64,000 bases of DNA, from assembly GCA_034530615.2 (NCBI GenBank), contig JAVRCV020000012.1:1-64000 (forward strand), in the 5' to 3' direction. Positions 1 to 64,000 of the stretch are shown here, piece after piece. Origin of the DNA: Aulosira sp. ZfuVER01. GTDB lineage: Bacteria > Cyanobacteriota > Cyanobacteriia > Cyanobacteriales > Nostocaceae. The position numbers and the translations under genes were made by a program. Below the pieces are notes generated by a model. It searched no databases. It worked only from the letters and a program-made list of their open reading frames with translations, and was not told where the DNA came from. The first letter of the stretch is position 1; every line of letters begins with the position of its first letter.

Positions 1-64
1 CACCTGCAACTACATCTAGTTCTTGCTCAGACAATTCGATAGCGGCTTGATTTTCGACTGACAT
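1..64 (-). CDS. Partial (5' end) double-glycine leader peptide precursor, CTB-type bacteriocin/RiPP-like
   Basis: Reverse strand reads MSVENQAAIELSEQELDVVAG(G), an ELSxxELxxVxGG leader motif; AAGGAG RBS at ~73-78; runs off the window edge. Confidence 0.75.
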   Translation of the reverse strand, partial: MSVENQAAIELSEQELDVVAG

Positions 65-490
65 GATTTTGACTCCTTTGTTTTGTGTGATTTAGACTTA
101 GTTAGAATAGAGGTAAAACAACTTTTTTAATGCTTTGTTTGCTGCCCTCTGTTTTGTTTGTTTCAACTGTATTCATAGTAGGATGGCTGCCAAGAATAAA
201 CATCTGAAAAAAGTCTTGAATGAGACCTTGGCAAAATAGCTAACCTATATAAGACCTTCGTTGATACAATAGGTATATATATCTAAAACTTTCGTCATAG
301 AGACGGTGACGGTCTGTCTGCTGCTTTACCACTAAAATCAGCTACAGCAGAGGCATAGAAGCAACTGAGTGCCACTTCAGAAATTGTTTATGTTGCCGTT
401 GAAGATAATACTTTAAGGTGCATTACAAACTACTTAAGCTTACAACTGCCTTTCAAAGGCTCTTTTATCTAACTTTTTATTTCTTCTGAG

Positions 491-1150
491 GTGTCCATAA
501 TGATTCGCGTATTACTCGTAGAAGACCAAGCTCTCATCCGAGACGGAATCAAAGTCATGCTAAGTTTGGAGCCAGACTTGCAAGTAGTAGGAACTGCTGA
601 TAACGGTGCAACAGCTATTGAGCAAGCTACAGTGTTGCAACCGGATCTTATTTTAATGGATATTCAAATGCCTGTAATGGATGGTAAAGCTGCTACACGT
701 ATTATCTGCGATCGCTTTCCCACTATTAAGGTATTAGTCCTAACAACGTTTGATGACGATCAAAATATAGCCGAAGCCATGAAAGCAGGTGCTAAGGGTT
801 ATCTACTAAAAGATATGCCATCTGAGGAACTGGCACAGGCGATTCGGTTTGTGTATAAAGGTTACACCCAAATGGGGCCAGGGTTGTTGGAAAAGATACT
901 TGCAAACGTACCAGACTCAACAGCGGCTAACAAAGAGAAAGCACCACAGCAGAACTTGAGTGCGCTTACTAATCGAGAACAAGATGTTTTGCGCTTAATT
1001 GGTATGGGTGCAACCAATCGTGAAATTGCTGAGAAACTTTATATTTCCGAAGGTACAGTTAAAACCCACGTCACCCACCTATTTAATCGGTTAAATCTGA
1101 AAAACCGATCGCAACTGGCTATTTATGCCAATTCAATCTTTGCTGAATAA
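491..1150 (+). CDS. NarL/FixJ-family response regulator (REC + LuxR HTH)
   Basis: VLLVEDQ...DLILMDIQMP receiver domain; LTNREQDVL...TVKTHV LuxR HTH. Confidence 0.95.
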   Translation: MSIMIRVLLVEDQALIRDGIKVMLSLEPDLQVVGTADNGATAIEQATVLQPDLILMDIQMPVMDGKAATRIICDRFPTIKVLVLTTFDDDQNIAEAMKAGAKGYLLKDMPSEELAQAIRFVYKGYTQMGPGLLEKILANVPDSTAANKEKAPQQNLSALTNREQDVLRLIGMGATNREIAEKLYISEGTVKTHVTHLFNRLNLKNRSQLAIYANSIFAE

Positions 1151-1199
1151 TATTCATATATAGCCACATTAGCTTAAAACCAGAATTTGTAAATCCAAA

Positions 1200-1228
1200 A
1201 GCAGTTGAGTATATTTACTCAACTGCTA
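1200..1228. terminator. Hairpin between the convergent regulator and kinase genes, probable terminator
   Basis: AGCAGTTGAGTA-TATT-TACTCAACTGCT inverted repeat preceded by an A run. Confidence 0.65.
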
Positions 1229-1285
1229 TGCAAACTCTAGCTTTGTACATTGCTAACTCACTATGAGTTTGTTCTCCCAAGAAAA

Positions 1286-3190
1286 CTAAAGTAATTTTAG
1301 ACTTTCAGAACGTAGACGCTGCTGAAATTGCAAGGCTTGGCTAGAATCGGGAATTTCTGCTGCCAACTTTTTGATTAGTTCGGCGCGGGAAATATTTAGG
1401 GAAGATTTGATAGCTTTTTGAACCAGAAAAGTAGCTATTGGGCCAATAAATTCAGCTAAGTCCAGCTGACATTGACGTACAAAGCTTTCAGAGATAGCTT
1501 GATCGTTTAGATTCTGGGAACTGATAGATAGATTTTCTGATATTGATTTAACTTGAGGTGGACTCAAAGATTCGCTTTTGTGAAAGCTTGATTTTTGCTT
1601 AGATGCAGTTTGTTTAGCAGGAGCAAGTTGGACGGATAATTTATCTACAATTTCTTGATAGGTGAAAGCTGATACTGCTTTTTTCGGGTCAGTAATTTCC
1701 AATGCCACTGTTTTGATAAGTTCAAGAGGAGAAATCAAAGGATGAGATTGTAGCACTTTTTGAACTAGGTAATAAGCTATTGGCCCTATTAACTCAGACA
1801 AATTGTGCCCAAAGTGGCTAATAAAGTCATTGTCAAGTGGCGAACTATTGGGATTATTATATTTTTCGGCAGCCGTTTCTTTAACAGGGAAAATTGGTTT
1901 TTGTTCCAAATCAAAGCTTTGCTTATTAGTCTCTTCCAGGAGAGTTAGATCGGGTAATTTTAAATTTAAATTTTTTTCTGTGTTCTCTTCTAGGAGAGTT
2001 GGATCGAGTAATTTTAAATTAAAATCTTGTTCTGTCTTCTGTTCCAGTGGAAGTTTTTCAAGTAGTTTTAAATTAAAATCTTGTTCTGCCTTTTCTTCCA
2101 GTGGAAGTTTTTCAAGTAGTTTTAAATTAAAATTGTGTGCTGACTGATGTTGCTGGAGAGTTGCATCTATTAGTTTTAAATTAAACTGTATTGCAGTAAT
2201 TTCTTCGAGTGGTGTTATATCATCATTTTCTAAATCAAAATCTATTGCGGAAGTCTCTTGAGGTGGAATTGTATCAGCATTTTGTAAACTAAATTCTGTC
2301 GTGGCAGTTTCTTCAATAAAAATTGAATCGGCATTTTCTAATTTAAATTCTGTCGTTGAAGTTTCTTCAATAAAAATTGTATCGGCGTTTTCTAAATCAA
2401 AATCTGTTGTAGTTGTATTTGCAGGTGGAGTTGGATCGATATTTCCGACACTACTATCTTCTTCTGCGGTTGGTGGCTCCCAAGCTTTCTGCTGTTCCAG
2501 GGGGATATTAACAACTATGCGACAGCCATACCCTGGCTCTGTGTCAATCTTAAAATTACCTTTTAAGGCTAACACCCGTTCTTGCATTCCTTGGAGTCCA
2601 AACCCAGCTTTTTTTTGCGACAGTTTGAATCCTTTGCCATTGTCTTGGATAGTCAGAGACAAAGTATCTGAGGTGTGTGTGAGAGTAATTTCTACCTTGG
2701 TTGCTCTTGCATATTTACAGACATTTGTCAATGATTCTTGAATGATTCTGTAAAGAGTTTTCACTACCTCGGTAGACAAAGACGCAGGTAGATTAATTTT
2801 GGTAGAAGGTAAAATACCTGTAACTTGATGAAAATTTTGTACTAAAGAATCGATGAGAGCTGTTAATGACTGCTCTAGAGGCACAATCTCCCGCATATTG
2901 CTGACAGATTGGCGAACCTCTTGAATTGCGATCGCTCCCAAACGTTGAGCTTCTGCTAAAAACTTTTCTGCTAGGGTGGGGTCGAGGCTCCACAGCTTAT
3001 GAGCTGTTTGCAGCTGTATATTAAGAGATGTCAGGGCGTTTCCTAAGGAATCATGGATGTCACGAGCAATGCGTTTACGTTCTTGCAAGGCTGCCAAATC
3101 TTCAATTTGAAGAATATGTTGCAGCATTTGCTCGCGGGCTATTGATAGATCTATGTGATTTTCACCTACCACGGTCTTCACCCACTGCAA
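1286..3190 (-). CDS. HisKA_3/HATPase histidine kinase with no N-terminal sensor and a long repetitive C-terminal extension
   Basis: ERKRIARDIHDSLG H-box, QESLTNVCKY N-box, IQDNGKGF and GFGLQGMQERV G-boxes in the first ~230 aa; then 18-aa repeats and two related helical domains. Confidence 0.9.
   Translation of the reverse strand: MQWVKTVVGENHIDLSIAREQMLQHILQIEDLAALQERKRIARDIHDSLGNALTSLNIQLQTAHKLWSLDPTLAEKFLAEAQRLGAIAIQEVRQSVSNMREIVPLEQSLTALIDSLVQNFHQVTGILPSTKINLPASLSTEVVKTLYRIIQESLTNVCKYARATKVEITLTHTSDTLSLTIQDNGKGFKLSQKKAGFGLQGMQERVLALKGNFKIDTEPGYGCRIVVNIPLEQQKAWEPPTAEEDSSVGNIDPTPPANTTTTDFDLENADTIFIEETSTTEFKLENADSIFIEETATTEFSLQNADTIPPQETSAIDFDLENDDITPLEEITAIQFNLKLIDATLQQHQSAHNFNLKLLEKLPLEEKAEQDFNLKLLEKLPLEQKTEQDFNLKLLDPTLLEENTEKNLNLKLPDLTLLEETNKQSFDLEQKPIFPVKETAAEKYNNPNSSPLDNDFISHFGHNLSELIGPIAYYLVQKVLQSHPLISPLELIKTVALEITDPKKAVSAFTYQEIVDKLSVQLAPAKQTASKQKSSFHKSESLSPPQVKSISENLSISSQNLNDQAISESFVRQCQLDLAEFIGPIATFLVQKAIKSSLNISRAELIKKLAAEIPDSSQALQFQQRLRSESLKLL
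1877..2416 (-). repeat. Ten in-frame 54-bp (18-aa) tandem repeats inside the kinase gene
   Basis: TTTTDFDLENADTIFIEE / TSTTEFKLENADSIFIEE / ... / KAEQDFNLKLLEKLPLEQ / KTEQDFNLKLLDPTLLEE; near-identical 54-bp DNA units at ~2013-2135. Confidence 0.9.
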
Positions 3191-3948
3191 TATAAATTGG
3201 TGACAAGCTACATAATTGCATCACTTCCAACAGGTGATTTTCCTGATTTCTACAACTATATATTTAGTTAGTATTGCTGAATGCAATGACAAGTAGCTAA
3301 ATACTATTATTAAACAAAGGTTTAAGTAGATAGATGTAAATATTTGTTACTTAAATTAGGCATAAGGTTAATTGGCGTATGTTAATGATGGTCTCATTTA
3401 CGCTGTACTGTACTAGTCTTTAATTACTAGCTAGCTCGTCTTGATTACTCATTACTCAAGTGCTTGCTTAAAGCGATCGCCTTATAAAAAAATTCACAAT
3501 TGAGATTCTATTTGAGAAATTTTAGTCTAGTCACAAAAAGGTCAGCACTACAGCCTGATTTCTCATTAGGTATAGTTGCAATCTATACTAACCATACGCC
3601 TAGAAGCTTGTGAACAGTTAATATACGCCTGAAACGCAACTATATCTTCAGAGTAAGTCAATACATAGTGTCGTAACTCATCAATATCTATTACTTCATC
3701 ATTAGTGGTTTTCATGATTCATATCCAGAAGTAAACGAGTCGAACTAAAAATACTCTATTCTTCTATAACTCAATACTGCTGAGAGCTTACCAAACTATA
3801 TTAGTTAATAACAGATAAATTTCTGCTGAATTTTTATTCAATTATTGCTCAGGATGGACTGAAAGCAGATTTAAAACCATGCGATCGCTCTACTCATGAG
3901 TCTTTTTTATTTATGAAGCTTATAAGACTAACTATTTATTCAATAGTC

Positions 3949-3991
3949 GTAGCCTAACATACTAAAACTTCTAGAAATATTGCGTTAGGCT
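3949..3991 (+). promoter_or_regulatory. Putative class II NtcA-activated promoter upstream of the hupW operon
   Basis: GTA-GCCTAACA-TAC (GTA-N8-TAC) at 3949-3962, then a TAGGCT (TAN3T) -10 box 23 nt later. Confidence 0.65.
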
Positions 3992-4036
3992 TGCTTTACT
4001 GCACTTCAAAAAAACTGAAATTTACAAGGTAAGCTT

Positions 4037-4459
4037 GTGTCTGATATTGCCCTACATAGATATCTCCCTCGCCTTCCCGAAACAGCACTACAAGAGTTTA
4101 CAGAATGGTGTGTTTTAGAGCAGGCGAAAACAGCAGGATTTAACTTTACTCCAGATACAAGTAAGTTGAACAACTTACCACCACAAGACTACATCCCCAA
4201 ACTGATCGATCAGTTCATGAAAGTCAAACCAGACCCTATTAAAGCAGGTTTAGTAGCTGCGATCGCGGGTAAAGAAGCAGACAAACACGCTTTATCTGGT
4301 TTAGCAGCTTTAGCTGATTTTGTCTCGCTTTATGTTAAGTACTTAATTCCTAAAGACGGTAGTACTCCCGAACAAGCAGATGCTCTATTGCTAGAAGCAG
4401 GACAAAAACAGTGTGAAAAACTGTATGAAATTGCCAAAAAACATGGAGTAAACTTTTAG
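4037..4459 (+). CDS. Conserved hypothetical protein upstream of hupW
   Basis: 140-aa ORF, GTG start with AAGGT upstream, co-oriented with hupW behind the NtcA site. Confidence 0.8.
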   Translation: MSDIALHRYLPRLPETALQEFTEWCVLEQAKTAGFNFTPDTSKLNNLPPQDYIPKLIDQFMKVKPDPIKAGLVAAIAGKEADKHALSGLAALADFVSLYVKYLIPKDGSTPEQADALLLEAGQKQCEKLYEIAKKHGVNF

Positions 4460-4501
4460 TCTATAGCTGATAGCAGTCCTAAATTATTTGTGAAAAATTA
4501 G

Positions 4502-4530
4502 ATCCCCGACTTCTTTAAGAAGTCGGGGAT
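4502..4530. repeat. Perfect palindromic hairpin (dispersed cyanobacterial repeat or terminator)
   Basis: ATCCCCGACTTCT-TTA-AGAAGTCGGGGAT. Confidence 0.8.
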
Positions 4531-4564
4531 ATTGCCACCACCAGAATAACTTAAAATACATCCA

Positions 4565-5032
<468 letters not shown>

Positions 5033-5035
<3 letters not shown>

Positions 5036-5152
5036 TTCGTAATTCGTAATTCGTAATTACAAATCTTTCTATTGGCGCAAAAGCCCAAAATACGATTCTT
5101 TTGACTTTTGACTTTTTACCCTGAGCGCAGTCGAAGGGTGACTTTTGACTTC
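5033..5152. repeat. STRR heptamer arrays (TAATTCG, TTTTGAC) with an inserted small dispersed repeat
   Basis: (TAATTCG)x3; (TTTTGAC)n interrupted by CCCTGAGCGCAGTCGAAGGG at 5119-5138. Confidence 0.8.
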
Positions 5153-5164
5153 CGCCTTGCGGTT

Positions 5165-5539
5165 CTATCCGGCTAAGTCACGATAAACAGAAAGTTCATC
5201 TACCCTCATTTCAAAAGGTATACCTTGGCTTTCTGGAGGACAGACGCGGATTTTAGCGCTGCTGATAATGGGGTTGAGTATTGTCGCCATAGGCACAATT
5301 TTCTGTAAGATGCGCCAGTTGGTAACTTGATCTGTACATTCGATTACCAATACCATAACACCAGCTTGGGTGGTGACATACCAGCGACAACTAGATAAGA
5401 GATTTTGGATAGTGCGATCGCAGGCTTCATAAAAGTACCTGCTAATAGAATACTCCAGTTGCTGACGCAGGATAATATCTGCTGAAGTCAGTTGCATTGG
5501 ATGTGAATCATCTTCTGGAGAGTAAATTTCTTTAGCCAT
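5165..5539 (-). CDS. Hypothetical protein
   Basis: 124-aa ORF with GAGG RBS, last gene of the minus-strand ankyrin/nitroreductase run. Confidence 0.75.
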   Translation of the reverse strand: MAKEIYSPEDDSHPMQLTSADIILRQQLEYSISRYFYEACDRTIQNLLSSCRWYVTTQAGVMVLVIECTDQVTNWRILQKIVPMATILNPIISSAKIRVCPPESQGIPFEMRVDELSVYRDLAG

Positions 5540-5556
5540 CTTATTTGTTTCCTCAC

Positions 5557-6843
5557 TTATGTACCAATTGCCATTGCATAGAGAACATCTTTATTAGTTT
5601 CTAAGAATTCCTGAGTCTCATCATCATAGAAAGCACCAACACCACTACAATGGATGCCCCAAAAATTGCTAACAAGATAAACTCTTTGCCCTAAAAAGCC
5701 AGCTATTTGCATAGCTGTTTGATAATTTATATAGTCGGACACAAAAAATAAAGTTACAGCGCTATCTCTGGCAATTGCTTGATTAATGCACAAGTAACCT
5801 GTTTTTTCACTGAAATTGCCCGCCTTAATTAGATGCTTTCCCTTATATAAACCTGGAGTCATTCCCCTGACTTGATGAACAACGGAGTAAATTTCTATCT
5901 CCTCAACATTCTCGGTCGGTATCGGCTGTGCAAGATGTTGCAATATCCGCCAATAATTTTCTTGAGAAATTGACTGTTTGTAAAACCGTCTACTTGAGCG
6001 TCTCATCCAAACAGTCTGGAAAAATTTATCCTTGTCAAAGCTAAACTGGGGATACACTAATTTTTGTTGGCAACTTTTCTGGAGCGATGTTTTTTGATAG
6101 CCAGATTCTACAAATTCATTAGCTTCAAAATAATCAGTGCCACAGACAAAAGGAACTTGCAACCTTAAATGTCTGATTTGCTTTTCTTGCACTTCTCCGG
6201 AAATTGCACACGCAGTAATAAACTCTTTATTCTCAAACCCTAAAGCCGCATTGAGAGCGAGTTTATCAAAATCAAAAATAAATTGTATCTCTTGGTCGTG
6301 AATGTAGGCTGAGGCAGCAATTGCACCTAAATGGTGTCCGCTATCTAGCCAACAATATCTCAAGCTCCTGTCTTTATATTTCCAGCTAGACCTATAATAA
6401 ACACAACTAATTAAAAAAATGAATCCATTTATACTTTTGCCCTGTATAATATAACTCTCTAAGCCATCATCAATTAATTCATATATAAGAGTTAGACAAT
6501 TATTCTCAACTTCTAAATGATATATCCCATTTATTATTCCCTGGATGCCGCGAATCTGTACATAAACTTCTGTGGGATACAAAGCCCCTGCTGATGGATT
6601 TACACGCAGTTTTTGCAAACCATCTTTATACATCTTCTCCAGAGTTACAGTACTGGTTAAGCTGATAAATGAGTGAACAGAATTATTGAGATTTAATTTC
6701 ACTCTTCTATAAAACTTTGGATAAACTTTAAATGCCGATGGTTGAGTTGAGGCATCTACATAATTTGGATCTATCTGCACCGATAAGTAAGAATGCTTTG
6801 TTGCTTGGTGATAATCTAGCTCTGATAGCTTACTTTGAGGCAT
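5557..6843 (-). CDS. SagB/ThcOx-like nitroreductase-family protein (two nitroreductase-like halves)
   Basis: YHQATKH, LRVNPSAGALYPTEVY, WKYKDRSLRYCWLDSGH, RRSSRRF, GVGAFYDDE motifs. Confidence 0.88.
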   Translation of the reverse strand: MPQSKLSELDYHQATKHSYLSVQIDPNYVDASTQPSAFKVYPKFYRRVKLNLNNSVHSFISLTSTVTLEKMYKDGLQKLRVNPSAGALYPTEVYVQIRGIQGIINGIYHLEVENNCLTLIYELIDDGLESYIIQGKSINGFIFLISCVYYRSSWKYKDRSLRYCWLDSGHHLGAIAASAYIHDQEIQFIFDFDKLALNAALGFENKEFITACAISGEVQEKQIRHLRLQVPFVCGTDYFEANEFVESGYQKTSLQKSCQQKLVYPQFSFDKDKFFQTVWMRRSSRRFYKQSISQENYWRILQHLAQPIPTENVEEIEIYSVVHQVRGMTPGLYKGKHLIKAGNFSEKTGYLCINQAIARDSAVTLFFVSDYINYQTAMQIAGFLGQRVYLVSNFWGIHCSGVGAFYDDETQEFLETNKDVLYAMAIGT

Positions 6844-7294
6844 TTTTGAGTATCCTTAAGACTTCTATATTGCTAGCAAAATCTATAGCTTTAAAATCGT
6901 CTAAGTTTTTTAAATTTATGTTAGGATTATGTTGTAACAACAATTTAACTACTTCTGTCTTTCCCGCTGATGCTGCATACATCAAGACAGTAGCACCGTT
7001 ATCATTTTGGTTATCAATATTGATGTTGGCAGCCAGCAACAAATTGATCAAATCAAAGTAGTTGCCAAAACAAGCAAACCATAGAGCATTATTACCATCG
7101 TTGTTTCGGGAATTAAGATCCACGCCTAAAGCAATTAATTCCTTAGCTACCGCGTAAAGTCCTTCTCTAGTGGCTTTCATCAAAGCCGTATCGCCATTCT
7201 CGCCCCTCTGATTTAAGTCATCAGGAGTGTAACCTTTATCCAGTAACCATTGGCTTGTTGTTTTACTGAGATTTTGCTGATTTCTTGAACTCAT
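6830..7294 (-). CDS. Ankyrin repeat protein
   Basis: GDTALMKA, GNNALWFA, GATVLMYAA ankyrin repeats; ATG at 7294 chosen because AGGA precedes it (ORF track extends to 7354). Confidence 0.9.
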   Translation of the reverse strand: MSSRNQQNLSKTTSQWLLDKGYTPDDLNQRGENGDTALMKATREGLYAVAKELIALGVDLNSRNNDGNNALWFACFGNYFDLINLLLAANINIDNQNDNGATVLMYAASAGKTEVVKLLLQHNPNINLKNLDDFKAIDFASNIEVLRILKNASK

Positions 7295-7726
7295 AAACAT
7301 CCTGCTTATGGATAGGGATACAAACAAATACTTGACATAGCAATCCCACATCATTTGTAATAAACTACAAATGACAAATGACAGCTATTCAAATAAGATT
7401 GCTCTAGCACTTCTTAGAAAAGGTAATGGTGGGTATTACCCCACCATGTTCAAGAAATGCTATGAGACCCATTAAACTATGAGGAATGTATGGTAACTGT
7501 TAAACAGGAACAATTAACAGTACATACTTCCAGTCACGAACCATTGCTGAACACCACAAGCACCAATTTAGTAAGTATGAAATAGTAACAGTCCCCAACT
7601 TGCAATCTATCCAAATCGCCTAATAGGATAAGACAAGGCTAAAAAGAGGTAGAAAATAAGCTGGTAACTGATTTATACGATAGGAAAATTGATGCTTTAA
7701 ACAGTACATCTCACAAAACAAATCGA

Positions 7727-8323
7727 TTAACCTACAGACACATATTCTCGACCCTCAGAGAATAGCTGTCTTGCGGTTTTTTCTGATTTGGGTGCGCCAT
7801 AATAACCAGCTTCTGCTTCCAGTTCATCGACTAAATCCCAAGCTTCGTCGGCTCTTTTAGAATCTGCACCATAGTTAGCAGTAATTGAACGAGCATTGGA
7901 GATGGCTTTGTGAAGTTCTTTCTGCACAAATTTCAATTTTGGTTTTTCCACAAAGTCACCCTTAGTAATAATATCTGTGACAGAAATAATGCCCAGTAAT
8001 TCACCTTGGATCACAGGCGCACGCCATACACCAGTATTAGCAAATAACCGCGCCACATATTCTACATCAAGGTCAGGATTGACCACAACGCAGGGTTTGC
8101 TCATAATTTCGTAGACGTGCATCCGTTGAGGATCTTTGCCATAAGCAACAACCTTGGATACAATATCAGTTTCGGTAACGATACCGTAAGCATCCCCACT
8201 GTGACGAGGTTCGACAATCAACGCCCGTAATTCTTTGAGCCGCATTAATTTGACTGCTTCTGCTACACTAGCGGAACCGCGAATAGTAGCTACATCTTGA
8301 GTCATAATGTGTTTAGCTCTCAT
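7727..8323 (-). CDS. CBS-CP12 fusion protein
   Basis: CBS pair (IMTQDVATI...GIVTETDIV; IMSKPCVVV...GIISVTDI) followed by the CP12 core AWDLVDELEAE. Confidence 0.85.
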   Translation of the reverse strand: MRAKHIMTQDVATIRGSASVAEAVKLMRLKELRALIVEPRHSGDAYGIVTETDIVSKVVAYGKDPQRMHVYEIMSKPCVVVNPDLDVEYVARLFANTGVWRAPVIQGELLGIISVTDIITKGDFVEKPKLKFVQKELHKAISNARSITANYGADSKRADEAWDLVDELEAEAGYYGAPKSEKTARQLFSEGREYVSVG

Positions 8324-9211
8324 AATTCTGGCTCCTTAAATTTGTTTTGCAAGTAAGGGAATTGATTCTAAACTGCTGCAATGCTTCCCAAACTGCATTT
8401 CATTAATGCGACTTAATCACATTCAAATTTAATTATCAGAAAATGAATTCATCGCATGAAAAAGTGGTTACGGAAATTAGACATTCCGTGGAAAAACATA
8501 AATCTATTTCACAACTTAATTACTCTGGTTATTTGTTCGCAGAAGACTTACGCTCTTGCTCTTATTTCTTCTGTTGAAGATATCCGAATTTTTGCCCCAA
8601 TTTTCAACTTAACCAGGATTAAGTTAGGAATGTCTGAGTTAAGTCTGTAATCGCTTTTTGCTGAAGTCTAGGTTGACTGGCAACAATTTAGCTTACCTAT
8701 ATAGTATCACTCTCATAAGTTTCAATTATGAATGATTTATAAAGATCCCCAGATATTTCATCGATAAAAGTTTTAAAAAAGGCTAAAAAAGTTGTAATTT
8801 TTACTTTTTATTTTCAGGAAATCAGCTAATTAACTAACCTCAATGACAACAGTATTTGAGCAAATAACAATAAATTACCCAAGCGTCAATACATATAATC
8901 ATTAAAATTGGCGAGTATGATGAATTAAGTAAAAATAACGATTGACTATTAGACCATAATTATTGAGGCAATATTTCGGTTTTTCTTAAGGTTCATGATT
9001 AATGATAAATGCTAATGCATGGAGATTTCAGACTCATCTACTTGGAAAACAAATAGTAGAGAATAAGCAAAAGACCAAAATAAATGATATTGTTTTATCT
9101 ATTCTGGTATGTAGCTAAATTGGTTTATTAAAAAATAATAAAAAATTTATATACTTACTATAATCATTTGTTAACGTTTTTGAGTACAAATAACTAAATA
9201 GGTATCCAACA

Positions 9212-9421
9212 ATGGAAATTAGCGCTCGTAATGCTTTGAAAGCGACTGTGAAAAAAGTTGTTGCTGGCTCTGTGAATAGTGAAGTTACTTTAGAAATAGC
9301 ACCTGGAGTAGAAGTAGTAGCAATAATTACAAAATCATCCGCCGACAAGTTAGGATTGGCAGAGGGTAAGCAAGCTTATGCTGTTATTAAAGCTTCAGAT
9401 GTGTTAGTTGCTGTTGATTGA
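9212..9421 (+). CDS. mop: Molybdenum-pterin binding protein (Mop/molbindin, TOBE domain)
   Basis: MEISARNALKATV...IITKSSADKLGL...AVIKASDV signature; 69 aa. Confidence 0.93.
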   Translation: MEISARNALKATVKKVVAGSVNSEVTLEIAPGVEVVAIITKSSADKLGLAEGKQAYAVIKASDVLVAVD

Positions 9422-9463
9422 TTTTAGTTGTCAGATATCAATAATTATTTGCTGATTGCAATG

Positions 9464-9501
9464 CAAAAACTCCATCATCTTGTGAATGGAGTTTTTTATT
9501 T
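9464..9501 (+). terminator. Rho-independent terminator of mop
   Basis: AAAAACTCCAT...ATGGAGTTTTTTT. Confidence 0.75.
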
Positions 9502-9533
9502 GAGGTTTTGAGTATAGTAAATAAGCTAGCATT

Positions 9534-9563
9534 GTAGAGGGTTTAGCATTGCTAAACCTCTAC
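9534..9563. repeat. Palindromic dispersed repeat
   Basis: GTAGAGG-G-TTTAGCA-T-TGCTAAA-CCTCTAC. Confidence 0.7.
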
Positions 9564-9763
9564 GACAGATGTGATTTTTAAAACTATTCATATTTAGTAT
9601 TTTCTGTCAGTATGTTTTTTCAATAGCGTAATGAGTTATGGCGATCGCGCGGAAAATTAACTCAACAGCTTAGGAGCTTTTCTTAATATGCGAAGTATAG
9701 ACTACAAGTAGTATCTGTTAGAAAATGGAGGGAAAGGATTAGTCAAAGTAAATTATCTCAACA

Positions 9764-9979
9764 GTGTCACAACCATTAGAAGAAAGAGTAGCAATTCTAG
9801 AAGCTGAAGTTGCAAGCCTCAAAAGTAAATTGGAAGTTGTTGCTTTGGCACCAAAACCTTGGTGGAAAAGGATCGCTGGTACATTTGCTGACAACTCAGC
9901 TTATGATGAAGCCATGCAGCTAGGACGCGAGTATCGTGAATCACTGCGTTCCGGTTCTGTAGAATCACACGATGCTTAG
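9764..9979 (+). CDS. Putative antitoxin (coiled-coil N-terminus, PWW..IAGTF C-terminus)
   Basis: LEERVAILEAEVASLK...PWWKRIAGTFAD; stop codon abuts a PIN-type toxin start. Confidence 0.65.
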   Translation: MSQPLEERVAILEAEVASLKSKLEVVALAPKPWWKRIAGTFADNSAYDEAMQLGREYRESLRSGSVESHDA

Positions 9980-10095
9980 ATGTACATTCTCGATACCGAT
10001 AATCTCAGTGTTTTGGATCGCGGAGGAGCAGGAGCGCAACGTTTTCTCCTCTGATTGGCAAATGTTAATCCTAGTGAGATTGTAGTAACTATCCT
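9980..10095 (+). pseudogene. Truncated VapC/PIN toxin remnant
   Basis: MYILDTDNLS PIN N-terminus, in-frame TGA at 10052-10054, continues LANVNPSEIVVTI, then switches to unrelated sequence. Confidence 0.7.
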
Positions 10096-10111
10096 TAGCA
10101 AGGAGTTAAAA

Positions 10112-10291
10112 ATTATTCCTACACCAGAACAAAAAACTCAGTGCTATATATTGTGCTGCTGGTTTACGAAGTTTTACTTGCCTATCAATATCGTTCGCAT
10201 GGATGAAAGGACAGGAAATATCTTTTTTCTAGCAGGTGAAGAAAATATCGTAGAGATATACCCTAATGGAATATGGAGGTACATAGGATGA
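10112..10291 (+). CDS. DUF6888-like small protein
   Basis: PTPEQ...C..FTKFYLPINIVRMDERTGNIFFLAGE...EIYPNG pattern; AGGAG RBS at 10101-10105; no ATG, start uncertain (ATT, or upstream TTG 10055). Confidence 0.6.
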   Translation: MIPTPEQKTQCYILCCWFTKFYLPINIVRMDERTGNIFFLAGEENIVEIYPNGIWRYIG

Positions 10292-10497
10292 GTAAGCCTA
10301 ACTTTCAAGCAATGAGCCAAAAAGAATTGCATGATTATGTTCTTGCTCATCGAGATGATCAAGAAGCTTTTTATGCTTATGTAGACAAGTTACACGCAGA
10401 AGCAAACTGGATTGAAATGCCACCTTTAGAATCATTGCAGGATTTAGACAAATATCCTGAATTTATCGAACGTTTTGGTGGTGGTTCTAGCGTGTGA
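10288..10497 (+). CDS. DUF6887-like small protein
   Basis: MSKPNFQAMSQKELHDYVLAHRDDQEAFYAYVDKL; ATGA overlap with the upstream gene. Confidence 0.7.
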   Translation: MSKPNFQAMSQKELHDYVLAHRDDQEAFYAYVDKLHAEANWIEMPPLESLQDLDKYPEFIERFGGGSSV

Positions 10498-10553
10498 ACT
10501 AGAGAATTTGGAGAATAAATACTAGCTTGTGAGTAAGTCTGTGACTGCCAGAA

Positions 10554-11063
10554 ATGCCTAATTTTGATCGCCTGAAAATACGCATTAACCCATCCTTTCC
10601 TAGCTATTGGACACAGGATAGAGGAATTTGTGTTGCTGAAATTTATATCAACAATGAACCGTTAATAGAGTTAGTACGTCAAGTCGAAGAACCATTTGTC
10701 CAAGCTGAGATTGAGGAACGTCGTGCTGAAGGTGAGAAAATTCGTGAGATTGATTTTTTAGCAGGAGATTATCTCTACTTACCACCCTCAATGGTTATGT
10801 TACCTTCCCGTAATCTTCTCAATGAACCCTGGAATCATAACTTCAGGCTAGAAGCAGGCGATCGCAGAATCGGTAAGGCAACGGTTTTGGGTTGTACATG
10901 CGGGGTGATTCAGTGTTGGTTTATGCTAGTTCGTATCACTGTTAATGAGTTAACTGTACAGTGATCAGAATTTAGTCAGTTCCATCGTGATTGGCAACTT
11001 GATTTAGGTGAATTCAGATTTGACCGTCAGCAGTACGAGTCTGAACTTTCTCACCCAGGCTAA
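10554..11063 (+). pseudogene. Hypothetical protein with an internal nonsense codon
   Basis: ORF stops at TGA 10962-10964 but the same frame continues SEFSQFHRDWQLDLGEFRFDRQQYESELSHPG to TAA 11063; likely TGG to TGA. Confidence 0.6.
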
Positions 11064-11076
11064 ATACAGAAATTTT

Positions 11077-11103
11077 GGTGCGTTATCCTACGACTAACGC
11101 ACC
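11077..11103. terminator. Hairpin between the convergent hypothetical gene and hupL
   Basis: GGTGCGTTA-TCCTACGAC-TAACGCACC. Confidence 0.55.
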
Positions 11104-11113
11104 TGAAAACTAA

Positions 11114-13687
<2,574 letters not shown>

Positions 13688-13693
<6 letters not shown>

Positions 13694-13714
13694 ATTATAG
13701 TCACTATAGAATAA
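13688..13714. other. Putative recombination (att) junction between hupS and the element
   Basis: HupS identity ends at the ATG at 13691-13693; adjacent imperfect inverted repeat TATTATAG-TCA-CTATAGAATA. Confidence 0.6.
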
Positions 13715-13726
13715 TAAATTGCAACC

Positions 13727-15265
13727 ATGTCCGAAAAATGGTTTTATGGTCGGGTTTCGACTGTCGAACAACAAGAAGATCGCAACGCACTCAAAAAACA
13801 ACTAGAAAGGGGGAAGAATGTAGGATGCGATCGCTTTTACTGGGATATTCAAAGTCGCACAACCGAAGTGCGTAATGGGTTGCAGCAATTAATTGATGAT
13901 TTAAAAATATCACCAAAGGGTACTGTCAGCGATCTAGTTGTTACTAGGATTGACCGGATTGGGTCATCATCAAAATTATTTTACTCGCTGCTGGAAGTAT
14001 TGCGGAGTAAGAGTATTAGGCTAGTAGCACTAGACCAAACAATTGATACAGAAAGTTTGGGTGGAGAGTTGACGATTGATATTTTGCTAGCCGCCAGTAA
14101 ATTTGAAATAAAAATGTTATCCAGCCGTGTATCTGCCGAACGCAAACATCGGATGGTTCAGAGGAAAAGCCATCGGTTTGCACCGTTTGGGTGGAAGGTT
14201 GTTGATGATTCCTACATCAAGGATGAAAGTTGGTGTGTTTCGCTACTAGAAGACAAGCGTAGTTTTAGAGTTTGGGAACTGGCTTTATTTGTATTTGAAG
14301 TATTTGATAGTTGTGGTAGTGCCAGAAAAACATGCAATATATTAAATGAGATGTTTGGGGTAAGTGGGAAAGTAGACACAAAAACCACAAAATCAAAAGA
14401 GAATCATCGGATCGTGCCCGATGACATCGAGCAAATTGATTTATTGCAAAATAATAAAAAAACTTATCAACGATACCCTTGGACTGGCTTACAGTGGTCG
14501 CCAACAGGGCTAAAAAATTTTTTAGTAAATCCAGTACATGCAGGCGGAACGCCATTTAATGTCACTACATCTAGTCCGTCTGGTAAACAAATCAAGCATT
14601 TTGATCAATGGGATTGCAACTGGGATACTCATGAGGGCATAATTGCCCGCGAACAACACGAACAAATAAAACGCACTATTCGCGGAAATCGCAACAATAA
14701 GTGGGCTGCAAGAAAAGAAGATATTAACCCATTCGCCAATTTATTAAAATGTGGTAGATGTGGAGGCGCATTAACCCGGATGTCGTCCCGACGCGATCGC
14801 AATGGGCAATATACAGCATACTATCAATGTACCTACTACGCCCTTGGACGTTGCGATGCCAAGGAAATGCTTAGTAGTAAAAGTTTAGATTCACAAGTGG
14901 CTGATTTGCTAGTCAGTGAAGCTACTAGGCTAGCTGGTATGGTGGATTTTGGAGAAGACAAGCATCTTGAACCCATAGAAGTTAAAGAACTACGGGAAAG
15001 TCTAGCGGGGCTGGAAAAGTTACCTACTAATCTTTTTGTAGAGAAAGCCAAAGATGGCATCCGTGACCAAATCGCTAGTATCTTAAGTCTGCACGAAAAT
15101 CTCACAAAACGTAGCCTGTTAGTTCGAGAAGAGTTGGTGCAGATGTTCCGCGACCATGAATACTGGGACAGTCGAACATCTGAGGATAAAAAACGCATAC
15201 TAAACAAACTTGTCCGTCGTATTGTTATTGACGGGCGGGTTGTTTTGGCTATTGAGTTTCTTTAG
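13727..15265 (+). CDS. xisF: Large serine recombinase, XisF-like excisase
   Basis: YGRVSTVEQ catalytic Ser motif, YWDIQSRTTEVR, TRIDRIGSSSKLFYSLLEVLRSK, zinc ribbon KCGRCGG...YYQC...C; 512 aa, recognisably similar along its length to Anabaena PCC 7120 XisF. Confidence 0.9.
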   Translation: MSEKWFYGRVSTVEQQEDRNALKKQLERGKNVGCDRFYWDIQSRTTEVRNGLQQLIDDLKISPKGTVSDLVVTRIDRIGSSSKLFYSLLEVLRSKSIRLVALDQTIDTESLGGELTIDILLAASKFEIKMLSSRVSAERKHRMVQRKSHRFAPFGWKVVDDSYIKDESWCVSLLEDKRSFRVWELALFVFEVFDSCGSARKTCNILNEMFGVSGKVDTKTTKSKENHRIVPDDIEQIDLLQNNKKTYQRYPWTGLQWSPTGLKNFLVNPVHAGGTPFNVTTSSPSGKQIKHFDQWDCNWDTHEGIIAREQHEQIKRTIRGNRNNKWAARKEDINPFANLLKCGRCGGALTRMSSRRDRNGQYTAYYQCTYYALGRCDAKEMLSSKSLDSQVADLLVSEATRLAGMVDFGEDKHLEPIEVKELRESLAGLEKLPTNLFVEKAKDGIRDQIASILSLHENLTKRSLLVREELVQMFRDHEYWDSRTSEDKKRILNKLVRRIVIDGRVVLAIEFL

Positions 15266-15855
15266 TTTCCTTTGGCGAACAATTTCTCGGTATTCGTCTA
15301 ATTGGCGTAACCAAAATTCTTTCTCAGATTCGATTCTCATTTGTAGCGTTCTCTATCAATAAATTTAGATTAGCTTTGAGTTGCAAAATTTCTGTTCTCT
15401 ACGAACAACGTTCATTTCTCTCTCGCGCCCGCTTCGCATTTATTAGTAGTCAAACTTCGTGCTTCAAATGTATACCCACCATCAGTGGAATTATCAGAAT
15501 TAGAAAGACTAATAAATTTAATCCGCTCACGCTGGAATATTTTGAAAATTATGATTTGATACATTTACAGGCATGGTTAAGTAAAGAGGAATAAAATCAT
15601 TTCGCTCTCCCAGCCTAAATATGATAAATTAGTACCAGAAATACCAATTGGATAAAATTATTTTTTTAAAATTATCAAAATTAATTAAACTATTAAGTAT
15701 AGTTTGTATTTAAATATTTACTGTAACTTATATTAAAAATTAATCTGTTATTCTTTTCTAAGAATTTGGTTTAAAGTCCTAATTTACGTAAATTATTAAT
15801 GTTTATTGTGTGTGTTTATTTATATTATTTTATAATAGTTAACTTAACCCGGAAT

Positions 15856-16096
15856 GGGCGGTTAAAAACCGCACGCCAGTCGTCTCAAGTCGGGAAACCC
15901 TTTCGGCAGTTCCTCCTGGGGGGAACCCCCAAGACCGGACTGCCGACGCTCCTACGTCGCTACCGCTATGCTAACACCACGGCGCTGGCTCATCTACACA
16001 AGCAAAACTCACCTCCGTGGGTTTCAAAACCTTGATTTTTCGTTAGTTAGTCCCCGGAGGCGAACTTTGTTTGTATAGCCGCGAATTCTATTCGCC
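15856..16096. repeat. Nested small dispersed repeats (GC-rich hairpin elements)
   Basis: GC-rich island in an AT-rich spacer with concentric paired arms: GCGGTT..AACCGC, GCCAG..CTGGC, GGCAGT..ACTGCC, GGGGG-GAA-CCCCC, GACG..CGTC. Confidence 0.7.
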
Positions 16097-16190
16097 ATTG
16101 CTCAATTTGACACAGGTGCTCTCGGATAGCCGACTTTTTAATCATCGATTTAAGCGTAGAACTGCCAATGCCAAAGTTTTCGGTTAGCTC

Positions 16191-18359
16191 TTAATCATGA
16201 AAATTATCTTTCTGTCCGTTACCAACAATACCTAAGACATTCAACGGGTAAATTTTTAGGTTATCTAAAGCTTGCTGTATTTTTGAAGAATCTGTTTTAT
16301 CAATCCTTACTACTAATAAAATTCCATCAGTATTTGGTGCCAACAAACTAGCATCAGCTAGTCCCAAAAGAGGTGGTGTGTCATAAATCACTAAGTCAAA
16401 GGTATTATGGAAATCTGCCATCAGGCGCTTCATTTTTTCAGACGAGAGCAACTTTGTGGGATCGGGAGGTATAGGACCAGCTGTGATTACAGATAATTGG
16501 CTCATGGAGGGAAACTTCCGAATTACTTCCTCTGGTGGCAAATTTGTCGAAATTAAATTACTTAATCCCCACAGGTTATTTAAATTTGAAAAGCTGTGAA
16601 TCACAGGTTGACGCAGATTTGCATCTATAAGTAGTACTCTTTGCCCCATTGCTGTAGCTATTTGAGCTAGATGGAAGGCAACTGTAGACTTGCCATCACC
16701 AGATATAGCTGAACTAATAATGAGAGAACGCATCTGGCGATCGCAACTGAGAAGTTGAATGTTTGTATAAAGTACCCTCAAAGCTTCCAAAAAATTTACA
16801 GAATGGTTACTGTAGTCTTGATCTGGTATGATCTCCAATCCAGGAATACTATCAGGTGGCAAATCTGGGATTCGTACTAGGGGAAGATTTCCTTTGAAAG
16901 TAGAGGCTTGACTAATTTGGAGTTGCTTTTCAAACGGAATATTTCCTAACAATGGTAGTTTCAGCTTGTCTTTGAGATCGTTGGCACTATGGTATGTATT
17001 GTCAATTTTTTCTATGAGTAAGGCGACACCGATTGCCAATACTAAACTTATAACTAATCCCACTAGTAAATTTCTTTTGGTATCAGAAGAGGTTACAGGT
17101 TTTTCAGGCTGAATCGGCTTTTTAAGTAACTGCCATCCTAGTTCTGCCTGGGATACTTGAATTTGGAGGTTTTCGTGGGTAGATAGAAACTTATTTAGGC
17201 TCTCTGTAGTAATCTGTAATTTCCGCTGTAGTGCATTATATTGTCTTGCTAGTGCTGGCAGTCTCTTGCGTTGTAGTTCAAGCTTTTGTATGACTTTGTC
17301 TATCTCTTGTCTTTGCACGTCTAGAGTCTGAACTTGAGCCGTAGTCTCTGAAAGTTTTACATCCAAAAAGCGCTGCGCTTCATTGCGTAGCAAGGGCAAT
17401 AAGCTTTCGCGTTTATCTTTCAATGTTTGGATGGTGGGATTGTTTTCTTGCAGACGTGTTGACTCTTGGGCAATTTGAGCGTCTAATTGGCGAATCTGGG
17501 TAAGTAACTGCTGATATAACAAAGCATTGTTCAGTACAGCCGCAGATCCATCTTTTCCCTTTAAAATATCGAAATTGGAGCGAGTTTGCCCCAACTGCAT
17601 CTCAACCTTTTCTCGTTGCTCAGACAAAGCGGCGATTTGAGTATCAATCTGCTTGGCCTCGACTTCTGGGTCGTTAAATTTGTAATTTAACCGAAAAACT
17701 TGCAATTCTCTTTGGATCTGATCGACTCGATTTTGCAAAAAGGGCAGTTGTTTTTCAACGAAATGAATACCCTGGCGTAATTTAGTTTGCCGTCTTTCCT
17801 GGCTATATTCTATATATTCGTGAGAAATTCTATCTAAAACTGTTTTAATCTTCTTGGGATCGTTACTACGATACTTTACCTCTATAATCTTGGTTTCACC
17901 TAAACGATTAATCTGCAAAGCATTGATTAGATCGTCATAGCTGAGGTCTGGATATAAGACTTGCAACTGTTGAATCAGGCCACCCATAAGTTCAGGACTT
18001 TTGAGCACCTGAATTTGGCTATCGTAATCTAGACCACTTGTGGTGCTTGAGTTAGTGTCTTTGACGACATCCACCACTTTGCTGTCATCATTCACAGGTT
18101 CCACTAATAGCTCAAAACTGCTTTCATATTCTGGTTGCTTCTGGTTCAGCTTCATATTAACGACAGAAGTTACCATCACAACGGTAGCTACCCCAGCAAT
18201 TACTAGCGCTCGTCGCCTGACAAGACCAATAAATTTACGAAAACTCCAATCATTTCCCGAATCTTCAGGCTCCGGAAAAGGTTGTGGCTGGAGAGATGTC
18301 GGTACAGAGTTCTTCTTCCGGTTAGATTCTGAGAATTGATGAGAATGATTCTCCATCAT
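16191..18359 (-). CDS. wzc: Wzc/GumC-type polysaccharide co-polymerase with BY-kinase-like domain
   Basis: Two TM segments flanking a coiled coil; SSAISGDGKST Walker A, LLIDANLR, DLVIYDTPP. Confidence 0.9.
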   Translation of the reverse strand: MMENHSHQFSESNRKKNSVPTSLQPQPFPEPEDSGNDWSFRKFIGLVRRRALVIAGVATVVMVTSVVNMKLNQKQPEYESSFELLVEPVNDDSKVVDVVKDTNSSTTSGLDYDSQIQVLKSPELMGGLIQQLQVLYPDLSYDDLINALQINRLGETKIIEVKYRSNDPKKIKTVLDRISHEYIEYSQERRQTKLRQGIHFVEKQLPFLQNRVDQIQRELQVFRLNYKFNDPEVEAKQIDTQIAALSEQREKVEMQLGQTRSNFDILKGKDGSAAVLNNALLYQQLLTQIRQLDAQIAQESTRLQENNPTIQTLKDKRESLLPLLRNEAQRFLDVKLSETTAQVQTLDVQRQEIDKVIQKLELQRKRLPALARQYNALQRKLQITTESLNKFLSTHENLQIQVSQAELGWQLLKKPIQPEKPVTSSDTKRNLLVGLVISLVLAIGVALLIEKIDNTYHSANDLKDKLKLPLLGNIPFEKQLQISQASTFKGNLPLVRIPDLPPDSIPGLEIIPDQDYSNHSVNFLEALRVLYTNIQLLSCDRQMRSLIISSAISGDGKSTVAFHLAQIATAMGQRVLLIDANLRQPVIHSFSNLNNLWGLSNLISTNLPPEEVIRKFPSMSQLSVITAGPIPPDPTKLLSSEKMKRLMADFHNTFDLVIYDTPPLLGLADASLLAPNTDGILLVVRIDKTDSSKIQQALDNLKIYPLNVLGIVGNGQKDNFHD

Positions 18360-19561
18360 TTATTAAAACTTAGTAATTAGTTAGTAATTAGTATTCAGAC
18401 TAGGTAATTAGCCACTGAGGATTCGGATAACAGCTTGAAAAATTATTTAATGATGCAGCGAGTAACAGCTTGATTATTACATCATACTCTAATACTCCAA
18501 ACAGTTTAGATTAAGATTTTTCTAAAAACGGCAATAACTTTATCTAATAGTATTGATTCTAACCCCACAAATTTTAGTTTTTACTCGTCATTACTTATAG
18601 ATGAGGCATTACCTGGAATACGGCTGATTGCTAGCTAGTTGCTTGATAAGTTTTTGTAAATCTTTAGCTGGTCTAACTACATAAATAAATCATACGTCAC
18701 TATTATCTGAAATTAATAGATGAGTTTTATCAGTCTCATTGCATATATCAGAAATGTAGATGTTTTTGATAGATACATTATGATTTTTTTACAATTACTA
18801 CCAACCATTCATAGGAGTATGATCTTTTTATAAAGATCATATGTAAGATTTTTATATAATATGAATTTATGATGAAGTACGTAAGTAAATTTGAGAACAT
18901 GATAATGTAATTGAAAATCGCAAAAAATCAACAATTAAAAGCATAAAGTTCTTAGGGCTTTGTACATATTTGTTAGTTGTTAATGACGCCAATAAGTGTG
19001 TTTTTTTGCAACTATGATTGTCATTTGTAAACAGTTTTTGAGCAAAATTGAGCAGAAATGACATTTAATCGAGAATGATCGCCAGTGTTTAATAATATGA
19101 ATAAATGAAACAAACATCGAATTAGATTTGCAATTACTGTATATCTAATTAGGTAAGTAATTTCCTTTAAAAGGCTAGAGAAGAAAGGGGGGAAATACAA
19201 TAAACTGCCTTCCTATCAATTTCTTTGTGAATCAATAGAATTCTGATCGTCCAATTTGTTCTTAATTAGGAGAATTCTGCTTTTTTGCGAGAAGATTTAG
19301 TCAATAGTTTTCTCAAGCTAACTTTTTGGAAGCGTGGGTGGAGTGTAATTTTTTTTTCGTCTGTCTTTTTATGCTAATTGTGGAGTTTGAATCACATAGC
19401 TCGAAGATATAGCAGCAGGTATATATAGATATTGTTTACACCTGTTGATTAATGCATTAACTGGAGCGATTTGAAAATAACTATCCAATCAGGCAGATTT
19501 GTATGGGAATTAATAGATTCAGTACTACCTTAAGCAAGATTTACACTGTAGGATACTGCCG

Positions 19562-20911
19562 ATGAGACTTAATGAATGGATTAATCAAAAAATGTTTCCA
19601 TCCATTTCTACTCAATTAGAAGCGAAGGATCGGGATTATTTCAAGACTCAGAAAGCCTTAAAGTTATCTGTCATAACCCAGTTTTTTCCTCCAGATTATG
19701 CAGCTACAGGACAGTTAATTGAAGAACTAGTGAGGCATTTAGGGCAGCAAGGAATAGATGTTGAGGTTTTTACCAGCCAACCAGGATATGCGTTTCAGTC
19801 AGCTACTGCTCCATCTGTTGAACATTTGGATAGAGTCCGAATTCAGCGATCCCGCACAGCTCAACTTTGGCCTGGACGAATTCGTGGTAAAGCTATCAAT
19901 GGTGTCTTATATACTTTGCGTGCAGCCCTCTATCTGATGAGAGGCTGGCGTCGTAGTAATCTATTGTTGCTGACTACAGCTCCTCCTTTTTTGCCAATCA
20001 TCGGGTATCTAGCTCATACCTTTTTCCGACTGCCCTATGTATGCATACTCTATGACCTATATCCGGATATTGCGATCGCTCTAGGGGTCATATCAAAACA
20101 TAATTGGATGACACGATTTTGGCAGCAACTCAATAAAAAGATTTGGCTCAACGCCAAGGGGATCATAGTTCTGAGTCCTAGTATGAAGCAACGAGTGGTA
20201 GCAAATTGTCCACAGATAGCCGATAAAGTGTCTGTGATTCACAGTTGGGCAGACCCTCAATGGATCATACCTATTGCCAAGCATGAAAACTGGTTTGCCT
20301 GGAAGTATAACCTCGTTAAAAAATTTACCGTACTTTACTCCGGTAATATGGGTCGCTGTCATGACATAGATACTATCCTGCAAGCTGCTCAATATCTGCA
20401 TGATGAACCAATACAGTTTGTGTGCATCGGTGGTGGAGCAAAACGCAACGAGCTGATTGAGGAAGTAAAGCTATTGGGATTGAGCAACTTCTTGTTTCTA
20501 CCGTATCAAGATCAGCAAGTGCTTCCCTATTCCTTAACTGCTTGCGATCTATCACTAGTAAGTGTGGATGCATCTACAGAGAGTTTGGTCGTTCCTAGCA
20601 AGCTGTACTCAGCTTTAGCATCAGGACGGCCAATAGCAGTGATTTGTTCACAGGATTCATACTTAAGAGAAATGATTGCAGAAGCCAACTGTGGCGGCAC
20701 ATTTGACAATGGAGATGGTCATAGTTTAGCTCAATTTATTCGCTTGCTCAGTAGCGATCGGCAACTAGGGGATCGCATGGGTAAAGCGGGTCGTCAATAT
20801 TTGCGATCGCATTTCACACCAAAAATTATCTCTCAACAATACTTGGATGTTTTGCAGCAGGCGATAGTATCTGAAGGTGTGGTAACCATGTCAGAAAGCC
20901 ATACAAAGTAA
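19562..20911 (+). CDS. GT4 glycosyltransferase (WcaI/WbuB-like)
   Basis: TQFFPPDYAATG, YDLYPD, YSGNMGRCH, VPSKLYSALASGRP. Confidence 0.9.
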   Translation: MRLNEWINQKMFPSISTQLEAKDRDYFKTQKALKLSVITQFFPPDYAATGQLIEELVRHLGQQGIDVEVFTSQPGYAFQSATAPSVEHLDRVRIQRSRTAQLWPGRIRGKAINGVLYTLRAALYLMRGWRRSNLLLLTTAPPFLPIIGYLAHTFFRLPYVCILYDLYPDIAIALGVISKHNWMTRFWQQLNKKIWLNAKGIIVLSPSMKQRVVANCPQIADKVSVIHSWADPQWIIPIAKHENWFAWKYNLVKKFTVLYSGNMGRCHDIDTILQAAQYLHDEPIQFVCIGGGAKRNELIEEVKLLGLSNFLFLPYQDQQVLPYSLTACDLSLVSVDASTESLVVPSKLYSALASGRPIAVICSQDSYLREMIAEANCGGTFDNGDGHSLAQFIRLLSSDRQLGDRMGKAGRQYLRSHFTPKIISQQYLDVLQQAIVSEGVVTMSESHTK

Positions 20912-21809
20912 AAGTTCGTCTTTTCCACAATTAGATAATTCAATCAGCTTGTCACTTCTTAGTAGCTGAATATCAAGATTTTCGCTGTCGTACTCACTTT
21001 ATTTTCAGCAAAAATTGTGAATTTGGATTCTTTTCCTATGCCATAACAATTTCAATAACAAGCTTGCTATATATTAGTACAATTTAGAGGAGATCAATCG
21101 ATTATTTGAAATACCTAAAAAGCATCATCAAATTTTCAAGTTTTTACGTTTAATTTTTGACTTTCTTACAACAGTGTTGGCTATTTTAATCTGAAAGTGT
21201 CTAAGTAAGCCGCTGGGAATTACCAGAACTATATTATTAAACGTAAATATGCTTGAAATTCTTACCAATAAAGCCACTTTCTGCCAAATGACGGCAGTTC
21301 TATGCAGGGGAAACTACCACGACCTGACTGCCTTGTAAACTTGTCCAGACCATTGTCAGTTAGCTTTATTTCTGCCGACTTGACTTACATCAGGACATTT
21401 TAGATGCCAGTTAGATTAAAATTAAGTTATAAGATAATTATTTTATAACTTAATTTTTGATTGGCAAAATTCCAGGAAAATTTTGTTCTAAAAATAATGT
21501 ATTAACGTTGAAAAAAAATATGTTATACTCATATGTGTTCCAATAAACAAATGTCAGTTTATTGCCATAAAAAACCATATCTAGTAAAAAAAACTCAATT
21601 GATTTAACAAGAAATAATTAAGATTTTCTGTTAAATCAATTTGCTCAAATTGATTTACATAATTTATCAGCCAAGTAACTCTGATAAAAGAGCAATTGAA
21701 GAATTTATTGTTCATTTAGGAGATGGGCTTCGATGGTCTTATTGATCTCAGTCCCTCCAAACATAACCTTCCCAATTTTGTTGTCTATTTACTGATATGG
21801 GAGGTCAAA

Positions 21810-22238
21810 TTGCAGAGAAGGTGTGATCGAAATCGGAACCGTTCAAAACGACGTGCTATCTACTGTCCCTATCACTGCTGCTACATTGATAGCGTCAGTC
21901 AGAAATATCAACTATATGCCAATCAAGCAGGACAGTTGCAGCAGCGAGGTATAAGTCGGCGCAATGCATTGATGTTAGTAGCTAACCAAAATGCCGTGCC
22001 GATCGAGGGAGAATGGTTAGAGGCTTTTTGGTGTGACCAATGCCAGCAAACAAAGTGGTATCACATCCGTAGGTGCGGTGAGCGTACCTATGAACTTTCT
22101 CTAGCACCACGAGAGCTTTGGCAGCAAGTAACAGGAGTAATGAACCCTGATGGCAACCCCTCTGTAGGAGAGTTTACTCGCAGGCAAGCAAGAGTACTTG
22201 GCTATAAAAGCATCAAGGATTTTCATTTTGTGGGTTAG
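21810..22238 (+). CDS. Conserved hypothetical Cys-rich (probable Zn-binding) protein
   Basis: CPYH and CDQC motifs; GGAGG RBS before TTG at 21810 (ORF track starts at 21723). Confidence 0.75.
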   Translation: MQRRCDRNRNRSKRRAIYCPYHCCYIDSVSQKYQLYANQAGQLQQRGISRRNALMLVANQNAVPIEGEWLEAFWCDQCQQTKWYHIRRCGERTYELSLAPRELWQQVTGVMNPDGNPSVGEFTRRQARVLGYKSIKDFHFVG

Positions 22239-22443
22239 CATTAAAAGTTTTCTATCAATCAATACCTTCACCAAAATCCAGCACTCTAGAAGGGTGTCGC
22301 GATACGAACGCTGCCTTCTCAGCTTGTAAGGATTCAAGCCCACGCACGTGGGCTTTGTTTGTGTAGCCCCAAGTTTATAACCTGTGGGCGTTTCAGCAGA
22401 TTGGCGAAGGTATCTATCAATACCTAACCTTATTACTAGTCAA

Positions 22444-23274
22444 ATGACAGATTCTCAGCAAGAATTACTGATTGAAGCTGGACGTACAGAGCAGCAGTAT
22501 TGGAAAGACCTGTGGCGCTATCGTGAGCTATTATATTTTCTTGCTTGGCGTGACATTTTGGTGCGTTACAAGCAAACCTTTATTGGTATGGCTTGGGCAC
22601 TTATCCGACCATTTTTGACGATGGTGGTGTTCACCGTAGTTTTTGGTAATCTAGCGAAACTACCTTCAGAAGGTGCGCCGTATCCAATTTTGGTATTTGC
22701 CGCTATGCTACCTTGGCAGTTTTTTTCCAATGCTTTGGGTGAGTGTAGTAACAGTCTGATTAGTAATGCCAACCTGATATCTAAGGTCTACTTCCCACGT
22801 CTTATTGTACCCATCAGTGCAGTAATCGTCAGCTTTGTTGATTTTATAATTTCTGGCATGATTTTACTAGGATTGATGGCTTGGTATAATTTTGTGCCTG
22901 GTTGGCGGATACTAACACTACCGTTATTTATTGGTATTGCCTTTGCTGCTTCAATGGGAGTAGGGCTGTGGTTCGCAGCATTAAATGTAGAATATCGAGA
23001 TTTCCGCTATATTGTACCATTTATTATGCAATTTGGCCTGTATATATCACCAGTAGGATTTAGTAGTAGCGTTGTCCCAGAGAAGTGGCGTTTGCTCTAT
23101 TCTTTGAACCCAATGGTAGGGGTAATTGATGGTTTTCGCTGGGCAATTATCGGTGGGAATTCAAAAATTTACTTACCAGGATTTATATTATCTATGGGAT
23201 TGGTTGTCTTTTTATTGATAACTGGTATTTGGTATTTCCGTAAAATGGAACGGACATTTGCTGACGTGATTTAA
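22444..23274 (+). CDS. wzm: ABC-2 polysaccharide export permease
   Basis: LWRYRELLYFLAWRDILVRYKQT, ISKVYFPR, YRDFRYIVPF, LNPMVGVIDGFR. Confidence 0.95.
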   Translation: MTDSQQELLIEAGRTEQQYWKDLWRYRELLYFLAWRDILVRYKQTFIGMAWALIRPFLTMVVFTVVFGNLAKLPSEGAPYPILVFAAMLPWQFFSNALGECSNSLISNANLISKVYFPRLIVPISAVIVSFVDFIISGMILLGLMAWYNFVPGWRILTLPLFIGIAFAASMGVGLWFAALNVEYRDFRYIVPFIMQFGLYISPVGFSSSVVPEKWRLLYSLNPMVGVIDGFRWAIIGGNSKIYLPGFILSMGLVVFLLITGIWYFRKMERTFADVI

Positions 23275-23351
23275 GCAAAAATGAACACCTGTCTGAATTA
23301 AAAATATTCCCGGTTAACAATAACATTCTTTATTTTTAGGGTAATGAAATA

Positions 23352-24584
23352 ATGAATAAACCTACACTGTTTGAAGAAAATCTAGTGACCTTACCTTCAG
23401 ATCAAGAAGCTTCTGGCCGAACCCTTGGAGAAGAGGAATTAACTCTAATATCCGAAGTCCTCTACAGTGGCATACTTAATAGCACAAAAGGGAACTTTGT
23501 CAAAGAACTGGAAAAAAAGTTTGCTGACCTCTTGGGAGTCAAATATGTTTATGCCTGTGCATCAGGTTCAGGTGCAATACACACAGCGATCGCTGCTATT
23601 GATCCAGAGCCTGGCGATGAAATTGTTACCACTTCAATCACTGATATGGGTGCGCTGACTCCCATTCTGTACCAAGGTGCGATTCCTGTATTTGCAGATG
23701 TCGATCCTAGAACTTGGAACGTCACAGCCGAGACGATCGAAGCTAGCTTGAGCGATCGCACCAAAGCGATAATTGTCACCCATCTGTTTGGTAACCCATG
23801 TAACATGAGTGAGATTATGGAACTCGCTCAATCCCGTAATATTCCTGTAATTGAAGATTGCGCCCAAGCCTTTTTAGCTGAACATAACGGTCAAAACATC
23901 GGAGCAATTGGTGCAATTGGGTGCTTCAGTCTCCAACAAGGCAAACATATTACTACTGGTGAAGGAGGTTTAGTTACAACCAACCATGATGCCTTAGCAC
24001 GCCGAATGTTTCTATTTATCAACAAAGCCTGGGGGTATGGCGATTCTCAACCGGATCATTATTTCTTAGCCCTCAACTACCGAATGACTGAGTTACAGGG
24101 AGCAGTAGCGGTGGCACAACTCGCTAAATTGGCAAGCGTAGTCCAAAATCGGATCTCTGCTGCTAACAAACTCACGGAAAAATTACAAGGTTTACCAGGA
24201 ATAGAAACCCCCTGGATTGACCCCAGAAATATCCACACCTACTGGAAGTATTGTCTTCGGGTTGATCATCAAGTTTTACCAGGTGGAGCAGTTGGACTTG
24301 CCCAACGCTTAAAAGAAAAAGGCATTGCCTCAGCACCAAGATATATCCAAAAACCTGCCTTCATGTGCGAGATATTCCAGAAACAACAGACATTCGGCAA
24401 CAGCCACTTCCCCTTTACCTTGGCACGACCTGAGGCTGTTGATTATGATCGCTCTCGTTTTCCTGGAACCTTTGCAGGGTTAGAAAGTGTTCTAGTTCTA
24501 CCCTGGAATGAACGCTATACAGAAGAACACATCAACTACATTGCCAAGTCTCTGCACCAAGTTATTGACCAATTACGGGGGTAA
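23352..24584 (+). CDS. DegT/DnrJ/EryC1/StrS sugar aminotransferase
   Basis: IEDCAQA, FSLQQGKHITTGEGG, NYRMTELQGA. Confidence 0.95.
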   Translation: MNKPTLFEENLVTLPSDQEASGRTLGEEELTLISEVLYSGILNSTKGNFVKELEKKFADLLGVKYVYACASGSGAIHTAIAAIDPEPGDEIVTTSITDMGALTPILYQGAIPVFADVDPRTWNVTAETIEASLSDRTKAIIVTHLFGNPCNMSEIMELAQSRNIPVIEDCAQAFLAEHNGQNIGAIGAIGCFSLQQGKHITTGEGGLVTTNHDALARRMFLFINKAWGYGDSQPDHYFLALNYRMTELQGAVAVAQLAKLASVVQNRISAANKLTEKLQGLPGIETPWIDPRNIHTYWKYCLRVDHQVLPGGAVGLAQRLKEKGIASAPRYIQKPAFMCEIFQKQQTFGNSHFPFTLARPEAVDYDRSRFPGTFAGLESVLVLPWNERYTEEHINYIAKSLHQVIDQLRG

Positions 24585-24590
24585 AATCTA

Positions 24591-25634
24591 ATGATAGAAC
24601 GAAAAATCAAATTTGGTATCATAGGCGCTGGGGCGATCGCCCAGACTTATGCTCAAGCGTTCAAAAACTATGAGAGCGCCGATCTAGTTGCTGTTGCAGA
24701 TATCCGTCTTGGAGCAGCGCGCTCCTTGGCGGAAAGCTTAGGATGTCAGAGTTATGACTCTTACCAAGCCCTAGCTGAAGTAGTGGATTTGGATGCCGTG
24801 ATTGTCTGCACACCACCTATTACTCATCCCGAAATCTGCTTATATTTTCTAGAGCGCAAAATTCACGTTCTCTGCGAAAAGCCCCTGAGCATTGACATTA
24901 AAAGTGCCCAGACAATGCTATCCGCAGCAAAAACATCTGGTGTCAAACTGACAATGGCATCAAAATTTCGCTACGTTGAGGACGTGATCCGTGCAAAAAG
25001 CATCGTCACATCAGGCATTCTCGGAGAGATTATCCTGTTTGAAAATGCCTTTACATCAAGGGTAGATATGTCCTCCCGTTGGAATTCTAATCCCAAGATT
25101 TCTGGTGGAGGGGTTTTGATTGACAACGGAACCCACTCCATTGACATTATGCGCTATTTCCTCGGGCCACTGGCTCAGATACAGGTAGTGGAAGGGAAGA
25201 AAATCCAAGGGTTACCTGTAGAAGACACTGTGCGGATATTTGTGCAAAGCATTAGTGGTGTCATGGGAAGTATTGATCTTTCCTGGAGTCTCAACAAAGA
25301 ACTAGACAGTTATATCCGGATTTATGGATCTCACGGTACTATCTCTGTGGGCTGGAAGGAATCGAAATATCGTCAATCTTCCAGTAGCGACTGGATTGTG
25401 TTTGGCAAAGGCTATGATAAAGTCCAGGCATTTCGCAGCCAAATAAAGAATTTTGCTAAAGCTATCTTGGGAGAAGAAACTCTCTTAATCACCCCAGAAG
25501 ATGCCCTAGCTTCTGTAGAAGCAATCGAAGCGGCCTATGTTGCACTCCATCAAAACCACTGGATGGCAATTAGCTGTAAGTTTGATAGCATGGACAAATC
25601 AGAAGAATATCTTAAGGTGGCAGTGAGCAATTGA
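24591..25634 (+). CDS. Gfo/Idh/MocA sugar dehydrogenase (WbpB-like)
   Basis: GIIGAGAIA, HVLCEKP, GGGVLIDNGTHSID. Confidence 0.92.
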   Translation: MIERKIKFGIIGAGAIAQTYAQAFKNYESADLVAVADIRLGAARSLAESLGCQSYDSYQALAEVVDLDAVIVCTPPITHPEICLYFLERKIHVLCEKPLSIDIKSAQTMLSAAKTSGVKLTMASKFRYVEDVIRAKSIVTSGILGEIILFENAFTSRVDMSSRWNSNPKISGGGVLIDNGTHSIDIMRYFLGPLAQIQVVEGKKIQGLPVEDTVRIFVQSISGVMGSIDLSWSLNKELDSYIRIYGSHGTISVGWKESKYRQSSSSDWIVFGKGYDKVQAFRSQIKNFAKAILGEETLLITPEDALASVEAIEAAYVALHQNHWMAISCKFDSMDKSEEYLKVAVSN

Positions 25635-26263
25635 AAATGACGGTTCGTATTCATCCCACTGCCTACATTGAAGAAGGCGTAGAAATTGGTTCGGACACTT
25701 CCATATGGGATAATGTCCACATCCGACACTCAACCCAGATTGGAGAAGAGTGTATTGTCGGTGAAAAAACTTATATCGCTTATGGTACAAACATTGGCAA
25801 CCGAGTCAAAATCAATGCCTTCGTTTATATATGTACCGCAGTCACCATTGAAGATGGAGTAATGATCAGTGCTGGAACCATCTTTACCAATGACCGCTTT
25901 CCTCGGGCAACCACTGTGAATCTAAAGCAGTTACGCCCCTCTGATCCTGACGAACATACCCTACCGACACTAGTGCGGGAGGGTGCTACCATCGGAGCGG
26001 GTTGTACTATTGGTAATGATTTGGTAATTGGTCGCTTTGCAATGATTGGCATGGGTTCCCTAGTCACCAAATCAGTGCCAGATTTCCATTTAGCCATTGG
26101 ACATCCAGCAAAATCTGTGGGCAGTATCTGCCGATGTGGACAACTCCTCCTGCGTTTTTCAGATCCAAACTTTGCTAACTCCCAAGAAGTCATTTGTCCT
26201 GCTTGCGGACTGAAATACGCAGTAAACAACCAAACAGTCATAGAGTTAACTCCTCCAACCTGA
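25631..26263 (+). CDS. Hexapeptide-repeat sugar N-acetyltransferase (WbpD-like) with C-terminal Cys cluster
   Basis: IHPTAYIEEG, FTNDRFPR, GATIGAG, GHPAK..GSICRCG, CPACG. Confidence 0.9.
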   Translation: MKMTVRIHPTAYIEEGVEIGSDTSIWDNVHIRHSTQIGEECIVGEKTYIAYGTNIGNRVKINAFVYICTAVTIEDGVMISAGTIFTNDRFPRATTVNLKQLRPSDPDEHTLPTLVREGATIGAGCTIGNDLVIGRFAMIGMGSLVTKSVPDFHLAIGHPAKSVGSICRCGQLLLRFSDPNFANSQEVICPACGLKYAVNNQTVIELTPPT

Positions 26264-26297
26264 AGATTTATTGGACAAGTTTCACCAATTATCGATC

Positions 26298-27644
26298 ATG
26301 TTACAAAAATCAGAACACTGGGCCATTATAGGGGGAGGCATCCTGGGTATGACACTTGCTCATCGTCTTGCTCAGGAAGGTAAGAAGGTTACCCTGTTTG
26401 AAGCAGCTAAAGAATTAGGAGGTTTAGCTAGTGCTTGGAATCTGGGAGACGTAGTTTGGGATCGGCATTACCATGTCACCTTACTTTCCGATACCTATTT
26501 CCGCTCCTTGTTAACAGAATTAGGGCTGGAACAAGAGATGCAATGGGTCGAAACTCACACAGGTTTCTACACAGACGGTAAATTTTATTCTATGTCTAAC
26601 AGCTTAGACTTTCTCTTATTTCCGCCTTTAGGCTGGCTAGACAAAATTCGCTTAGGAATTACGATTCTCTATGCCTCCAGAATCAAACACTGGCAGAAAC
26701 TAGAGCAGATTCCAGTGGACAAGTGGTTGCGGCAATGGTCAGGAAGTAAAACTTTTGAGAAAATCTGGTTGCCATTACTACGAGCAAAGTTAGGAGAAAA
26801 TTATAGAAAAGCATCGGCTGCTTTCATTTGGGCGATTATTGCCAGACTCTATGCTGCTCGCCGCACTGGTTTAAAAAAAGAAATGTTTGGCTATCTACCT
26901 GGTGGATATGCACGCATTCTTCAACGCTTTGCAGAGGTATTGACTGAAGAAGAAGTTGATATCAAGCTGCAACATATAGCTAAGATAGTGCAATCAACAG
27001 GTAATGGAAAAGTCTGTGTCGAGTTTCAAAACGACCAGCGACACGTATTTGATCAAGTGGTATTAACAACAGCAGCGCCAATTGTGGCTCAAATATGTTC
27101 GGGACTGACGGATGAGGAATTATCCAAGCACAAAGGGATTCAATATCAAGGAGTTATTTGCGCCTCTTTGCTACTCAAAAAACCACTTTCTCAATACTAC
27201 GTTACTAACATTACTGATTCCTGGGTTCCTTTTACCGGGATAATTGAAATGTCTACTTTGGTAGATCATAAACATTTTAATGACAATTCCCTTGTATACA
27301 TTCCCAAATATGTCACACCAGAAGATCCTGCTTTTTTATTATCTGATCACGAACTCGAAGATATTTTTTTAGGGTCGCTAATGCGGATGTATCCTCATCT
27401 TCACTCCTCAGATATCCTCTGTTTTCGTGTCTCTCGTGTGCGTTATGTGCTAGCAATTTCCACATTAAATTACTCTAGAAATTTACCTTCTATTAGTACT
27501 TCAATTCCAGGTGTTAGCATTGTTAATTCTGCTCAAATTACTAATGGAACTTTAAATGTTAACGAAACTATTCAGTTAGCTGAAAAGACGATAAAAAAGC
27601 TTTTATTATTGCATGAATATAATACTATTGCTCATAAAAATTAA
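26298..27644 (+). CDS. FAD-dependent oxidoreductase (amine/protoporphyrinogen oxidase-like)
   Basis: IIGGGILG...FEAAKELGGLA Rossmann fold, DRHYH motif. Confidence 0.85.
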   Translation: MLQKSEHWAIIGGGILGMTLAHRLAQEGKKVTLFEAAKELGGLASAWNLGDVVWDRHYHVTLLSDTYFRSLLTELGLEQEMQWVETHTGFYTDGKFYSMSNSLDFLLFPPLGWLDKIRLGITILYASRIKHWQKLEQIPVDKWLRQWSGSKTFEKIWLPLLRAKLGENYRKASAAFIWAIIARLYAARRTGLKKEMFGYLPGGYARILQRFAEVLTEEEVDIKLQHIAKIVQSTGNGKVCVEFQNDQRHVFDQVVLTTAAPIVAQICSGLTDEELSKHKGIQYQGVICASLLLKKPLSQYYVTNITDSWVPFTGIIEMSTLVDHKHFNDNSLVYIPKYVTPEDPAFLLSDHELEDIFLGSLMRMYPHLHSSDILCFRVSRVRYVLAISTLNYSRNLPSISTSIPGVSIVNSAQITNGTLNVNETIQLAEKTIKKLLLLHEYNTIAHKN

Positions 27645-27807
27645 TAGTATTTTATTTTTTATAGAGTTTGCTTAACTAAGCTATATAAAATTTATCAGTA
27701 ACCTTTCACACTCTCCCCCTAAGTGTTTCGACCATTTTGCAGGGGTAGTGAGTATATAATTACAATTTATACAAGTTCATAATATTTTTATAATCTGGTA
27801 AAATTTT

Positions 27808-28686
27808 ATGTATGACGATAATATTTATTGCTCTAGATGTCCTGTTTGTAATCACTCTCAATTAACACAAATCTATCAGTTTAAAAATTTTTGTGTTATG
27901 AAATGTAAGAAATGTAAAAATTCATGGCGTACTAATATGTATGATCAAGAAAAAATATCAAGTATATATCGTAGCGATGAATATGCAAAAGATCCCTTCT
28001 TTTTATATGAAAAAAATCATGTAGAAAATTTAACAAAAAAAAGATACAAAAATTTTCACCGCGGATTAGTTAATATTGAATCAAAAACAGGAGTTGGTAA
28101 GCTATTAGATGTTGGTTGCGGCTCAGGTGCTTTCTTATCTATTGCTCAGGAAAGGGGTTGGCATGTAGATGGGATTGAACTTTCGTCATCGCTTGCTCAG
28201 ATTTGTGAACAGAATGTAAATATTACTGTAACCAACACTTCTTTTGAGGAAGCTAACTTACCAACAAACTATTATGATGCTATTACCTTTTGGGATATCA
28301 TTGAACATGTGATCGATCCAGTTTTTTGTATGAAAAAAGCAAAGACTCTTCTAAAATCAGGAGGAGTTATGTTATTTTGTACTCCTAATGAAGATAGCCT
28401 ACTTGCTGGAGTAGCATGGACTTTGTATAAATTAAGTAGTTCATACTACAGCTATCCTGCCCTAGCTTTACACCCTGATTATCATACATATTTCTTTTCT
28501 AGACAAGGTTTGATCAAAACACTTTTAGAAATAAATATGAAGCCAATCAAATCTTATTCACAAGAGGCTTTTTTCGAGCATTCCCCTCTTGCTAGTGAAA
28601 TTCAAAAAAGAGTAATAGCTTTGATAGAAAAAGTAGGGAGCATATTTGACTACTCATATGAATTGGTTATATTAGCAGAAATTTAG
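27808..28686 (+). CDS. Class I SAM methyltransferase with N-terminal Zn ribbon
   Basis: CPVC...CKKC, LLDVGCGSG, WDIIEH. Confidence 0.88.
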   Translation: MYDDNIYCSRCPVCNHSQLTQIYQFKNFCVMKCKKCKNSWRTNMYDQEKISSIYRSDEYAKDPFFLYEKNHVENLTKKRYKNFHRGLVNIESKTGVGKLLDVGCGSGAFLSIAQERGWHVDGIELSSSLAQICEQNVNITVTNTSFEEANLPTNYYDAITFWDIIEHVIDPVFCMKKAKTLLKSGGVMLFCTPNEDSLLAGVAWTLYKLSSSYYSYPALALHPDYHTYFFSRQGLIKTLLEINMKPIKSYSQEAFFEHSPLASEIQKRVIALIEKVGSIFDYSYELVILAEI

Positions 28687-28704
28687 TCATTTATTGAGAT
28701 ATTT

Positions 28705-29082
28705 ATGTTTGGCAAAATACAAGATTTACATATTAAATTTCTTTTATATACAGCATTGTTTGGGGGAATTGTTTTTGGAATTACTTCCCAACTATTGATG
28801 AAATGGGCAATGCTTAATGCTAGTGCAGGATTATTTAGTTGGTCATTTATCTGGAAATTGGCTATTGCTCTAGCTACCTATGTTATTGGAGTAGTAAGTT
28901 GGATATTTGCACTTAGATTTGTAAATTTGAGTATTGCCTATCCTCTAAGTAGTTTAAATTATATTGGAATTTTTTGGGGTTCTCATTACTTTTTTAATGA
29001 GCAGATAAGAACAATTCAGTTGTTAGGAGTTCTCCTTGTATTTATGGGTATTTTGTTAGTAGTTATTCCATGGCGACTGTAA
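28705..29082 (+). CDS. EamA/SMR-like 4-TM protein (ArnE/ArnF-like flippase subunit)
   Basis: SQLLMK, LSIAYPLSSLNY, FFNEQI. Confidence 0.8.
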   Translation: MFGKIQDLHIKFLLYTALFGGIVFGITSQLLMKWAMLNASAGLFSWSFIWKLAIALATYVIGVVSWIFALRFVNLSIAYPLSSLNYIGIFWGSHYFFNEQIRTIQLLGVLLVFMGILLVVIPWRL

Positions 29083-29101
29083 CCTATCTTTCTTTTGGCG
29101 A

Positions 29102-29482
29102 ATGATAAAACTCTTGCTAAATTATATGCATATTATTTCTTATCTTGCTTTAGCACTTGTAATTACGCTTTGGACAGTAGCACAGGTATCACTGAAGTAT
29201 ACATTTCATGTATCTTCTCAAATGAAAATGGTTATATCGATTCAAAATCTTATAGCTTCTCAATATTTTTGGATTTGGTTTATTAGCTCTACAGTTGCCA
29301 CTATATTGTGGCTTTATATATTACGGACTATTCCGCTCAATCAGGCATATCCTGCATTAGGATTAACTTACGCCCTTGTACCGCTTACATCTCATTCTTT
29401 TATGAAAGAGAAGGTTGTATTTACTCAGTGGTTAGGAATCGTCATTATTGTAACTGGCATAGTTCTTGTTGTTCAAAAATAG
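29102..29482 (+). CDS. EamA/SMR-like 4-TM protein (ArnE/ArnF-like flippase subunit)
   Basis: AQVSLK, IPLNQAYPALGLTY, FMKEKV. Confidence 0.8.
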   Translation: MIKLLLNYMHIISYLALALVITLWTVAQVSLKYTFHVSSQMKMVISIQNLIASQYFWIWFISSTVATILWLYILRTIPLNQAYPALGLTYALVPLTSHSFMKEKVVFTQWLGIVIIVTGIVLVVQK

Positions 29483-29491
29483 TAGAAAATA

Positions 29492-30793
29492 ATGAAAATT
29501 TCATTATTAAATCACGCTTGCGTGGTTATCGAAATTAATGAAATAAAATTGCTTTGCGATCCTTGGCTTTTCGGCACATGCTTTGAAGGTGGTTGGGGCT
29601 TACGGTTTCAAAATGTTGCTGCACTTGATCAGGCTGCTTCTTGTACTCATTTATGGATCTCTCACTTCCATAGCGACCATTTTCATGTACCTACTTTAAA
29701 AGCGTTGCTTAAAATCAACCCAGAAATCATTATCTTAGGAAATAACTCTTTTAATTTTCAAATGGATGATGTTTTGCAGAGAATCGGATTTAAAAATGTA
29801 ATTTCACTTTTTGAAAGAAAAGAAATTACCATAGGTAAAAAGATAGGTGTGAAACGCTTTCCGACAACTGGAATTGACAATATGTTGCTGATTCAGAGTG
29901 ATGAAGGAGTTATTCTAAACTATAACGATTGTAATTTGCCTTGTCGCGCTCGAGAGAATCTTGCTAAAAAAATAGGACATATCGATATCTTTCTCAATAA
30001 CTTTAATCATGCAGGTAAACTGCTAGATTTTCCTTTACCTTCTGAAGATAAAGTTAAAGAGAATTTAAAAGCTTATTTCGTTAATAACTTTTCATCTTTT
30101 TCTCCCAAATGGGTTATTCCTTTTGCTTCTTTTCATTATTATCGTGCATCTGAATCGCAGCAGCAAAACCATTCTATGCTCCGTGTAGAAGACTTGGTAG
30201 GTCTTGACCGCAGAATCATAAATTTAAAGGTCGGGGAAAGTGTTGAATTTAACCAAACACTCTTTCCTAAAGTATTACCTTCATCAATTGCTCTTACTTC
30301 TAACCCTATAGAGATAGAAATTTGGCATAAATCAATTCAATTTGAACAGCTACAGGATGCAGCCGAAAAATTCCGTAAGAATATAAACATAAAATTTCTT
30401 GGGCTGACATTTCTTTTAAAGAAGTTAAAAATTTATATCTTTGACTTAGAAAAATCCGCTGTTTTTGATATGAAAAGAGGGTTGCTACTCGTCCCAATGA
30501 ATAACAGTAATTACCATATAAAAGCACATAGCGAGTCTTTGTATAAGTGGTTTACAAAACCATACGGTACTGATAGTTTTGTTGTTGGTGCCCACTTTGA
30601 TCTGCTCAACGAAAATACTGTACCGATCAAATGGCAGTTTTTATTCTCTTTGCTTGTTGAAAACAAACTAGACTTGATTTCTTTGCTTAAGATGATGTTC
30701 GTTCCTTCTGGAATTCTATTTATGATTAACCGCAGAGAGGAAATCACTGCATTATTACGTCAAGGCAAATTTAATCCTGCAGAACAGCGATAA
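29492..30793 (+). CDS. Metallo-beta-lactamase-fold hydrolase (UlaG/CMAH-like)
   Basis: NHACVVI, DPW, SHFHSDH (HxHxDH), NYNDC, IPFAS. Confidence 0.8.
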   Translation: MKISLLNHACVVIEINEIKLLCDPWLFGTCFEGGWGLRFQNVAALDQAASCTHLWISHFHSDHFHVPTLKALLKINPEIIILGNNSFNFQMDDVLQRIGFKNVISLFERKEITIGKKIGVKRFPTTGIDNMLLIQSDEGVILNYNDCNLPCRARENLAKKIGHIDIFLNNFNHAGKLLDFPLPSEDKVKENLKAYFVNNFSSFSPKWVIPFASFHYYRASESQQQNHSMLRVEDLVGLDRRIINLKVGESVEFNQTLFPKVLPSSIALTSNPIEIEIWHKSIQFEQLQDAAEKFRKNINIKFLGLTFLLKKLKIYIFDLEKSAVFDMKRGLLLVPMNNSNYHIKAHSESLYKWFTKPYGTDSFVVGAHFDLLNENTVPIKWQFLFSLLVENKLDLISLLKMMFVPSGILFMINRREEITALLRQGKFNPAEQR

Positions 30794-30874
30794 TTTATAG
30801 CTAAGTTAAAGTTATAGATACATAGAAAAAATCAGTCCATCCAGTAATCCTTGCAGCTTTTTACTTAGTTGCAA

Positions 30875-32422
30875 CAGGGCAAACGCATCTAAATATAGTA
30901 CAAGAATACTAAAAAAGGGCTAAAAGCAGGAAAATCTAGCGGCAAAGTTCCGTCTTAGTCGGTGGTATGGAGGATAACTAAAGCGACTAGGATGGTAAAG
31001 TGATGGATGGTCAAAGTAGAATCAAGTACCTAAAAAAGCGTGAAGCTCAAGCCCAAAATTACAATTGCTGACCACTTTGCACAGATGGAAGATCCAAGAG
31101 TAGATCGCACAAAACGGCACAAGTTAATTGATATTCTTACCATTGCCATCTGTGCAGTAATTTGTGGAGCAGATAGTTGGGTGGCAATTGAACTATATGG
31201 CTGCATGAAATATGAATGGTTAAAAACGTTTTTGGAGTCACCAAACGGGATACCATCACACGATACATTTGCAAGGGTATTTGCTCAATTAGATACCCAA
31301 AAGTTCCAAGAATGTTTTCTGTCATGGATGAGAACAATACAAAAGATAACGTCAGCGGAAATAGTAGCAATTGACGGTAAGACTCTATGTGGTTCTAATG
31401 ATAAAGCATCTGGGCAAAGTGCGATTGAAATAGTTAGTGCCTGGGCAACGACAAATAGAATGGTATTAGGTCAAGTAAAAGTAGATTCTCATTCCAATGA
31501 AATTACAGCAATCCCAGAGTTGTTAAAGGTGCTAGAACTGTCTGGGTGTATTGTGACAATAGATGCAATAGGCTGTCAAAAAAATATTGTAAAGTTAATT
31601 GCCCAGCAAGATGCAGACTACGTAATTACCTTAAAAAAGAATCAAGGAAATCTTGCTAATGAAGTAGAAGAACTGATTGCTGAAGGAATAAGAACAGGCT
31701 TCCAAGGATTAAAGCATAGCACGTATAAAACAGAAGAATTTAGTCATGGTCGTCACGAAATTCGTCATTATCTAATGATATCTAATATCGGAAATAAGCT
31801 TGACCCAGATTCAGTTTGGGCAAAATTAAATAGCATAGGCATGGTGGAGTCTGTACGGGAATTAGATGACGAGACAACTGTAGAAACCCGTTATTTTATT
31901 AGTAGCCTGGAAGATAACGCCCAAAAGTTTGCTAATTCTATTCGCAGCCATTGGGGAATTGAAAATTCACTACATTGGGTATTGGATGTAGCATTAAACG
32001 AAGATAATTGCCGCATAAGAAAAGATAACGCACCACAAAATTTTGCAGTTCTGCGCCACATTGCAGTGAATCTATTAGGTAAAGAGAAACGGGTGAAGGT
32101 AGGAGTAAAAAACAAACAATTTCTAGCTGCAATGGATAATCAATATTTAACTAGATTACTTTCCTTAGCTTCAAGCTGATTTTATAGGACATTGAATCAG
32201 GCTATAACTAATTTTCTATTCAGGTCGCAGTTATTAAGTCATCTTGTTCACTTACTGCTAATTGTTGATTTAAAATCATATCTTCAGGGCAAATATTAAA
32301 TTTTAAATATCTAAGGTTATCCTTTGATTTGTATTCAATATTTATCTCAGAAAACTGTCTTTATTCTAGATATTTGTATTTGCTTTCCAATTCTTATTAG
32401 TAATTAAGATGCGTTCGCCCTG
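30875..32422 (+). mobile_element. Complete ISAs1-family insertion sequence with 10-bp target duplication
   Basis: TIRs CAGGGCAAACGCATCT / AGATGCGTTCGCCCTG; TTAGTTGCAA duplicated at 30865-30874 and 32423-32432. Confidence 0.93.
31040..32179 (+). CDS. ISAs1 transposase
   Basis: DPRVDRTKRH, GIPSHDTF, AIDGKT, SNEITAIP, TIDAIGCQ, HWGIENSLHWVLDV. Confidence 0.96.
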   Translation: MKLKPKITIADHFAQMEDPRVDRTKRHKLIDILTIAICAVICGADSWVAIELYGCMKYEWLKTFLESPNGIPSHDTFARVFAQLDTQKFQECFLSWMRTIQKITSAEIVAIDGKTLCGSNDKASGQSAIEIVSAWATTNRMVLGQVKVDSHSNEITAIPELLKVLELSGCIVTIDAIGCQKNIVKLIAQQDADYVITLKKNQGNLANEVEELIAEGIRTGFQGLKHSTYKTEEFSHGRHEIRHYLMISNIGNKLDPDSVWAKLNSIGMVESVRELDDETTVETRYFISSLEDNAQKFANSIRSHWGIENSLHWVLDVALNEDNCRIRKDNAPQNFAVLRHIAVNLLGKEKRVKVGVKNKQFLAAMDNQYLTRLLSLASS

Positions 32423-32521
32423 TTAGTTGCAAGGGTTAGTATTTCTAGTTGAAGTTGCAATCTTTACTCGAACAAGTCAATTAATTAATAACTCGGTTTA
32501 GTCAAGGAGACAAAATTTCAG

Positions 32522-34294
32522 ATGCCTTATGCTTCTGAGTCCGACGTGCCAAAGGTTGATAAGCATCTGTTGAAGGGTTCTTTACAACTTGATCCCTGGC
32601 TAATTGCTGTACTTGCCTGCTTTACCCTGTTTGCTTGGGCTAATTGGGCTAAAGTAGCAGCTCCCATCATTGACGTTGGACGTGAAATTGAAATCCCGGC
32701 TCGGATTGTCGATGGGCAACTGCTATACCGTGATGTTGTGTCTTTCTATGGTCCACTTGCTTACTATGCTAATGCCTTGGCACTGAGGTTATTTGGTCAC
32801 CATTTAGAAGTGTTCTATGCAGTAGGTTTAGTCCTAGCATTGTTAGCAACATTACTGTTTTATCGCTTGGCAAAGCGGCTGACAAATACTCATTGGGCAG
32901 CACTTAGCACCATCTGGATGTTGATTGACTGTGCCATAGGTCCGGGACCGTTTCATTTCATTTTGCCTTATAGTCATGGTGCGGTTTACGCAATAGTGCT
33001 CTGTCTGCTTGCCATCAATTTCCTCGACTGTTATTGCTGTACAGGTAAAATACGATGGCTACTTTTAGCAGCCATCACCTGTGGAATCGCTGGGCTTGCC
33101 AAGCAGGAGTACGGGGTAGCCGCTTTGGGAGGTGTGTTAGTCGGTACTAACTTCTACTCTCCTCAAAACCTAGGGACGAGAGTAGTGCGTAGCTTGTTTG
33201 TGGTGCTGGCAGCGGTTGGTAGTGTAATCTTACCGCTTGCCTTATTGGCCCAGCAGGTTTCTTGGGAGCAACTTTATTTGTGGCTATTACCAATTCCCAA
33301 GTTAGGCATTTTGAATCAAAGCAAAATGTTTCAGCTTTCGCCAGTCCATACCCTTTATTGCTGGTGGAGTGATTTCAAGGTTTTCTTTCCTACTTCTTTA
33401 ATAGTTTTAGTGTCAGTGTTAGCTGCTCACAGGCTCTTGAAACCTAGACTGGTAAATAGTCCCAGATGGTTCATAAATATAGTCGAATTACTTGTAAGTA
33501 TTGCTATATCTTTTTGTGGCATAATTTTACTCAGTCGTTCATCTTTTTTCACTTTCTATTCTGACTTTGGTATTTTTAAACCTCTGCATTTTTTGTCTTG
33601 GTCAGTACCACTTTTAGTAGTGTGGTTTGCTATTAACCGACCGCAAATGGGTCGGTATAAAAATGCACCATTGATGTGGACATTAGTTATTTTCTTGCTA
33701 TTGCTCAACGCCCGTTGGTTATTCTCTATAAATTTTTATGGGCTGTATGCCTGGCCATTAATACTCCTATTTTTTGTGCCGCTGCACAATTTGCATCAGC
33801 GTACTGGGGGATTACTTTGGCGTTACTCACTAGTTTGCCTACTCATTGCCGGCAGTTTAAACTTAAGCTCTTTAGCACAGTTTCGCTATGCAGTTCAGTC
33901 CTCCTATGGAACTTTTTACACTGCCAATACTGCTCTTACTCATGCTTTAAATCAGACTATAAATGCTATCACTGCTTCTGGATATAGCTCTGTACTTGTA
34001 TTACCAGAAGGTAATATTCTAAATTTTCTCACAGCAACTCACTCGCCTAGTCGAGAACTGACATTCTTTCCAACCGTTTTCACCACTACTAAAGACGAGC
34101 AAGACTTTATTAAACGTATGCAAGCTAATCCCCCAGACTTAATTGTCTATGTACCTCGTACTTTCCCAGAGTGGGGCTATCAAACCTATGGAGAATTTAA
34201 CCCACTAGTTGACCAATGGATTACCCAACAACATCGTTTGGTTAATACATTCCCTATGGCTGATGGTGCTATTCGTATTTATGCCCGCGATTGA
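32522..34294 (+). CDS. Multi-TM GT-C fold glycosyltransferase (ArnT/PMT-like)
   Basis: DVGRE, GQLLYRDVVSFYGPL, LAKQEYG motifs; many TM helices plus a C-terminal soluble domain. Confidence 0.72.
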   Translation: MPYASESDVPKVDKHLLKGSLQLDPWLIAVLACFTLFAWANWAKVAAPIIDVGREIEIPARIVDGQLLYRDVVSFYGPLAYYANALALRLFGHHLEVFYAVGLVLALLATLLFYRLAKRLTNTHWAALSTIWMLIDCAIGPGPFHFILPYSHGAVYAIVLCLLAINFLDCYCCTGKIRWLLLAAITCGIAGLAKQEYGVAALGGVLVGTNFYSPQNLGTRVVRSLFVVLAAVGSVILPLALLAQQVSWEQLYLWLLPIPKLGILNQSKMFQLSPVHTLYCWWSDFKVFFPTSLIVLVSVLAAHRLLKPRLVNSPRWFINIVELLVSIAISFCGIILLSRSSFFTFYSDFGIFKPLHFLSWSVPLLVVWFAINRPQMGRYKNAPLMWTLVIFLLLLNARWLFSINFYGLYAWPLILLFFVPLHNLHQRTGGLLWRYSLVCLLIAGSLNLSSLAQFRYAVQSSYGTFYTANTALTHALNQTINAITASGYSSVLVLPEGNILNFLTATHSPSRELTFFPTVFTTTKDEQDFIKRMQANPPDLIVYVPRTFPEWGYQTYGEFNPLVDQWITQQHRLVNTFPMADGAIRIYARD

Positions 34295-34575
34295 TAGACT
34301 TTTGATTTTGCTCAATAGACATCTCCAACAACTATCAAACCCTTGCTGTAAATAGCTTTTATCCTGCAAATGCAAGGATAGGTTTTTTGCTATTAGATAC
34401 GATAAAACAAGGATTTGAGATATTTGATGATAGTAATAAGGCAAAAATATGTAGATATGTGCATGAATTTTAACCAGATGCAGCAACATCTATTGCTGTT
34501 GGTAATATAAGTGTTCCGATTCGCAATCTTACTAATCCAAAATTAGATATTAAATTTAGATCTTAGAAGTTTACG

Positions 34576-37545
34576 ATGACAAATCAAACGATATTTACAA
34601 ATCAGATACCTAGCGACACAAATGCCAGCTATAATGGCAATTCTTTTGAAGTGGGGATGAAATTCCGTAGCGCAATAGCTGGGCAAATTACAGCAATTCG
34701 CTTTTGGAAAGCGGACAGTGAAACTGGCAACCATACTGGCAATATTTGGTCAGCAACGGGTACTAAACTGGCAACTGTGAATTTTATTAATGAGACTGCA
34801 TCGGGTGGTTGGCAACAACAAAGTTTGGACGCGCCAATAAACATTCAAGCCAATACAACTTACATAGTCTCTGTCAATGCCAATAACCATTGGCCCCAAA
34901 CCTACCAAGGATTGGCAAACCCAATTGTCAATGGAGACCTTAGTTCGGTGGCTGACGGTAGCAATGGAGTCTATAGTGCTCCTAGTACCTTCCCAACCAA
35001 TACCTACCTCAACGCCAATTATTTCTGCGACATAGTATTTGTAAGTGTGACTGTACCCACGATTACCAGAGTCAGTGGTAATAATCAGAGTGGTGCCACA
35101 GGAGCTACCTTACCCAATCCATTAGTTGTTTTAATCAAAGACAATAATGGTAATCCTCAATCAGGTGTTCCAGTTAACTTTGCAGTTACCAGTGGCGGTG
35201 GTTCAATATCAACCACTAGTATATCCACTGATGGCAATGGTCAAGCGAGTACGATACTGACCCTAGGGCAAGCACCGGGTGCAGTAACTCCGGTGACAAA
35301 TACTGTCAGTGCAATGGCATCTGGCATTGGTAGCGTTACCTTCTCTGCCACAGCCATTCCTCCAAATGCTGGTAATAACCAAACGGTCTTGACAAATCAG
35401 ACACCCAGCAACCCAAATGCTACTGACGGCGGCAACTCATACGAAGTGGGTATGAAGTTCCGCAGTGCCAAGTCTGGGCAAATTCTAGCGATTCGTTTTT
35501 GGAAAGCGGCAGGCGAAATTGGCAGCCATATCGGCAAAATCTGGTCAGAAACTGGTTCTTGCTTGGCAACAGCTACTTTCAGCACTGAGACTACCTCAGG
35601 TTGGCAACAACAGACTCTAGATAATGGACCGCTTGTTATTGATGCCAACACTACCTACATAGTTTCCGTTAATGTTAACAGTAGTTGGGTTCAGTCATCC
35701 CAGGGATTAACAAACTCAATTATCAATGGGGATCTCAGTTCCTTAGCTGACGGTAACAACGGAATCTATGGTAGCCCAAATACCTTGCCAACTAGTACTT
35801 ACCAGAATGCCAATTATTTCTGTGACATATTATTTATTCCTGGTAGTAACTTAATTAAGGTAAGTGGTGATAATCAGGGAGGTCAGGTGGGAACGGCCTT
35901 ACTCAATCCTTTGGTTGTTCAGGTGAAAGACAATTTTGGGAATCCGCAGTCAGGAGCTACGGTTAATTTTACTATCACCAGCGGTGGTGGTTCCCTTTCT
36001 TATTCTATTGTACTTACTGATAGCAACGGTCAGGCGAGTACAGTGCTGACACTAGGGCTAACACCCAGTGGACCAATTGGTGCGATTGTCACTGCAACGA
36101 CTCCTGGCATAGGCAACGTGATCTTCACTGCCAGAGCTTTTACACAGCAACCCAATCCCATTGCTATTGAAAACCAAAAACTTGGTACTAATAGTTGGAA
36201 GATCACCAATCAGGCAGTTTCAGAGATTGCCGCCTATGCCACAACAACTAGTGTAAATAAGGGCGGCTCTTTGCCCATCAACGTTTCCCTGGCACAACCT
36301 GGAACTTTCTCAATCAACGTTTACCGTATAGGTTACTACGCCGGGAAAGGAGCAAGGCTGATAATGACCAGTGGAGTTATCAATGGCATTACTCAACCTA
36401 ACTTGATCACAGATCAAACAACTCGCCTTGTTGAGTCTAATTGGTCAACTTCTTACACAATAGCAGTGGGTGCTGATTGGACTAGTGGTCTGTACTTTGC
36501 CAACCTGACCGATCAAGGAACTGGCAAACAAACATCTGTGTGGTTTGTGGTGCGTGATGACAGCAGCAGATCTAAGATACTTTTCCAAAGTAGCTTTACC
36601 ACCTTCCTAGCTTATAACAACACTGGTGGTTACAGCTTGTACGCCTTTAATTCCATCGGTGGTCAACGAGCATTCAAAGTGTCCTACGACCGACCATTTG
36701 CCCAAACTTTGGGAGCAAATGAATACAACAGTTTATTTCGTTGGGAGTACAATTTGGTTCGCTGGTTGGAATCACAGGGATATGATGTCTCCTATATAAC
36801 TAACATGGATGTTCAATCTAACCCACAAATGCTACAGCAACATCAGGTATTTCTGTCAGCAGGTCATGATGAATACTGGTCGCTAGAAGAGCGTAATGCT
36901 GTTGAGCAAGCCCGCGATGCTGGAGTAAATTTAGCATTTTTCTCAGCTAATACCTGTTATTGGCGAGTGCGGTTCGAGAACTCTAATCGGATCATGGCTT
37001 GTTACAAAGAAGATTGGGCGCAAGATCCGGTTGCCCCAACGAACAAGTTCCGCAGTATACAAAATAATAGGCCTGAAAACGCATTAATTGGCGTGATGTA
37101 TTCAGGTGCCACAATAGGCGTCTACAGTGGGTTTGACTTTGTTGTCACTAATAGTTCTGACCCTTACTATGCTCACACCAATCTCAACAATGGTGAGAAA
37201 CTGAGTCTTTTGGTAGGCTTTGAATTTGATACCGTTGTCAACAACGGGTTTAGTCCACAGGGGTTGCAAGTTTTGTCACAATCGCCTGTCAACCCAGATG
37301 GCGAAATTGACCAAGATCTTCCTCCAGGAACCGATTTCCTACACTCCTGTGCTGTCCGCTATACTGCCGCTAGCGGTGCTAAAGTCTTTTCAACTGCTTC
37401 TATTCAATGGATGTGGGGACTCGACAGCGATGGTGTTGGCGGACCGAATCGTGTAGATACTCGCGTCAAGCAAATTGCTGTTAACGTCTTGGCAGATATG
37501 GGCGTCAAACCAGTGACTCCAGATCCCAACATCATTGTGCTTTAA
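34576..37545 (+). CDS. Multidomain protein: 2x(DUF4082 + Ig-like Big_1) + N,N-dimethylformamidase beta-subunit-like domain
   Basis: EVGMKFRS..GQI.AIRFWKA...NYFCDI.F twice; SG.NQ.G..G..L.NPLVV twice; IENQKLG, AYNNTGG, GHDEYWS, WRVRFE. Confidence 0.8.
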   Translation: MTNQTIFTNQIPSDTNASYNGNSFEVGMKFRSAIAGQITAIRFWKADSETGNHTGNIWSATGTKLATVNFINETASGGWQQQSLDAPINIQANTTYIVSVNANNHWPQTYQGLANPIVNGDLSSVADGSNGVYSAPSTFPTNTYLNANYFCDIVFVSVTVPTITRVSGNNQSGATGATLPNPLVVLIKDNNGNPQSGVPVNFAVTSGGGSISTTSISTDGNGQASTILTLGQAPGAVTPVTNTVSAMASGIGSVTFSATAIPPNAGNNQTVLTNQTPSNPNATDGGNSYEVGMKFRSAKSGQILAIRFWKAAGEIGSHIGKIWSETGSCLATATFSTETTSGWQQQTLDNGPLVIDANTTYIVSVNVNSSWVQSSQGLTNSIINGDLSSLADGNNGIYGSPNTLPTSTYQNANYFCDILFIPGSNLIKVSGDNQGGQVGTALLNPLVVQVKDNFGNPQSGATVNFTITSGGGSLSYSIVLTDSNGQASTVLTLGLTPSGPIGAIVTATTPGIGNVIFTARAFTQQPNPIAIENQKLGTNSWKITNQAVSEIAAYATTTSVNKGGSLPINVSLAQPGTFSINVYRIGYYAGKGARLIMTSGVINGITQPNLITDQTTRLVESNWSTSYTIAVGADWTSGLYFANLTDQGTGKQTSVWFVVRDDSSRSKILFQSSFTTFLAYNNTGGYSLYAFNSIGGQRAFKVSYDRPFAQTLGANEYNSLFRWEYNLVRWLESQGYDVSYITNMDVQSNPQMLQQHQVFLSAGHDEYWSLEERNAVEQARDAGVNLAFFSANTCYWRVRFENSNRIMACYKEDWAQDPVAPTNKFRSIQNNRPENALIGVMYSGATIGVYSGFDFVVTNSSDPYYAHTNLNNGEKLSLLVGFEFDTVVNNGFSPQGLQVLSQSPVNPDGEIDQDLPPGTDFLHSCAVRYTAASGAKVFSTASIQWMWGLDSDGVGGPNRVDTRVKQIAVNVLADMGVKPVTPDPNIIVL

Positions 37546-37654
37546 AAACAGTCTGGGGGCGGGAAGCAAATTGTTATCCCCGCCACAAAATATTGCCAGT
37601 ATCTAGTTAACAAAAACTAATATTGTTGTCATCCTGCTACAGGGAAGGATATTT

Positions 37655-38617
37655 ATGTATTTGAGACTTAGACGCAGACGATTTGGTCAGTTAGTAATTG
37701 CGAGTGCCGCAACAACTGCACTCGCTAACTTTGGAGGTAAGACGGTTGCACAGAATTTCAACTATCCTTTGGGAATACGAACTGCTTCAAACAAAAATGG
37801 ACAGAACATTGACTTAGAAAACACAACTCCACCAGTTACCTTACTATCTCTAGACTTAACGACTGGTATCGAGACATTAGATACTGAAATCTCATCTACA
37901 GCAGTTGATAACAAAAATGAAATAATACAGATTGCCAATAAAGCTGTATTTACTCAATCCACTCAGCGGATAACTGGTTTATCTGCTCTATCTGATGGCA
38001 CAATTATTGCCTGTACTGTAGGAACAGATAAAAAAGGCAATTACAATCAGATACTATTTATCAATCGTAAATCTAAATTGGGGCAAACCAAAAAATTATC
38101 TGGATTTAAAAAAACTAATACTACGATTGAAGGTTTGTTGGCAACAAAGGATGATCAAATTATTGCTATAGCTAGTCTTAATGAAGGCAGTCCTCCTTTT
38201 CATTTTTTAATAATTGACCCAAAAAATGGCAAAGTCAGTCCTGCTGATCAGTTAGCTCTACCTGAACTTCCCAAAGATTTGCGGTTAGGCAATCTTGCTC
38301 TAAACTCGGATGGAAAATTTTATGCTACCACTCTCGGTCGTGAAGGTAGTACAACTTTAGTGCAGCTAGATCCGCAAAAAAAGTCGGTGATGACTGGCAG
38401 AATATTGATTACCAAGCTGGCAGAATTGAGCTATAACAAAAAGCCTTTGGTAAATGACTTGCTCGGCTTAAGCGTGTCTCCATCAGGACAACTTATTGCA
38501 CTTGCTAAACTTGACAAAAATAACAAAAATTCTCTTTTAGCTGTAGATCCAAAAACAGGACAATTGACCCTATTGTCAAAAGTCATGGTAGATAAAATTG
38601 TATTTCCCCGTCAATAG
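37655..38617 (+). CDS. Putative Tat-exported beta-rich hypothetical protein
   Basis: RRRRFG followed by a hydrophobic stretch and TVA-Q; repeated ..DPK.G.. blade-like motifs. Confidence 0.65.
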   Translation: MYLRLRRRRFGQLVIASAATTALANFGGKTVAQNFNYPLGIRTASNKNGQNIDLENTTPPVTLLSLDLTTGIETLDTEISSTAVDNKNEIIQIANKAVFTQSTQRITGLSALSDGTIIACTVGTDKKGNYNQILFINRKSKLGQTKKLSGFKKTNTTIEGLLATKDDQIIAIASLNEGSPPFHFLIIDPKNGKVSPADQLALPELPKDLRLGNLALNSDGKFYATTLGREGSTTLVQLDPQKKSVMTGRILITKLAELSYNKKPLVNDLLGLSVSPSGQLIALAKLDKNNKNSLLAVDPKTGQLTLLSKVMVDKIVFPRQ

Positions 38618-38765
38618 TAACAGTGTAAAATAAAAAAATCTGGCGAAAAAGAAATACTTCACAACAACAGTACCTTTGCCAAAATAAGAGGTTATAAAAA
38701 TCTTGGCAAAAATGGCAAAATAAGCCATAAATAGTCGTTTAGCTTACAAGGTAGGATGCAAAATT

Positions 38766-39563
38766 ATGGATTTAGCAACTAGAAATTTTGATAACACTAA
38801 GAATAAGCAGTCAATAAGTATTATTGTTCCATGTTTTAATGAGTCTGAAGGAATCGAAGCTTTAAAGAAAAAAATTCTGCCGAGATTGGCAGACTTGCGT
38901 TTATTAGGAACTGTTGAACTTATTTGTGTTGATGATGGCAGCACTGACGATACTTTTTCAAAACTACAGCAATACTTGGGTAAACATGCTCAAATAATCC
39001 GTCATCCAAAAAACAAAGGTTTATCAGCGGCAATCAGAACCGGGATATTGCACTCCACTGGCAATATTATCTGCACTCTAGATAGCGACTGCACTTATGA
39101 TCCTAAGCAGCTGATTGCTCTTTTAGATTTAATGAGTCCAGGTGTTGATATTGTCACAGCATCTCCATACCATCCAGAAGGTAGAGTAAAAAATGTCTCA
39201 GCTTGGCGTTTATTTCTAAGTAAAGGTTTGTCACAGCTTTATAGATTAGTATTGCCACAACGGCTATACACTTATACAAGTATGTTCCGAGCATATCGTC
39301 GAGAAGTTTTGGAAAGTGTGCCAATTACCCATCCAGGATTTCTTGGTATGGTAGAGATTTTAGCCGAAGCAATGTTGCGCGGGTATAAAGTGGTTGAGTA
39401 TCCAGCAGAATTGAGTATCCGAGTGTTCGGACAGTCAAAGTTGCGTGTAGCCAGAGTGATTTGGAGTCATTTAAAGTACATTAGCAAGCTTATTTTTCGT
39501 CAGATTCTTCAACAAAAAAAATCCCAAATTGATGTATTAGAAATTACTAAAAACAACTATTAA
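38766..39563 (+). CDS. GT2 polyprenol-phosphate glycosyltransferase (DPM1/ArnC-like)
   Basis: IIVPCFNE, VDDGSTD, HPKNKGLSAAIRTG, LDSDCTY, FRAYRRE, RVFGQSK. Confidence 0.85.
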   Translation: MDLATRNFDNTKNKQSISIIVPCFNESEGIEALKKKILPRLADLRLLGTVELICVDDGSTDDTFSKLQQYLGKHAQIIRHPKNKGLSAAIRTGILHSTGNIICTLDSDCTYDPKQLIALLDLMSPGVDIVTASPYHPEGRVKNVSAWRLFLSKGLSQLYRLVLPQRLYTYTSMFRAYRREVLESVPITHPGFLGMVEILAEAMLRGYKVVEYPAELSIRVFGQSKLRVARVIWSHLKYISKLIFRQILQQKKSQIDVLEITKNNY

Positions 39564-39603
39564 ACGCTTCAAATGTAATATACAAAAAAAGAGGACTGAC
39601 CGC

Positions 39604-40887
39604 GTGTCTGACACTGTAATTAAAGTTGAAAACATAAGTAAAAAATACATCATTAGTCATCAGCAAAACGAACCGTATAAGTCTTTGCGAGATGTCATCA
39701 GCAATGCAAGCAAATCTGTTGTTAATAGACTTTTTACACCAAGCAGGAAAAAATTTCATAATCATGTTTATGAAAATTTTTGGGCGTTGAAGGATGTTTC
39801 TTTTGAAGTAAAGCAAGGTGATTGTCTTGGTATTATTGGACGCAATGGAGCAGGAAAATCGACTTTATTAAAAATTCTTAGCAGAATTACGGAAGCAACT
39901 CAAGGCAAAATTTTAATCAAGGGTCGAGTTGCAAGTTTGCTGGAAGTAGGAACAGGTTTTCACCCAGAACTTACTGGTAGAGAGAATATTTTTCTCAATG
40001 GTGCTATTTTGGGCATGAGCAAGGCAGAAATTAAACGCAAATTTGATGAAATTGTATATTTTGCAGAAGTAGAGAAGTTTTTAGATACACCTGTGAAGCG
40101 CTATTCTTCAGGTATGTATGTGCGTTTAGCATTCGCTGTAGCTGCTCATTTGGAACCAGAAATTTTAATTGTGGATGAAGTGCTGGCAGTAGGCGATACC
40201 CAGTTTCAGAAAAAGTGTTTGGGAAAGATGGGGGATATCTCAGGTAAGGAAGGAAGAACAGTTTTATTTGTAAGTCATAGTATGTCGGCTGTGCAAACCC
40301 TCTGCCAAAAAGCAGTTGCACTTGAAGCCGGAAGAGTGACGATAATTGACAACGTAGAAAAGGCAATTGCTAAATACTTAAGCAATAGCTCGAAGAATCT
40401 TGAGGAGCATACTGTCCGCTTTCAAAAACCACTAAATGCTCCTCTGTGGATAGAGTCAGTGGCAATTCTTTGTAAGAATAGACCTGTAAACCAGCTTTTG
40501 ATGGGAGAAACTTTGTCTTTAGAAATAACTTTTTGCTCAGAGACTCCCACACAAGATCCCAAAATTGGATTTGTCATCTATTCAATGCATGGATCACCTC
40601 TATTGAACGCAAACAATCGCTATCAAGTTTCAGAACAGCTATCTGTTCCAGTGAACAGAGGCAGAATTATATGTGAAATTGGTATGTTACCTTTAGCAGA
40701 AGGATATTATTCTATTTCTTTTTGGTTTGGTGACACAAAAAATGACTATCACCGCATAGATCATCCATTATCATTTGAAGTTATTGGACGCGATATTTGG
40801 GGGAATGGACAACTTCCTCCACGTAATTTTTCCCCATTGTGGTGGCCGACAAAATTTAGTTTTTCCAGCCTTACTGAAACTTTATAG
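39604..40887 (+). CDS. wzt: ABC polysaccharide export ATPase with C-terminal Wzt_C domain
   Basis: GRNGAGKST, YSSGMYVRLAF, LIVDEVL; ~150-aa C-terminal beta domain. Confidence 0.95.
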   Translation: MSDTVIKVENISKKYIISHQQNEPYKSLRDVISNASKSVVNRLFTPSRKKFHNHVYENFWALKDVSFEVKQGDCLGIIGRNGAGKSTLLKILSRITEATQGKILIKGRVASLLEVGTGFHPELTGRENIFLNGAILGMSKAEIKRKFDEIVYFAEVEKFLDTPVKRYSSGMYVRLAFAVAAHLEPEILIVDEVLAVGDTQFQKKCLGKMGDISGKEGRTVLFVSHSMSAVQTLCQKAVALEAGRVTIIDNVEKAIAKYLSNSSKNLEEHTVRFQKPLNAPLWIESVAILCKNRPVNQLLMGETLSLEITFCSETPTQDPKIGFVIYSMHGSPLLNANNRYQVSEQLSVPVNRGRIICEIGMLPLAEGYYSISFWFGDTKNDYHRIDHPLSFEVIGRDIWGNGQLPPRNFSPLWWPTKFSFSSLTETL

Positions 40888-40895
40888 AGTGGAAA

Positions 40896-41825
40896 ATGAA
40901 GTATATGCAAATTAAAAGTCCACTAACAAATTCTTTAAATGTAGTTTTAGAGCAAGAGATAGAGGTTAATTCTATCGTTAAAGGATATCAGGATTGGCTA
41001 CAAATTGATGTCAGTCGATATTTTGGTGAACTAAAGCACATCCAAATATATAGATGTAATGATACGGGGTACAGATTTTATTACCCATCTAATCTTGAAG
41101 GAGACGAAGAACTTTACATAAAATTACAAAACTTCCCTTGGTACTATGTAGATTGGAAATGGGAATACGAGATAGTAAGTAAAGCGATTTTATCCAAGGA
41201 TCCAGTTTTGGAGATAGGTTGCGGCAGAGGCGTATTTATTGACAAGATGCAGCAAACAGGGGCAATCTGTCGAGGTCTGGAATTGAACGAATCTGCTGCT
41301 AAAAGGGGAAGAGAAAAAGGATTAGATATCTTCATGGAAACCATTGAAAAACATGCAAAAAATAATTTCGGCAAATACGATGTTGTAATTTCTTTTCAAG
41401 TGTTAGAGCATGTTTTCAATGTTAGGGAATTTTTGCAATCATCTATAGAAGTTTTGAAGCCTGAAGGTAAATTAATAATTTGTGTACCCAACAATGATTC
41501 ATTTGTAAAATATGCAAAAGGCTGGGTGACAAATATGCCACCTCACCATATGGGATTGTGGAATGAAGAATCTCTAAAAAGTATTCAAAATTTGTTTCCT
41601 GTTAAAGTAACGAAAGTTTATTTTGAACCTTTAAGTACCTATGATTGGTACTATCATGTCCATAGCGAAATTATTTTGAGTTTTTTGGATAATAGAAATA
41701 AAATACTAGGGCGAATTGTACGAAGGTTATCTAGAATTATTCGTGATCCTTCTATAGCTTTATTAAAAATTTTTAGTAAACTCATCCACTCTCACTCAAT
41801 AATTGTTGAGTTTACAAAACTGTAA
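40896..41825 (+). CDS. Class I SAM methyltransferase
   Basis: VLEIGCGRG, FQVLEH, PPHH. Confidence 0.88.
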   Translation: MKYMQIKSPLTNSLNVVLEQEIEVNSIVKGYQDWLQIDVSRYFGELKHIQIYRCNDTGYRFYYPSNLEGDEELYIKLQNFPWYYVDWKWEYEIVSKAILSKDPVLEIGCGRGVFIDKMQQTGAICRGLELNESAAKRGREKGLDIFMETIEKHAKNNFGKYDVVISFQVLEHVFNVREFLQSSIEVLKPEGKLIICVPNNDSFVKYAKGWVTNMPPHHMGLWNEESLKSIQNLFPVKVTKVYFEPLSTYDWYYHVHSEIILSFLDNRNKILGRIVRRLSRIIRDPSIALLKIFSKLIHSHSIIVEFTKL

Positions 41826-41880
41826 CTTGCAATAAACAATTTTTTTGCTTAGAACTGTAAGCTTATAGCCAGTTATTTCT

Positions 41881-43143
41881 ATGAAAGTAGGATTTTGCAC
41901 ATATGATGCTCCAGGATTTACTGGAGGACCAAACTCATGGCTTAGACGCTTATTACCTTCTTTAAGGGTAGCTGGTATTGAGGTATGGGTATTATTTTTT
42001 ATTGATAGTAATGAATTAGAAAATTGCTCTTGCGTTCAAGATTTGTCTAAACAAGGTATTAAATGTGATTTTTTTCCCTGGCAAACTACTACAGAACAGA
42101 AAATTCATTGGCTTCTTTCAAAGCTAGCTGAAGATCCACCAGATGTATTTGTCCCAAACATGCTAGTCTCAGCTTTCTATGCTAGTCGCTGGGTTAGGGA
42201 AGCAGGTATACCAACTATTGGGATTTTGCACTCTGATGATGAGTTTTATTGGGGTATTTTAAAAGAATTTGTTTTCAGTAGAGCTTCTTACAGATTGTCT
42301 GCCCTAGTTTGTGTATCACAATTTTTAACACAAAAAGTCATTAGTTTAGGAAATACTTCAGATCTGATTAGGCAAATTCCCTATGGCGTATCTCTCCCTA
42401 AACAGGTTGCTCGACCTCCCCTAGAAAGAATGAGGTTGATCTATGTCGGTCGTTTAGTAGAAGAACAAAAACAAATATCGCAAGTCACCTCTGCCTTGTG
42501 TCGTGCAGTTAGAGAAGTACCTAACACAGAAGCGGTAATCTTCGGAGATGGTCCAGCAAAAGCTAATGTTGAAAAAATCCTTGCTGAACAGGGCAAAGGA
42601 TTATCAATAAAATTTGCTGGATTAGTTGATAATTCTCAAATTCAAGAAAAGATGCTAGAGTCTCATGTCTTGGTTTTATTATCAGACTATGAGGGCTTAC
42701 CCATTGCGCTGATGGAAGCTATGGCCTGCGGTTTAGTTCCTATATGCCTGCAAATACAGAGTGGCATACCAGAGTTAGTAGAAGATGAATTTACTGGCTT
42801 GCTAGTAAATGACAGAAATCATGAGTTTATTGCTGCTGTTCAACGCTTAAGGAATGAAGTCGGACTTTGGGAAAGATTGTCTATATCTGCCCGTGCCAAA
42901 ATTGAGGCTTCTTACTCAAATGAAGTTTGTATAACTCGCTGGGTGAGTTTACTATCAGAAATAAATAGTAAGACCCAAAGCAGAAAAGCCATTAGAAAAC
43001 CTTGTTGGCTAGCGTTACCATCTGTTAATTCTGCCTTGGCAAGAGAAGATAGACGCCAACCTCGTTTTGCAATGAGAATTTTAGGCAAAATACGCCGAAT
43101 AGTTAGCAACCTTAAACGTAGAACTATTGTAAATCGACGATAG
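41881..43143 (+). CDS. GT4 glycosyltransferase
   Basis: YVGRL...QK, EGLPIALMEAMACG. Confidence 0.92.
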   Translation: MKVGFCTYDAPGFTGGPNSWLRRLLPSLRVAGIEVWVLFFIDSNELENCSCVQDLSKQGIKCDFFPWQTTTEQKIHWLLSKLAEDPPDVFVPNMLVSAFYASRWVREAGIPTIGILHSDDEFYWGILKEFVFSRASYRLSALVCVSQFLTQKVISLGNTSDLIRQIPYGVSLPKQVARPPLERMRLIYVGRLVEEQKQISQVTSALCRAVREVPNTEAVIFGDGPAKANVEKILAEQGKGLSIKFAGLVDNSQIQEKMLESHVLVLLSDYEGLPIALMEAMACGLVPICLQIQSGIPELVEDEFTGLLVNDRNHEFIAAVQRLRNEVGLWERLSISARAKIEASYSNEVCITRWVSLLSEINSKTQSRKAIRKPCWLALPSVNSALAREDRRQPRFAMRILGKIRRIVSNLKRRTIVNRR

Positions 43144-43202
43144 CAAGCTTTTGTAAAGCTTTATAGTCTCCTTTATATCAGTAATATTATATTTTGTGAA
43201 AA

Positions 43203-44363
43203 ATGACGAGAATTGCAATTATTTCGACCATGTCAGGTTTCCCTTGGGGAGGTAGTGAATATCTATGGGCAAAAATGGCAGAACAATCATTGTTAGAAGG
43301 ACATGAAGTTTTTCTCTCAATTTATGATTGGTCGGTTAATCATCCAGTAATTATCCAACTACAACAGCAAGGTGCTAAACTACTCCCTCGACCTCGATTT
43401 TCTAAAGCTAACTTAATATCAAGAATTTCTAGAAGAATTATTGATAAATTGCCATTATTAAACTCTTCATATTCTCTATCAGATTACCAAGCCGTTATTG
43501 ACTGTCAACCTGATGTTATATGTATTAATGAAGGACATGTTTACAATGGTGTTTATGAACCTAATTTGATAAGTTTACTAAATACCAGTTCAATTCCTTA
43601 CTTGATAGTGAGTCAGTTAAATGAGGAGAATTGCAAACTGGATAGCAACGCTCGCACATCTGCTGAAAAATTATTTTCTTCAGCCTCGTATCATGTGTTT
43701 GTTTCACATCACAATCTTAAACTAACTGAACGACAACTAGCTCAATCCTTACCAAATGCCGTGGTTCTACAAAACCCTGTGAACTTATCTGATCTCAGTA
43801 AGGTTCCTTGGCCGTTTCAATCAACAATCTGTTTTGCTAGTGTAGCTCGACTAGAAGTAGGCTTCAAAGGTCAAGACATTCTTTTTGAAATCCTTAGTTC
43901 ACCAATCTGGCAACAGAGAGACTGGCAATGTAATCTATATGGATCAGGACCTGATCAGGCTTATCTTGAGGATTTAACTTATCATTACGGCATTGCTGAC
44001 AAGATAAAATTTATGGGTCACCTTAATGATATTCGGTCAATTTGGTCAGATAACCATATATTATTGTTACCTTCAAGAGCAGAGGGTACACCTCTAGCAT
44101 TGATTGAGGCAATGTTGTGCGGTCGTCCTGCCGTTGTTACTGATGTAGGAGGTAATGCCGAATGGATTGAAGATGAGCAGACTGGATTCATTGCAGAGGC
44201 ACCTACACCTAAATCATTCAATGCTGCTTTGGATAGGGCATGGTTAGCTCAGAACAACTGGAAGCAGATGGGTATAAAAGCTCACGAATATGCAACTTCT
44301 AAGCTTGATTACTCGCCTGGGAAAAGCTTGCTCAAACTAGTTCTGGAAACTTCAAAAATATAA
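43203..44363 (+). CDS. GT4 glycosyltransferase
   Basis: WGGSE, VARL..FKGQD, EGTPLALIEAMLCG. Confidence 0.92.
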   Translation: MTRIAIISTMSGFPWGGSEYLWAKMAEQSLLEGHEVFLSIYDWSVNHPVIIQLQQQGAKLLPRPRFSKANLISRISRRIIDKLPLLNSSYSLSDYQAVIDCQPDVICINEGHVYNGVYEPNLISLLNTSSIPYLIVSQLNEENCKLDSNARTSAEKLFSSASYHVFVSHHNLKLTERQLAQSLPNAVVLQNPVNLSDLSKVPWPFQSTICFASVARLEVGFKGQDILFEILSSPIWQQRDWQCNLYGSGPDQAYLEDLTYHYGIADKIKFMGHLNDIRSIWSDNHILLLPSRAEGTPLALIEAMLCGRPAVVTDVGGNAEWIEDEQTGFIAEAPTPKSFNAALDRAWLAQNNWKQMGIKAHEYATSKLDYSPGKSLLKLVLETSKI

Positions 44364-44429
44364 TTTTATTTTATGCCACCTATTGTGAGCGTTATCATCT
44401 GTACCGATAATCTTCGACGCAATTACCTT
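44246..44429 (+). repeat. Direct repeat copy 1 (~184 bp)
   Basis: AGCTCAGAACAACTG...AATTACCTT, near-identical to 45416-45598. Confidence 0.92.
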
Positions 44430-44437
44430 GAAATTGA

Positions 44438-44486
44438 AAGCGATCACTTTGTGATTGAAAAACTTAAAATCACAAAGTGATCGCTT
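44438..44486. repeat. 19-bp perfect inverted repeat
   Basis: AAGCGATCACTTTGTGATT-N11-AATCACAAAGTGATCGCTT. Confidence 0.85.
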
Positions 44487-44615
44487 GCTACTTCACTTAG
44501 ATAAATTAGAAAATAGCTCAAAACTGTCAGGCGATAGAAAAATAGTGAGGTTTTCCATAACTTGATAAGCCTCCTTTTACAAATAACGACTTGTCATTAA
44601 TTAGATTAACGAATT

Positions 44616-45356
44616 ATGCTATCTCCAACCAATTTGACACAAGATCCGGAATTTAAACTGCACTGGCAAATGACAAATTGTGAGCGTTTTGCTCTACAAA
44701 ACCTGCTACGGCGACTACAACCGAAACTCTCAGTCGAGATTGGTACATATCGGGGCGGATCGCTTCAGGTGCTCTCACACTTTTCTGAAAAAGTTATTTC
44801 AGTTGATATCGACCCTGAACTAGAGAATCGGCTCAATGGCAAATTTACCAATGTGGTATATTGCTGTGGCGATTCTCGTGAAGTGCTGCCTGAATTAGTT
44901 AGCCAACTAAACGAGCATGATGCCAAGATTGAATTTGTCCTCATTGATGGTGACCACTCAACTGCGGGAGTCCGACGAGATATCGAACTACTGCTTGACC
45001 TCAAGCCACGCCAAAGAGTCGTGGTGATTATGCACGATAGTTTTAACCCCGATTGCCGACAGGGGATGAAGACCGCAGCGTGGGATCGGTCACCTTATGT
45101 CCAATGGGTAGAACTTGATTTTATTCCTGGAATATACCATCAAGATGCTTATGATACTGCTGCTGCCCGGACTATGTGGGGTGGCTTTGCCTGCGCCGTG
45201 CTAGAGCCAATAGAACGCAAAGATGAACTCGTGATTTCGGAATCACAGCGGGGGCTATTTGAAGCGGTCTTTGCTGTTTCTGCCCATGCTAATAAAATAC
45301 TCCCAGATGCTCCAGTGAAAAGATTGCTGAAACGCTTGCGCCGTATCGTGCCATGA
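44616..45356 (+). CDS. Class I SAM methyltransferase (Methyltransf_24-like)
   Basis: VEIGTYRGGS, GDS, LIDGDH, MHD. Confidence 0.85.
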   Translation: MLSPTNLTQDPEFKLHWQMTNCERFALQNLLRRLQPKLSVEIGTYRGGSLQVLSHFSEKVISVDIDPELENRLNGKFTNVVYCCGDSREVLPELVSQLNEHDAKIEFVLIDGDHSTAGVRRDIELLLDLKPRQRVVVIMHDSFNPDCRQGMKTAAWDRSPYVQWVELDFIPGIYHQDAYDTAAARTMWGGFACAVLEPIERKDELVISESQRGLFEAVFAVSAHANKILPDAPVKRLLKRLRRIVP

Positions 45357-45415
45357 ATAATCCAGACTGGACAGATCGCGCTAAGGCAAAATTAGCTCGT
45401 ATAACAGACAGGGGA

Positions 45416-45598
45416 AGCTCAGAACAACTGAAGCAGATGGGTATAAAAGCTCACGAATATGCAACTTCTAAGCTTGATTACTCACCTGGGAAAAGCTTGC
45501 TCAAACTAGTTCTGGAAACTTCAAAAATATAATTTTATTTTATGCCACCTATTGTGAGCGTTATCATCTGTACCCATAATCCTCGTCGCAATTACCTT
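45416..45598 (+). repeat. Direct repeat copy 2 (~183 bp)
   Basis: Copy of 44246-44429 with one 1-nt deletion and a few substitutions; contains the functional start of the GT2 gene. Confidence 0.92.
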
Positions 45599-46471
45599 AA
45601 AAAAGTATTGCAAGCACTGATGGCTCAGACTTTGTCCACAGATTTATGGGAACTTTTATTAATTGATAATGCCAGCGAGCATATCCTTGCCTCAGAAATT
45701 GACCTCGGTTGGCATCCTTTATCTCGACACATTCGAGAAGAACAACTAGGTTTGACCCCCGCTCGCTTAAGAGGCATTAAAGAAGCAATAGCAGAAATTT
45801 TAGTTTTTGTTGATGATGATAATGTTTTAGACCCAGATTATTTAGAAATTGCTCTGAGAATTAGTAAAGATTATTCAATCATCGGTGTTTGGGGTGGGCA
45901 AATTAAACCTGAGTTTGAACAAGAACCCCCGGAATGGATAAAGCCTAACCTCAACAATTTATTAGGATATTTAGCTTGTAGAGAATTTTCTGAAGATAAA
46001 TGGTCTAATTTAGTACATGAATATAGAACAACACCATGTGGGGCTGGGCTTTGCGCTCGTAAAATTGTAGCTGAAAAGTATGCTGAATTGGTTAATAAAG
46101 ATCCTAGGCGAGCAGATTTAGATCGCAAGGGTAAACAACTAACTTCCTGCGGAGACTATGATTTAGCATATACAGCCTGCGATATGGGTTTGGGTACAGC
46201 ACAATTTATATCCCTTAAGTTGAATCACTTGATACCCCCTAGTCGTCTTGAAGAAGATTATATACTACATTTAATAGAACGAATAGATTATTCAATAACT
46301 ATCATGGAGTATCTCCGAGGCAAACTTCCATCTCAATCTAATTGGAGGGGGAAAATATATCAAAAATATTTACGCCTGCGATACGGTTCAAAAAGATTTC
46401 GTTTTCAAGATGCTTCCGCAAAAGGTGTTAGGCTAGCTCTAGAAGAGATTGCTAGTTGGCAAGATCAGTAA
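45542..46471 (+). CDS. GT2 glycosyltransferase
   Basis: SVIICTHNP, IDNAS, FVDDDN. Confidence 0.92.
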   Translation: MPPIVSVIICTHNPRRNYLKKVLQALMAQTLSTDLWELLLIDNASEHILASEIDLGWHPLSRHIREEQLGLTPARLRGIKEAIAEILVFVDDDNVLDPDYLEIALRISKDYSIIGVWGGQIKPEFEQEPPEWIKPNLNNLLGYLACREFSEDKWSNLVHEYRTTPCGAGLCARKIVAEKYAELVNKDPRRADLDRKGKQLTSCGDYDLAYTACDMGLGTAQFISLKLNHLIPPSRLEEDYILHLIERIDYSITIMEYLRGKLPSQSNWRGKIYQKYLRLRYGSKRFRFQDASAKGVRLALEEIASWQDQ

Positions 46472-46514
46472 ATTTATTCTAATTAATTGAAAACTATTTT
46501 TTAGGAGATTTGCT

Positions 46515-47618
46515 ATGATTTTGGAGCCTAATAAAGCTATTGTAGATATTTCTTTTAACCCGAAAAAATAGTTTGGGTTTTTTACGTTTTTTATTGGCTA
46601 TTTTAGTTGTGATACAACATAGCTATGTCTTAGGCGATTTTGGTAATGATCTATTATCATATATTAGTAAAGGAAAATCAAATTCAGGTTCATTAGCTGT
46701 ACATTGTTTCTTTATAATTAGTGGATTTTTAATAACTCGAAGCTACCTAGCAACATCAAACTTCGGTCATTATTTATGGAATCGTATATTAAGAATATTC
46801 CCAGGTTTTTGATTTTGTTTACTGACTACAGCTTTTATATTTGCTCCCATTGTATACATATATATCAATGGTAATATTAGCGGTTATCTATCAGCTAGCG
46901 ATAGTCCGTTTGGTTATATAATCAACAATCTACTCTTGTATATCAATCAGCGAGATATTGCGAACCTGATGTCCTCCCATATAGAAAAATCCTTGAATGG
47001 TTCTCTCTGGACATTAATATGGGAGTTTATGCTTTATCTGGCTATAGGAGTTTTGGTTTATTATCAATACTCAAAAAATATAGACATATTGTTTTAATTA
47101 TATTTTTAGCATTTCTCATAACATATTTTGTAGACCCATGCCATTGCACAATACTTTTGAAATTTTGGGTCATGGAAAGAAACCCACCATTAATAGTGTT
47201 ATTCTTATCTGGCTCACTTTTTTGGCTTTACAAAGAAAAAATCATTTTTAATGGAAGAATTTTTGTGGTTGTGGTGTTATTAACCTTAGTGACGTTGCCG
47301 CTAAAGTTGTTTCTATGGGTAGAACCGTTTACTTTACCATATATCATTTTTTGGTTAGCGATCAATCTTCCATTGAGTAATTTTGATAAACATGGTGACT
47401 ATTCTTACGGAATTTATATCTATTCATTTTCCATCCAGCAACTTCTGGTGCAATTTAATTTACACAAATTGGGTTTAGGTATATATTTTATGCTTTCATT
47501 ATTACTAACCATGCCATTAGCTATTCTAAGCTGGCATTTTATTGAAAAACCCTGTTTGCAGTTCAAAAGTATTAAAATTGATTCAATTAAATTCTTAGAT
47601 AAAAAAGTGAAAAAATAA
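46515..47618 (+). pseudogene. Acyltransferase-3 (OafA-like O-acyltransferase) pseudogene
   Basis: AGGAG + ATG 46515; frameshift at A6 (~46563), TGA 46810-46812, second frameshift ~47055; motifs FFIISGFLI, NRILRIFPG, NGSLWTL.WE, DYSYGIYIY, SWHFIEKP spread over frames. Confidence 0.85.
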
Positions 47619-47688
47619 AATTTGTTACTAGATATGATTACTTGTAATTTTTATTTTTCAAATAATACCATTGGTTATTATTGCCTAA

Positions 47689-49020
47689 ATGAAAGTCATC
47701 CAAACTCTCGGATGCTATTTCCCTGAATCTTCAGGGGGAACAGAAGTTTATGTAGATGGGTTAGTAAATGAACTAAACTCCCAAGGTGTAAAAAGTATTG
47801 TTGCTGCGCCTCAAACTAGTACTCAGGAAATAACCTATGAATATAATGGTGTCACAGTATATCGTTATCCTGTGTTTGGGGAACTCACCCTAGAGCAAAT
47901 TCGTGACTTGACACCCCATAGCGGTTTTGAATATTTTGCTCAATGGCTCGACCAGCAAAAAGCTGATATCTACCATCAACACTCCTGGGTAACTGGTTGC
48001 AGCATACACCACCTGCAACAGGCCAAGAAACTGGGTCTGTCTACAGTAGTAACTGTCCACGTACCTGGAAATATCTGTATGCGTGGCACAATGCTAGTAA
48101 ATGGGAAAAAAGTCTGTGATGGACACATTGAGCAAGTACGGTGTGGTAGCTGCTGGGGTATGGCGCGGGGAATACCAGCAAGTTTGGCTCCCTTAATGTC
48201 GAGAATTCCGTTATCTTTAAGCGCGATCGCTTCTTCATCATTTTCTACTAACCGTCTGGCTACAGCATTCGCAACACCTGCTTTAGTGGCGACGCATCAA
48301 AATCGCTTACAGGAAATGGTAGCGTTAGCAGACCGTGTGGTGGTTGTCTGCCAATGGCTGTATGATGCTTTAAGAATTAATGGTATTCCTAAAGAAAAAC
48401 TTGTTTTGTGTAGACAGGGAGTAGACCCAACTCTAAAAACAATACCTAATTTAAAACGAAGCATACACATGAGCCGACCTCTCAGAATAGGTTTTTTGGG
48501 ACGTTGGGACAAGATCAAGGGGATTCATGTATTAGTAGAGGCAGTGTGCCGTTTACCATTAAACGTATCAGTGGAACTGGTTATTCACGGTTTAGCACAG
48601 GGAGACGAAGGGAGAGCCTATCAACAACAAGTTTTCGCTAAAGCCGCTAACGATCCTCGCATCCGCTTTGCAGAACCGCTACCACGAGCAGCTGTGCCAG
48701 ATGCGCTTGCTAATTTTGATGTGTTAGCTGTACCATCCCAGTGGCTCGAAACAGGTCCCCTCACAGTTTTAGAGGCTCAGGCTGTAGGTACGCCAATTTT
48801 AGGTTCAGATTTAGGCGGAATAGCTGAGTTAGTGGAACATGGTGTAAATGGGTGGTTAGTTCCATCTAATGATGTAGAAGCTTGGTGTGAGGCAATTTAT
48901 TGCTTTGCAAAAGATAGGAATTTGTTAGCAAAGTTGCGCTTGGGAATTAATCCTGTGCGAACAATGAGAGAAGTGGCGTTAGAGATAGTTGAAATTTATC
49001 AGGTAATTTGCAAGTTATGA
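47689..49020 (+). CDS. GT4 glycosyltransferase
   Basis: GGTEVY, FLGRW..IKG, PSQWLETGPLTVLEA. Confidence 0.92.
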   Translation: MKVIQTLGCYFPESSGGTEVYVDGLVNELNSQGVKSIVAAPQTSTQEITYEYNGVTVYRYPVFGELTLEQIRDLTPHSGFEYFAQWLDQQKADIYHQHSWVTGCSIHHLQQAKKLGLSTVVTVHVPGNICMRGTMLVNGKKVCDGHIEQVRCGSCWGMARGIPASLAPLMSRIPLSLSAIASSSFSTNRLATAFATPALVATHQNRLQEMVALADRVVVVCQWLYDALRINGIPKEKLVLCRQGVDPTLKTIPNLKRSIHMSRPLRIGFLGRWDKIKGIHVLVEAVCRLPLNVSVELVIHGLAQGDEGRAYQQQVFAKAANDPRIRFAEPLPRAAVPDALANFDVLAVPSQWLETGPLTVLEAQAVGTPILGSDLGGIAELVEHGVNGWLVPSNDVEAWCEAIYCFAKDRNLLAKLRLGINPVRTMREVALEIVEIYQVICKL

Positions 49021-49056
49021 AGTTAGTATTTCTATTGTGCTGTTTACATTCATCCT

Positions 49057-50066
49057 GTGAGGAATTTTATGCATAACTTAATCGTGGATAACAAAAGCTT
49101 GCTAAAAGTACTGCGAAACGCAGCATGTCAAGTAGGACTTGGTAAAGCTATTGCCCAAATTCGGCTATTAAAATCTCTCACCGTCAAAGGAGCGATAGAG
49201 ATGAGTTTAGCCAAACGTCGCTACTTAACCAGAATCACAAAAGTCCGTCCTATCTCGGCGGGAGAAGGTACGATTGAAGTACATATGCTTTTGCATCACA
49301 AACGCATCTATGAAGGTCTATGGGCATTGTATTCATTCGCTTACTTTTGTGACCAACCATGTCGCATAGTAGTTCATAGTGATGGCTCATTAACTGATGT
49401 TGATGTCACCTTATTAAAGAATCTTTTCCTCCAGTGCCAAGTGATAGACCGACAGAAATCTGATTCGGTAGTGTCGAGTTATTTTCGTAATCAAGGAATG
49501 CTGAAATGCGAACAACTAAGACAGCAATATGTCCATGTAATGAAATTATTTGACCCCTTTTTTTTTGTCATAATAAGTCCTTTATTTCCTTAGATTCTGA
49601 TGTGTTATTTTTTGCTCATCCTCAAGAATTGATTGATGGTATGGGGACTGATGAAAATATGCCGGAATTCACAAATTTATATTCAGTTGATGTTGGCACT
49701 CGTTCTACATATTCTCTTCAAGAACCAGAATTAGCTAATCTATTAGGTAAAAATTGTATTGAGAAATTAAATGCTGGTGTACTGAGAGTTCGTCGGGATA
49801 ATATAGACTTTCAAAGAATAGAGCAATATTTACAGCATCCCCATTTTTGGAATCCTGACGGTACACCGGATTACTATACAGAACAAACTCTATGGGCTAT
49901 GGAGTTTAGCAATTCAAATTCCTTTTCACTACCGGATACTTATGCTATATGTCCCAAAACAGATGAACCTAAACTTGTGTCTGGACACTATTGTGGGGGT
50001 GGTTATTGGGGAAGTCTATTTTATGCTCGTGGTCTTCCTGTGTTAGCAGCAAGCTTTCTGAATTAA
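49057..50066 (+). pseudogene. Frameshifted putative DxD nucleotide-sugar transferase (split at a T9 tract)
   Basis: T9 at 49558-49566; T10 or T7 would join the 178-aa and 154-aa ORFs (T10: ...KLFDPFFFCHNKSFISLDSDVLFF...NAG...EQT). Confidence 0.75.
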
Positions 50067-50091
50067 TTAGCGTAATATCCTTATTTATGGA

Positions 50092-51054
50092 ATGTTGAAC
50101 ACTAATTCTTTGGTTTCTATTATCATACCTTGCTACAATGCAGAGCGTTTCCTTGCTCAAACAATTGAAAGTATTTTTTCCCAAACTTTTAGCAATTATG
50201 AAATCATTTTAGTAGATGATGGTTCAACAGATGGCACAGTAGAGGTAATCAAATACTTTGGAACTAAAGTCAGATCAGAATTTGGCCCCAACCGTGGAGC
50301 AAGCGCCGCTCGTAACAGAGGAACAGAATTAGCTCAAGGTAAATTCATTCAATATCTTGATGCTGATGATCTATTGCGATCTGATACTTTAGAAAAAAAA
50401 ATAAATGCTTTAGAAATAAGTGGTGCTGATGTCGCTTATACTGATTGGCAAAAGTTAGAGGAGAACGAACAGGGTAAATTTTCACCAGGTGATGCGATCG
50501 CTAGAAAAATTGAAGACATCCACCCTGACCCCCAAATTGCCTTATTCACTAATTTTTGGTCTCCACCAGCAGCTCTTCTGTATCGCCGAGAAATTGTAGA
50601 TATCATCGGAGGCTGGAATGAAACATTACCAATTATTCAAGATGCACGTTTTCTTTTAGATGCAGCTTTATTAGACGGTAAATTTATCTATGTCCCAGGA
50701 GTAGGAGCTGATTATCGTGTACATAAAAGCAACAGTTTATCTCGTCGTAGTCCTGTAGGCTTTGTCAAAGACTGCTTTCACAATAACTGCCAAATTGAAG
50801 AGTTTTGGCGGAATCATGGCGGATTAACTCCAGACCGTTGCCTGGCATTAGTAAATGGGTATGACTATACTGCTCGTACACTGTTTATGGCAGACGAAAA
50901 ACTTTTTCAAGAAAATTTACGTCGTCTTTATCAAGTAGACCCTAGATTTCGCCTCAGCTGGCCCAAAGTGGCAGGCATGATTTCAACTTTATTTGGCAAG
51001 CAAGGAGCTACTTTGCTGCTGAGGTTACTTGGCAAAACACCAGTTCATCTATAA
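50092..51054 (+). CDS. GT2 glycosyltransferase
   Basis: SIIIPCYN, VDDGSTD, YLDADD. Confidence 0.93.
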   Translation: MLNTNSLVSIIIPCYNAERFLAQTIESIFSQTFSNYEIILVDDGSTDGTVEVIKYFGTKVRSEFGPNRGASAARNRGTELAQGKFIQYLDADDLLRSDTLEKKINALEISGADVAYTDWQKLEENEQGKFSPGDAIARKIEDIHPDPQIALFTNFWSPPAALLYRREIVDIIGGWNETLPIIQDARFLLDAALLDGKFIYVPGVGADYRVHKSNSLSRRSPVGFVKDCFHNNCQIEEFWRNHGGLTPDRCLALVNGYDYTARTLFMADEKLFQENLRRLYQVDPRFRLSWPKVAGMISTLFGKQGATLLLRLLGKTPVHL

Positions 51055-51067
51055 ATAATCAGTCAAG

Positions 51068-52336
51068 ATGCAAATTACCCTAGCACATCCAGCTCCTGCT
51101 CCCTTTGTCCAGCAAGTTGGCAGAGCGCTATTTGAGGCAGGAATGTTAAGCCAGTTTGCAACTAAATTTGTAGCTAGACCAGATGCAACGTGGTTAAATA
51201 ATCTTTGCCAAGTGGCAAAACTATTTAAGCTTGACTTGGCCAAACAACTTTCACGTCGATCTGTGACTGAGTTTCCCCTATCCTTAGTGAAGGATTCCCC
51301 CTGGCACGAAGTAATTCGGATTATAGCTGAACGTGTCACTCATGATGAAATAATTGCAGATTTAATATTTCACTGGGGTAATAATGCTTTTGACCGTTGG
51401 GTTGCGAATCAGGCGCTGACAGACATTCAAGCAGTCTATGGGTATGAGTATGACTGTCTGATCACCTTTGAAGTTGCCAAAGAAAGGGGAATAGCATGTA
51501 TTTATGATGTTCCTTCCCCAGAACACGACTTTGTAGAAAATCTGATTCGAGAAGAACTGAAGATTTATCCAGAAATCGAAACACCTTATCGAAGATACTG
51601 TCAAGCTCGTCAAGAACCTCGTACCCAGCGCCGCCGACAGGAATGGCAATTAGCCGATGTAGTCATGGCTAATTCCGAGTTCACAAAGGCTTCTTATGCT
51701 GCGGCTGGTTTGGATGTCAGCAAAGTCCGAGTAGTGCCTCTAGCCGCACCACCAGTCTGTACCGAGACTTTATCCGTGAGCAATTCAGAGCCAGAAACTG
51801 TCAAATTCCTGTGGGCTGGGACATTTGGTATCCGTAAAGGAGCGCATTATTTACTGCAAGCTTGGCAAAAATTACAACCCTTTACTGGGGCACGTCTAGA
51901 TGTTTTTGGCGCGATGGAGTTACCTGCTAGTGTGCTGAAAAACTTACCAGATTCCATACATTTTTCTCAAACTGTTCCCCGTGATGAGCTATACGAAAAC
52001 TATCGTCGGGCTGATGTACTTGTGTTTCCTACCCTTTGCGACGGTTTTGGCATGGTTGTCACCGAGGCATTTGCTCAAGGATTACCAGTGATTACTACCA
52101 ATCGGGCTGGTGCAGCAGATCTGGTGCGACATGGCGTTAACGGATTGATCGTACCTGCTGGGGATGCGAACGCTCTAGCAGCAGCTTTGGATTGGTGCAT
52201 GACCCATCGATCTGAACTCAAAGCTATGCGGCAAGCAGCGCTAGATACTGCTGCTAGTTGGCAATGGTCTGATTATCGTGTGGCTCTGATTGAAAACTTG
52301 CGTGATGGATTGATAGCAGCAGGCTACAACCTATGA
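51068..52336 (+). CDS. GT4 glycosyltransferase
   Basis: RKGAHYL, DGFGMVVTEAFAQGLPVI. Confidence 0.92.
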   Translation: MQITLAHPAPAPFVQQVGRALFEAGMLSQFATKFVARPDATWLNNLCQVAKLFKLDLAKQLSRRSVTEFPLSLVKDSPWHEVIRIIAERVTHDEIIADLIFHWGNNAFDRWVANQALTDIQAVYGYEYDCLITFEVAKERGIACIYDVPSPEHDFVENLIREELKIYPEIETPYRRYCQARQEPRTQRRRQEWQLADVVMANSEFTKASYAAAGLDVSKVRVVPLAAPPVCTETLSVSNSEPETVKFLWAGTFGIRKGAHYLLQAWQKLQPFTGARLDVFGAMELPASVLKNLPDSIHFSQTVPRDELYENYRRADVLVFPTLCDGFGMVVTEAFAQGLPVITTNRAGAADLVRHGVNGLIVPAGDANALAAALDWCMTHRSELKAMRQAALDTAASWQWSDYRVALIENLRDGLIAAGYNL

Positions 52337-53571
52337 TTAAGAAACGCATCTGCTTAGTTAGTCCTGGTCATGTAGCCTCTAATCCCCGACTGGTCAAAGA
52401 GGCAAATGCTTTGGATGCTGCTGGTTTTTCAGTGCGAGTTGTTGCTGGAGACTACATGGCAGCTATTCGTTCATTAGATCAAACGATTTTGTCCCAAGTT
52501 CCTTGGTCATGCATACAGGTGGGTTTAGGCTCAAAACTAAGTTACCTGGGACTTAAACTGTGGCAAAAGTTGGCTCAAAAAGTGGTAAGTACTGGCTGGA
52601 TTCCTCACCTGTCTGTAGCGACTTGGGCACATAGTCCTATGAGTACTCAACTCGCCAAAGCAGCAGCGGCTGAACCTGCTGACCTTTACATTGCCCATTG
52701 TTTGGCTGCACTGCCAGCAGCGGCGATCGCAGCGCAAAAACATCATGCCAAACTGGGGTTTGATGCGGAAGATTTTCATGTTGGTGAATTGCCTGACATT
52801 CCAGCCAACCAAGCACAAATTCGGGTGCGCGATCGCATTGAACGGACTCTATTGCCACGTTGTCAACATTTAACTGCTGCTTCCCCAGGCATTGCTGCCG
52901 CCTATGCAAAACGTTATGGGGTAAGCATGACACCTATTCTGAATGTATTTCCCCTAGCAGAAGCCACACCCTCACCCCAGCTACAAGAAGGTGAACGTTT
53001 TGGTTCGGAGCCTTCTCTTTACTGGTTTTCCCAAACTGTTGGTCCGGGTAGAGGTATCGAATCGATCATCACAGCAATGGGGCAAATGCAAACCCGTGTT
53101 CGTTTGCATTTGCGAGGCTTTCCGGCGGCTGGTTACTCAGAAAGTTTGATGCAGTTAGCTGCAAAAGTGAGAGTGAGCGATCGCGTGCACTTACTTCCCC
53201 CTGCACCCCCAGCAGAAATGGTTCGGTTAGCTGCCTATCATGATGTAGGGTTATCTTTAGAACTAACTCAACCCCTAAATAGAGGTATTTGTTTAACTAA
53301 TAAAATTTTTGTTTATCTGTTAGCAGGATTGCCTGTATTAATGAGTCTAACTCCTGCTCAAAAAGAATTTGCTCAACAAGTAGGAGAAGTTGCCATATTA
53401 GTAGATATTAATGATTCATCTGTAGTAGCAACGGCTCTAGACAGGTTATTTTCTCAACCAGGTAACCTGGAGATTGCCCGCACTCAAGCTGGGAAATTGG
53501 GACAAGAAATTTATAACTGGGATATTGAACAAAAAAAATTTCTAAATATTGTAGTGGAAACATTATTTTAA
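52333..53571 (+). CDS. GT4-like glycosyltransferase
   Basis: NPRLVKEA, FDAEDFH, GRGIE, TNKIFVYLLAGLPV. Confidence 0.85.
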   Translation: MIKKRICLVSPGHVASNPRLVKEANALDAAGFSVRVVAGDYMAAIRSLDQTILSQVPWSCIQVGLGSKLSYLGLKLWQKLAQKVVSTGWIPHLSVATWAHSPMSTQLAKAAAAEPADLYIAHCLAALPAAAIAAQKHHAKLGFDAEDFHVGELPDIPANQAQIRVRDRIERTLLPRCQHLTAASPGIAAAYAKRYGVSMTPILNVFPLAEATPSPQLQEGERFGSEPSLYWFSQTVGPGRGIESIITAMGQMQTRVRLHLRGFPAAGYSESLMQLAAKVRVSDRVHLLPPAPPAEMVRLAAYHDVGLSLELTQPLNRGICLTNKIFVYLLAGLPVLMSLTPAQKEFAQQVGEVAILVDINDSSVVATALDRLFSQPGNLEIARTQAGKLGQEIYNWDIEQKKFLNIVVETLF

Positions 53572-53620
53572 GGCATTTTAAAACATAAATTTAGAAACAC
53601 TGAAGATTTAAATAGAATAT

Positions 53621-54331
53621 ATGTTTATCAAAGCTAAACTTCGTGAATACTTAGCAAAGCGTTTAGGAGTTCCTGAAATCCCTTTCGCACTCCAACGTCT
53701 TGATAAAGTTGCTTTTCAGCCAAACTACATTTTTGATGTGGGAGCATACAAAGGTGATTTTACCTTGTCTTGTCTGCAAGTTTGGCCTAATGCTAAAATC
53801 GCTTGTTTTGAAGCTTTAGAAGAACGAGTTAATCAACTCAAGTCTATTGCCTCTAATAATTCAAATATCCAGGTTTTTCCAGGATTATTAGGTGCTCAAA
53901 CACTTGATGAAGTACCACTTCATGAGGCAGAAACAGCTTCTTCTATCCTAGTGGAACATATTAGCCAAAACTTTTCTGTAACGTTTCATCCAATGTGGAC
54001 TGTAGATCAAATTGTTAACGAAAATTTCAGTGATCGCAGTCCTGACTTACTAAAACTTGATGTTCAAGGCTATGAACTGGAAGTATTGAAAGGAGCGGAA
54101 AATTCTCTTCCAGGAATACAAATGATATTAGCAGAAGTCAATTTGTTGGATATACATCAAGATGTACCTTTATTAGCAGAAGTAATCTCATGGCTAAGTG
54201 AACGCGATTGGGTAGCTTACGATATTTGTGGTTTAACTCGTCGCCCTCTCGATCAAGCCCTTTGGCAAGCAGATTTCATATTTGTACCGAGCCATAGTCC
54301 TCTGCGTAGCGATAAGCGTTGGGCTGCATAA
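53621..54331 (+). CDS. FkbM-family methyltransferase
   Basis: FDVGAYKG, LLKLDVQGYELEVLKGA, QADFIF. Confidence 0.92.
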   Translation: MFIKAKLREYLAKRLGVPEIPFALQRLDKVAFQPNYIFDVGAYKGDFTLSCLQVWPNAKIACFEALEERVNQLKSIASNNSNIQVFPGLLGAQTLDEVPLHEAETASSILVEHISQNFSVTFHPMWTVDQIVNENFSDRSPDLLKLDVQGYELEVLKGAENSLPGIQMILAEVNLLDIHQDVPLLAEVISWLSERDWVAYDICGLTRRPLDQALWQADFIFVPSHSPLRSDKRWAA

Positions 54332-54338
54332 AATAAAA

Positions 54339-55367
54339 ATGAGAATTTTACTATCTGTTGATCCGGAAATACCAGTACCACCTAAACTCTATGGTGGTAT
54401 TGAACGCATTGTTGATCTCTTAGTCACTGGGCTGCAAGCTAGAGGACATAAAGTTGGACTAGTAGCTCACCCTGATTCTAATTCACCTGTGACTGAATTT
54501 TTCCCTTGGGTAGGCAGGCGATCGCAGAATATCTTTGATACAATCCAAAACACAATTTTTCTTTGGTCAGCAGTTCAGCAATTCCAACCTGACTTAATTC
54601 ACAGCTTTTCGCGCATTCTCTACCTATTGCCTCTACTAAACTCACGACTTCCTAAAGTCATGTCTTACCAACGCCACCCCAACAGAAAGACTACTAACTG
54701 GGGAGCAAGGCTAGGGCAAGGTTCTCTTACCTTCACAGGCTGTAGCGACTACATTTGTGATCTAGGTAAGGCAAATGGTGGCAATTGGCACACTATTTAC
54801 AACTGCGTCGAGCTAGAAAAATATAATTTTGTACCAACAGTTGCAGAGGATGCGCCGTTGGTATTTTTGAGCCGCGTAGAACGAATTAAAGGAGCGCATA
54901 CAGCTATCGCAGCCGCTCGCAAAACTGGACGGCGTTTAGTTATTGCTGGCAACTACGCTACTACTGGAGAAGAAGGACAGTATTGGCAAGAAGAAATAGT
55001 TCCTTATCTGGGAAAAGACGGCATTGAATACGTTGGTCCAGTAAACGATATTCAGAAAAATAAACTACTGGGACAAGCTGCTGCAATGATTGTACCTATT
55101 GAATGGCATGAACCTTTTGGCATTGTCTTTGTTGAGTCACTTGCCTGTGGTACTCCTGTGATTTCTTGTCCTCTTGGAGCATTACCAGAAATTTTGCGTC
55201 CCGATATTGATGGCTATTTAGTTAACAGTATGGAAGAGACTTGTACTGCAATTCAAAATTTAGCCAATATCGACCGCAAAAACTGCCGTCAACGAGTGGA
55301 GCAATGCTTTTGTGCATCTTTAATTGTTGAAAAATATGAAAATTTGTACTACAGCCTGATAAACTGA
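54339..55367 (+). CDS. GT4 glycosyltransferase
   Basis: VPPKLYGGIER, WHEPFGIVFVESLACGTP. Confidence 0.92.
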   Translation: MRILLSVDPEIPVPPKLYGGIERIVDLLVTGLQARGHKVGLVAHPDSNSPVTEFFPWVGRRSQNIFDTIQNTIFLWSAVQQFQPDLIHSFSRILYLLPLLNSRLPKVMSYQRHPNRKTTNWGARLGQGSLTFTGCSDYICDLGKANGGNWHTIYNCVELEKYNFVPTVAEDAPLVFLSRVERIKGAHTAIAAARKTGRRLVIAGNYATTGEEGQYWQEEIVPYLGKDGIEYVGPVNDIQKNKLLGQAAAMIVPIEWHEPFGIVFVESLACGTPVISCPLGALPEILRPDIDGYLVNSMEETCTAIQNLANIDRKNCRQRVEQCFCASLIVEKYENLYYSLIN

Positions 55368-55370
55368 CTA

Positions 55371-56654
55371 ATGAAACAAGTTGTTATTGTTGCTCCCCAA
55401 TTCCCCCCCTGTAACTTAACCGCAGGACATCGCTGCCGTTATTTTGCTACACATTTGCCTAAATTTGGCTGGCAGGTCAAGGTGCTAACAGTTGAGCCTA
55501 GTTATTATGAAGAGAAATTAGATTACGAATTAGAAGCATTACTGCAACCTGATTTAGAGATTATTCGCACTAAAGCATTATCTACTCGTCCACTACGCCT
55601 AGTGGGAGACATTGGTATTAGGACATTTTGGTGGCATTATCAAGCTCTCTGCCAACTTGCTAAACAACAGAAACCTGATTTAATTTATATTCCGATTCCA
55701 TCGAATTATTCAGCATTGCTAGGTATTTTGTTGTACCGTCAATTTGGTATACCTTATGCGATTGATTATATTGATCCTTGGGTAAATACTTGGCCTGGTT
55801 GTGAAGTTGTATTTAGCAAAGCCTGGTTTGCATATAACTTGAGTAAGTTTTTAGAACCGATCGCCTTGCAAAGTGTTAGTTTAATTACAGCTGTTGCTCC
55901 TGGTTACTATGAAGGAGCGTTGAAACGTTACCCTTGGCTCGATTCAGTAGAGTGTGTTGCTATGCCTTATGGTGTAGAAGCGACAGAGTTTGAATACCTT
56001 GATCACCATCCACGTCCTCCCTATTTATTTGCCCCAGATGACGGTAATTTTCATATTATTTATGCTGGGGCAATGTTACCGAAAGCTTACTCAACTTTGG
56101 AAGCATTATTTCAAGCCCTTTGTCTATTAAAAAAATCACAACCAGAATTAGCACAAAAGCTCAAATTTCATTTCGTCGGTACTGGAAAAGATCCTAGTGA
56201 TTCCGAAGGATTTAATATTAAACCTTGGGCAGAAAAATATCAACTATTGGATATGGTAACAGAATATCCTGCTCGAATTCCTTATCTAGACGTACTTAAT
56301 CATTTAAAGAATGCTCATGCAGTTTTAATTGTTGGCTCTCCTGAGCGCCATTATACGCCCTCAAAAATTTTTCAAGCTGTTTTATCCTATCGACCAGTTA
56401 TTGCACTTTTACATAAAGACAGCACAGCGGTTAGTATTCTCAAACAAGTTAATACAGGTACGGTGGTAGGGTTTGATGAACAAAGAACCGTTGATTTATG
56501 CGTTGAAGAAATTGCCCAAGCTCTAGAAAGAGTAATAAAACTTACCTATTCAACTAAAGACATCAATTGGGATGCTTTCTATGCATACTCTACTGAAGCA
56601 ATGGCAGAAAAATTAGCTCATGCTTTTAATTTAGTGATTGATCACAAGCAATAG
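55371..56654 (+). CDS. GT4-like glycosyltransferase
   Basis: PQFPP, DYIDPW, YAGA, PSKIFQAV. Confidence 0.82.
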   Translation: MKQVVIVAPQFPPCNLTAGHRCRYFATHLPKFGWQVKVLTVEPSYYEEKLDYELEALLQPDLEIIRTKALSTRPLRLVGDIGIRTFWWHYQALCQLAKQQKPDLIYIPIPSNYSALLGILLYRQFGIPYAIDYIDPWVNTWPGCEVVFSKAWFAYNLSKFLEPIALQSVSLITAVAPGYYEGALKRYPWLDSVECVAMPYGVEATEFEYLDHHPRPPYLFAPDDGNFHIIYAGAMLPKAYSTLEALFQALCLLKKSQPELAQKLKFHFVGTGKDPSDSEGFNIKPWAEKYQLLDMVTEYPARIPYLDVLNHLKNAHAVLIVGSPERHYTPSKIFQAVLSYRPVIALLHKDSTAVSILKQVNTGTVVGFDEQRTVDLCVEEIAQALERVIKLTYSTKDINWDAFYAYSTEAMAEKLAHAFNLVIDHKQ

Positions 56655-56823
56655 TCTAGTTTAATTTTGTTGACAAATTTCTCAATCATATTAATTTATT
56701 GAAGAAATCTTATATATTAAGACTCACTATTGTAACCCAGGTTAATATCTATGCCAAAAATTCATATCAAGGTTAAAATGGAGACTTGTACAAGCTTGAT
56801 CCTAATAACAATTTTCTATAGTT

Positions 56824-58293
56824 ATGACATCTGGATTTAACTTTGAGTCCCCTATAGGATTTAGCAAATATCAGAAGCGTTGGTTTGTCAAAGGTTTTTG
56901 GCTCGTTCTGATGTTAATAGTAGTAAAAATCATCACTGCTGATGCACTTTTTCTCAGTAAGATTAGTGCCTTATTAATTGCGGTAATGGCACTATTACCA
57001 GCCTATCTATGGTGTGCTGATCGTGCAAAAGGATTGCCTCTATTTCCCATAATGACACTAACATACTTGGGTTCACATGCTTTTCCCCTGATTTCAAAAA
57101 ATCCAAATGTCCTTAAGTATTCTGAAGCATTACGTTTTGATGCAGCACAAGTAGTTGCCATTTTTTTGGGAGTAGGAACAATAACTTGGCTTGCTTTCGT
57201 CAAACGTGAACCTCAAAGTATATCTAAAATTAAAGTATTTAAACCAAACCAAATAACCCCTTTCTTTCTAAACATAATATTTTTATCTATTACATTTGAT
57301 TTTTTACAGAATACAGGATATTTATGGTCAATAATACCTGGCTCGATCTACTTAATATTGAAAACTGCAATGCCATCTCTCACTAGTCTGGGATTAATGA
57401 TATTGGGTTATCAACTAGGAGCTAATCGCTTAAGTCGTGGAGAGTCCAGAATATTTATTTTACTAGTAATAGTTTTGATTTTTCAATCAGGAATTGCTCT
57501 TTACCTGAATGGCTCAGGGATATACGTAGTCTTAACGAGTTTAGGTTGGATGTTTGGCAGTGGAAAATTTCCCTGGCGATTATTATTGATAACTTTCCTA
57601 ATTATCTCGTTCCTGAATTTAGGTAAAGGACAAACTCGCGCTACTTACTGGCATAAAGGATTAATGCAACCTTCACAATATACGGCTGTATATATCACCT
57701 GGATTAATAATTCCTGGCAGCAGCTAAATCCTCCTAAAGAAAGTCTAGGTAGGCATAAGTCAAAACCAGAAAGTCTAGATGAGCGTTCAAGTCTTATACA
57801 TATGCTGATGAAAGCCATTTCTGAGACGGGAACTTTAAGAGAATATATGCAGGGAAAAACTTATTCACTTATCCCTCAATTAGTCATGCCTAGAATCTTT
57901 AACCCAAATAAGGTTCGTGGTAGTGAAGCTACCAATATGTTAAGCATTTATTATGGTTTGCAAACATATAAAGATACGCTTACAACTGAAATTTCTTGGG
58001 GTTTATTGCAGGAAGCTTATGCTAATTTTGGCAGGTTAGGTTGCGCTGGCTTAGGAATTTTCTTAGGTGGTTTATATGGATGGATTACTCGTTTGACTAT
58101 AAATGTTCCTATTACATCGTATCGATTTTTGCTATCGCTAATTTTGATCATGCTGTCAATTAAGAACGAATTGACTGTGGGGTCATTTTTGAGTGTTTTA
58201 AGTCAAGGTGCTATGCTTTTATTGCCCATCCGAAATTTATTGATGAAAACTATTACATATTATCCCTTTCAACGCTATAGCAATGCTAAATGA
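56824..58293 (+). CDS. Polytopic membrane protein, putative Wzy-like polysaccharide polymerase
   Basis: About 11 TM segments, large loop with PRIFNPNK and EAYANFG motifs; sits among glycosyltransferases. Confidence 0.6.
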   Translation: MTSGFNFESPIGFSKYQKRWFVKGFWLVLMLIVVKIITADALFLSKISALLIAVMALLPAYLWCADRAKGLPLFPIMTLTYLGSHAFPLISKNPNVLKYSEALRFDAAQVVAIFLGVGTITWLAFVKREPQSISKIKVFKPNQITPFFLNIIFLSITFDFLQNTGYLWSIIPGSIYLILKTAMPSLTSLGLMILGYQLGANRLSRGESRIFILLVIVLIFQSGIALYLNGSGIYVVLTSLGWMFGSGKFPWRLLLITFLIISFLNLGKGQTRATYWHKGLMQPSQYTAVYITWINNSWQQLNPPKESLGRHKSKPESLDERSSLIHMLMKAISETGTLREYMQGKTYSLIPQLVMPRIFNPNKVRGSEATNMLSIYYGLQTYKDTLTTEISWGLLQEAYANFGRLGCAGLGIFLGGLYGWITRLTINVPITSYRFLLSLILIMLSIKNELTVGSFLSVLSQGAMLLLPIRNLLMKTITYYPFQRYSNAK

Positions 58294-58411
58294 TCTATCA
58301 ACTTTTGTTGAGGCGAGAAATAAAGCCAATTGCGTAAGTCTTGATAGAATTAAATTTATCTATTTTTAATATATCCACAATTGAGCGAAAAAAATACAAA
58401 TTATAAACTTA

Positions 58412-59494
58412 ATGATTCAAAAGCGCATTAATTCATTTGATGGTCTCAGAGCAATAGCTATTTTCTTGGTTTTGCTAGACCATGCAAAAAATACTATTCA
58501 GTCTAAGAGCGATATTTGGAATTTAGCATCAATATTTATAGCCAATTCCAGCTTGGGAGTTAGGCTATTTTTTGTTTTAAGTGGTTATTTGATTACCATA
58601 ATCTTGTTAAAGGAGACTAATGAAAGTGGTTCTATTGATTTGAAGAGATTCTATGTACGGCGCGCAATAAGGTTATTTCCCAGTCTTTACTGTTTTATAC
58701 TGGTAGTTTTCATTCTTAACTTAACTGTTAATTTGAATATCACTTTAGAACAATTCATAGCAGCAGCAACTTTTACATGGAACTATTTAGGCCCTTTTCA
58801 CAATGGTTTGTTTACAGGAAATTGGTTTTTTGGTCATTTATGGACTCTTTCACTAGAAGAACAGTTTTACTTACTCTGGCCTCTATTATTATTATTAGGT
58901 ATTAATAAATCTCGAAAGTTATCACTTGTGCTAATTTTATCAATGCCTATTATACGCGTAGCCAGCTATTTTTTATTTCCTTCAATTAAAGGATATTTAA
59001 ATATGATGCTACATACCTCAATAGATAGTATTATGGTGGGCTGTTTGATGGCTATTCTTACTCAATTTTCTTCCTCAAACCAGCGTATATATAAATTGAA
59101 GGGATTTTCTATAGTAATATTACTTATTTGGCCATTATTCATTACTCCAATTTTAGATCACTTGATTAGAGGTTACTTAATCTCTATAGGTCTAACCATT
59201 GATGCCATAATCTTAGGAATACTGATTGCTTGGCTCCACGCTAATCCGCTTTCGTATGCAAATAGACTACTGAGTATACCATTTCTTGTTTACGTAGGCA
59301 AAATTTCTTATAGCTTATATATATGGCAGCAATTATTTTTAACTAATGAGAATGCTACTATTTCCGGAATTTTTCCCTATAATCTTGGGTTTAGTTTTCT
59401 GGCTGGAATGGCTTCTTATTACTTGATTGAAAAACCCTGTCTTAAATTCAAAGATAGTAATAAAATATCGGGATTATTAGGATTGCATAAATAA
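58412..59494 (+). CDS. Acyltransferase-3 (OafA-like O-acyltransferase)
   Basis: DGLRAIA, FFVLSGYLI, RRAIRLFP, HLWTLSLEEQFY, ISYSLYIWQ, IEKP. Confidence 0.92.
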   Translation: MIQKRINSFDGLRAIAIFLVLLDHAKNTIQSKSDIWNLASIFIANSSLGVRLFFVLSGYLITIILLKETNESGSIDLKRFYVRRAIRLFPSLYCFILVVFILNLTVNLNITLEQFIAAATFTWNYLGPFHNGLFTGNWFFGHLWTLSLEEQFYLLWPLLLLLGINKSRKLSLVLILSMPIIRVASYFLFPSIKGYLNMMLHTSIDSIMVGCLMAILTQFSSSNQRIYKLKGFSIVILLIWPLFITPILDHLIRGYLISIGLTIDAIILGILIAWLHANPLSYANRLLSIPFLVYVGKISYSLYIWQQLFLTNENATISGIFPYNLGFSFLAGMASYYLIEKPCLKFKDSNKISGLLGLHK

Positions 59495-59525
59495 AATATT
59501 TAATTATTTTAGGATATATTATGAT

Positions 59526-60695
59526 ATGGAAAAATTAGCAATTATATCAACTCATCCTATTCAATACTACGCGCCTTGGTTTCGTCATATTGCTAATACT
59601 TACTATCTTAGGATTAAAGTATTTTATTTATGGGACTTTGGTATCAAAGCTACAATAGATATGGGATTCCAGCAGACAATCAAGTGGGATATTCCACTTT
59701 TAGATGGGTATAACTATGAGTTTGTACCCAACTTGAGCAACGATCCTGGCGTTCACACTTTTTGGGGTCTGCAAAATCCATCCCTAGCCTCGCGAGTCAA
59801 GGAATATAATCCTGATGCAGTGTTATTAATGTGCTATAATTATGCTAGTATTTATCGTTTTTTGTGGTATTGGAATTACCATCAAATACCGTTATTATTT
59901 CGTGGTGATTCTCACAGATTAGTACTACCTACTGGTACGAAAGAATGGGCAAGACGGCAGTTTATTATGCAGATTTATCGACGTTTTGCTGCTTGTCTAT
60001 ATGTGGGTAAAGCGAACTATGATTACTTCCGTTATCATGGGGTTTTAGAAAAAAATTTGTTTTTTTCTCCTCATGCTGTAGATAATGAACGTTTTTTTCA
60101 GCAAACTGAAACCGCAACCCACAAAGCAGTGCTTTGGAAGCAAGAATTGGGTATTCCATCACATCATGCAGTAATTTTATTCGCTGGCAAATTTGAACCC
60201 CAAAAATGCCCTATGGATTTATTGTTAGCTTTTTTGGAGGCAAATATATCTGATGTATCGCTGTTATTTGTGGGCGCTGGTTCCCTAGAAAAAAACCTGA
60301 AACACATAGCAAAAGGACACTCTAATATATATTTTGCCCCTTTTCAAAATCAAACATTAATGCCGCGCACATATGCATCTGCTGATCTACTTGTACTACC
60401 TAGCTATTCAGAAACTTGGGGTCTTGCTGTTAACGAAGCAATGTGCTTAGGGCTTCCAATTATTGTCAGTAACTATGTAGGTTGTGCCCAAAATCTAATA
60501 CATCAGCATCGCAATGGACTAATTTTTCCGGCAGGTAATGTATCTGCCTTAGCAAATAGCCTGAAAGAAGCATTCTCTGATCGCCAACGCTTGCAACATT
60601 GGGGAGAAGAAAGCATTAAAATCGTATCTGATTATAATTATACTCAGGCTACGCTGGGATTAAAACAGGCGCTGCAATATACACAATTACTGTGA
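59526..60695 (+). CDS. GT4 glycosyltransferase
   Basis: HPIQY, FAGKF..QK, ETWGLAVNEAM. Confidence 0.92.
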   Translation: MEKLAIISTHPIQYYAPWFRHIANTYYLRIKVFYLWDFGIKATIDMGFQQTIKWDIPLLDGYNYEFVPNLSNDPGVHTFWGLQNPSLASRVKEYNPDAVLLMCYNYASIYRFLWYWNYHQIPLLFRGDSHRLVLPTGTKEWARRQFIMQIYRRFAACLYVGKANYDYFRYHGVLEKNLFFSPHAVDNERFFQQTETATHKAVLWKQELGIPSHHAVILFAGKFEPQKCPMDLLLAFLEANISDVSLLFVGAGSLEKNLKHIAKGHSNIYFAPFQNQTLMPRTYASADLLVLPSYSETWGLAVNEAMCLGLPIIVSNYVGCAQNLIHQHRNGLIFPAGNVSALANSLKEAFSDRQRLQHWGEESIKIVSDYNYTQATLGLKQALQYTQLL

Positions 60696-60779
60696 TCTAA
60701 TACTTAAAATTGACATACATACTAATATTTATCGCTGACTTAATAATCAAACAATTAAATCTTAATTAATTCGTAATAA

Positions 60780-61949
60780 GTGATTCAACAACATTCTAAG
60801 AAACATCAATACCAATTTCATCTCTGGTTTCCTGAGCTATTCAACTCTACAGGAGGCATTCAACGTTATTCTTCTTTTTGTTTCCAGGCATTTCAAAACC
60901 TCTACCCCAATTTTACCTACGATGTATTAATTAAGCACGATACAGATATACCATCCAAATCCTCTAATTTGTGCTTTCATACAACTGGCAATTGGCCTTT
61001 ATCAATACGCACTCCAGCCTTTGCTGCTCAACTCCTTAGTCTTGGTGTTTGGCAACATCCAAACCTGGTCTTTACTACTCATCCCAACTTTAGTATTGTG
61101 GCTGATCAACTGAAAAAGTTAACTGGTCTTCCTTACTGGACTGTTGCCCACGGGATAGATGCTTGGAATATCACAAATCATAGACTAAAAACAGCCTTAC
61201 ACAATGCAGATCGCATCTTAGCTGTTAGCCACTATACACGCGATCGCCTGCTTCGAGAACAAAACCTTGACCCTGATAAAGTTGTGGTTCTCCCTAATAC
61301 TTTTGATGCTGAGAATTTTCAGATTGCACCTAAGCCTAATTACTTGCTCAAACGCTATAGCTTGAATCCACAGCAACCAATTATCCTGACAGTGGCTCGG
61401 CTTTCCCAATCAGAACAATACAAAGGCTACGATAAAATTTTGGCTGCTTTATCGCAAATTCGTCAGACTATTCCTCATGTGCATTACGTTTTGGTAGGTA
61501 AGGGAGACGATGAACCTCGAATTAAACAGCTAATTTCTCAATATCAACTCCAAGATTGCGTTACCTTAACTGGGTTTGTTCCTGATGAAGAACTTAGTTC
61601 TTATTACCATATGTGCGATGTATTTGCAATGCCAAGCAAAAGTGAAGGATTTGGTATTGTTTACCTAGAGGCTTTAGCTTGTGGTAAACCAACTCTTGCA
61701 GGTAATCAAGATGGGGCACAGGATGCTCTTTGTCAGGGAGAATTAGGCGTACTTGTTGATCCAGATGATATAGAAGCGATCGCTCAAGCCATTATTCAAA
61801 TATTACAAGGTACTCATAGTAATTCCATTCTCTATCAACCAGAAGTATTACGACAAAAAGTAATTGAGCGATTTGGCTTTGAGAGCTTTCAACAAACTCT
61901 TGGCAATTATTTAGAAAAATACTTAGGCTTATCTAAATGTGTGGTATAG
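60780..61949 (+). CDS. GT4 glycosyltransferase
   Basis: GGIQRY, TVARL...YKG, EGFGIVYLEALACGKP. Confidence 0.92.
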   Translation: MIQQHSKKHQYQFHLWFPELFNSTGGIQRYSSFCFQAFQNLYPNFTYDVLIKHDTDIPSKSSNLCFHTTGNWPLSIRTPAFAAQLLSLGVWQHPNLVFTTHPNFSIVADQLKKLTGLPYWTVAHGIDAWNITNHRLKTALHNADRILAVSHYTRDRLLREQNLDPDKVVVLPNTFDAENFQIAPKPNYLLKRYSLNPQQPIILTVARLSQSEQYKGYDKILAALSQIRQTIPHVHYVLVGKGDDEPRIKQLISQYQLQDCVTLTGFVPDEELSSYYHMCDVFAMPSKSEGFGIVYLEALACGKPTLAGNQDGAQDALCQGELGVLVDPDDIEAIAQAIIQILQGTHSNSILYQPEVLRQKVIERFGFESFQQTLGNYLEKYLGLSKCVV

Positions 61950-63748
61950 CAGGCATTCTCACAACAGATTCTCACCAACAGCATCTGGAGCAAACTATTC
62001 AGCAGATGCAAAAGTCTTTATACCATCGTGGCCCAGATGACCGGGGAATTTACATAGCCAACGAACATCAAGCTGCTCTTGCCCACACTCGTTTGTCTAT
62101 CTTAGATCTCAGCCCGGCGGGACATCAACCGATGTCTACAGCCGATGGACGCTATTGGATCGTCTTTAATGGAGAAATTTACAACTTTCAAGATTTGCGA
62201 TCGCAACTAGAATCACAAGGTGAGCATTTTTTATCCCGCACTGATACCGAAGTTATTCTCAAGCTATATCAGCGCTTCGGAAAAGATTGCGTTAACCAGT
62301 TGCAGGGAATGTTTGCTTTTGCTATTTGGGATAATCAAGACAAGACTTGTTTTATCGCTCGCGATCCTTTAGGAATTAAACCTCTTTATTACTGGCAATC
62401 TGGTGGTAATTTAGTATTTGCTTCAGAAATTAGGGCAATACTTGCTTCTGGATTACCGAATCTTTGCTTGAGTCCTCAAGGCTTATATGGCTATTTTACT
62501 AGCGGTACAGTACCAGAACCATACACCTTAATTGATGGTATTTATTGTTTAGAAGCTGGTCATTGGTTGCATTGGTATGCTGGCAGAGTTAGCCAACACC
62601 AGTACTGGCAAATTAATTTTACCAGTGATAGTAGCATATCTTTATCAGAAGCCACAAAAAAAGTCCGTCAGGCTTTGATTGACTCTATCGAACATCACTT
62701 TATTAGTGATGTACCTGTTGGTATCTTTCTCAGTGGAGGAATTGACTCAAGTTCTATTGTTGCCCTAGCACGTCAAACACAAAAAAATAAATTACGTACT
62801 TACTCGATTGCTTTTGCAGAAAATAAATGGAATGAAGGAGATATTGCTCGCAAGATAGCCCAAAACTTTGAGACTGAACATACAGAATATCTCATTACAT
62901 CTGCCATCGGCAAAGAATTATTTCCCCAATTTTTAAAAAAAATTGATCAACCAAGTATTGATGGTTTTAATACTTTTTGTGTATCTCAAATCGCTCACCA
63001 AGACAGCACTAAAGTAGTCCTATCAGGATTAGGAGGAGATGAACTATTTGGTGGTTATAAAACTTTCCAAAAAGTTCCGCAAATGGTTCGCTGGGGGCAG
63101 CAACTCCAAAAAATTCAACCGATTACTACTGCTATAGGCTGGGGATTAGCATCTTGGGGACAATCACCACAGTTAAAGCGTATAGGAGATTTTTTCCAGC
63201 AAAAGCCGACAACAGCAGCAGCTTACCGCAGTTTTAGGGGTATATTTTCTCATCAAGAAGCTGGGAATTTAACTCAGTATTATCTAAAAGATTCTTCTCC
63301 AGCAATTAAAGATAGGAATATTTTTCAAAATAGTAACCCACCTCCAAATTTTCCTTCTTTAGAAGATGAAGTAAGTTTCTTAGAATTGAATTTTTATATG
63401 CGTAATCAATTATTACGCGATAGTGATGTAATGAGTATGGCTTGGGGATTGGAATTACGAGTACCTTTAGTTGATCGGGGGTTGTTAGAAGCCATATCAT
63501 CTATTCCTTATAATCTAAGATTGGCAGCAGGTAAACAGCTATTAATTCAAGCAATTCCTGAATTACCAAGTTGGCTATTGAACCGTCCCAAGAGGGGATT
63601 TTTCTTCCCATTTCAGCAATGGATAGAAAAAGATTGGCATGATTATTTTCCACCTCATGAATTAAATCAAAAAATTGACTTAAAACTATGGTATCGTCAA
63701 TGGAACTTGGCAATTTTTCAGTATTGGTTTAATCAAACTTTCAACTAA
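61937..63748 (+). CDS. asnB: AsnB-like glutamine-hydrolysing amidotransferase (probably glycan amidation)
   Basis: MCGIAG Ntn start, HRGPD, FNGEIYN, LSGGIDSS, SGLGGDELFGGY, ELRVP. Confidence 0.9.
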   Translation: MCGIAGILTTDSHQQHLEQTIQQMQKSLYHRGPDDRGIYIANEHQAALAHTRLSILDLSPAGHQPMSTADGRYWIVFNGEIYNFQDLRSQLESQGEHFLSRTDTEVILKLYQRFGKDCVNQLQGMFAFAIWDNQDKTCFIARDPLGIKPLYYWQSGGNLVFASEIRAILASGLPNLCLSPQGLYGYFTSGTVPEPYTLIDGIYCLEAGHWLHWYAGRVSQHQYWQINFTSDSSISLSEATKKVRQALIDSIEHHFISDVPVGIFLSGGIDSSSIVALARQTQKNKLRTYSIAFAENKWNEGDIARKIAQNFETEHTEYLITSAIGKELFPQFLKKIDQPSIDGFNTFCVSQIAHQDSTKVVLSGLGGDELFGGYKTFQKVPQMVRWGQQLQKIQPITTAIGWGLASWGQSPQLKRIGDFFQQKPTTAAAYRSFRGIFSHQEAGNLTQYYLKDSSPAIKDRNIFQNSNPPPNFPSLEDEVSFLELNFYMRNQLLRDSDVMSMAWGLELRVPLVDRGLLEAISSIPYNLRLAAGKQLLIQAIPELPSWLLNRPKRGFFFPFQQWIEKDWHDYFPPHELNQKIDLKLWYRQWNLAIFQYWFNQTFN

Positions 63749-64000
63749 AAATCAATTGATCTAAATAATCACAGCAATGCTAGCAATGAATGGGAGCGTG
63801 AGAATGTGGGAAATCTCACGTTGGGTAAACATTGATGGCAGTTATTAAACTGTGTATAGATTTTATCTAACTCATCTGTAACTACGTACAGAGTATTAAT
63901 TAGTAGTGACTAAAGCAAGTGAGCTAGATAGGTTTTTCAAGTTTTTATAAAAACTCATATTACCATTCCAGTAAATGAAAGATACAAATAATTTTCATCT

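Follow-up and report, generated by a model that had tools for sequence, protein, structure and literature searches.

Why does the uptake hydrogenase gene hupS of Aulosira sp. ZfuVER01 break off beside a recombinase gene and a long run of polysaccharide genes, and does that break tie those genes to heterocyst differentiation? The window, the whole stretch of DNA analyzed, comprises 64,000 nucleotides (C12:1-64000) of contig C12 (JAVRCV020000012.1; 90,879 bp) of the genome under study (G000). The initial annotation had found the 5' hupS codons missing from the window after the junction and considered that they might lie further right in the same orientation. In that case it had proposed an element of more than 50 kb whose excision would couple hydrogenase activation to envelope remodelling, with an entire surface-polysaccharide island of about 35 genes as cargo.

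An interruption element in hupS

Codons 1-16 of hupS are present only once in the genome, 12 kb past the right edge of the window, on the same contig and strand as the remainder of the gene (Table 1), just as anticipated. The 8-bp core ATGTCATT lies at 13693-13686 and recurs as a direct repeat at 76292-76285, the predicted second recombination site; the arms flanking the two cores are inverted, and the arm motif CTATAG-N3-CTATAR beside each core has only these two matches in the 8-Mb genome. The core common to both ends is only 8 bp long, so exact k-mer matching started at the left junction missed the second site, which was located through relatives with an intact hupS. From core to core the element measures 62,599 bp (C12:13694-76292), in line with the size proposed. 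When the hupS pieces are joined across the core they form a single 320-codon frame, whose product matches the intact HupS of relative G006 at 313 of 320 positions. To the right of codons 1-16, C12 carries NifU/Rieske and hyp genes.

Table 1. Features of the hupS region and its element on contig C12 (coordinates beyond 64000 lie past the window)
Feature	Position	Strand	Basis or remark
hupL, uptake hydrogenase large subunit, intact, outside element	11114..12709	-	PF00374
hupS 3' part, codons 17-320	12779..13693	-	PF01058 + PF14720; comparison with relatives
8-bp crossover core, 3' junction	13686..13693	-	junction comparison
Element part within window	13694..64000	.	remainder past window on C12
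Recombination-site arm, 15 bp, common to same-site elements examined	13695..13709	-	comparison
XisF-family large serine recombinase, 512 aa, opposite to hupS, 33 bp inside element	13727..15265	+	NF041201; Resolvase, Recombinase, Zn ribbon domains
Short repeat, occurring genome-wide, between recombinase and wzc; contig breaks there	15884..16118	.	
Wzc-like polysaccharide co-polymerase / tyrosine autokinase, one island end	16191..18359	-	domain/family profiles
Conserved island head: GT4 glycosyltransferase, 171-aa protein of no assigned family, Wzm permease	19562..23274	+	profiles and relatives
Strain-specific middle: DegT aminotransferase, oxidoreductases, acetyl-/methyl-/acyltransferases, EamA pair, Wzt, GT2/GT4 enzymes, DUF4082/Ig protein	23352..59494	+	
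ISAs1-family transposase, intergenic	31040..32179	+	NF033564
Wzt, within middle	39604-40887	+	PF00005 + PF14524
Island tail start: two GT4s, amidotransferase	59526..64000	+	profiles and relatives
Island tail past window: GT4s, PhyH dioxygenase, GT2, DUF218, carbamoyltransferase	to C12:72825		
DUF7453 gene, past window	C12:73061-74254	-	
TrbI/VirB10-domain gene, past window	C12:74540-76243	+	
Second arm and core, past window	C12:76269-76292		junction comparison
hupS codons 1-16, past window	C12:76293-76340	-	

On sequence grounds, C12:13694-76292 belongs to the heterocyst-type interruption elements and represents an already known kind, the hupS position-49 variant. A heterocyst-function gene lies in two direct-orientation parts on one replicon, the break falls at nucleotide 49 ± 10, and an intact serine xis gene sits at the element end in opposite orientation to hupS; its product scores 524.8 bits against NF041201 (cut-off 375). 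The position-49 elements tabulated by Hilton, Meeks and Zehr (2016; PMC4874684, Table B) agree with it in core and position and in the type, place and orientation of the recombinase, and measure 91 kb in Rivularia PCC 7116, 258 kb in Scytonema hofmanni UTEX 2349 and, at position 51, 30 kb in Calothrix PCC 7103. Ours differs from them in its cargo, a near-complete polysaccharide island; neither "polysaccharide" nor "glycosyl" occurs in the main text of that study. In a literature search that reached few subscription papers, we found no polysaccharide cluster inside an excision element.

Two further systems invite comparison. The fdxN element of Anabaena PCC 7120 (59,428 bp; XisF with XisH/XisI) resembles ours in recombinase family (NF041201) and size but has another target gene and site, and our element carries neither xisH nor xisI: the genome has 15 XisH and 12 XisI matches, none of them on C12, and the element is thus not of the XisF type with its own directionality factors. 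In Calothrix sp. NIES-4101, recombinase-bearing insertions also split hupS, and circles were detected for the nif elements. There, however, hupS is in three parts, with tyrosine as well as serine recombinases, and the accessible part of that report (PMC11249958) names no glycan locus among the cargo described.

An assembly error at the 15.9- to 16.1-kb repeat, falsely joining recombinase to island, is scarcely conceivable. Contigs do break at the repeat in all three runs covering the stretch, but only a short part of it is multi-copy, the pieces tile across it without differences, and depth to its left and right is the same (132 versus 130 and 789 versus 798, in runs that may be of the source DNA). 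Moreover, the island's far end directly adjoins the second recombination site, and the order of recombinase and wzc is identical in the congener G011. Among the joints and loose ends listed for four runs over 12200-16800, none was at the hupS site; these are contigs, which drop rare variants, and three of the runs are possibly the source of this DNA. In RNA runs, the share of the searched stretch's words that was present reached at most 0.06.

A polysaccharide island as cargo

A polysaccharide island of the wzc/wzm/wzt type fills about 96% of the element. Counting open reading frames of at least 80 aa and excluding one shadow frame at 34205, the element holds 48, namely, the recombinase and 47 cargo frames. 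By Pfam and NCBIfam profiles, 36 of the 47 are glycan-related (one on a weak PMT_2 match), close to the number first estimated; the others are eight frames without clear assignment, the ISAs1 transposase, the DUF7453 gene and the TrbI-domain gene. With PF01061, PF00005 plus PF14524 and 17 GT2/GT4-type frames clustered together, this is a Wzm/Wzt-dependent locus. Like other ABC-transporter-dependent loci (PMC4390846), it combines conserved export genes with a variable glycosyltransferase and precursor set, and for most genes of its middle the six relatives compared offer no match reaching 60%. It differs from those loci in the presence of Wzc, the absence of Wza and of a priming transferase, and the TrbI-domain gene at its end.

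The description of the island as entire goes too far, given that all three PF02563 (Wza) matches and all 12 PF02397 (priming phosphoglycosyl transferase) matches in the genome lie on other contigs. As judged from its gene content, the island is not a self-contained capsule/EPS pathway, the outer-membrane exporter (Wza/KpsD) and the priming transferase both lying outside the locus. Nor is it a heterocyst envelope polysaccharide (HEP) island, as both hepA-family ABC transporter matches above the NF045513 cut-off are on contigs C83 and C39. A paralogous core locus of the island is found at C71:107-136 kb.

The control region between the divergent wzc and GT4 genes (18360-19561) is within the element, away from the cut. 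A promoter scan of 13400-19700 returned 13 sites against 19.5 expected, an uninformative yield.

Positions of the island in relatives

Twelve same-site elements could be resolved, 8 to 258 kb long and with unrelated cargo, and one of the 12 holds the island. This set excludes G031 (inverted) and G012 (three breaks, inverted pieces), along with G005, G009, G017, G277 and G279 (ends on separate contigs or not found). A large coherent cargo is not exceptional at this site: the same-site elements of G007, G010 and G026 carry NRPS or NRPS-PKS clusters.

In six congeners, a single clade by rpoB, both head and tail of the island lie outside the element, adjoining hupS. A further excision element, bounded by the NifU gene and hyp, was considered as the site of these six islands and ruled out, because hyp is on other contigs or at a distance of more than 0.4 Mb. 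In another genus, four genomes (G135, G164, G183 and G198) carry the island at a conserved non-hup site and have an intact hupS; their island heads are 88 to 92% identical to ours, against 85.5 to 85.9% for rpoB. In the congener G011, the same island fills a different hupS element (codon 279, 54.7 kb) with another recombinase, only 24% identical to that of G000, and it occupies both elements almost entirely and in the same orientation. In G012 it is on a 41-kb contig without informative end overlap. Across the genus, the island head is present in nine of 15 genomes, all nine with a split hupS, although these are related genomes and provide no independent statistics. The same cluster here beside an intact hupS was not encountered: G003, G006 and G008, the three congeners with an intact gene, lack the head and have only a 72 to 78% paralogue of it. 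In G001, G009 and G013, hupS is split and the head is absent.

Because relatives have the same cluster outside such elements, the island looks like a passenger of the element and not a cell-type-specific coat switch. Probably, then, a hupS element of a known variant carries a passenger, serotype-like glycan island that has been exchanged between genera, shuffled around hupS and tolerated where it is cut only in non-dividing cells. By analogy with known elements, the XisF-family recombinase would recombine the two 8-bp cores late in heterocyst differentiation, with XisH and XisI probably supplied from elsewhere in the genome, and would thereby restore the 320-codon hupS and release a 62.6-kb circle. 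The cargo appears to be an accessory wzc/wzm/wzt locus whose ends are conserved and whose middle varies. It was probably exchanged horizontally between genera, then became linked to the hup region within this genus and was moved about between three positions near hupS, of which two are in elements. It is predicted to be active most likely in vegetative cells, from its own promoters and with export and priming from other loci. Location in the element would carry little cost because excision happens in non-dividing cells, and the island may help the lineage to retain the element, since a vegetative cell excising it would lose the glycan.

Two observations count against this explanation. Two different hupS elements are filled nearly end to end in the same orientation, which neutral accumulation predicts poorly, and all nine genus genomes with the island head have a split hupS, while all three with an intact hupS lack the head.

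Selection and the heterocyst

It is quite improbable that the island is retained because excision alters its expression in heterocysts, remodelling the surface alongside hydrogenase activation. Such a role would fit an island that makes up nearly the whole element and recurs in the second element of G011, and loss of cargo is possible, the elements of A. cylindrica being reported in a preprint (bioRxiv 10.1101/629832) as deleted from the heterocyst genome. Against it, the locus is outside any hupS element in the six congeners and the four other genomes, and these positions leave the proposed coupling to hydrogenase activation unsupported. Excised circles are described as persisting in heterocysts (PMC11249958), and the wzc/GT4 control region would be unaffected by the cut. 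Excision is late in differentiation (PMC4874684), whereas envelope polysaccharide genes are expressed early (PMC3141674), and the HepA-family genes are on other contigs. The passenger reading also draws on PCC 7120, where the nifD and fdxN elements did not follow the nif region in its up-regulation (PMC3141674) and a P450 of the nifD element was reported from vegetative cells and not from heterocysts (PMC1079853).

A one-way deletion cassette is very unlikely. Here, rare vegetative excision would yield glycan-minus, hupS-intact offspring, favored, for example, in phage escape or in a plant host, and island-free relatives with an intact hupS would be cured lines. The paralogue-only state of G003, G006 and G008 agrees with this, as does the hup-hyp gene order that G000 has in common with G003 and G006. 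Simple absence accounts for the intact relatives just as well, however, and G001, G009 and G013 lack the head despite their split hupS.

A broader proposal, that hupS elements are selected carriers, is also unlikely. It holds that two dissimilar recombinases at two hupS sites captured or kept the island twice because its removal from the chromosome silences it in heterocysts, or dilutes it there, or else gives rise to vegetative variants lacking the glycan. If it were true, programmed excision would have a second route of action, its cargo, beside the repair of a gene, and sister elements with NRPS/PKS clusters would hold further cell-type-restricted pathways. Whether interruption elements bring their hosts any benefit has been stated as an open question (PMC4874684). 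The genus offers a natural experiment, with the island in a codon-17 element (G000), in a codon-279 element (G011), directly outside the element in six genomes and not found in another six; sister elements with whole NRPS/PKS clusters belong to it as well. Comparing these arrangements would show whether heterocysts go on expressing genes carried on an excised circle. As matters stand, the locus adds one more well-supported case, distinguished by its unusual cargo, to a known kind of element, and reveals no new mechanism.

Mobility and the TrbI-domain gene

The element had also been credited with giving the island mobility, a claim at odds with the island's location outside elements in relatives and its absence from 11 of the 12 resolved same-site elements. 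That element and island form one mobile, integrative unit, with the TrbI/VirB10-domain gene as a transfer-system remnant, is highly improbable. The recombinase shares 93.8% identity with its G012 counterpart, compared with 90.4% for rpoB, and relatives of the TrbI-domain gene occur on 101 plasmid records, both as a mobile unit might suggest. On the other side, the island head is absent from the DNA after the recombinase gene (up to 10 kb) in all 19 loci, and the element's scanned proteins include no relaxase, coupling protein or mating-pair gene, the one TrbI/VirB10-domain gene aside, which sets the element apart from integrative conjugative elements. TrbI-domain genes are, moreover, a family, each of the 15 genus genomes having two to six matches, and the four cluster copies in the other genus have no TrbI-domain match nearby in the stretches compared. 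Inspection by eye of 36 stretches downstream of the TrbI gene showed no common motif, and the idea of a conserved transposon-like end there was rejected. In an atlas search, the TrbI-domain protein matched only TrbI-like or unnamed clusters.

hupS Is Split by a Recombination Element

In Aulosira sp. ZfuVER01 (G000), the 3' part of hupS lacks the codons for 16 N-terminal residues that are present in the intact HupS of relatives. The missing coding sequence has a single copy in the genome, beyond the window but on the same strand of the same contig (C12, 90,879 bp, the first 64,000 bases of which are the window); upstream of it come the hup upstream region, a NifU/Rieske gene and hyp genes. Both junctions share an 8-bp core (ATGTCATT), the two copies lying 62,599 bp apart. 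At either end of the element lies a 15-bp arm, a motif matching the genome at these two sites only; on an excised circle the arms would face one another across the core, with 16 of 22 positions matching. A join across the core gives a 320-codon hupS frame, identical to the intact HupS of a congener (G006) at 313 of 320 residues. The initial annotation had predicted a 5' piece further right in the same orientation, with a second recombination site; the direct cores, the single-copy 5' piece and the joined frame therefore bear this out. Contigs from three sequencing runs, possibly of the source DNA, span the left site with no joint or loose end among those listed, but contigs drop rare forms, so that excision need not show in them. 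The same contigs argue against misassembly at the repeat between the recombinase and wzc.

The recombinase scores above the XisF cut-off, and all 15 xisH and 12 xisI matches in the genome lie outside the element. In its accessible text, Hilton et al. 2016 (PMC4874684) describes hupS elements of 91 and 258 kb at position 49, with the repeat ATGTCAT and an oppositely oriented serine xis at the end, as well as one of 30 kb at position 51; mean element length was 41.5 kb and gene content highly variable. The G000 element thus belongs to an already known hupS variant, with unusual, real cargo. Immediately ahead of the recombinase start, a sigma70-like site shares bases with the crossover core, in a scan that as a whole fell below chance level. 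Five more large serine recombinase matches (24 to 51% identity) probably mark other interruption elements.

Coordinates of features in G000 and its relatives
Feature	Location	Strand	Remarks
hupL	C12:11114-12709	minus	
hupS 3' part	C12:12779-13693	minus	
Sigma70-like site	C12:13687-13715	plus	
Element	C12:13694-76292		
Serine recombinase	C12, starts 13727	plus	512 aa
TrbI/VirB10-domain genes	C12:74540-76243; C39:434; C3:445		stand-alone
hupS 5' piece	C12:76340-76293	minus	
Paralogues flanking NifU/Rieske gene	C12:77067-78122; 80256-81269		upstream of hupS
Gap after NifU/Rieske gene	C12:79770-80256		
Further serine recombinase matches	C22:42.6-50.5 kb; C56:39.6-43.5 kb; C57		five matches
Paralogous island locus	C71:107-136 kb		
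NRPS or NRPS-PKS clusters	G007:C1:7537445-7577132; G010:C1:91409-133747; G026:C22:125804-185000		
Oppositely oriented hupS pieces	G031:C1:4969007-4993350; G013:C1:3285626-3344374; G012:C57 and C153		
hupSL tandem duplication	G003:C1:8366173-8375099		84-85% and 92-94% to G000
Codon-279 element	G011:C1:7697821-7752471 (L120-L123)		3-bp core, 8-bp inverted arms, 438-aa serine recombinase

Cargo of the Element

With the recombinase included and one shadow ORF dropped, the element has 48 ORFs no shorter than 80 aa. By our tally 36 are glycan-related, in line with the roughly 35 first claimed: a Wzc-like kinase, Wzm, Wzt, 17 GT2/GT4-type glycosyltransferases, sugar-modifying enzymes, four methyltransferases, an EamA pair, an acyltransferase, an amidotransferase, a PhyH dioxygenase, a carbamoyltransferase and a DUF218 gene. 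The remainder comprises eight ORFs without clear assignment, an ISAs1 transposase, DUF7453 and a TrbI/VirB10-domain gene, a family with two to six matches per genome in all 15 genus genomes. Measured between the stop codons of wzc and the TrbI gene, this surface-polysaccharide island makes up 96% of the element. It had been called entire, which goes too far: all three Wza-type and all 12 priming-transferase matches in the genome lie on contigs other than C12, so the island is not self-contained. Nor is it the HEP island, because the two HepA-family matches that exceed the cut-off lie on C83 and C39. A paralogous locus on C71 has the same head (the wzc/GT4/Wzm end) and tail (wzc 54%, GT4 68%, wzm 85%, wzt 56% and DUF218 62% identity), and most congeners hold a match to the island head at similar identity.

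In a literature largely without subscription papers, we met no account of an excision element with a polysaccharide cluster inside it. Large cargo of other kinds is on record in the accessible parts of the papers: an 80-kb element carries a prophage remnant (PMC3542288), and a 58-kb element contains a mobile insertion of 18.4 kb (PMC8461463).

Probable Excision and the Role of the Cargo

Most likely, the recombinase would excise the element late in heterocyst development, as the accessible text describes for other elements (PMC4874684), which would put hupS back together behind its own promoter and leave a circle. Available excerpts report excised circles in PCC 7120 and NIES-4101 (PMC11249958) and, in an A. 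cylindrica preprint, elements described as deleted (bioRxiv 10.1101/629832). From such excision the initial annotation derived a possible coupling of hydrogenase activation to heterocyst envelope remodelling. The divergent control region of the island, however, lies inside the element, uncut by excision. In PCC 7120, as far as the excerpts go, up-regulation of the nif region did not extend to the nifD and fdxN elements, envelope polysaccharide genes were switched on early (PMC3141674), and a nifD-element protein turned up in vegetative cells only (PMC1079853). Considering the uncut control region and this expression pattern, we favor a vegetative role for the cargo, with no designed coupling. 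A beneficial island could help the element persist, because vegetative excision would lose it. That hupS elements are selected carriers of glycan islands, with excision silencing or diluting the island in heterocysts (or giving glycan-minus vegetative variants), strikes us as improbable.

Elements at the Same Site in Relatives

The same hupS junction appeared in 8 of 29 relative loci of the initial search. Elements were counted as same-site only if a single contig contained both of their ends in direct orientation, which gave twelve: G000 (62.6 kb), G002 (17.0), G004 (17.9), G007 (77.4), G010 (76.9), G013 (about 53), G014 (19.3), G026 (104.0), L141 (8.4), G275 (258), G276 (about 68) and G278 (about 80). 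Only in G000 does the island lie inside the element (1/12; of the other 11, eight were compared in full and three with a Wzm query only). The island head was likewise absent from the available DNA (up to 10 kb) following the gene at all 19 recombinase loci, some of them short and some from genomes already counted.

A coherent pathway this large had been thought unusual as cargo. Yet when 54 of the 118 larger cargo proteins were searched with Pfam, three same-site elements showed NRPS or NRPS-PKS clusters, and large coherent pathways are thus recurrent at this hupS site. Those of G007 and G026 adjoin TonB-dependent receptors and may make siderophores; the G013 and G014 elements carry transport and signalling genes.

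Other arrangements occur. In three genomes oppositely oriented hupS pieces would need inversion instead of excision, and one of these (G012) has hupS in four pieces. In G009 the 5' piece sits at a contig end and the 3' part has no match in the assembly. G003 carries a hupSL tandem duplication, and several congeners have a second hupS elsewhere.

A Second hupS Element Filled by the Island

In G011, hupS is whole up to codon 279 and then split by a 54,651-bp element, at a site differing from both hupS positions (49 and 610) listed in the accessible part of Hilton et al. 2016. Its recombinase is only 24% identical to that of G000. The island takes up this element with the order and orientation seen in G000: recombinase, wzc, head, variable middle, tail and TrbI gene. 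Its presence in a second, different hupS element counts against the reading favored here, as accumulation of neutral cargo does not predict this well. The G011 recombinase is 90 to 93% identical to those of four genomes of other genera and 82 to 83% to those of congeners, with a close match in 16 of 251 family genomes; none of its 16 other loci has wzc within a 1.5-kb flank.

The rpoB tree does not place G011 as sister to G000. Even so, the wzc and TrbI genes of the two form groups of modest to good support (85 with G012; 97 with three other copies), and both recombinases are present in G012 and G013. From this we infer that the two cases may go back to a single ancestor that had both elements, with local shuffling afterwards. 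The identical island orientation in all three positions near hupS fits block moves.

Location of the Island in Other Genomes

Among 251 family genomes searched, a close island head (85 to 91% nucleotide identity) was found in 8 of 14 congeners and in four genomes of genus g77. The ends of the locus are conserved and the middle differs; of the 48 element ORFs, each of six compared genomes matches 7 to 14 at 60% or more. In six congeners forming one rpoB clade (G002, G004, G005, G007, G010, G014), the island lies outside the element, 4 to 6 kb upstream of the 5' hupS piece, adjoining the NifU/Rieske gene between two TrbI-domain genes. In the g77 genomes (G135, G164, G183, G198) it occupies a common chromosomal site, with intact hupS on other contigs and no match to the TrbI gene or recombinase in the stretches examined around it. 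The head is absent from three congeners with intact hupS (G003, G006, G008) and likewise from three with split hupS (G001, G009, G013). Island inside, outside or absent forms a natural comparison series.

The G000 head is closer to the g77 genomes (wzc 88 to 90%, GT4 90 to 92%) than rpoB is (85.5 to 85.9%), and in wzc the congeners (80 to 87%) are less close to G000 than these genomes are. These single-gene comparisons, with quick trees, point to exchange of the island between genera.

Two paralogous genes flank the NifU/Rieske gene, and their counterparts cross-match at about 75% nucleotide identity. The gap after that gene is an insertion and breakage hotspot, holding TPR-CHAT genes in G011 and G009, a 1886-aa ORF in G013 and the island in six genomes, in which hyp is far displaced.
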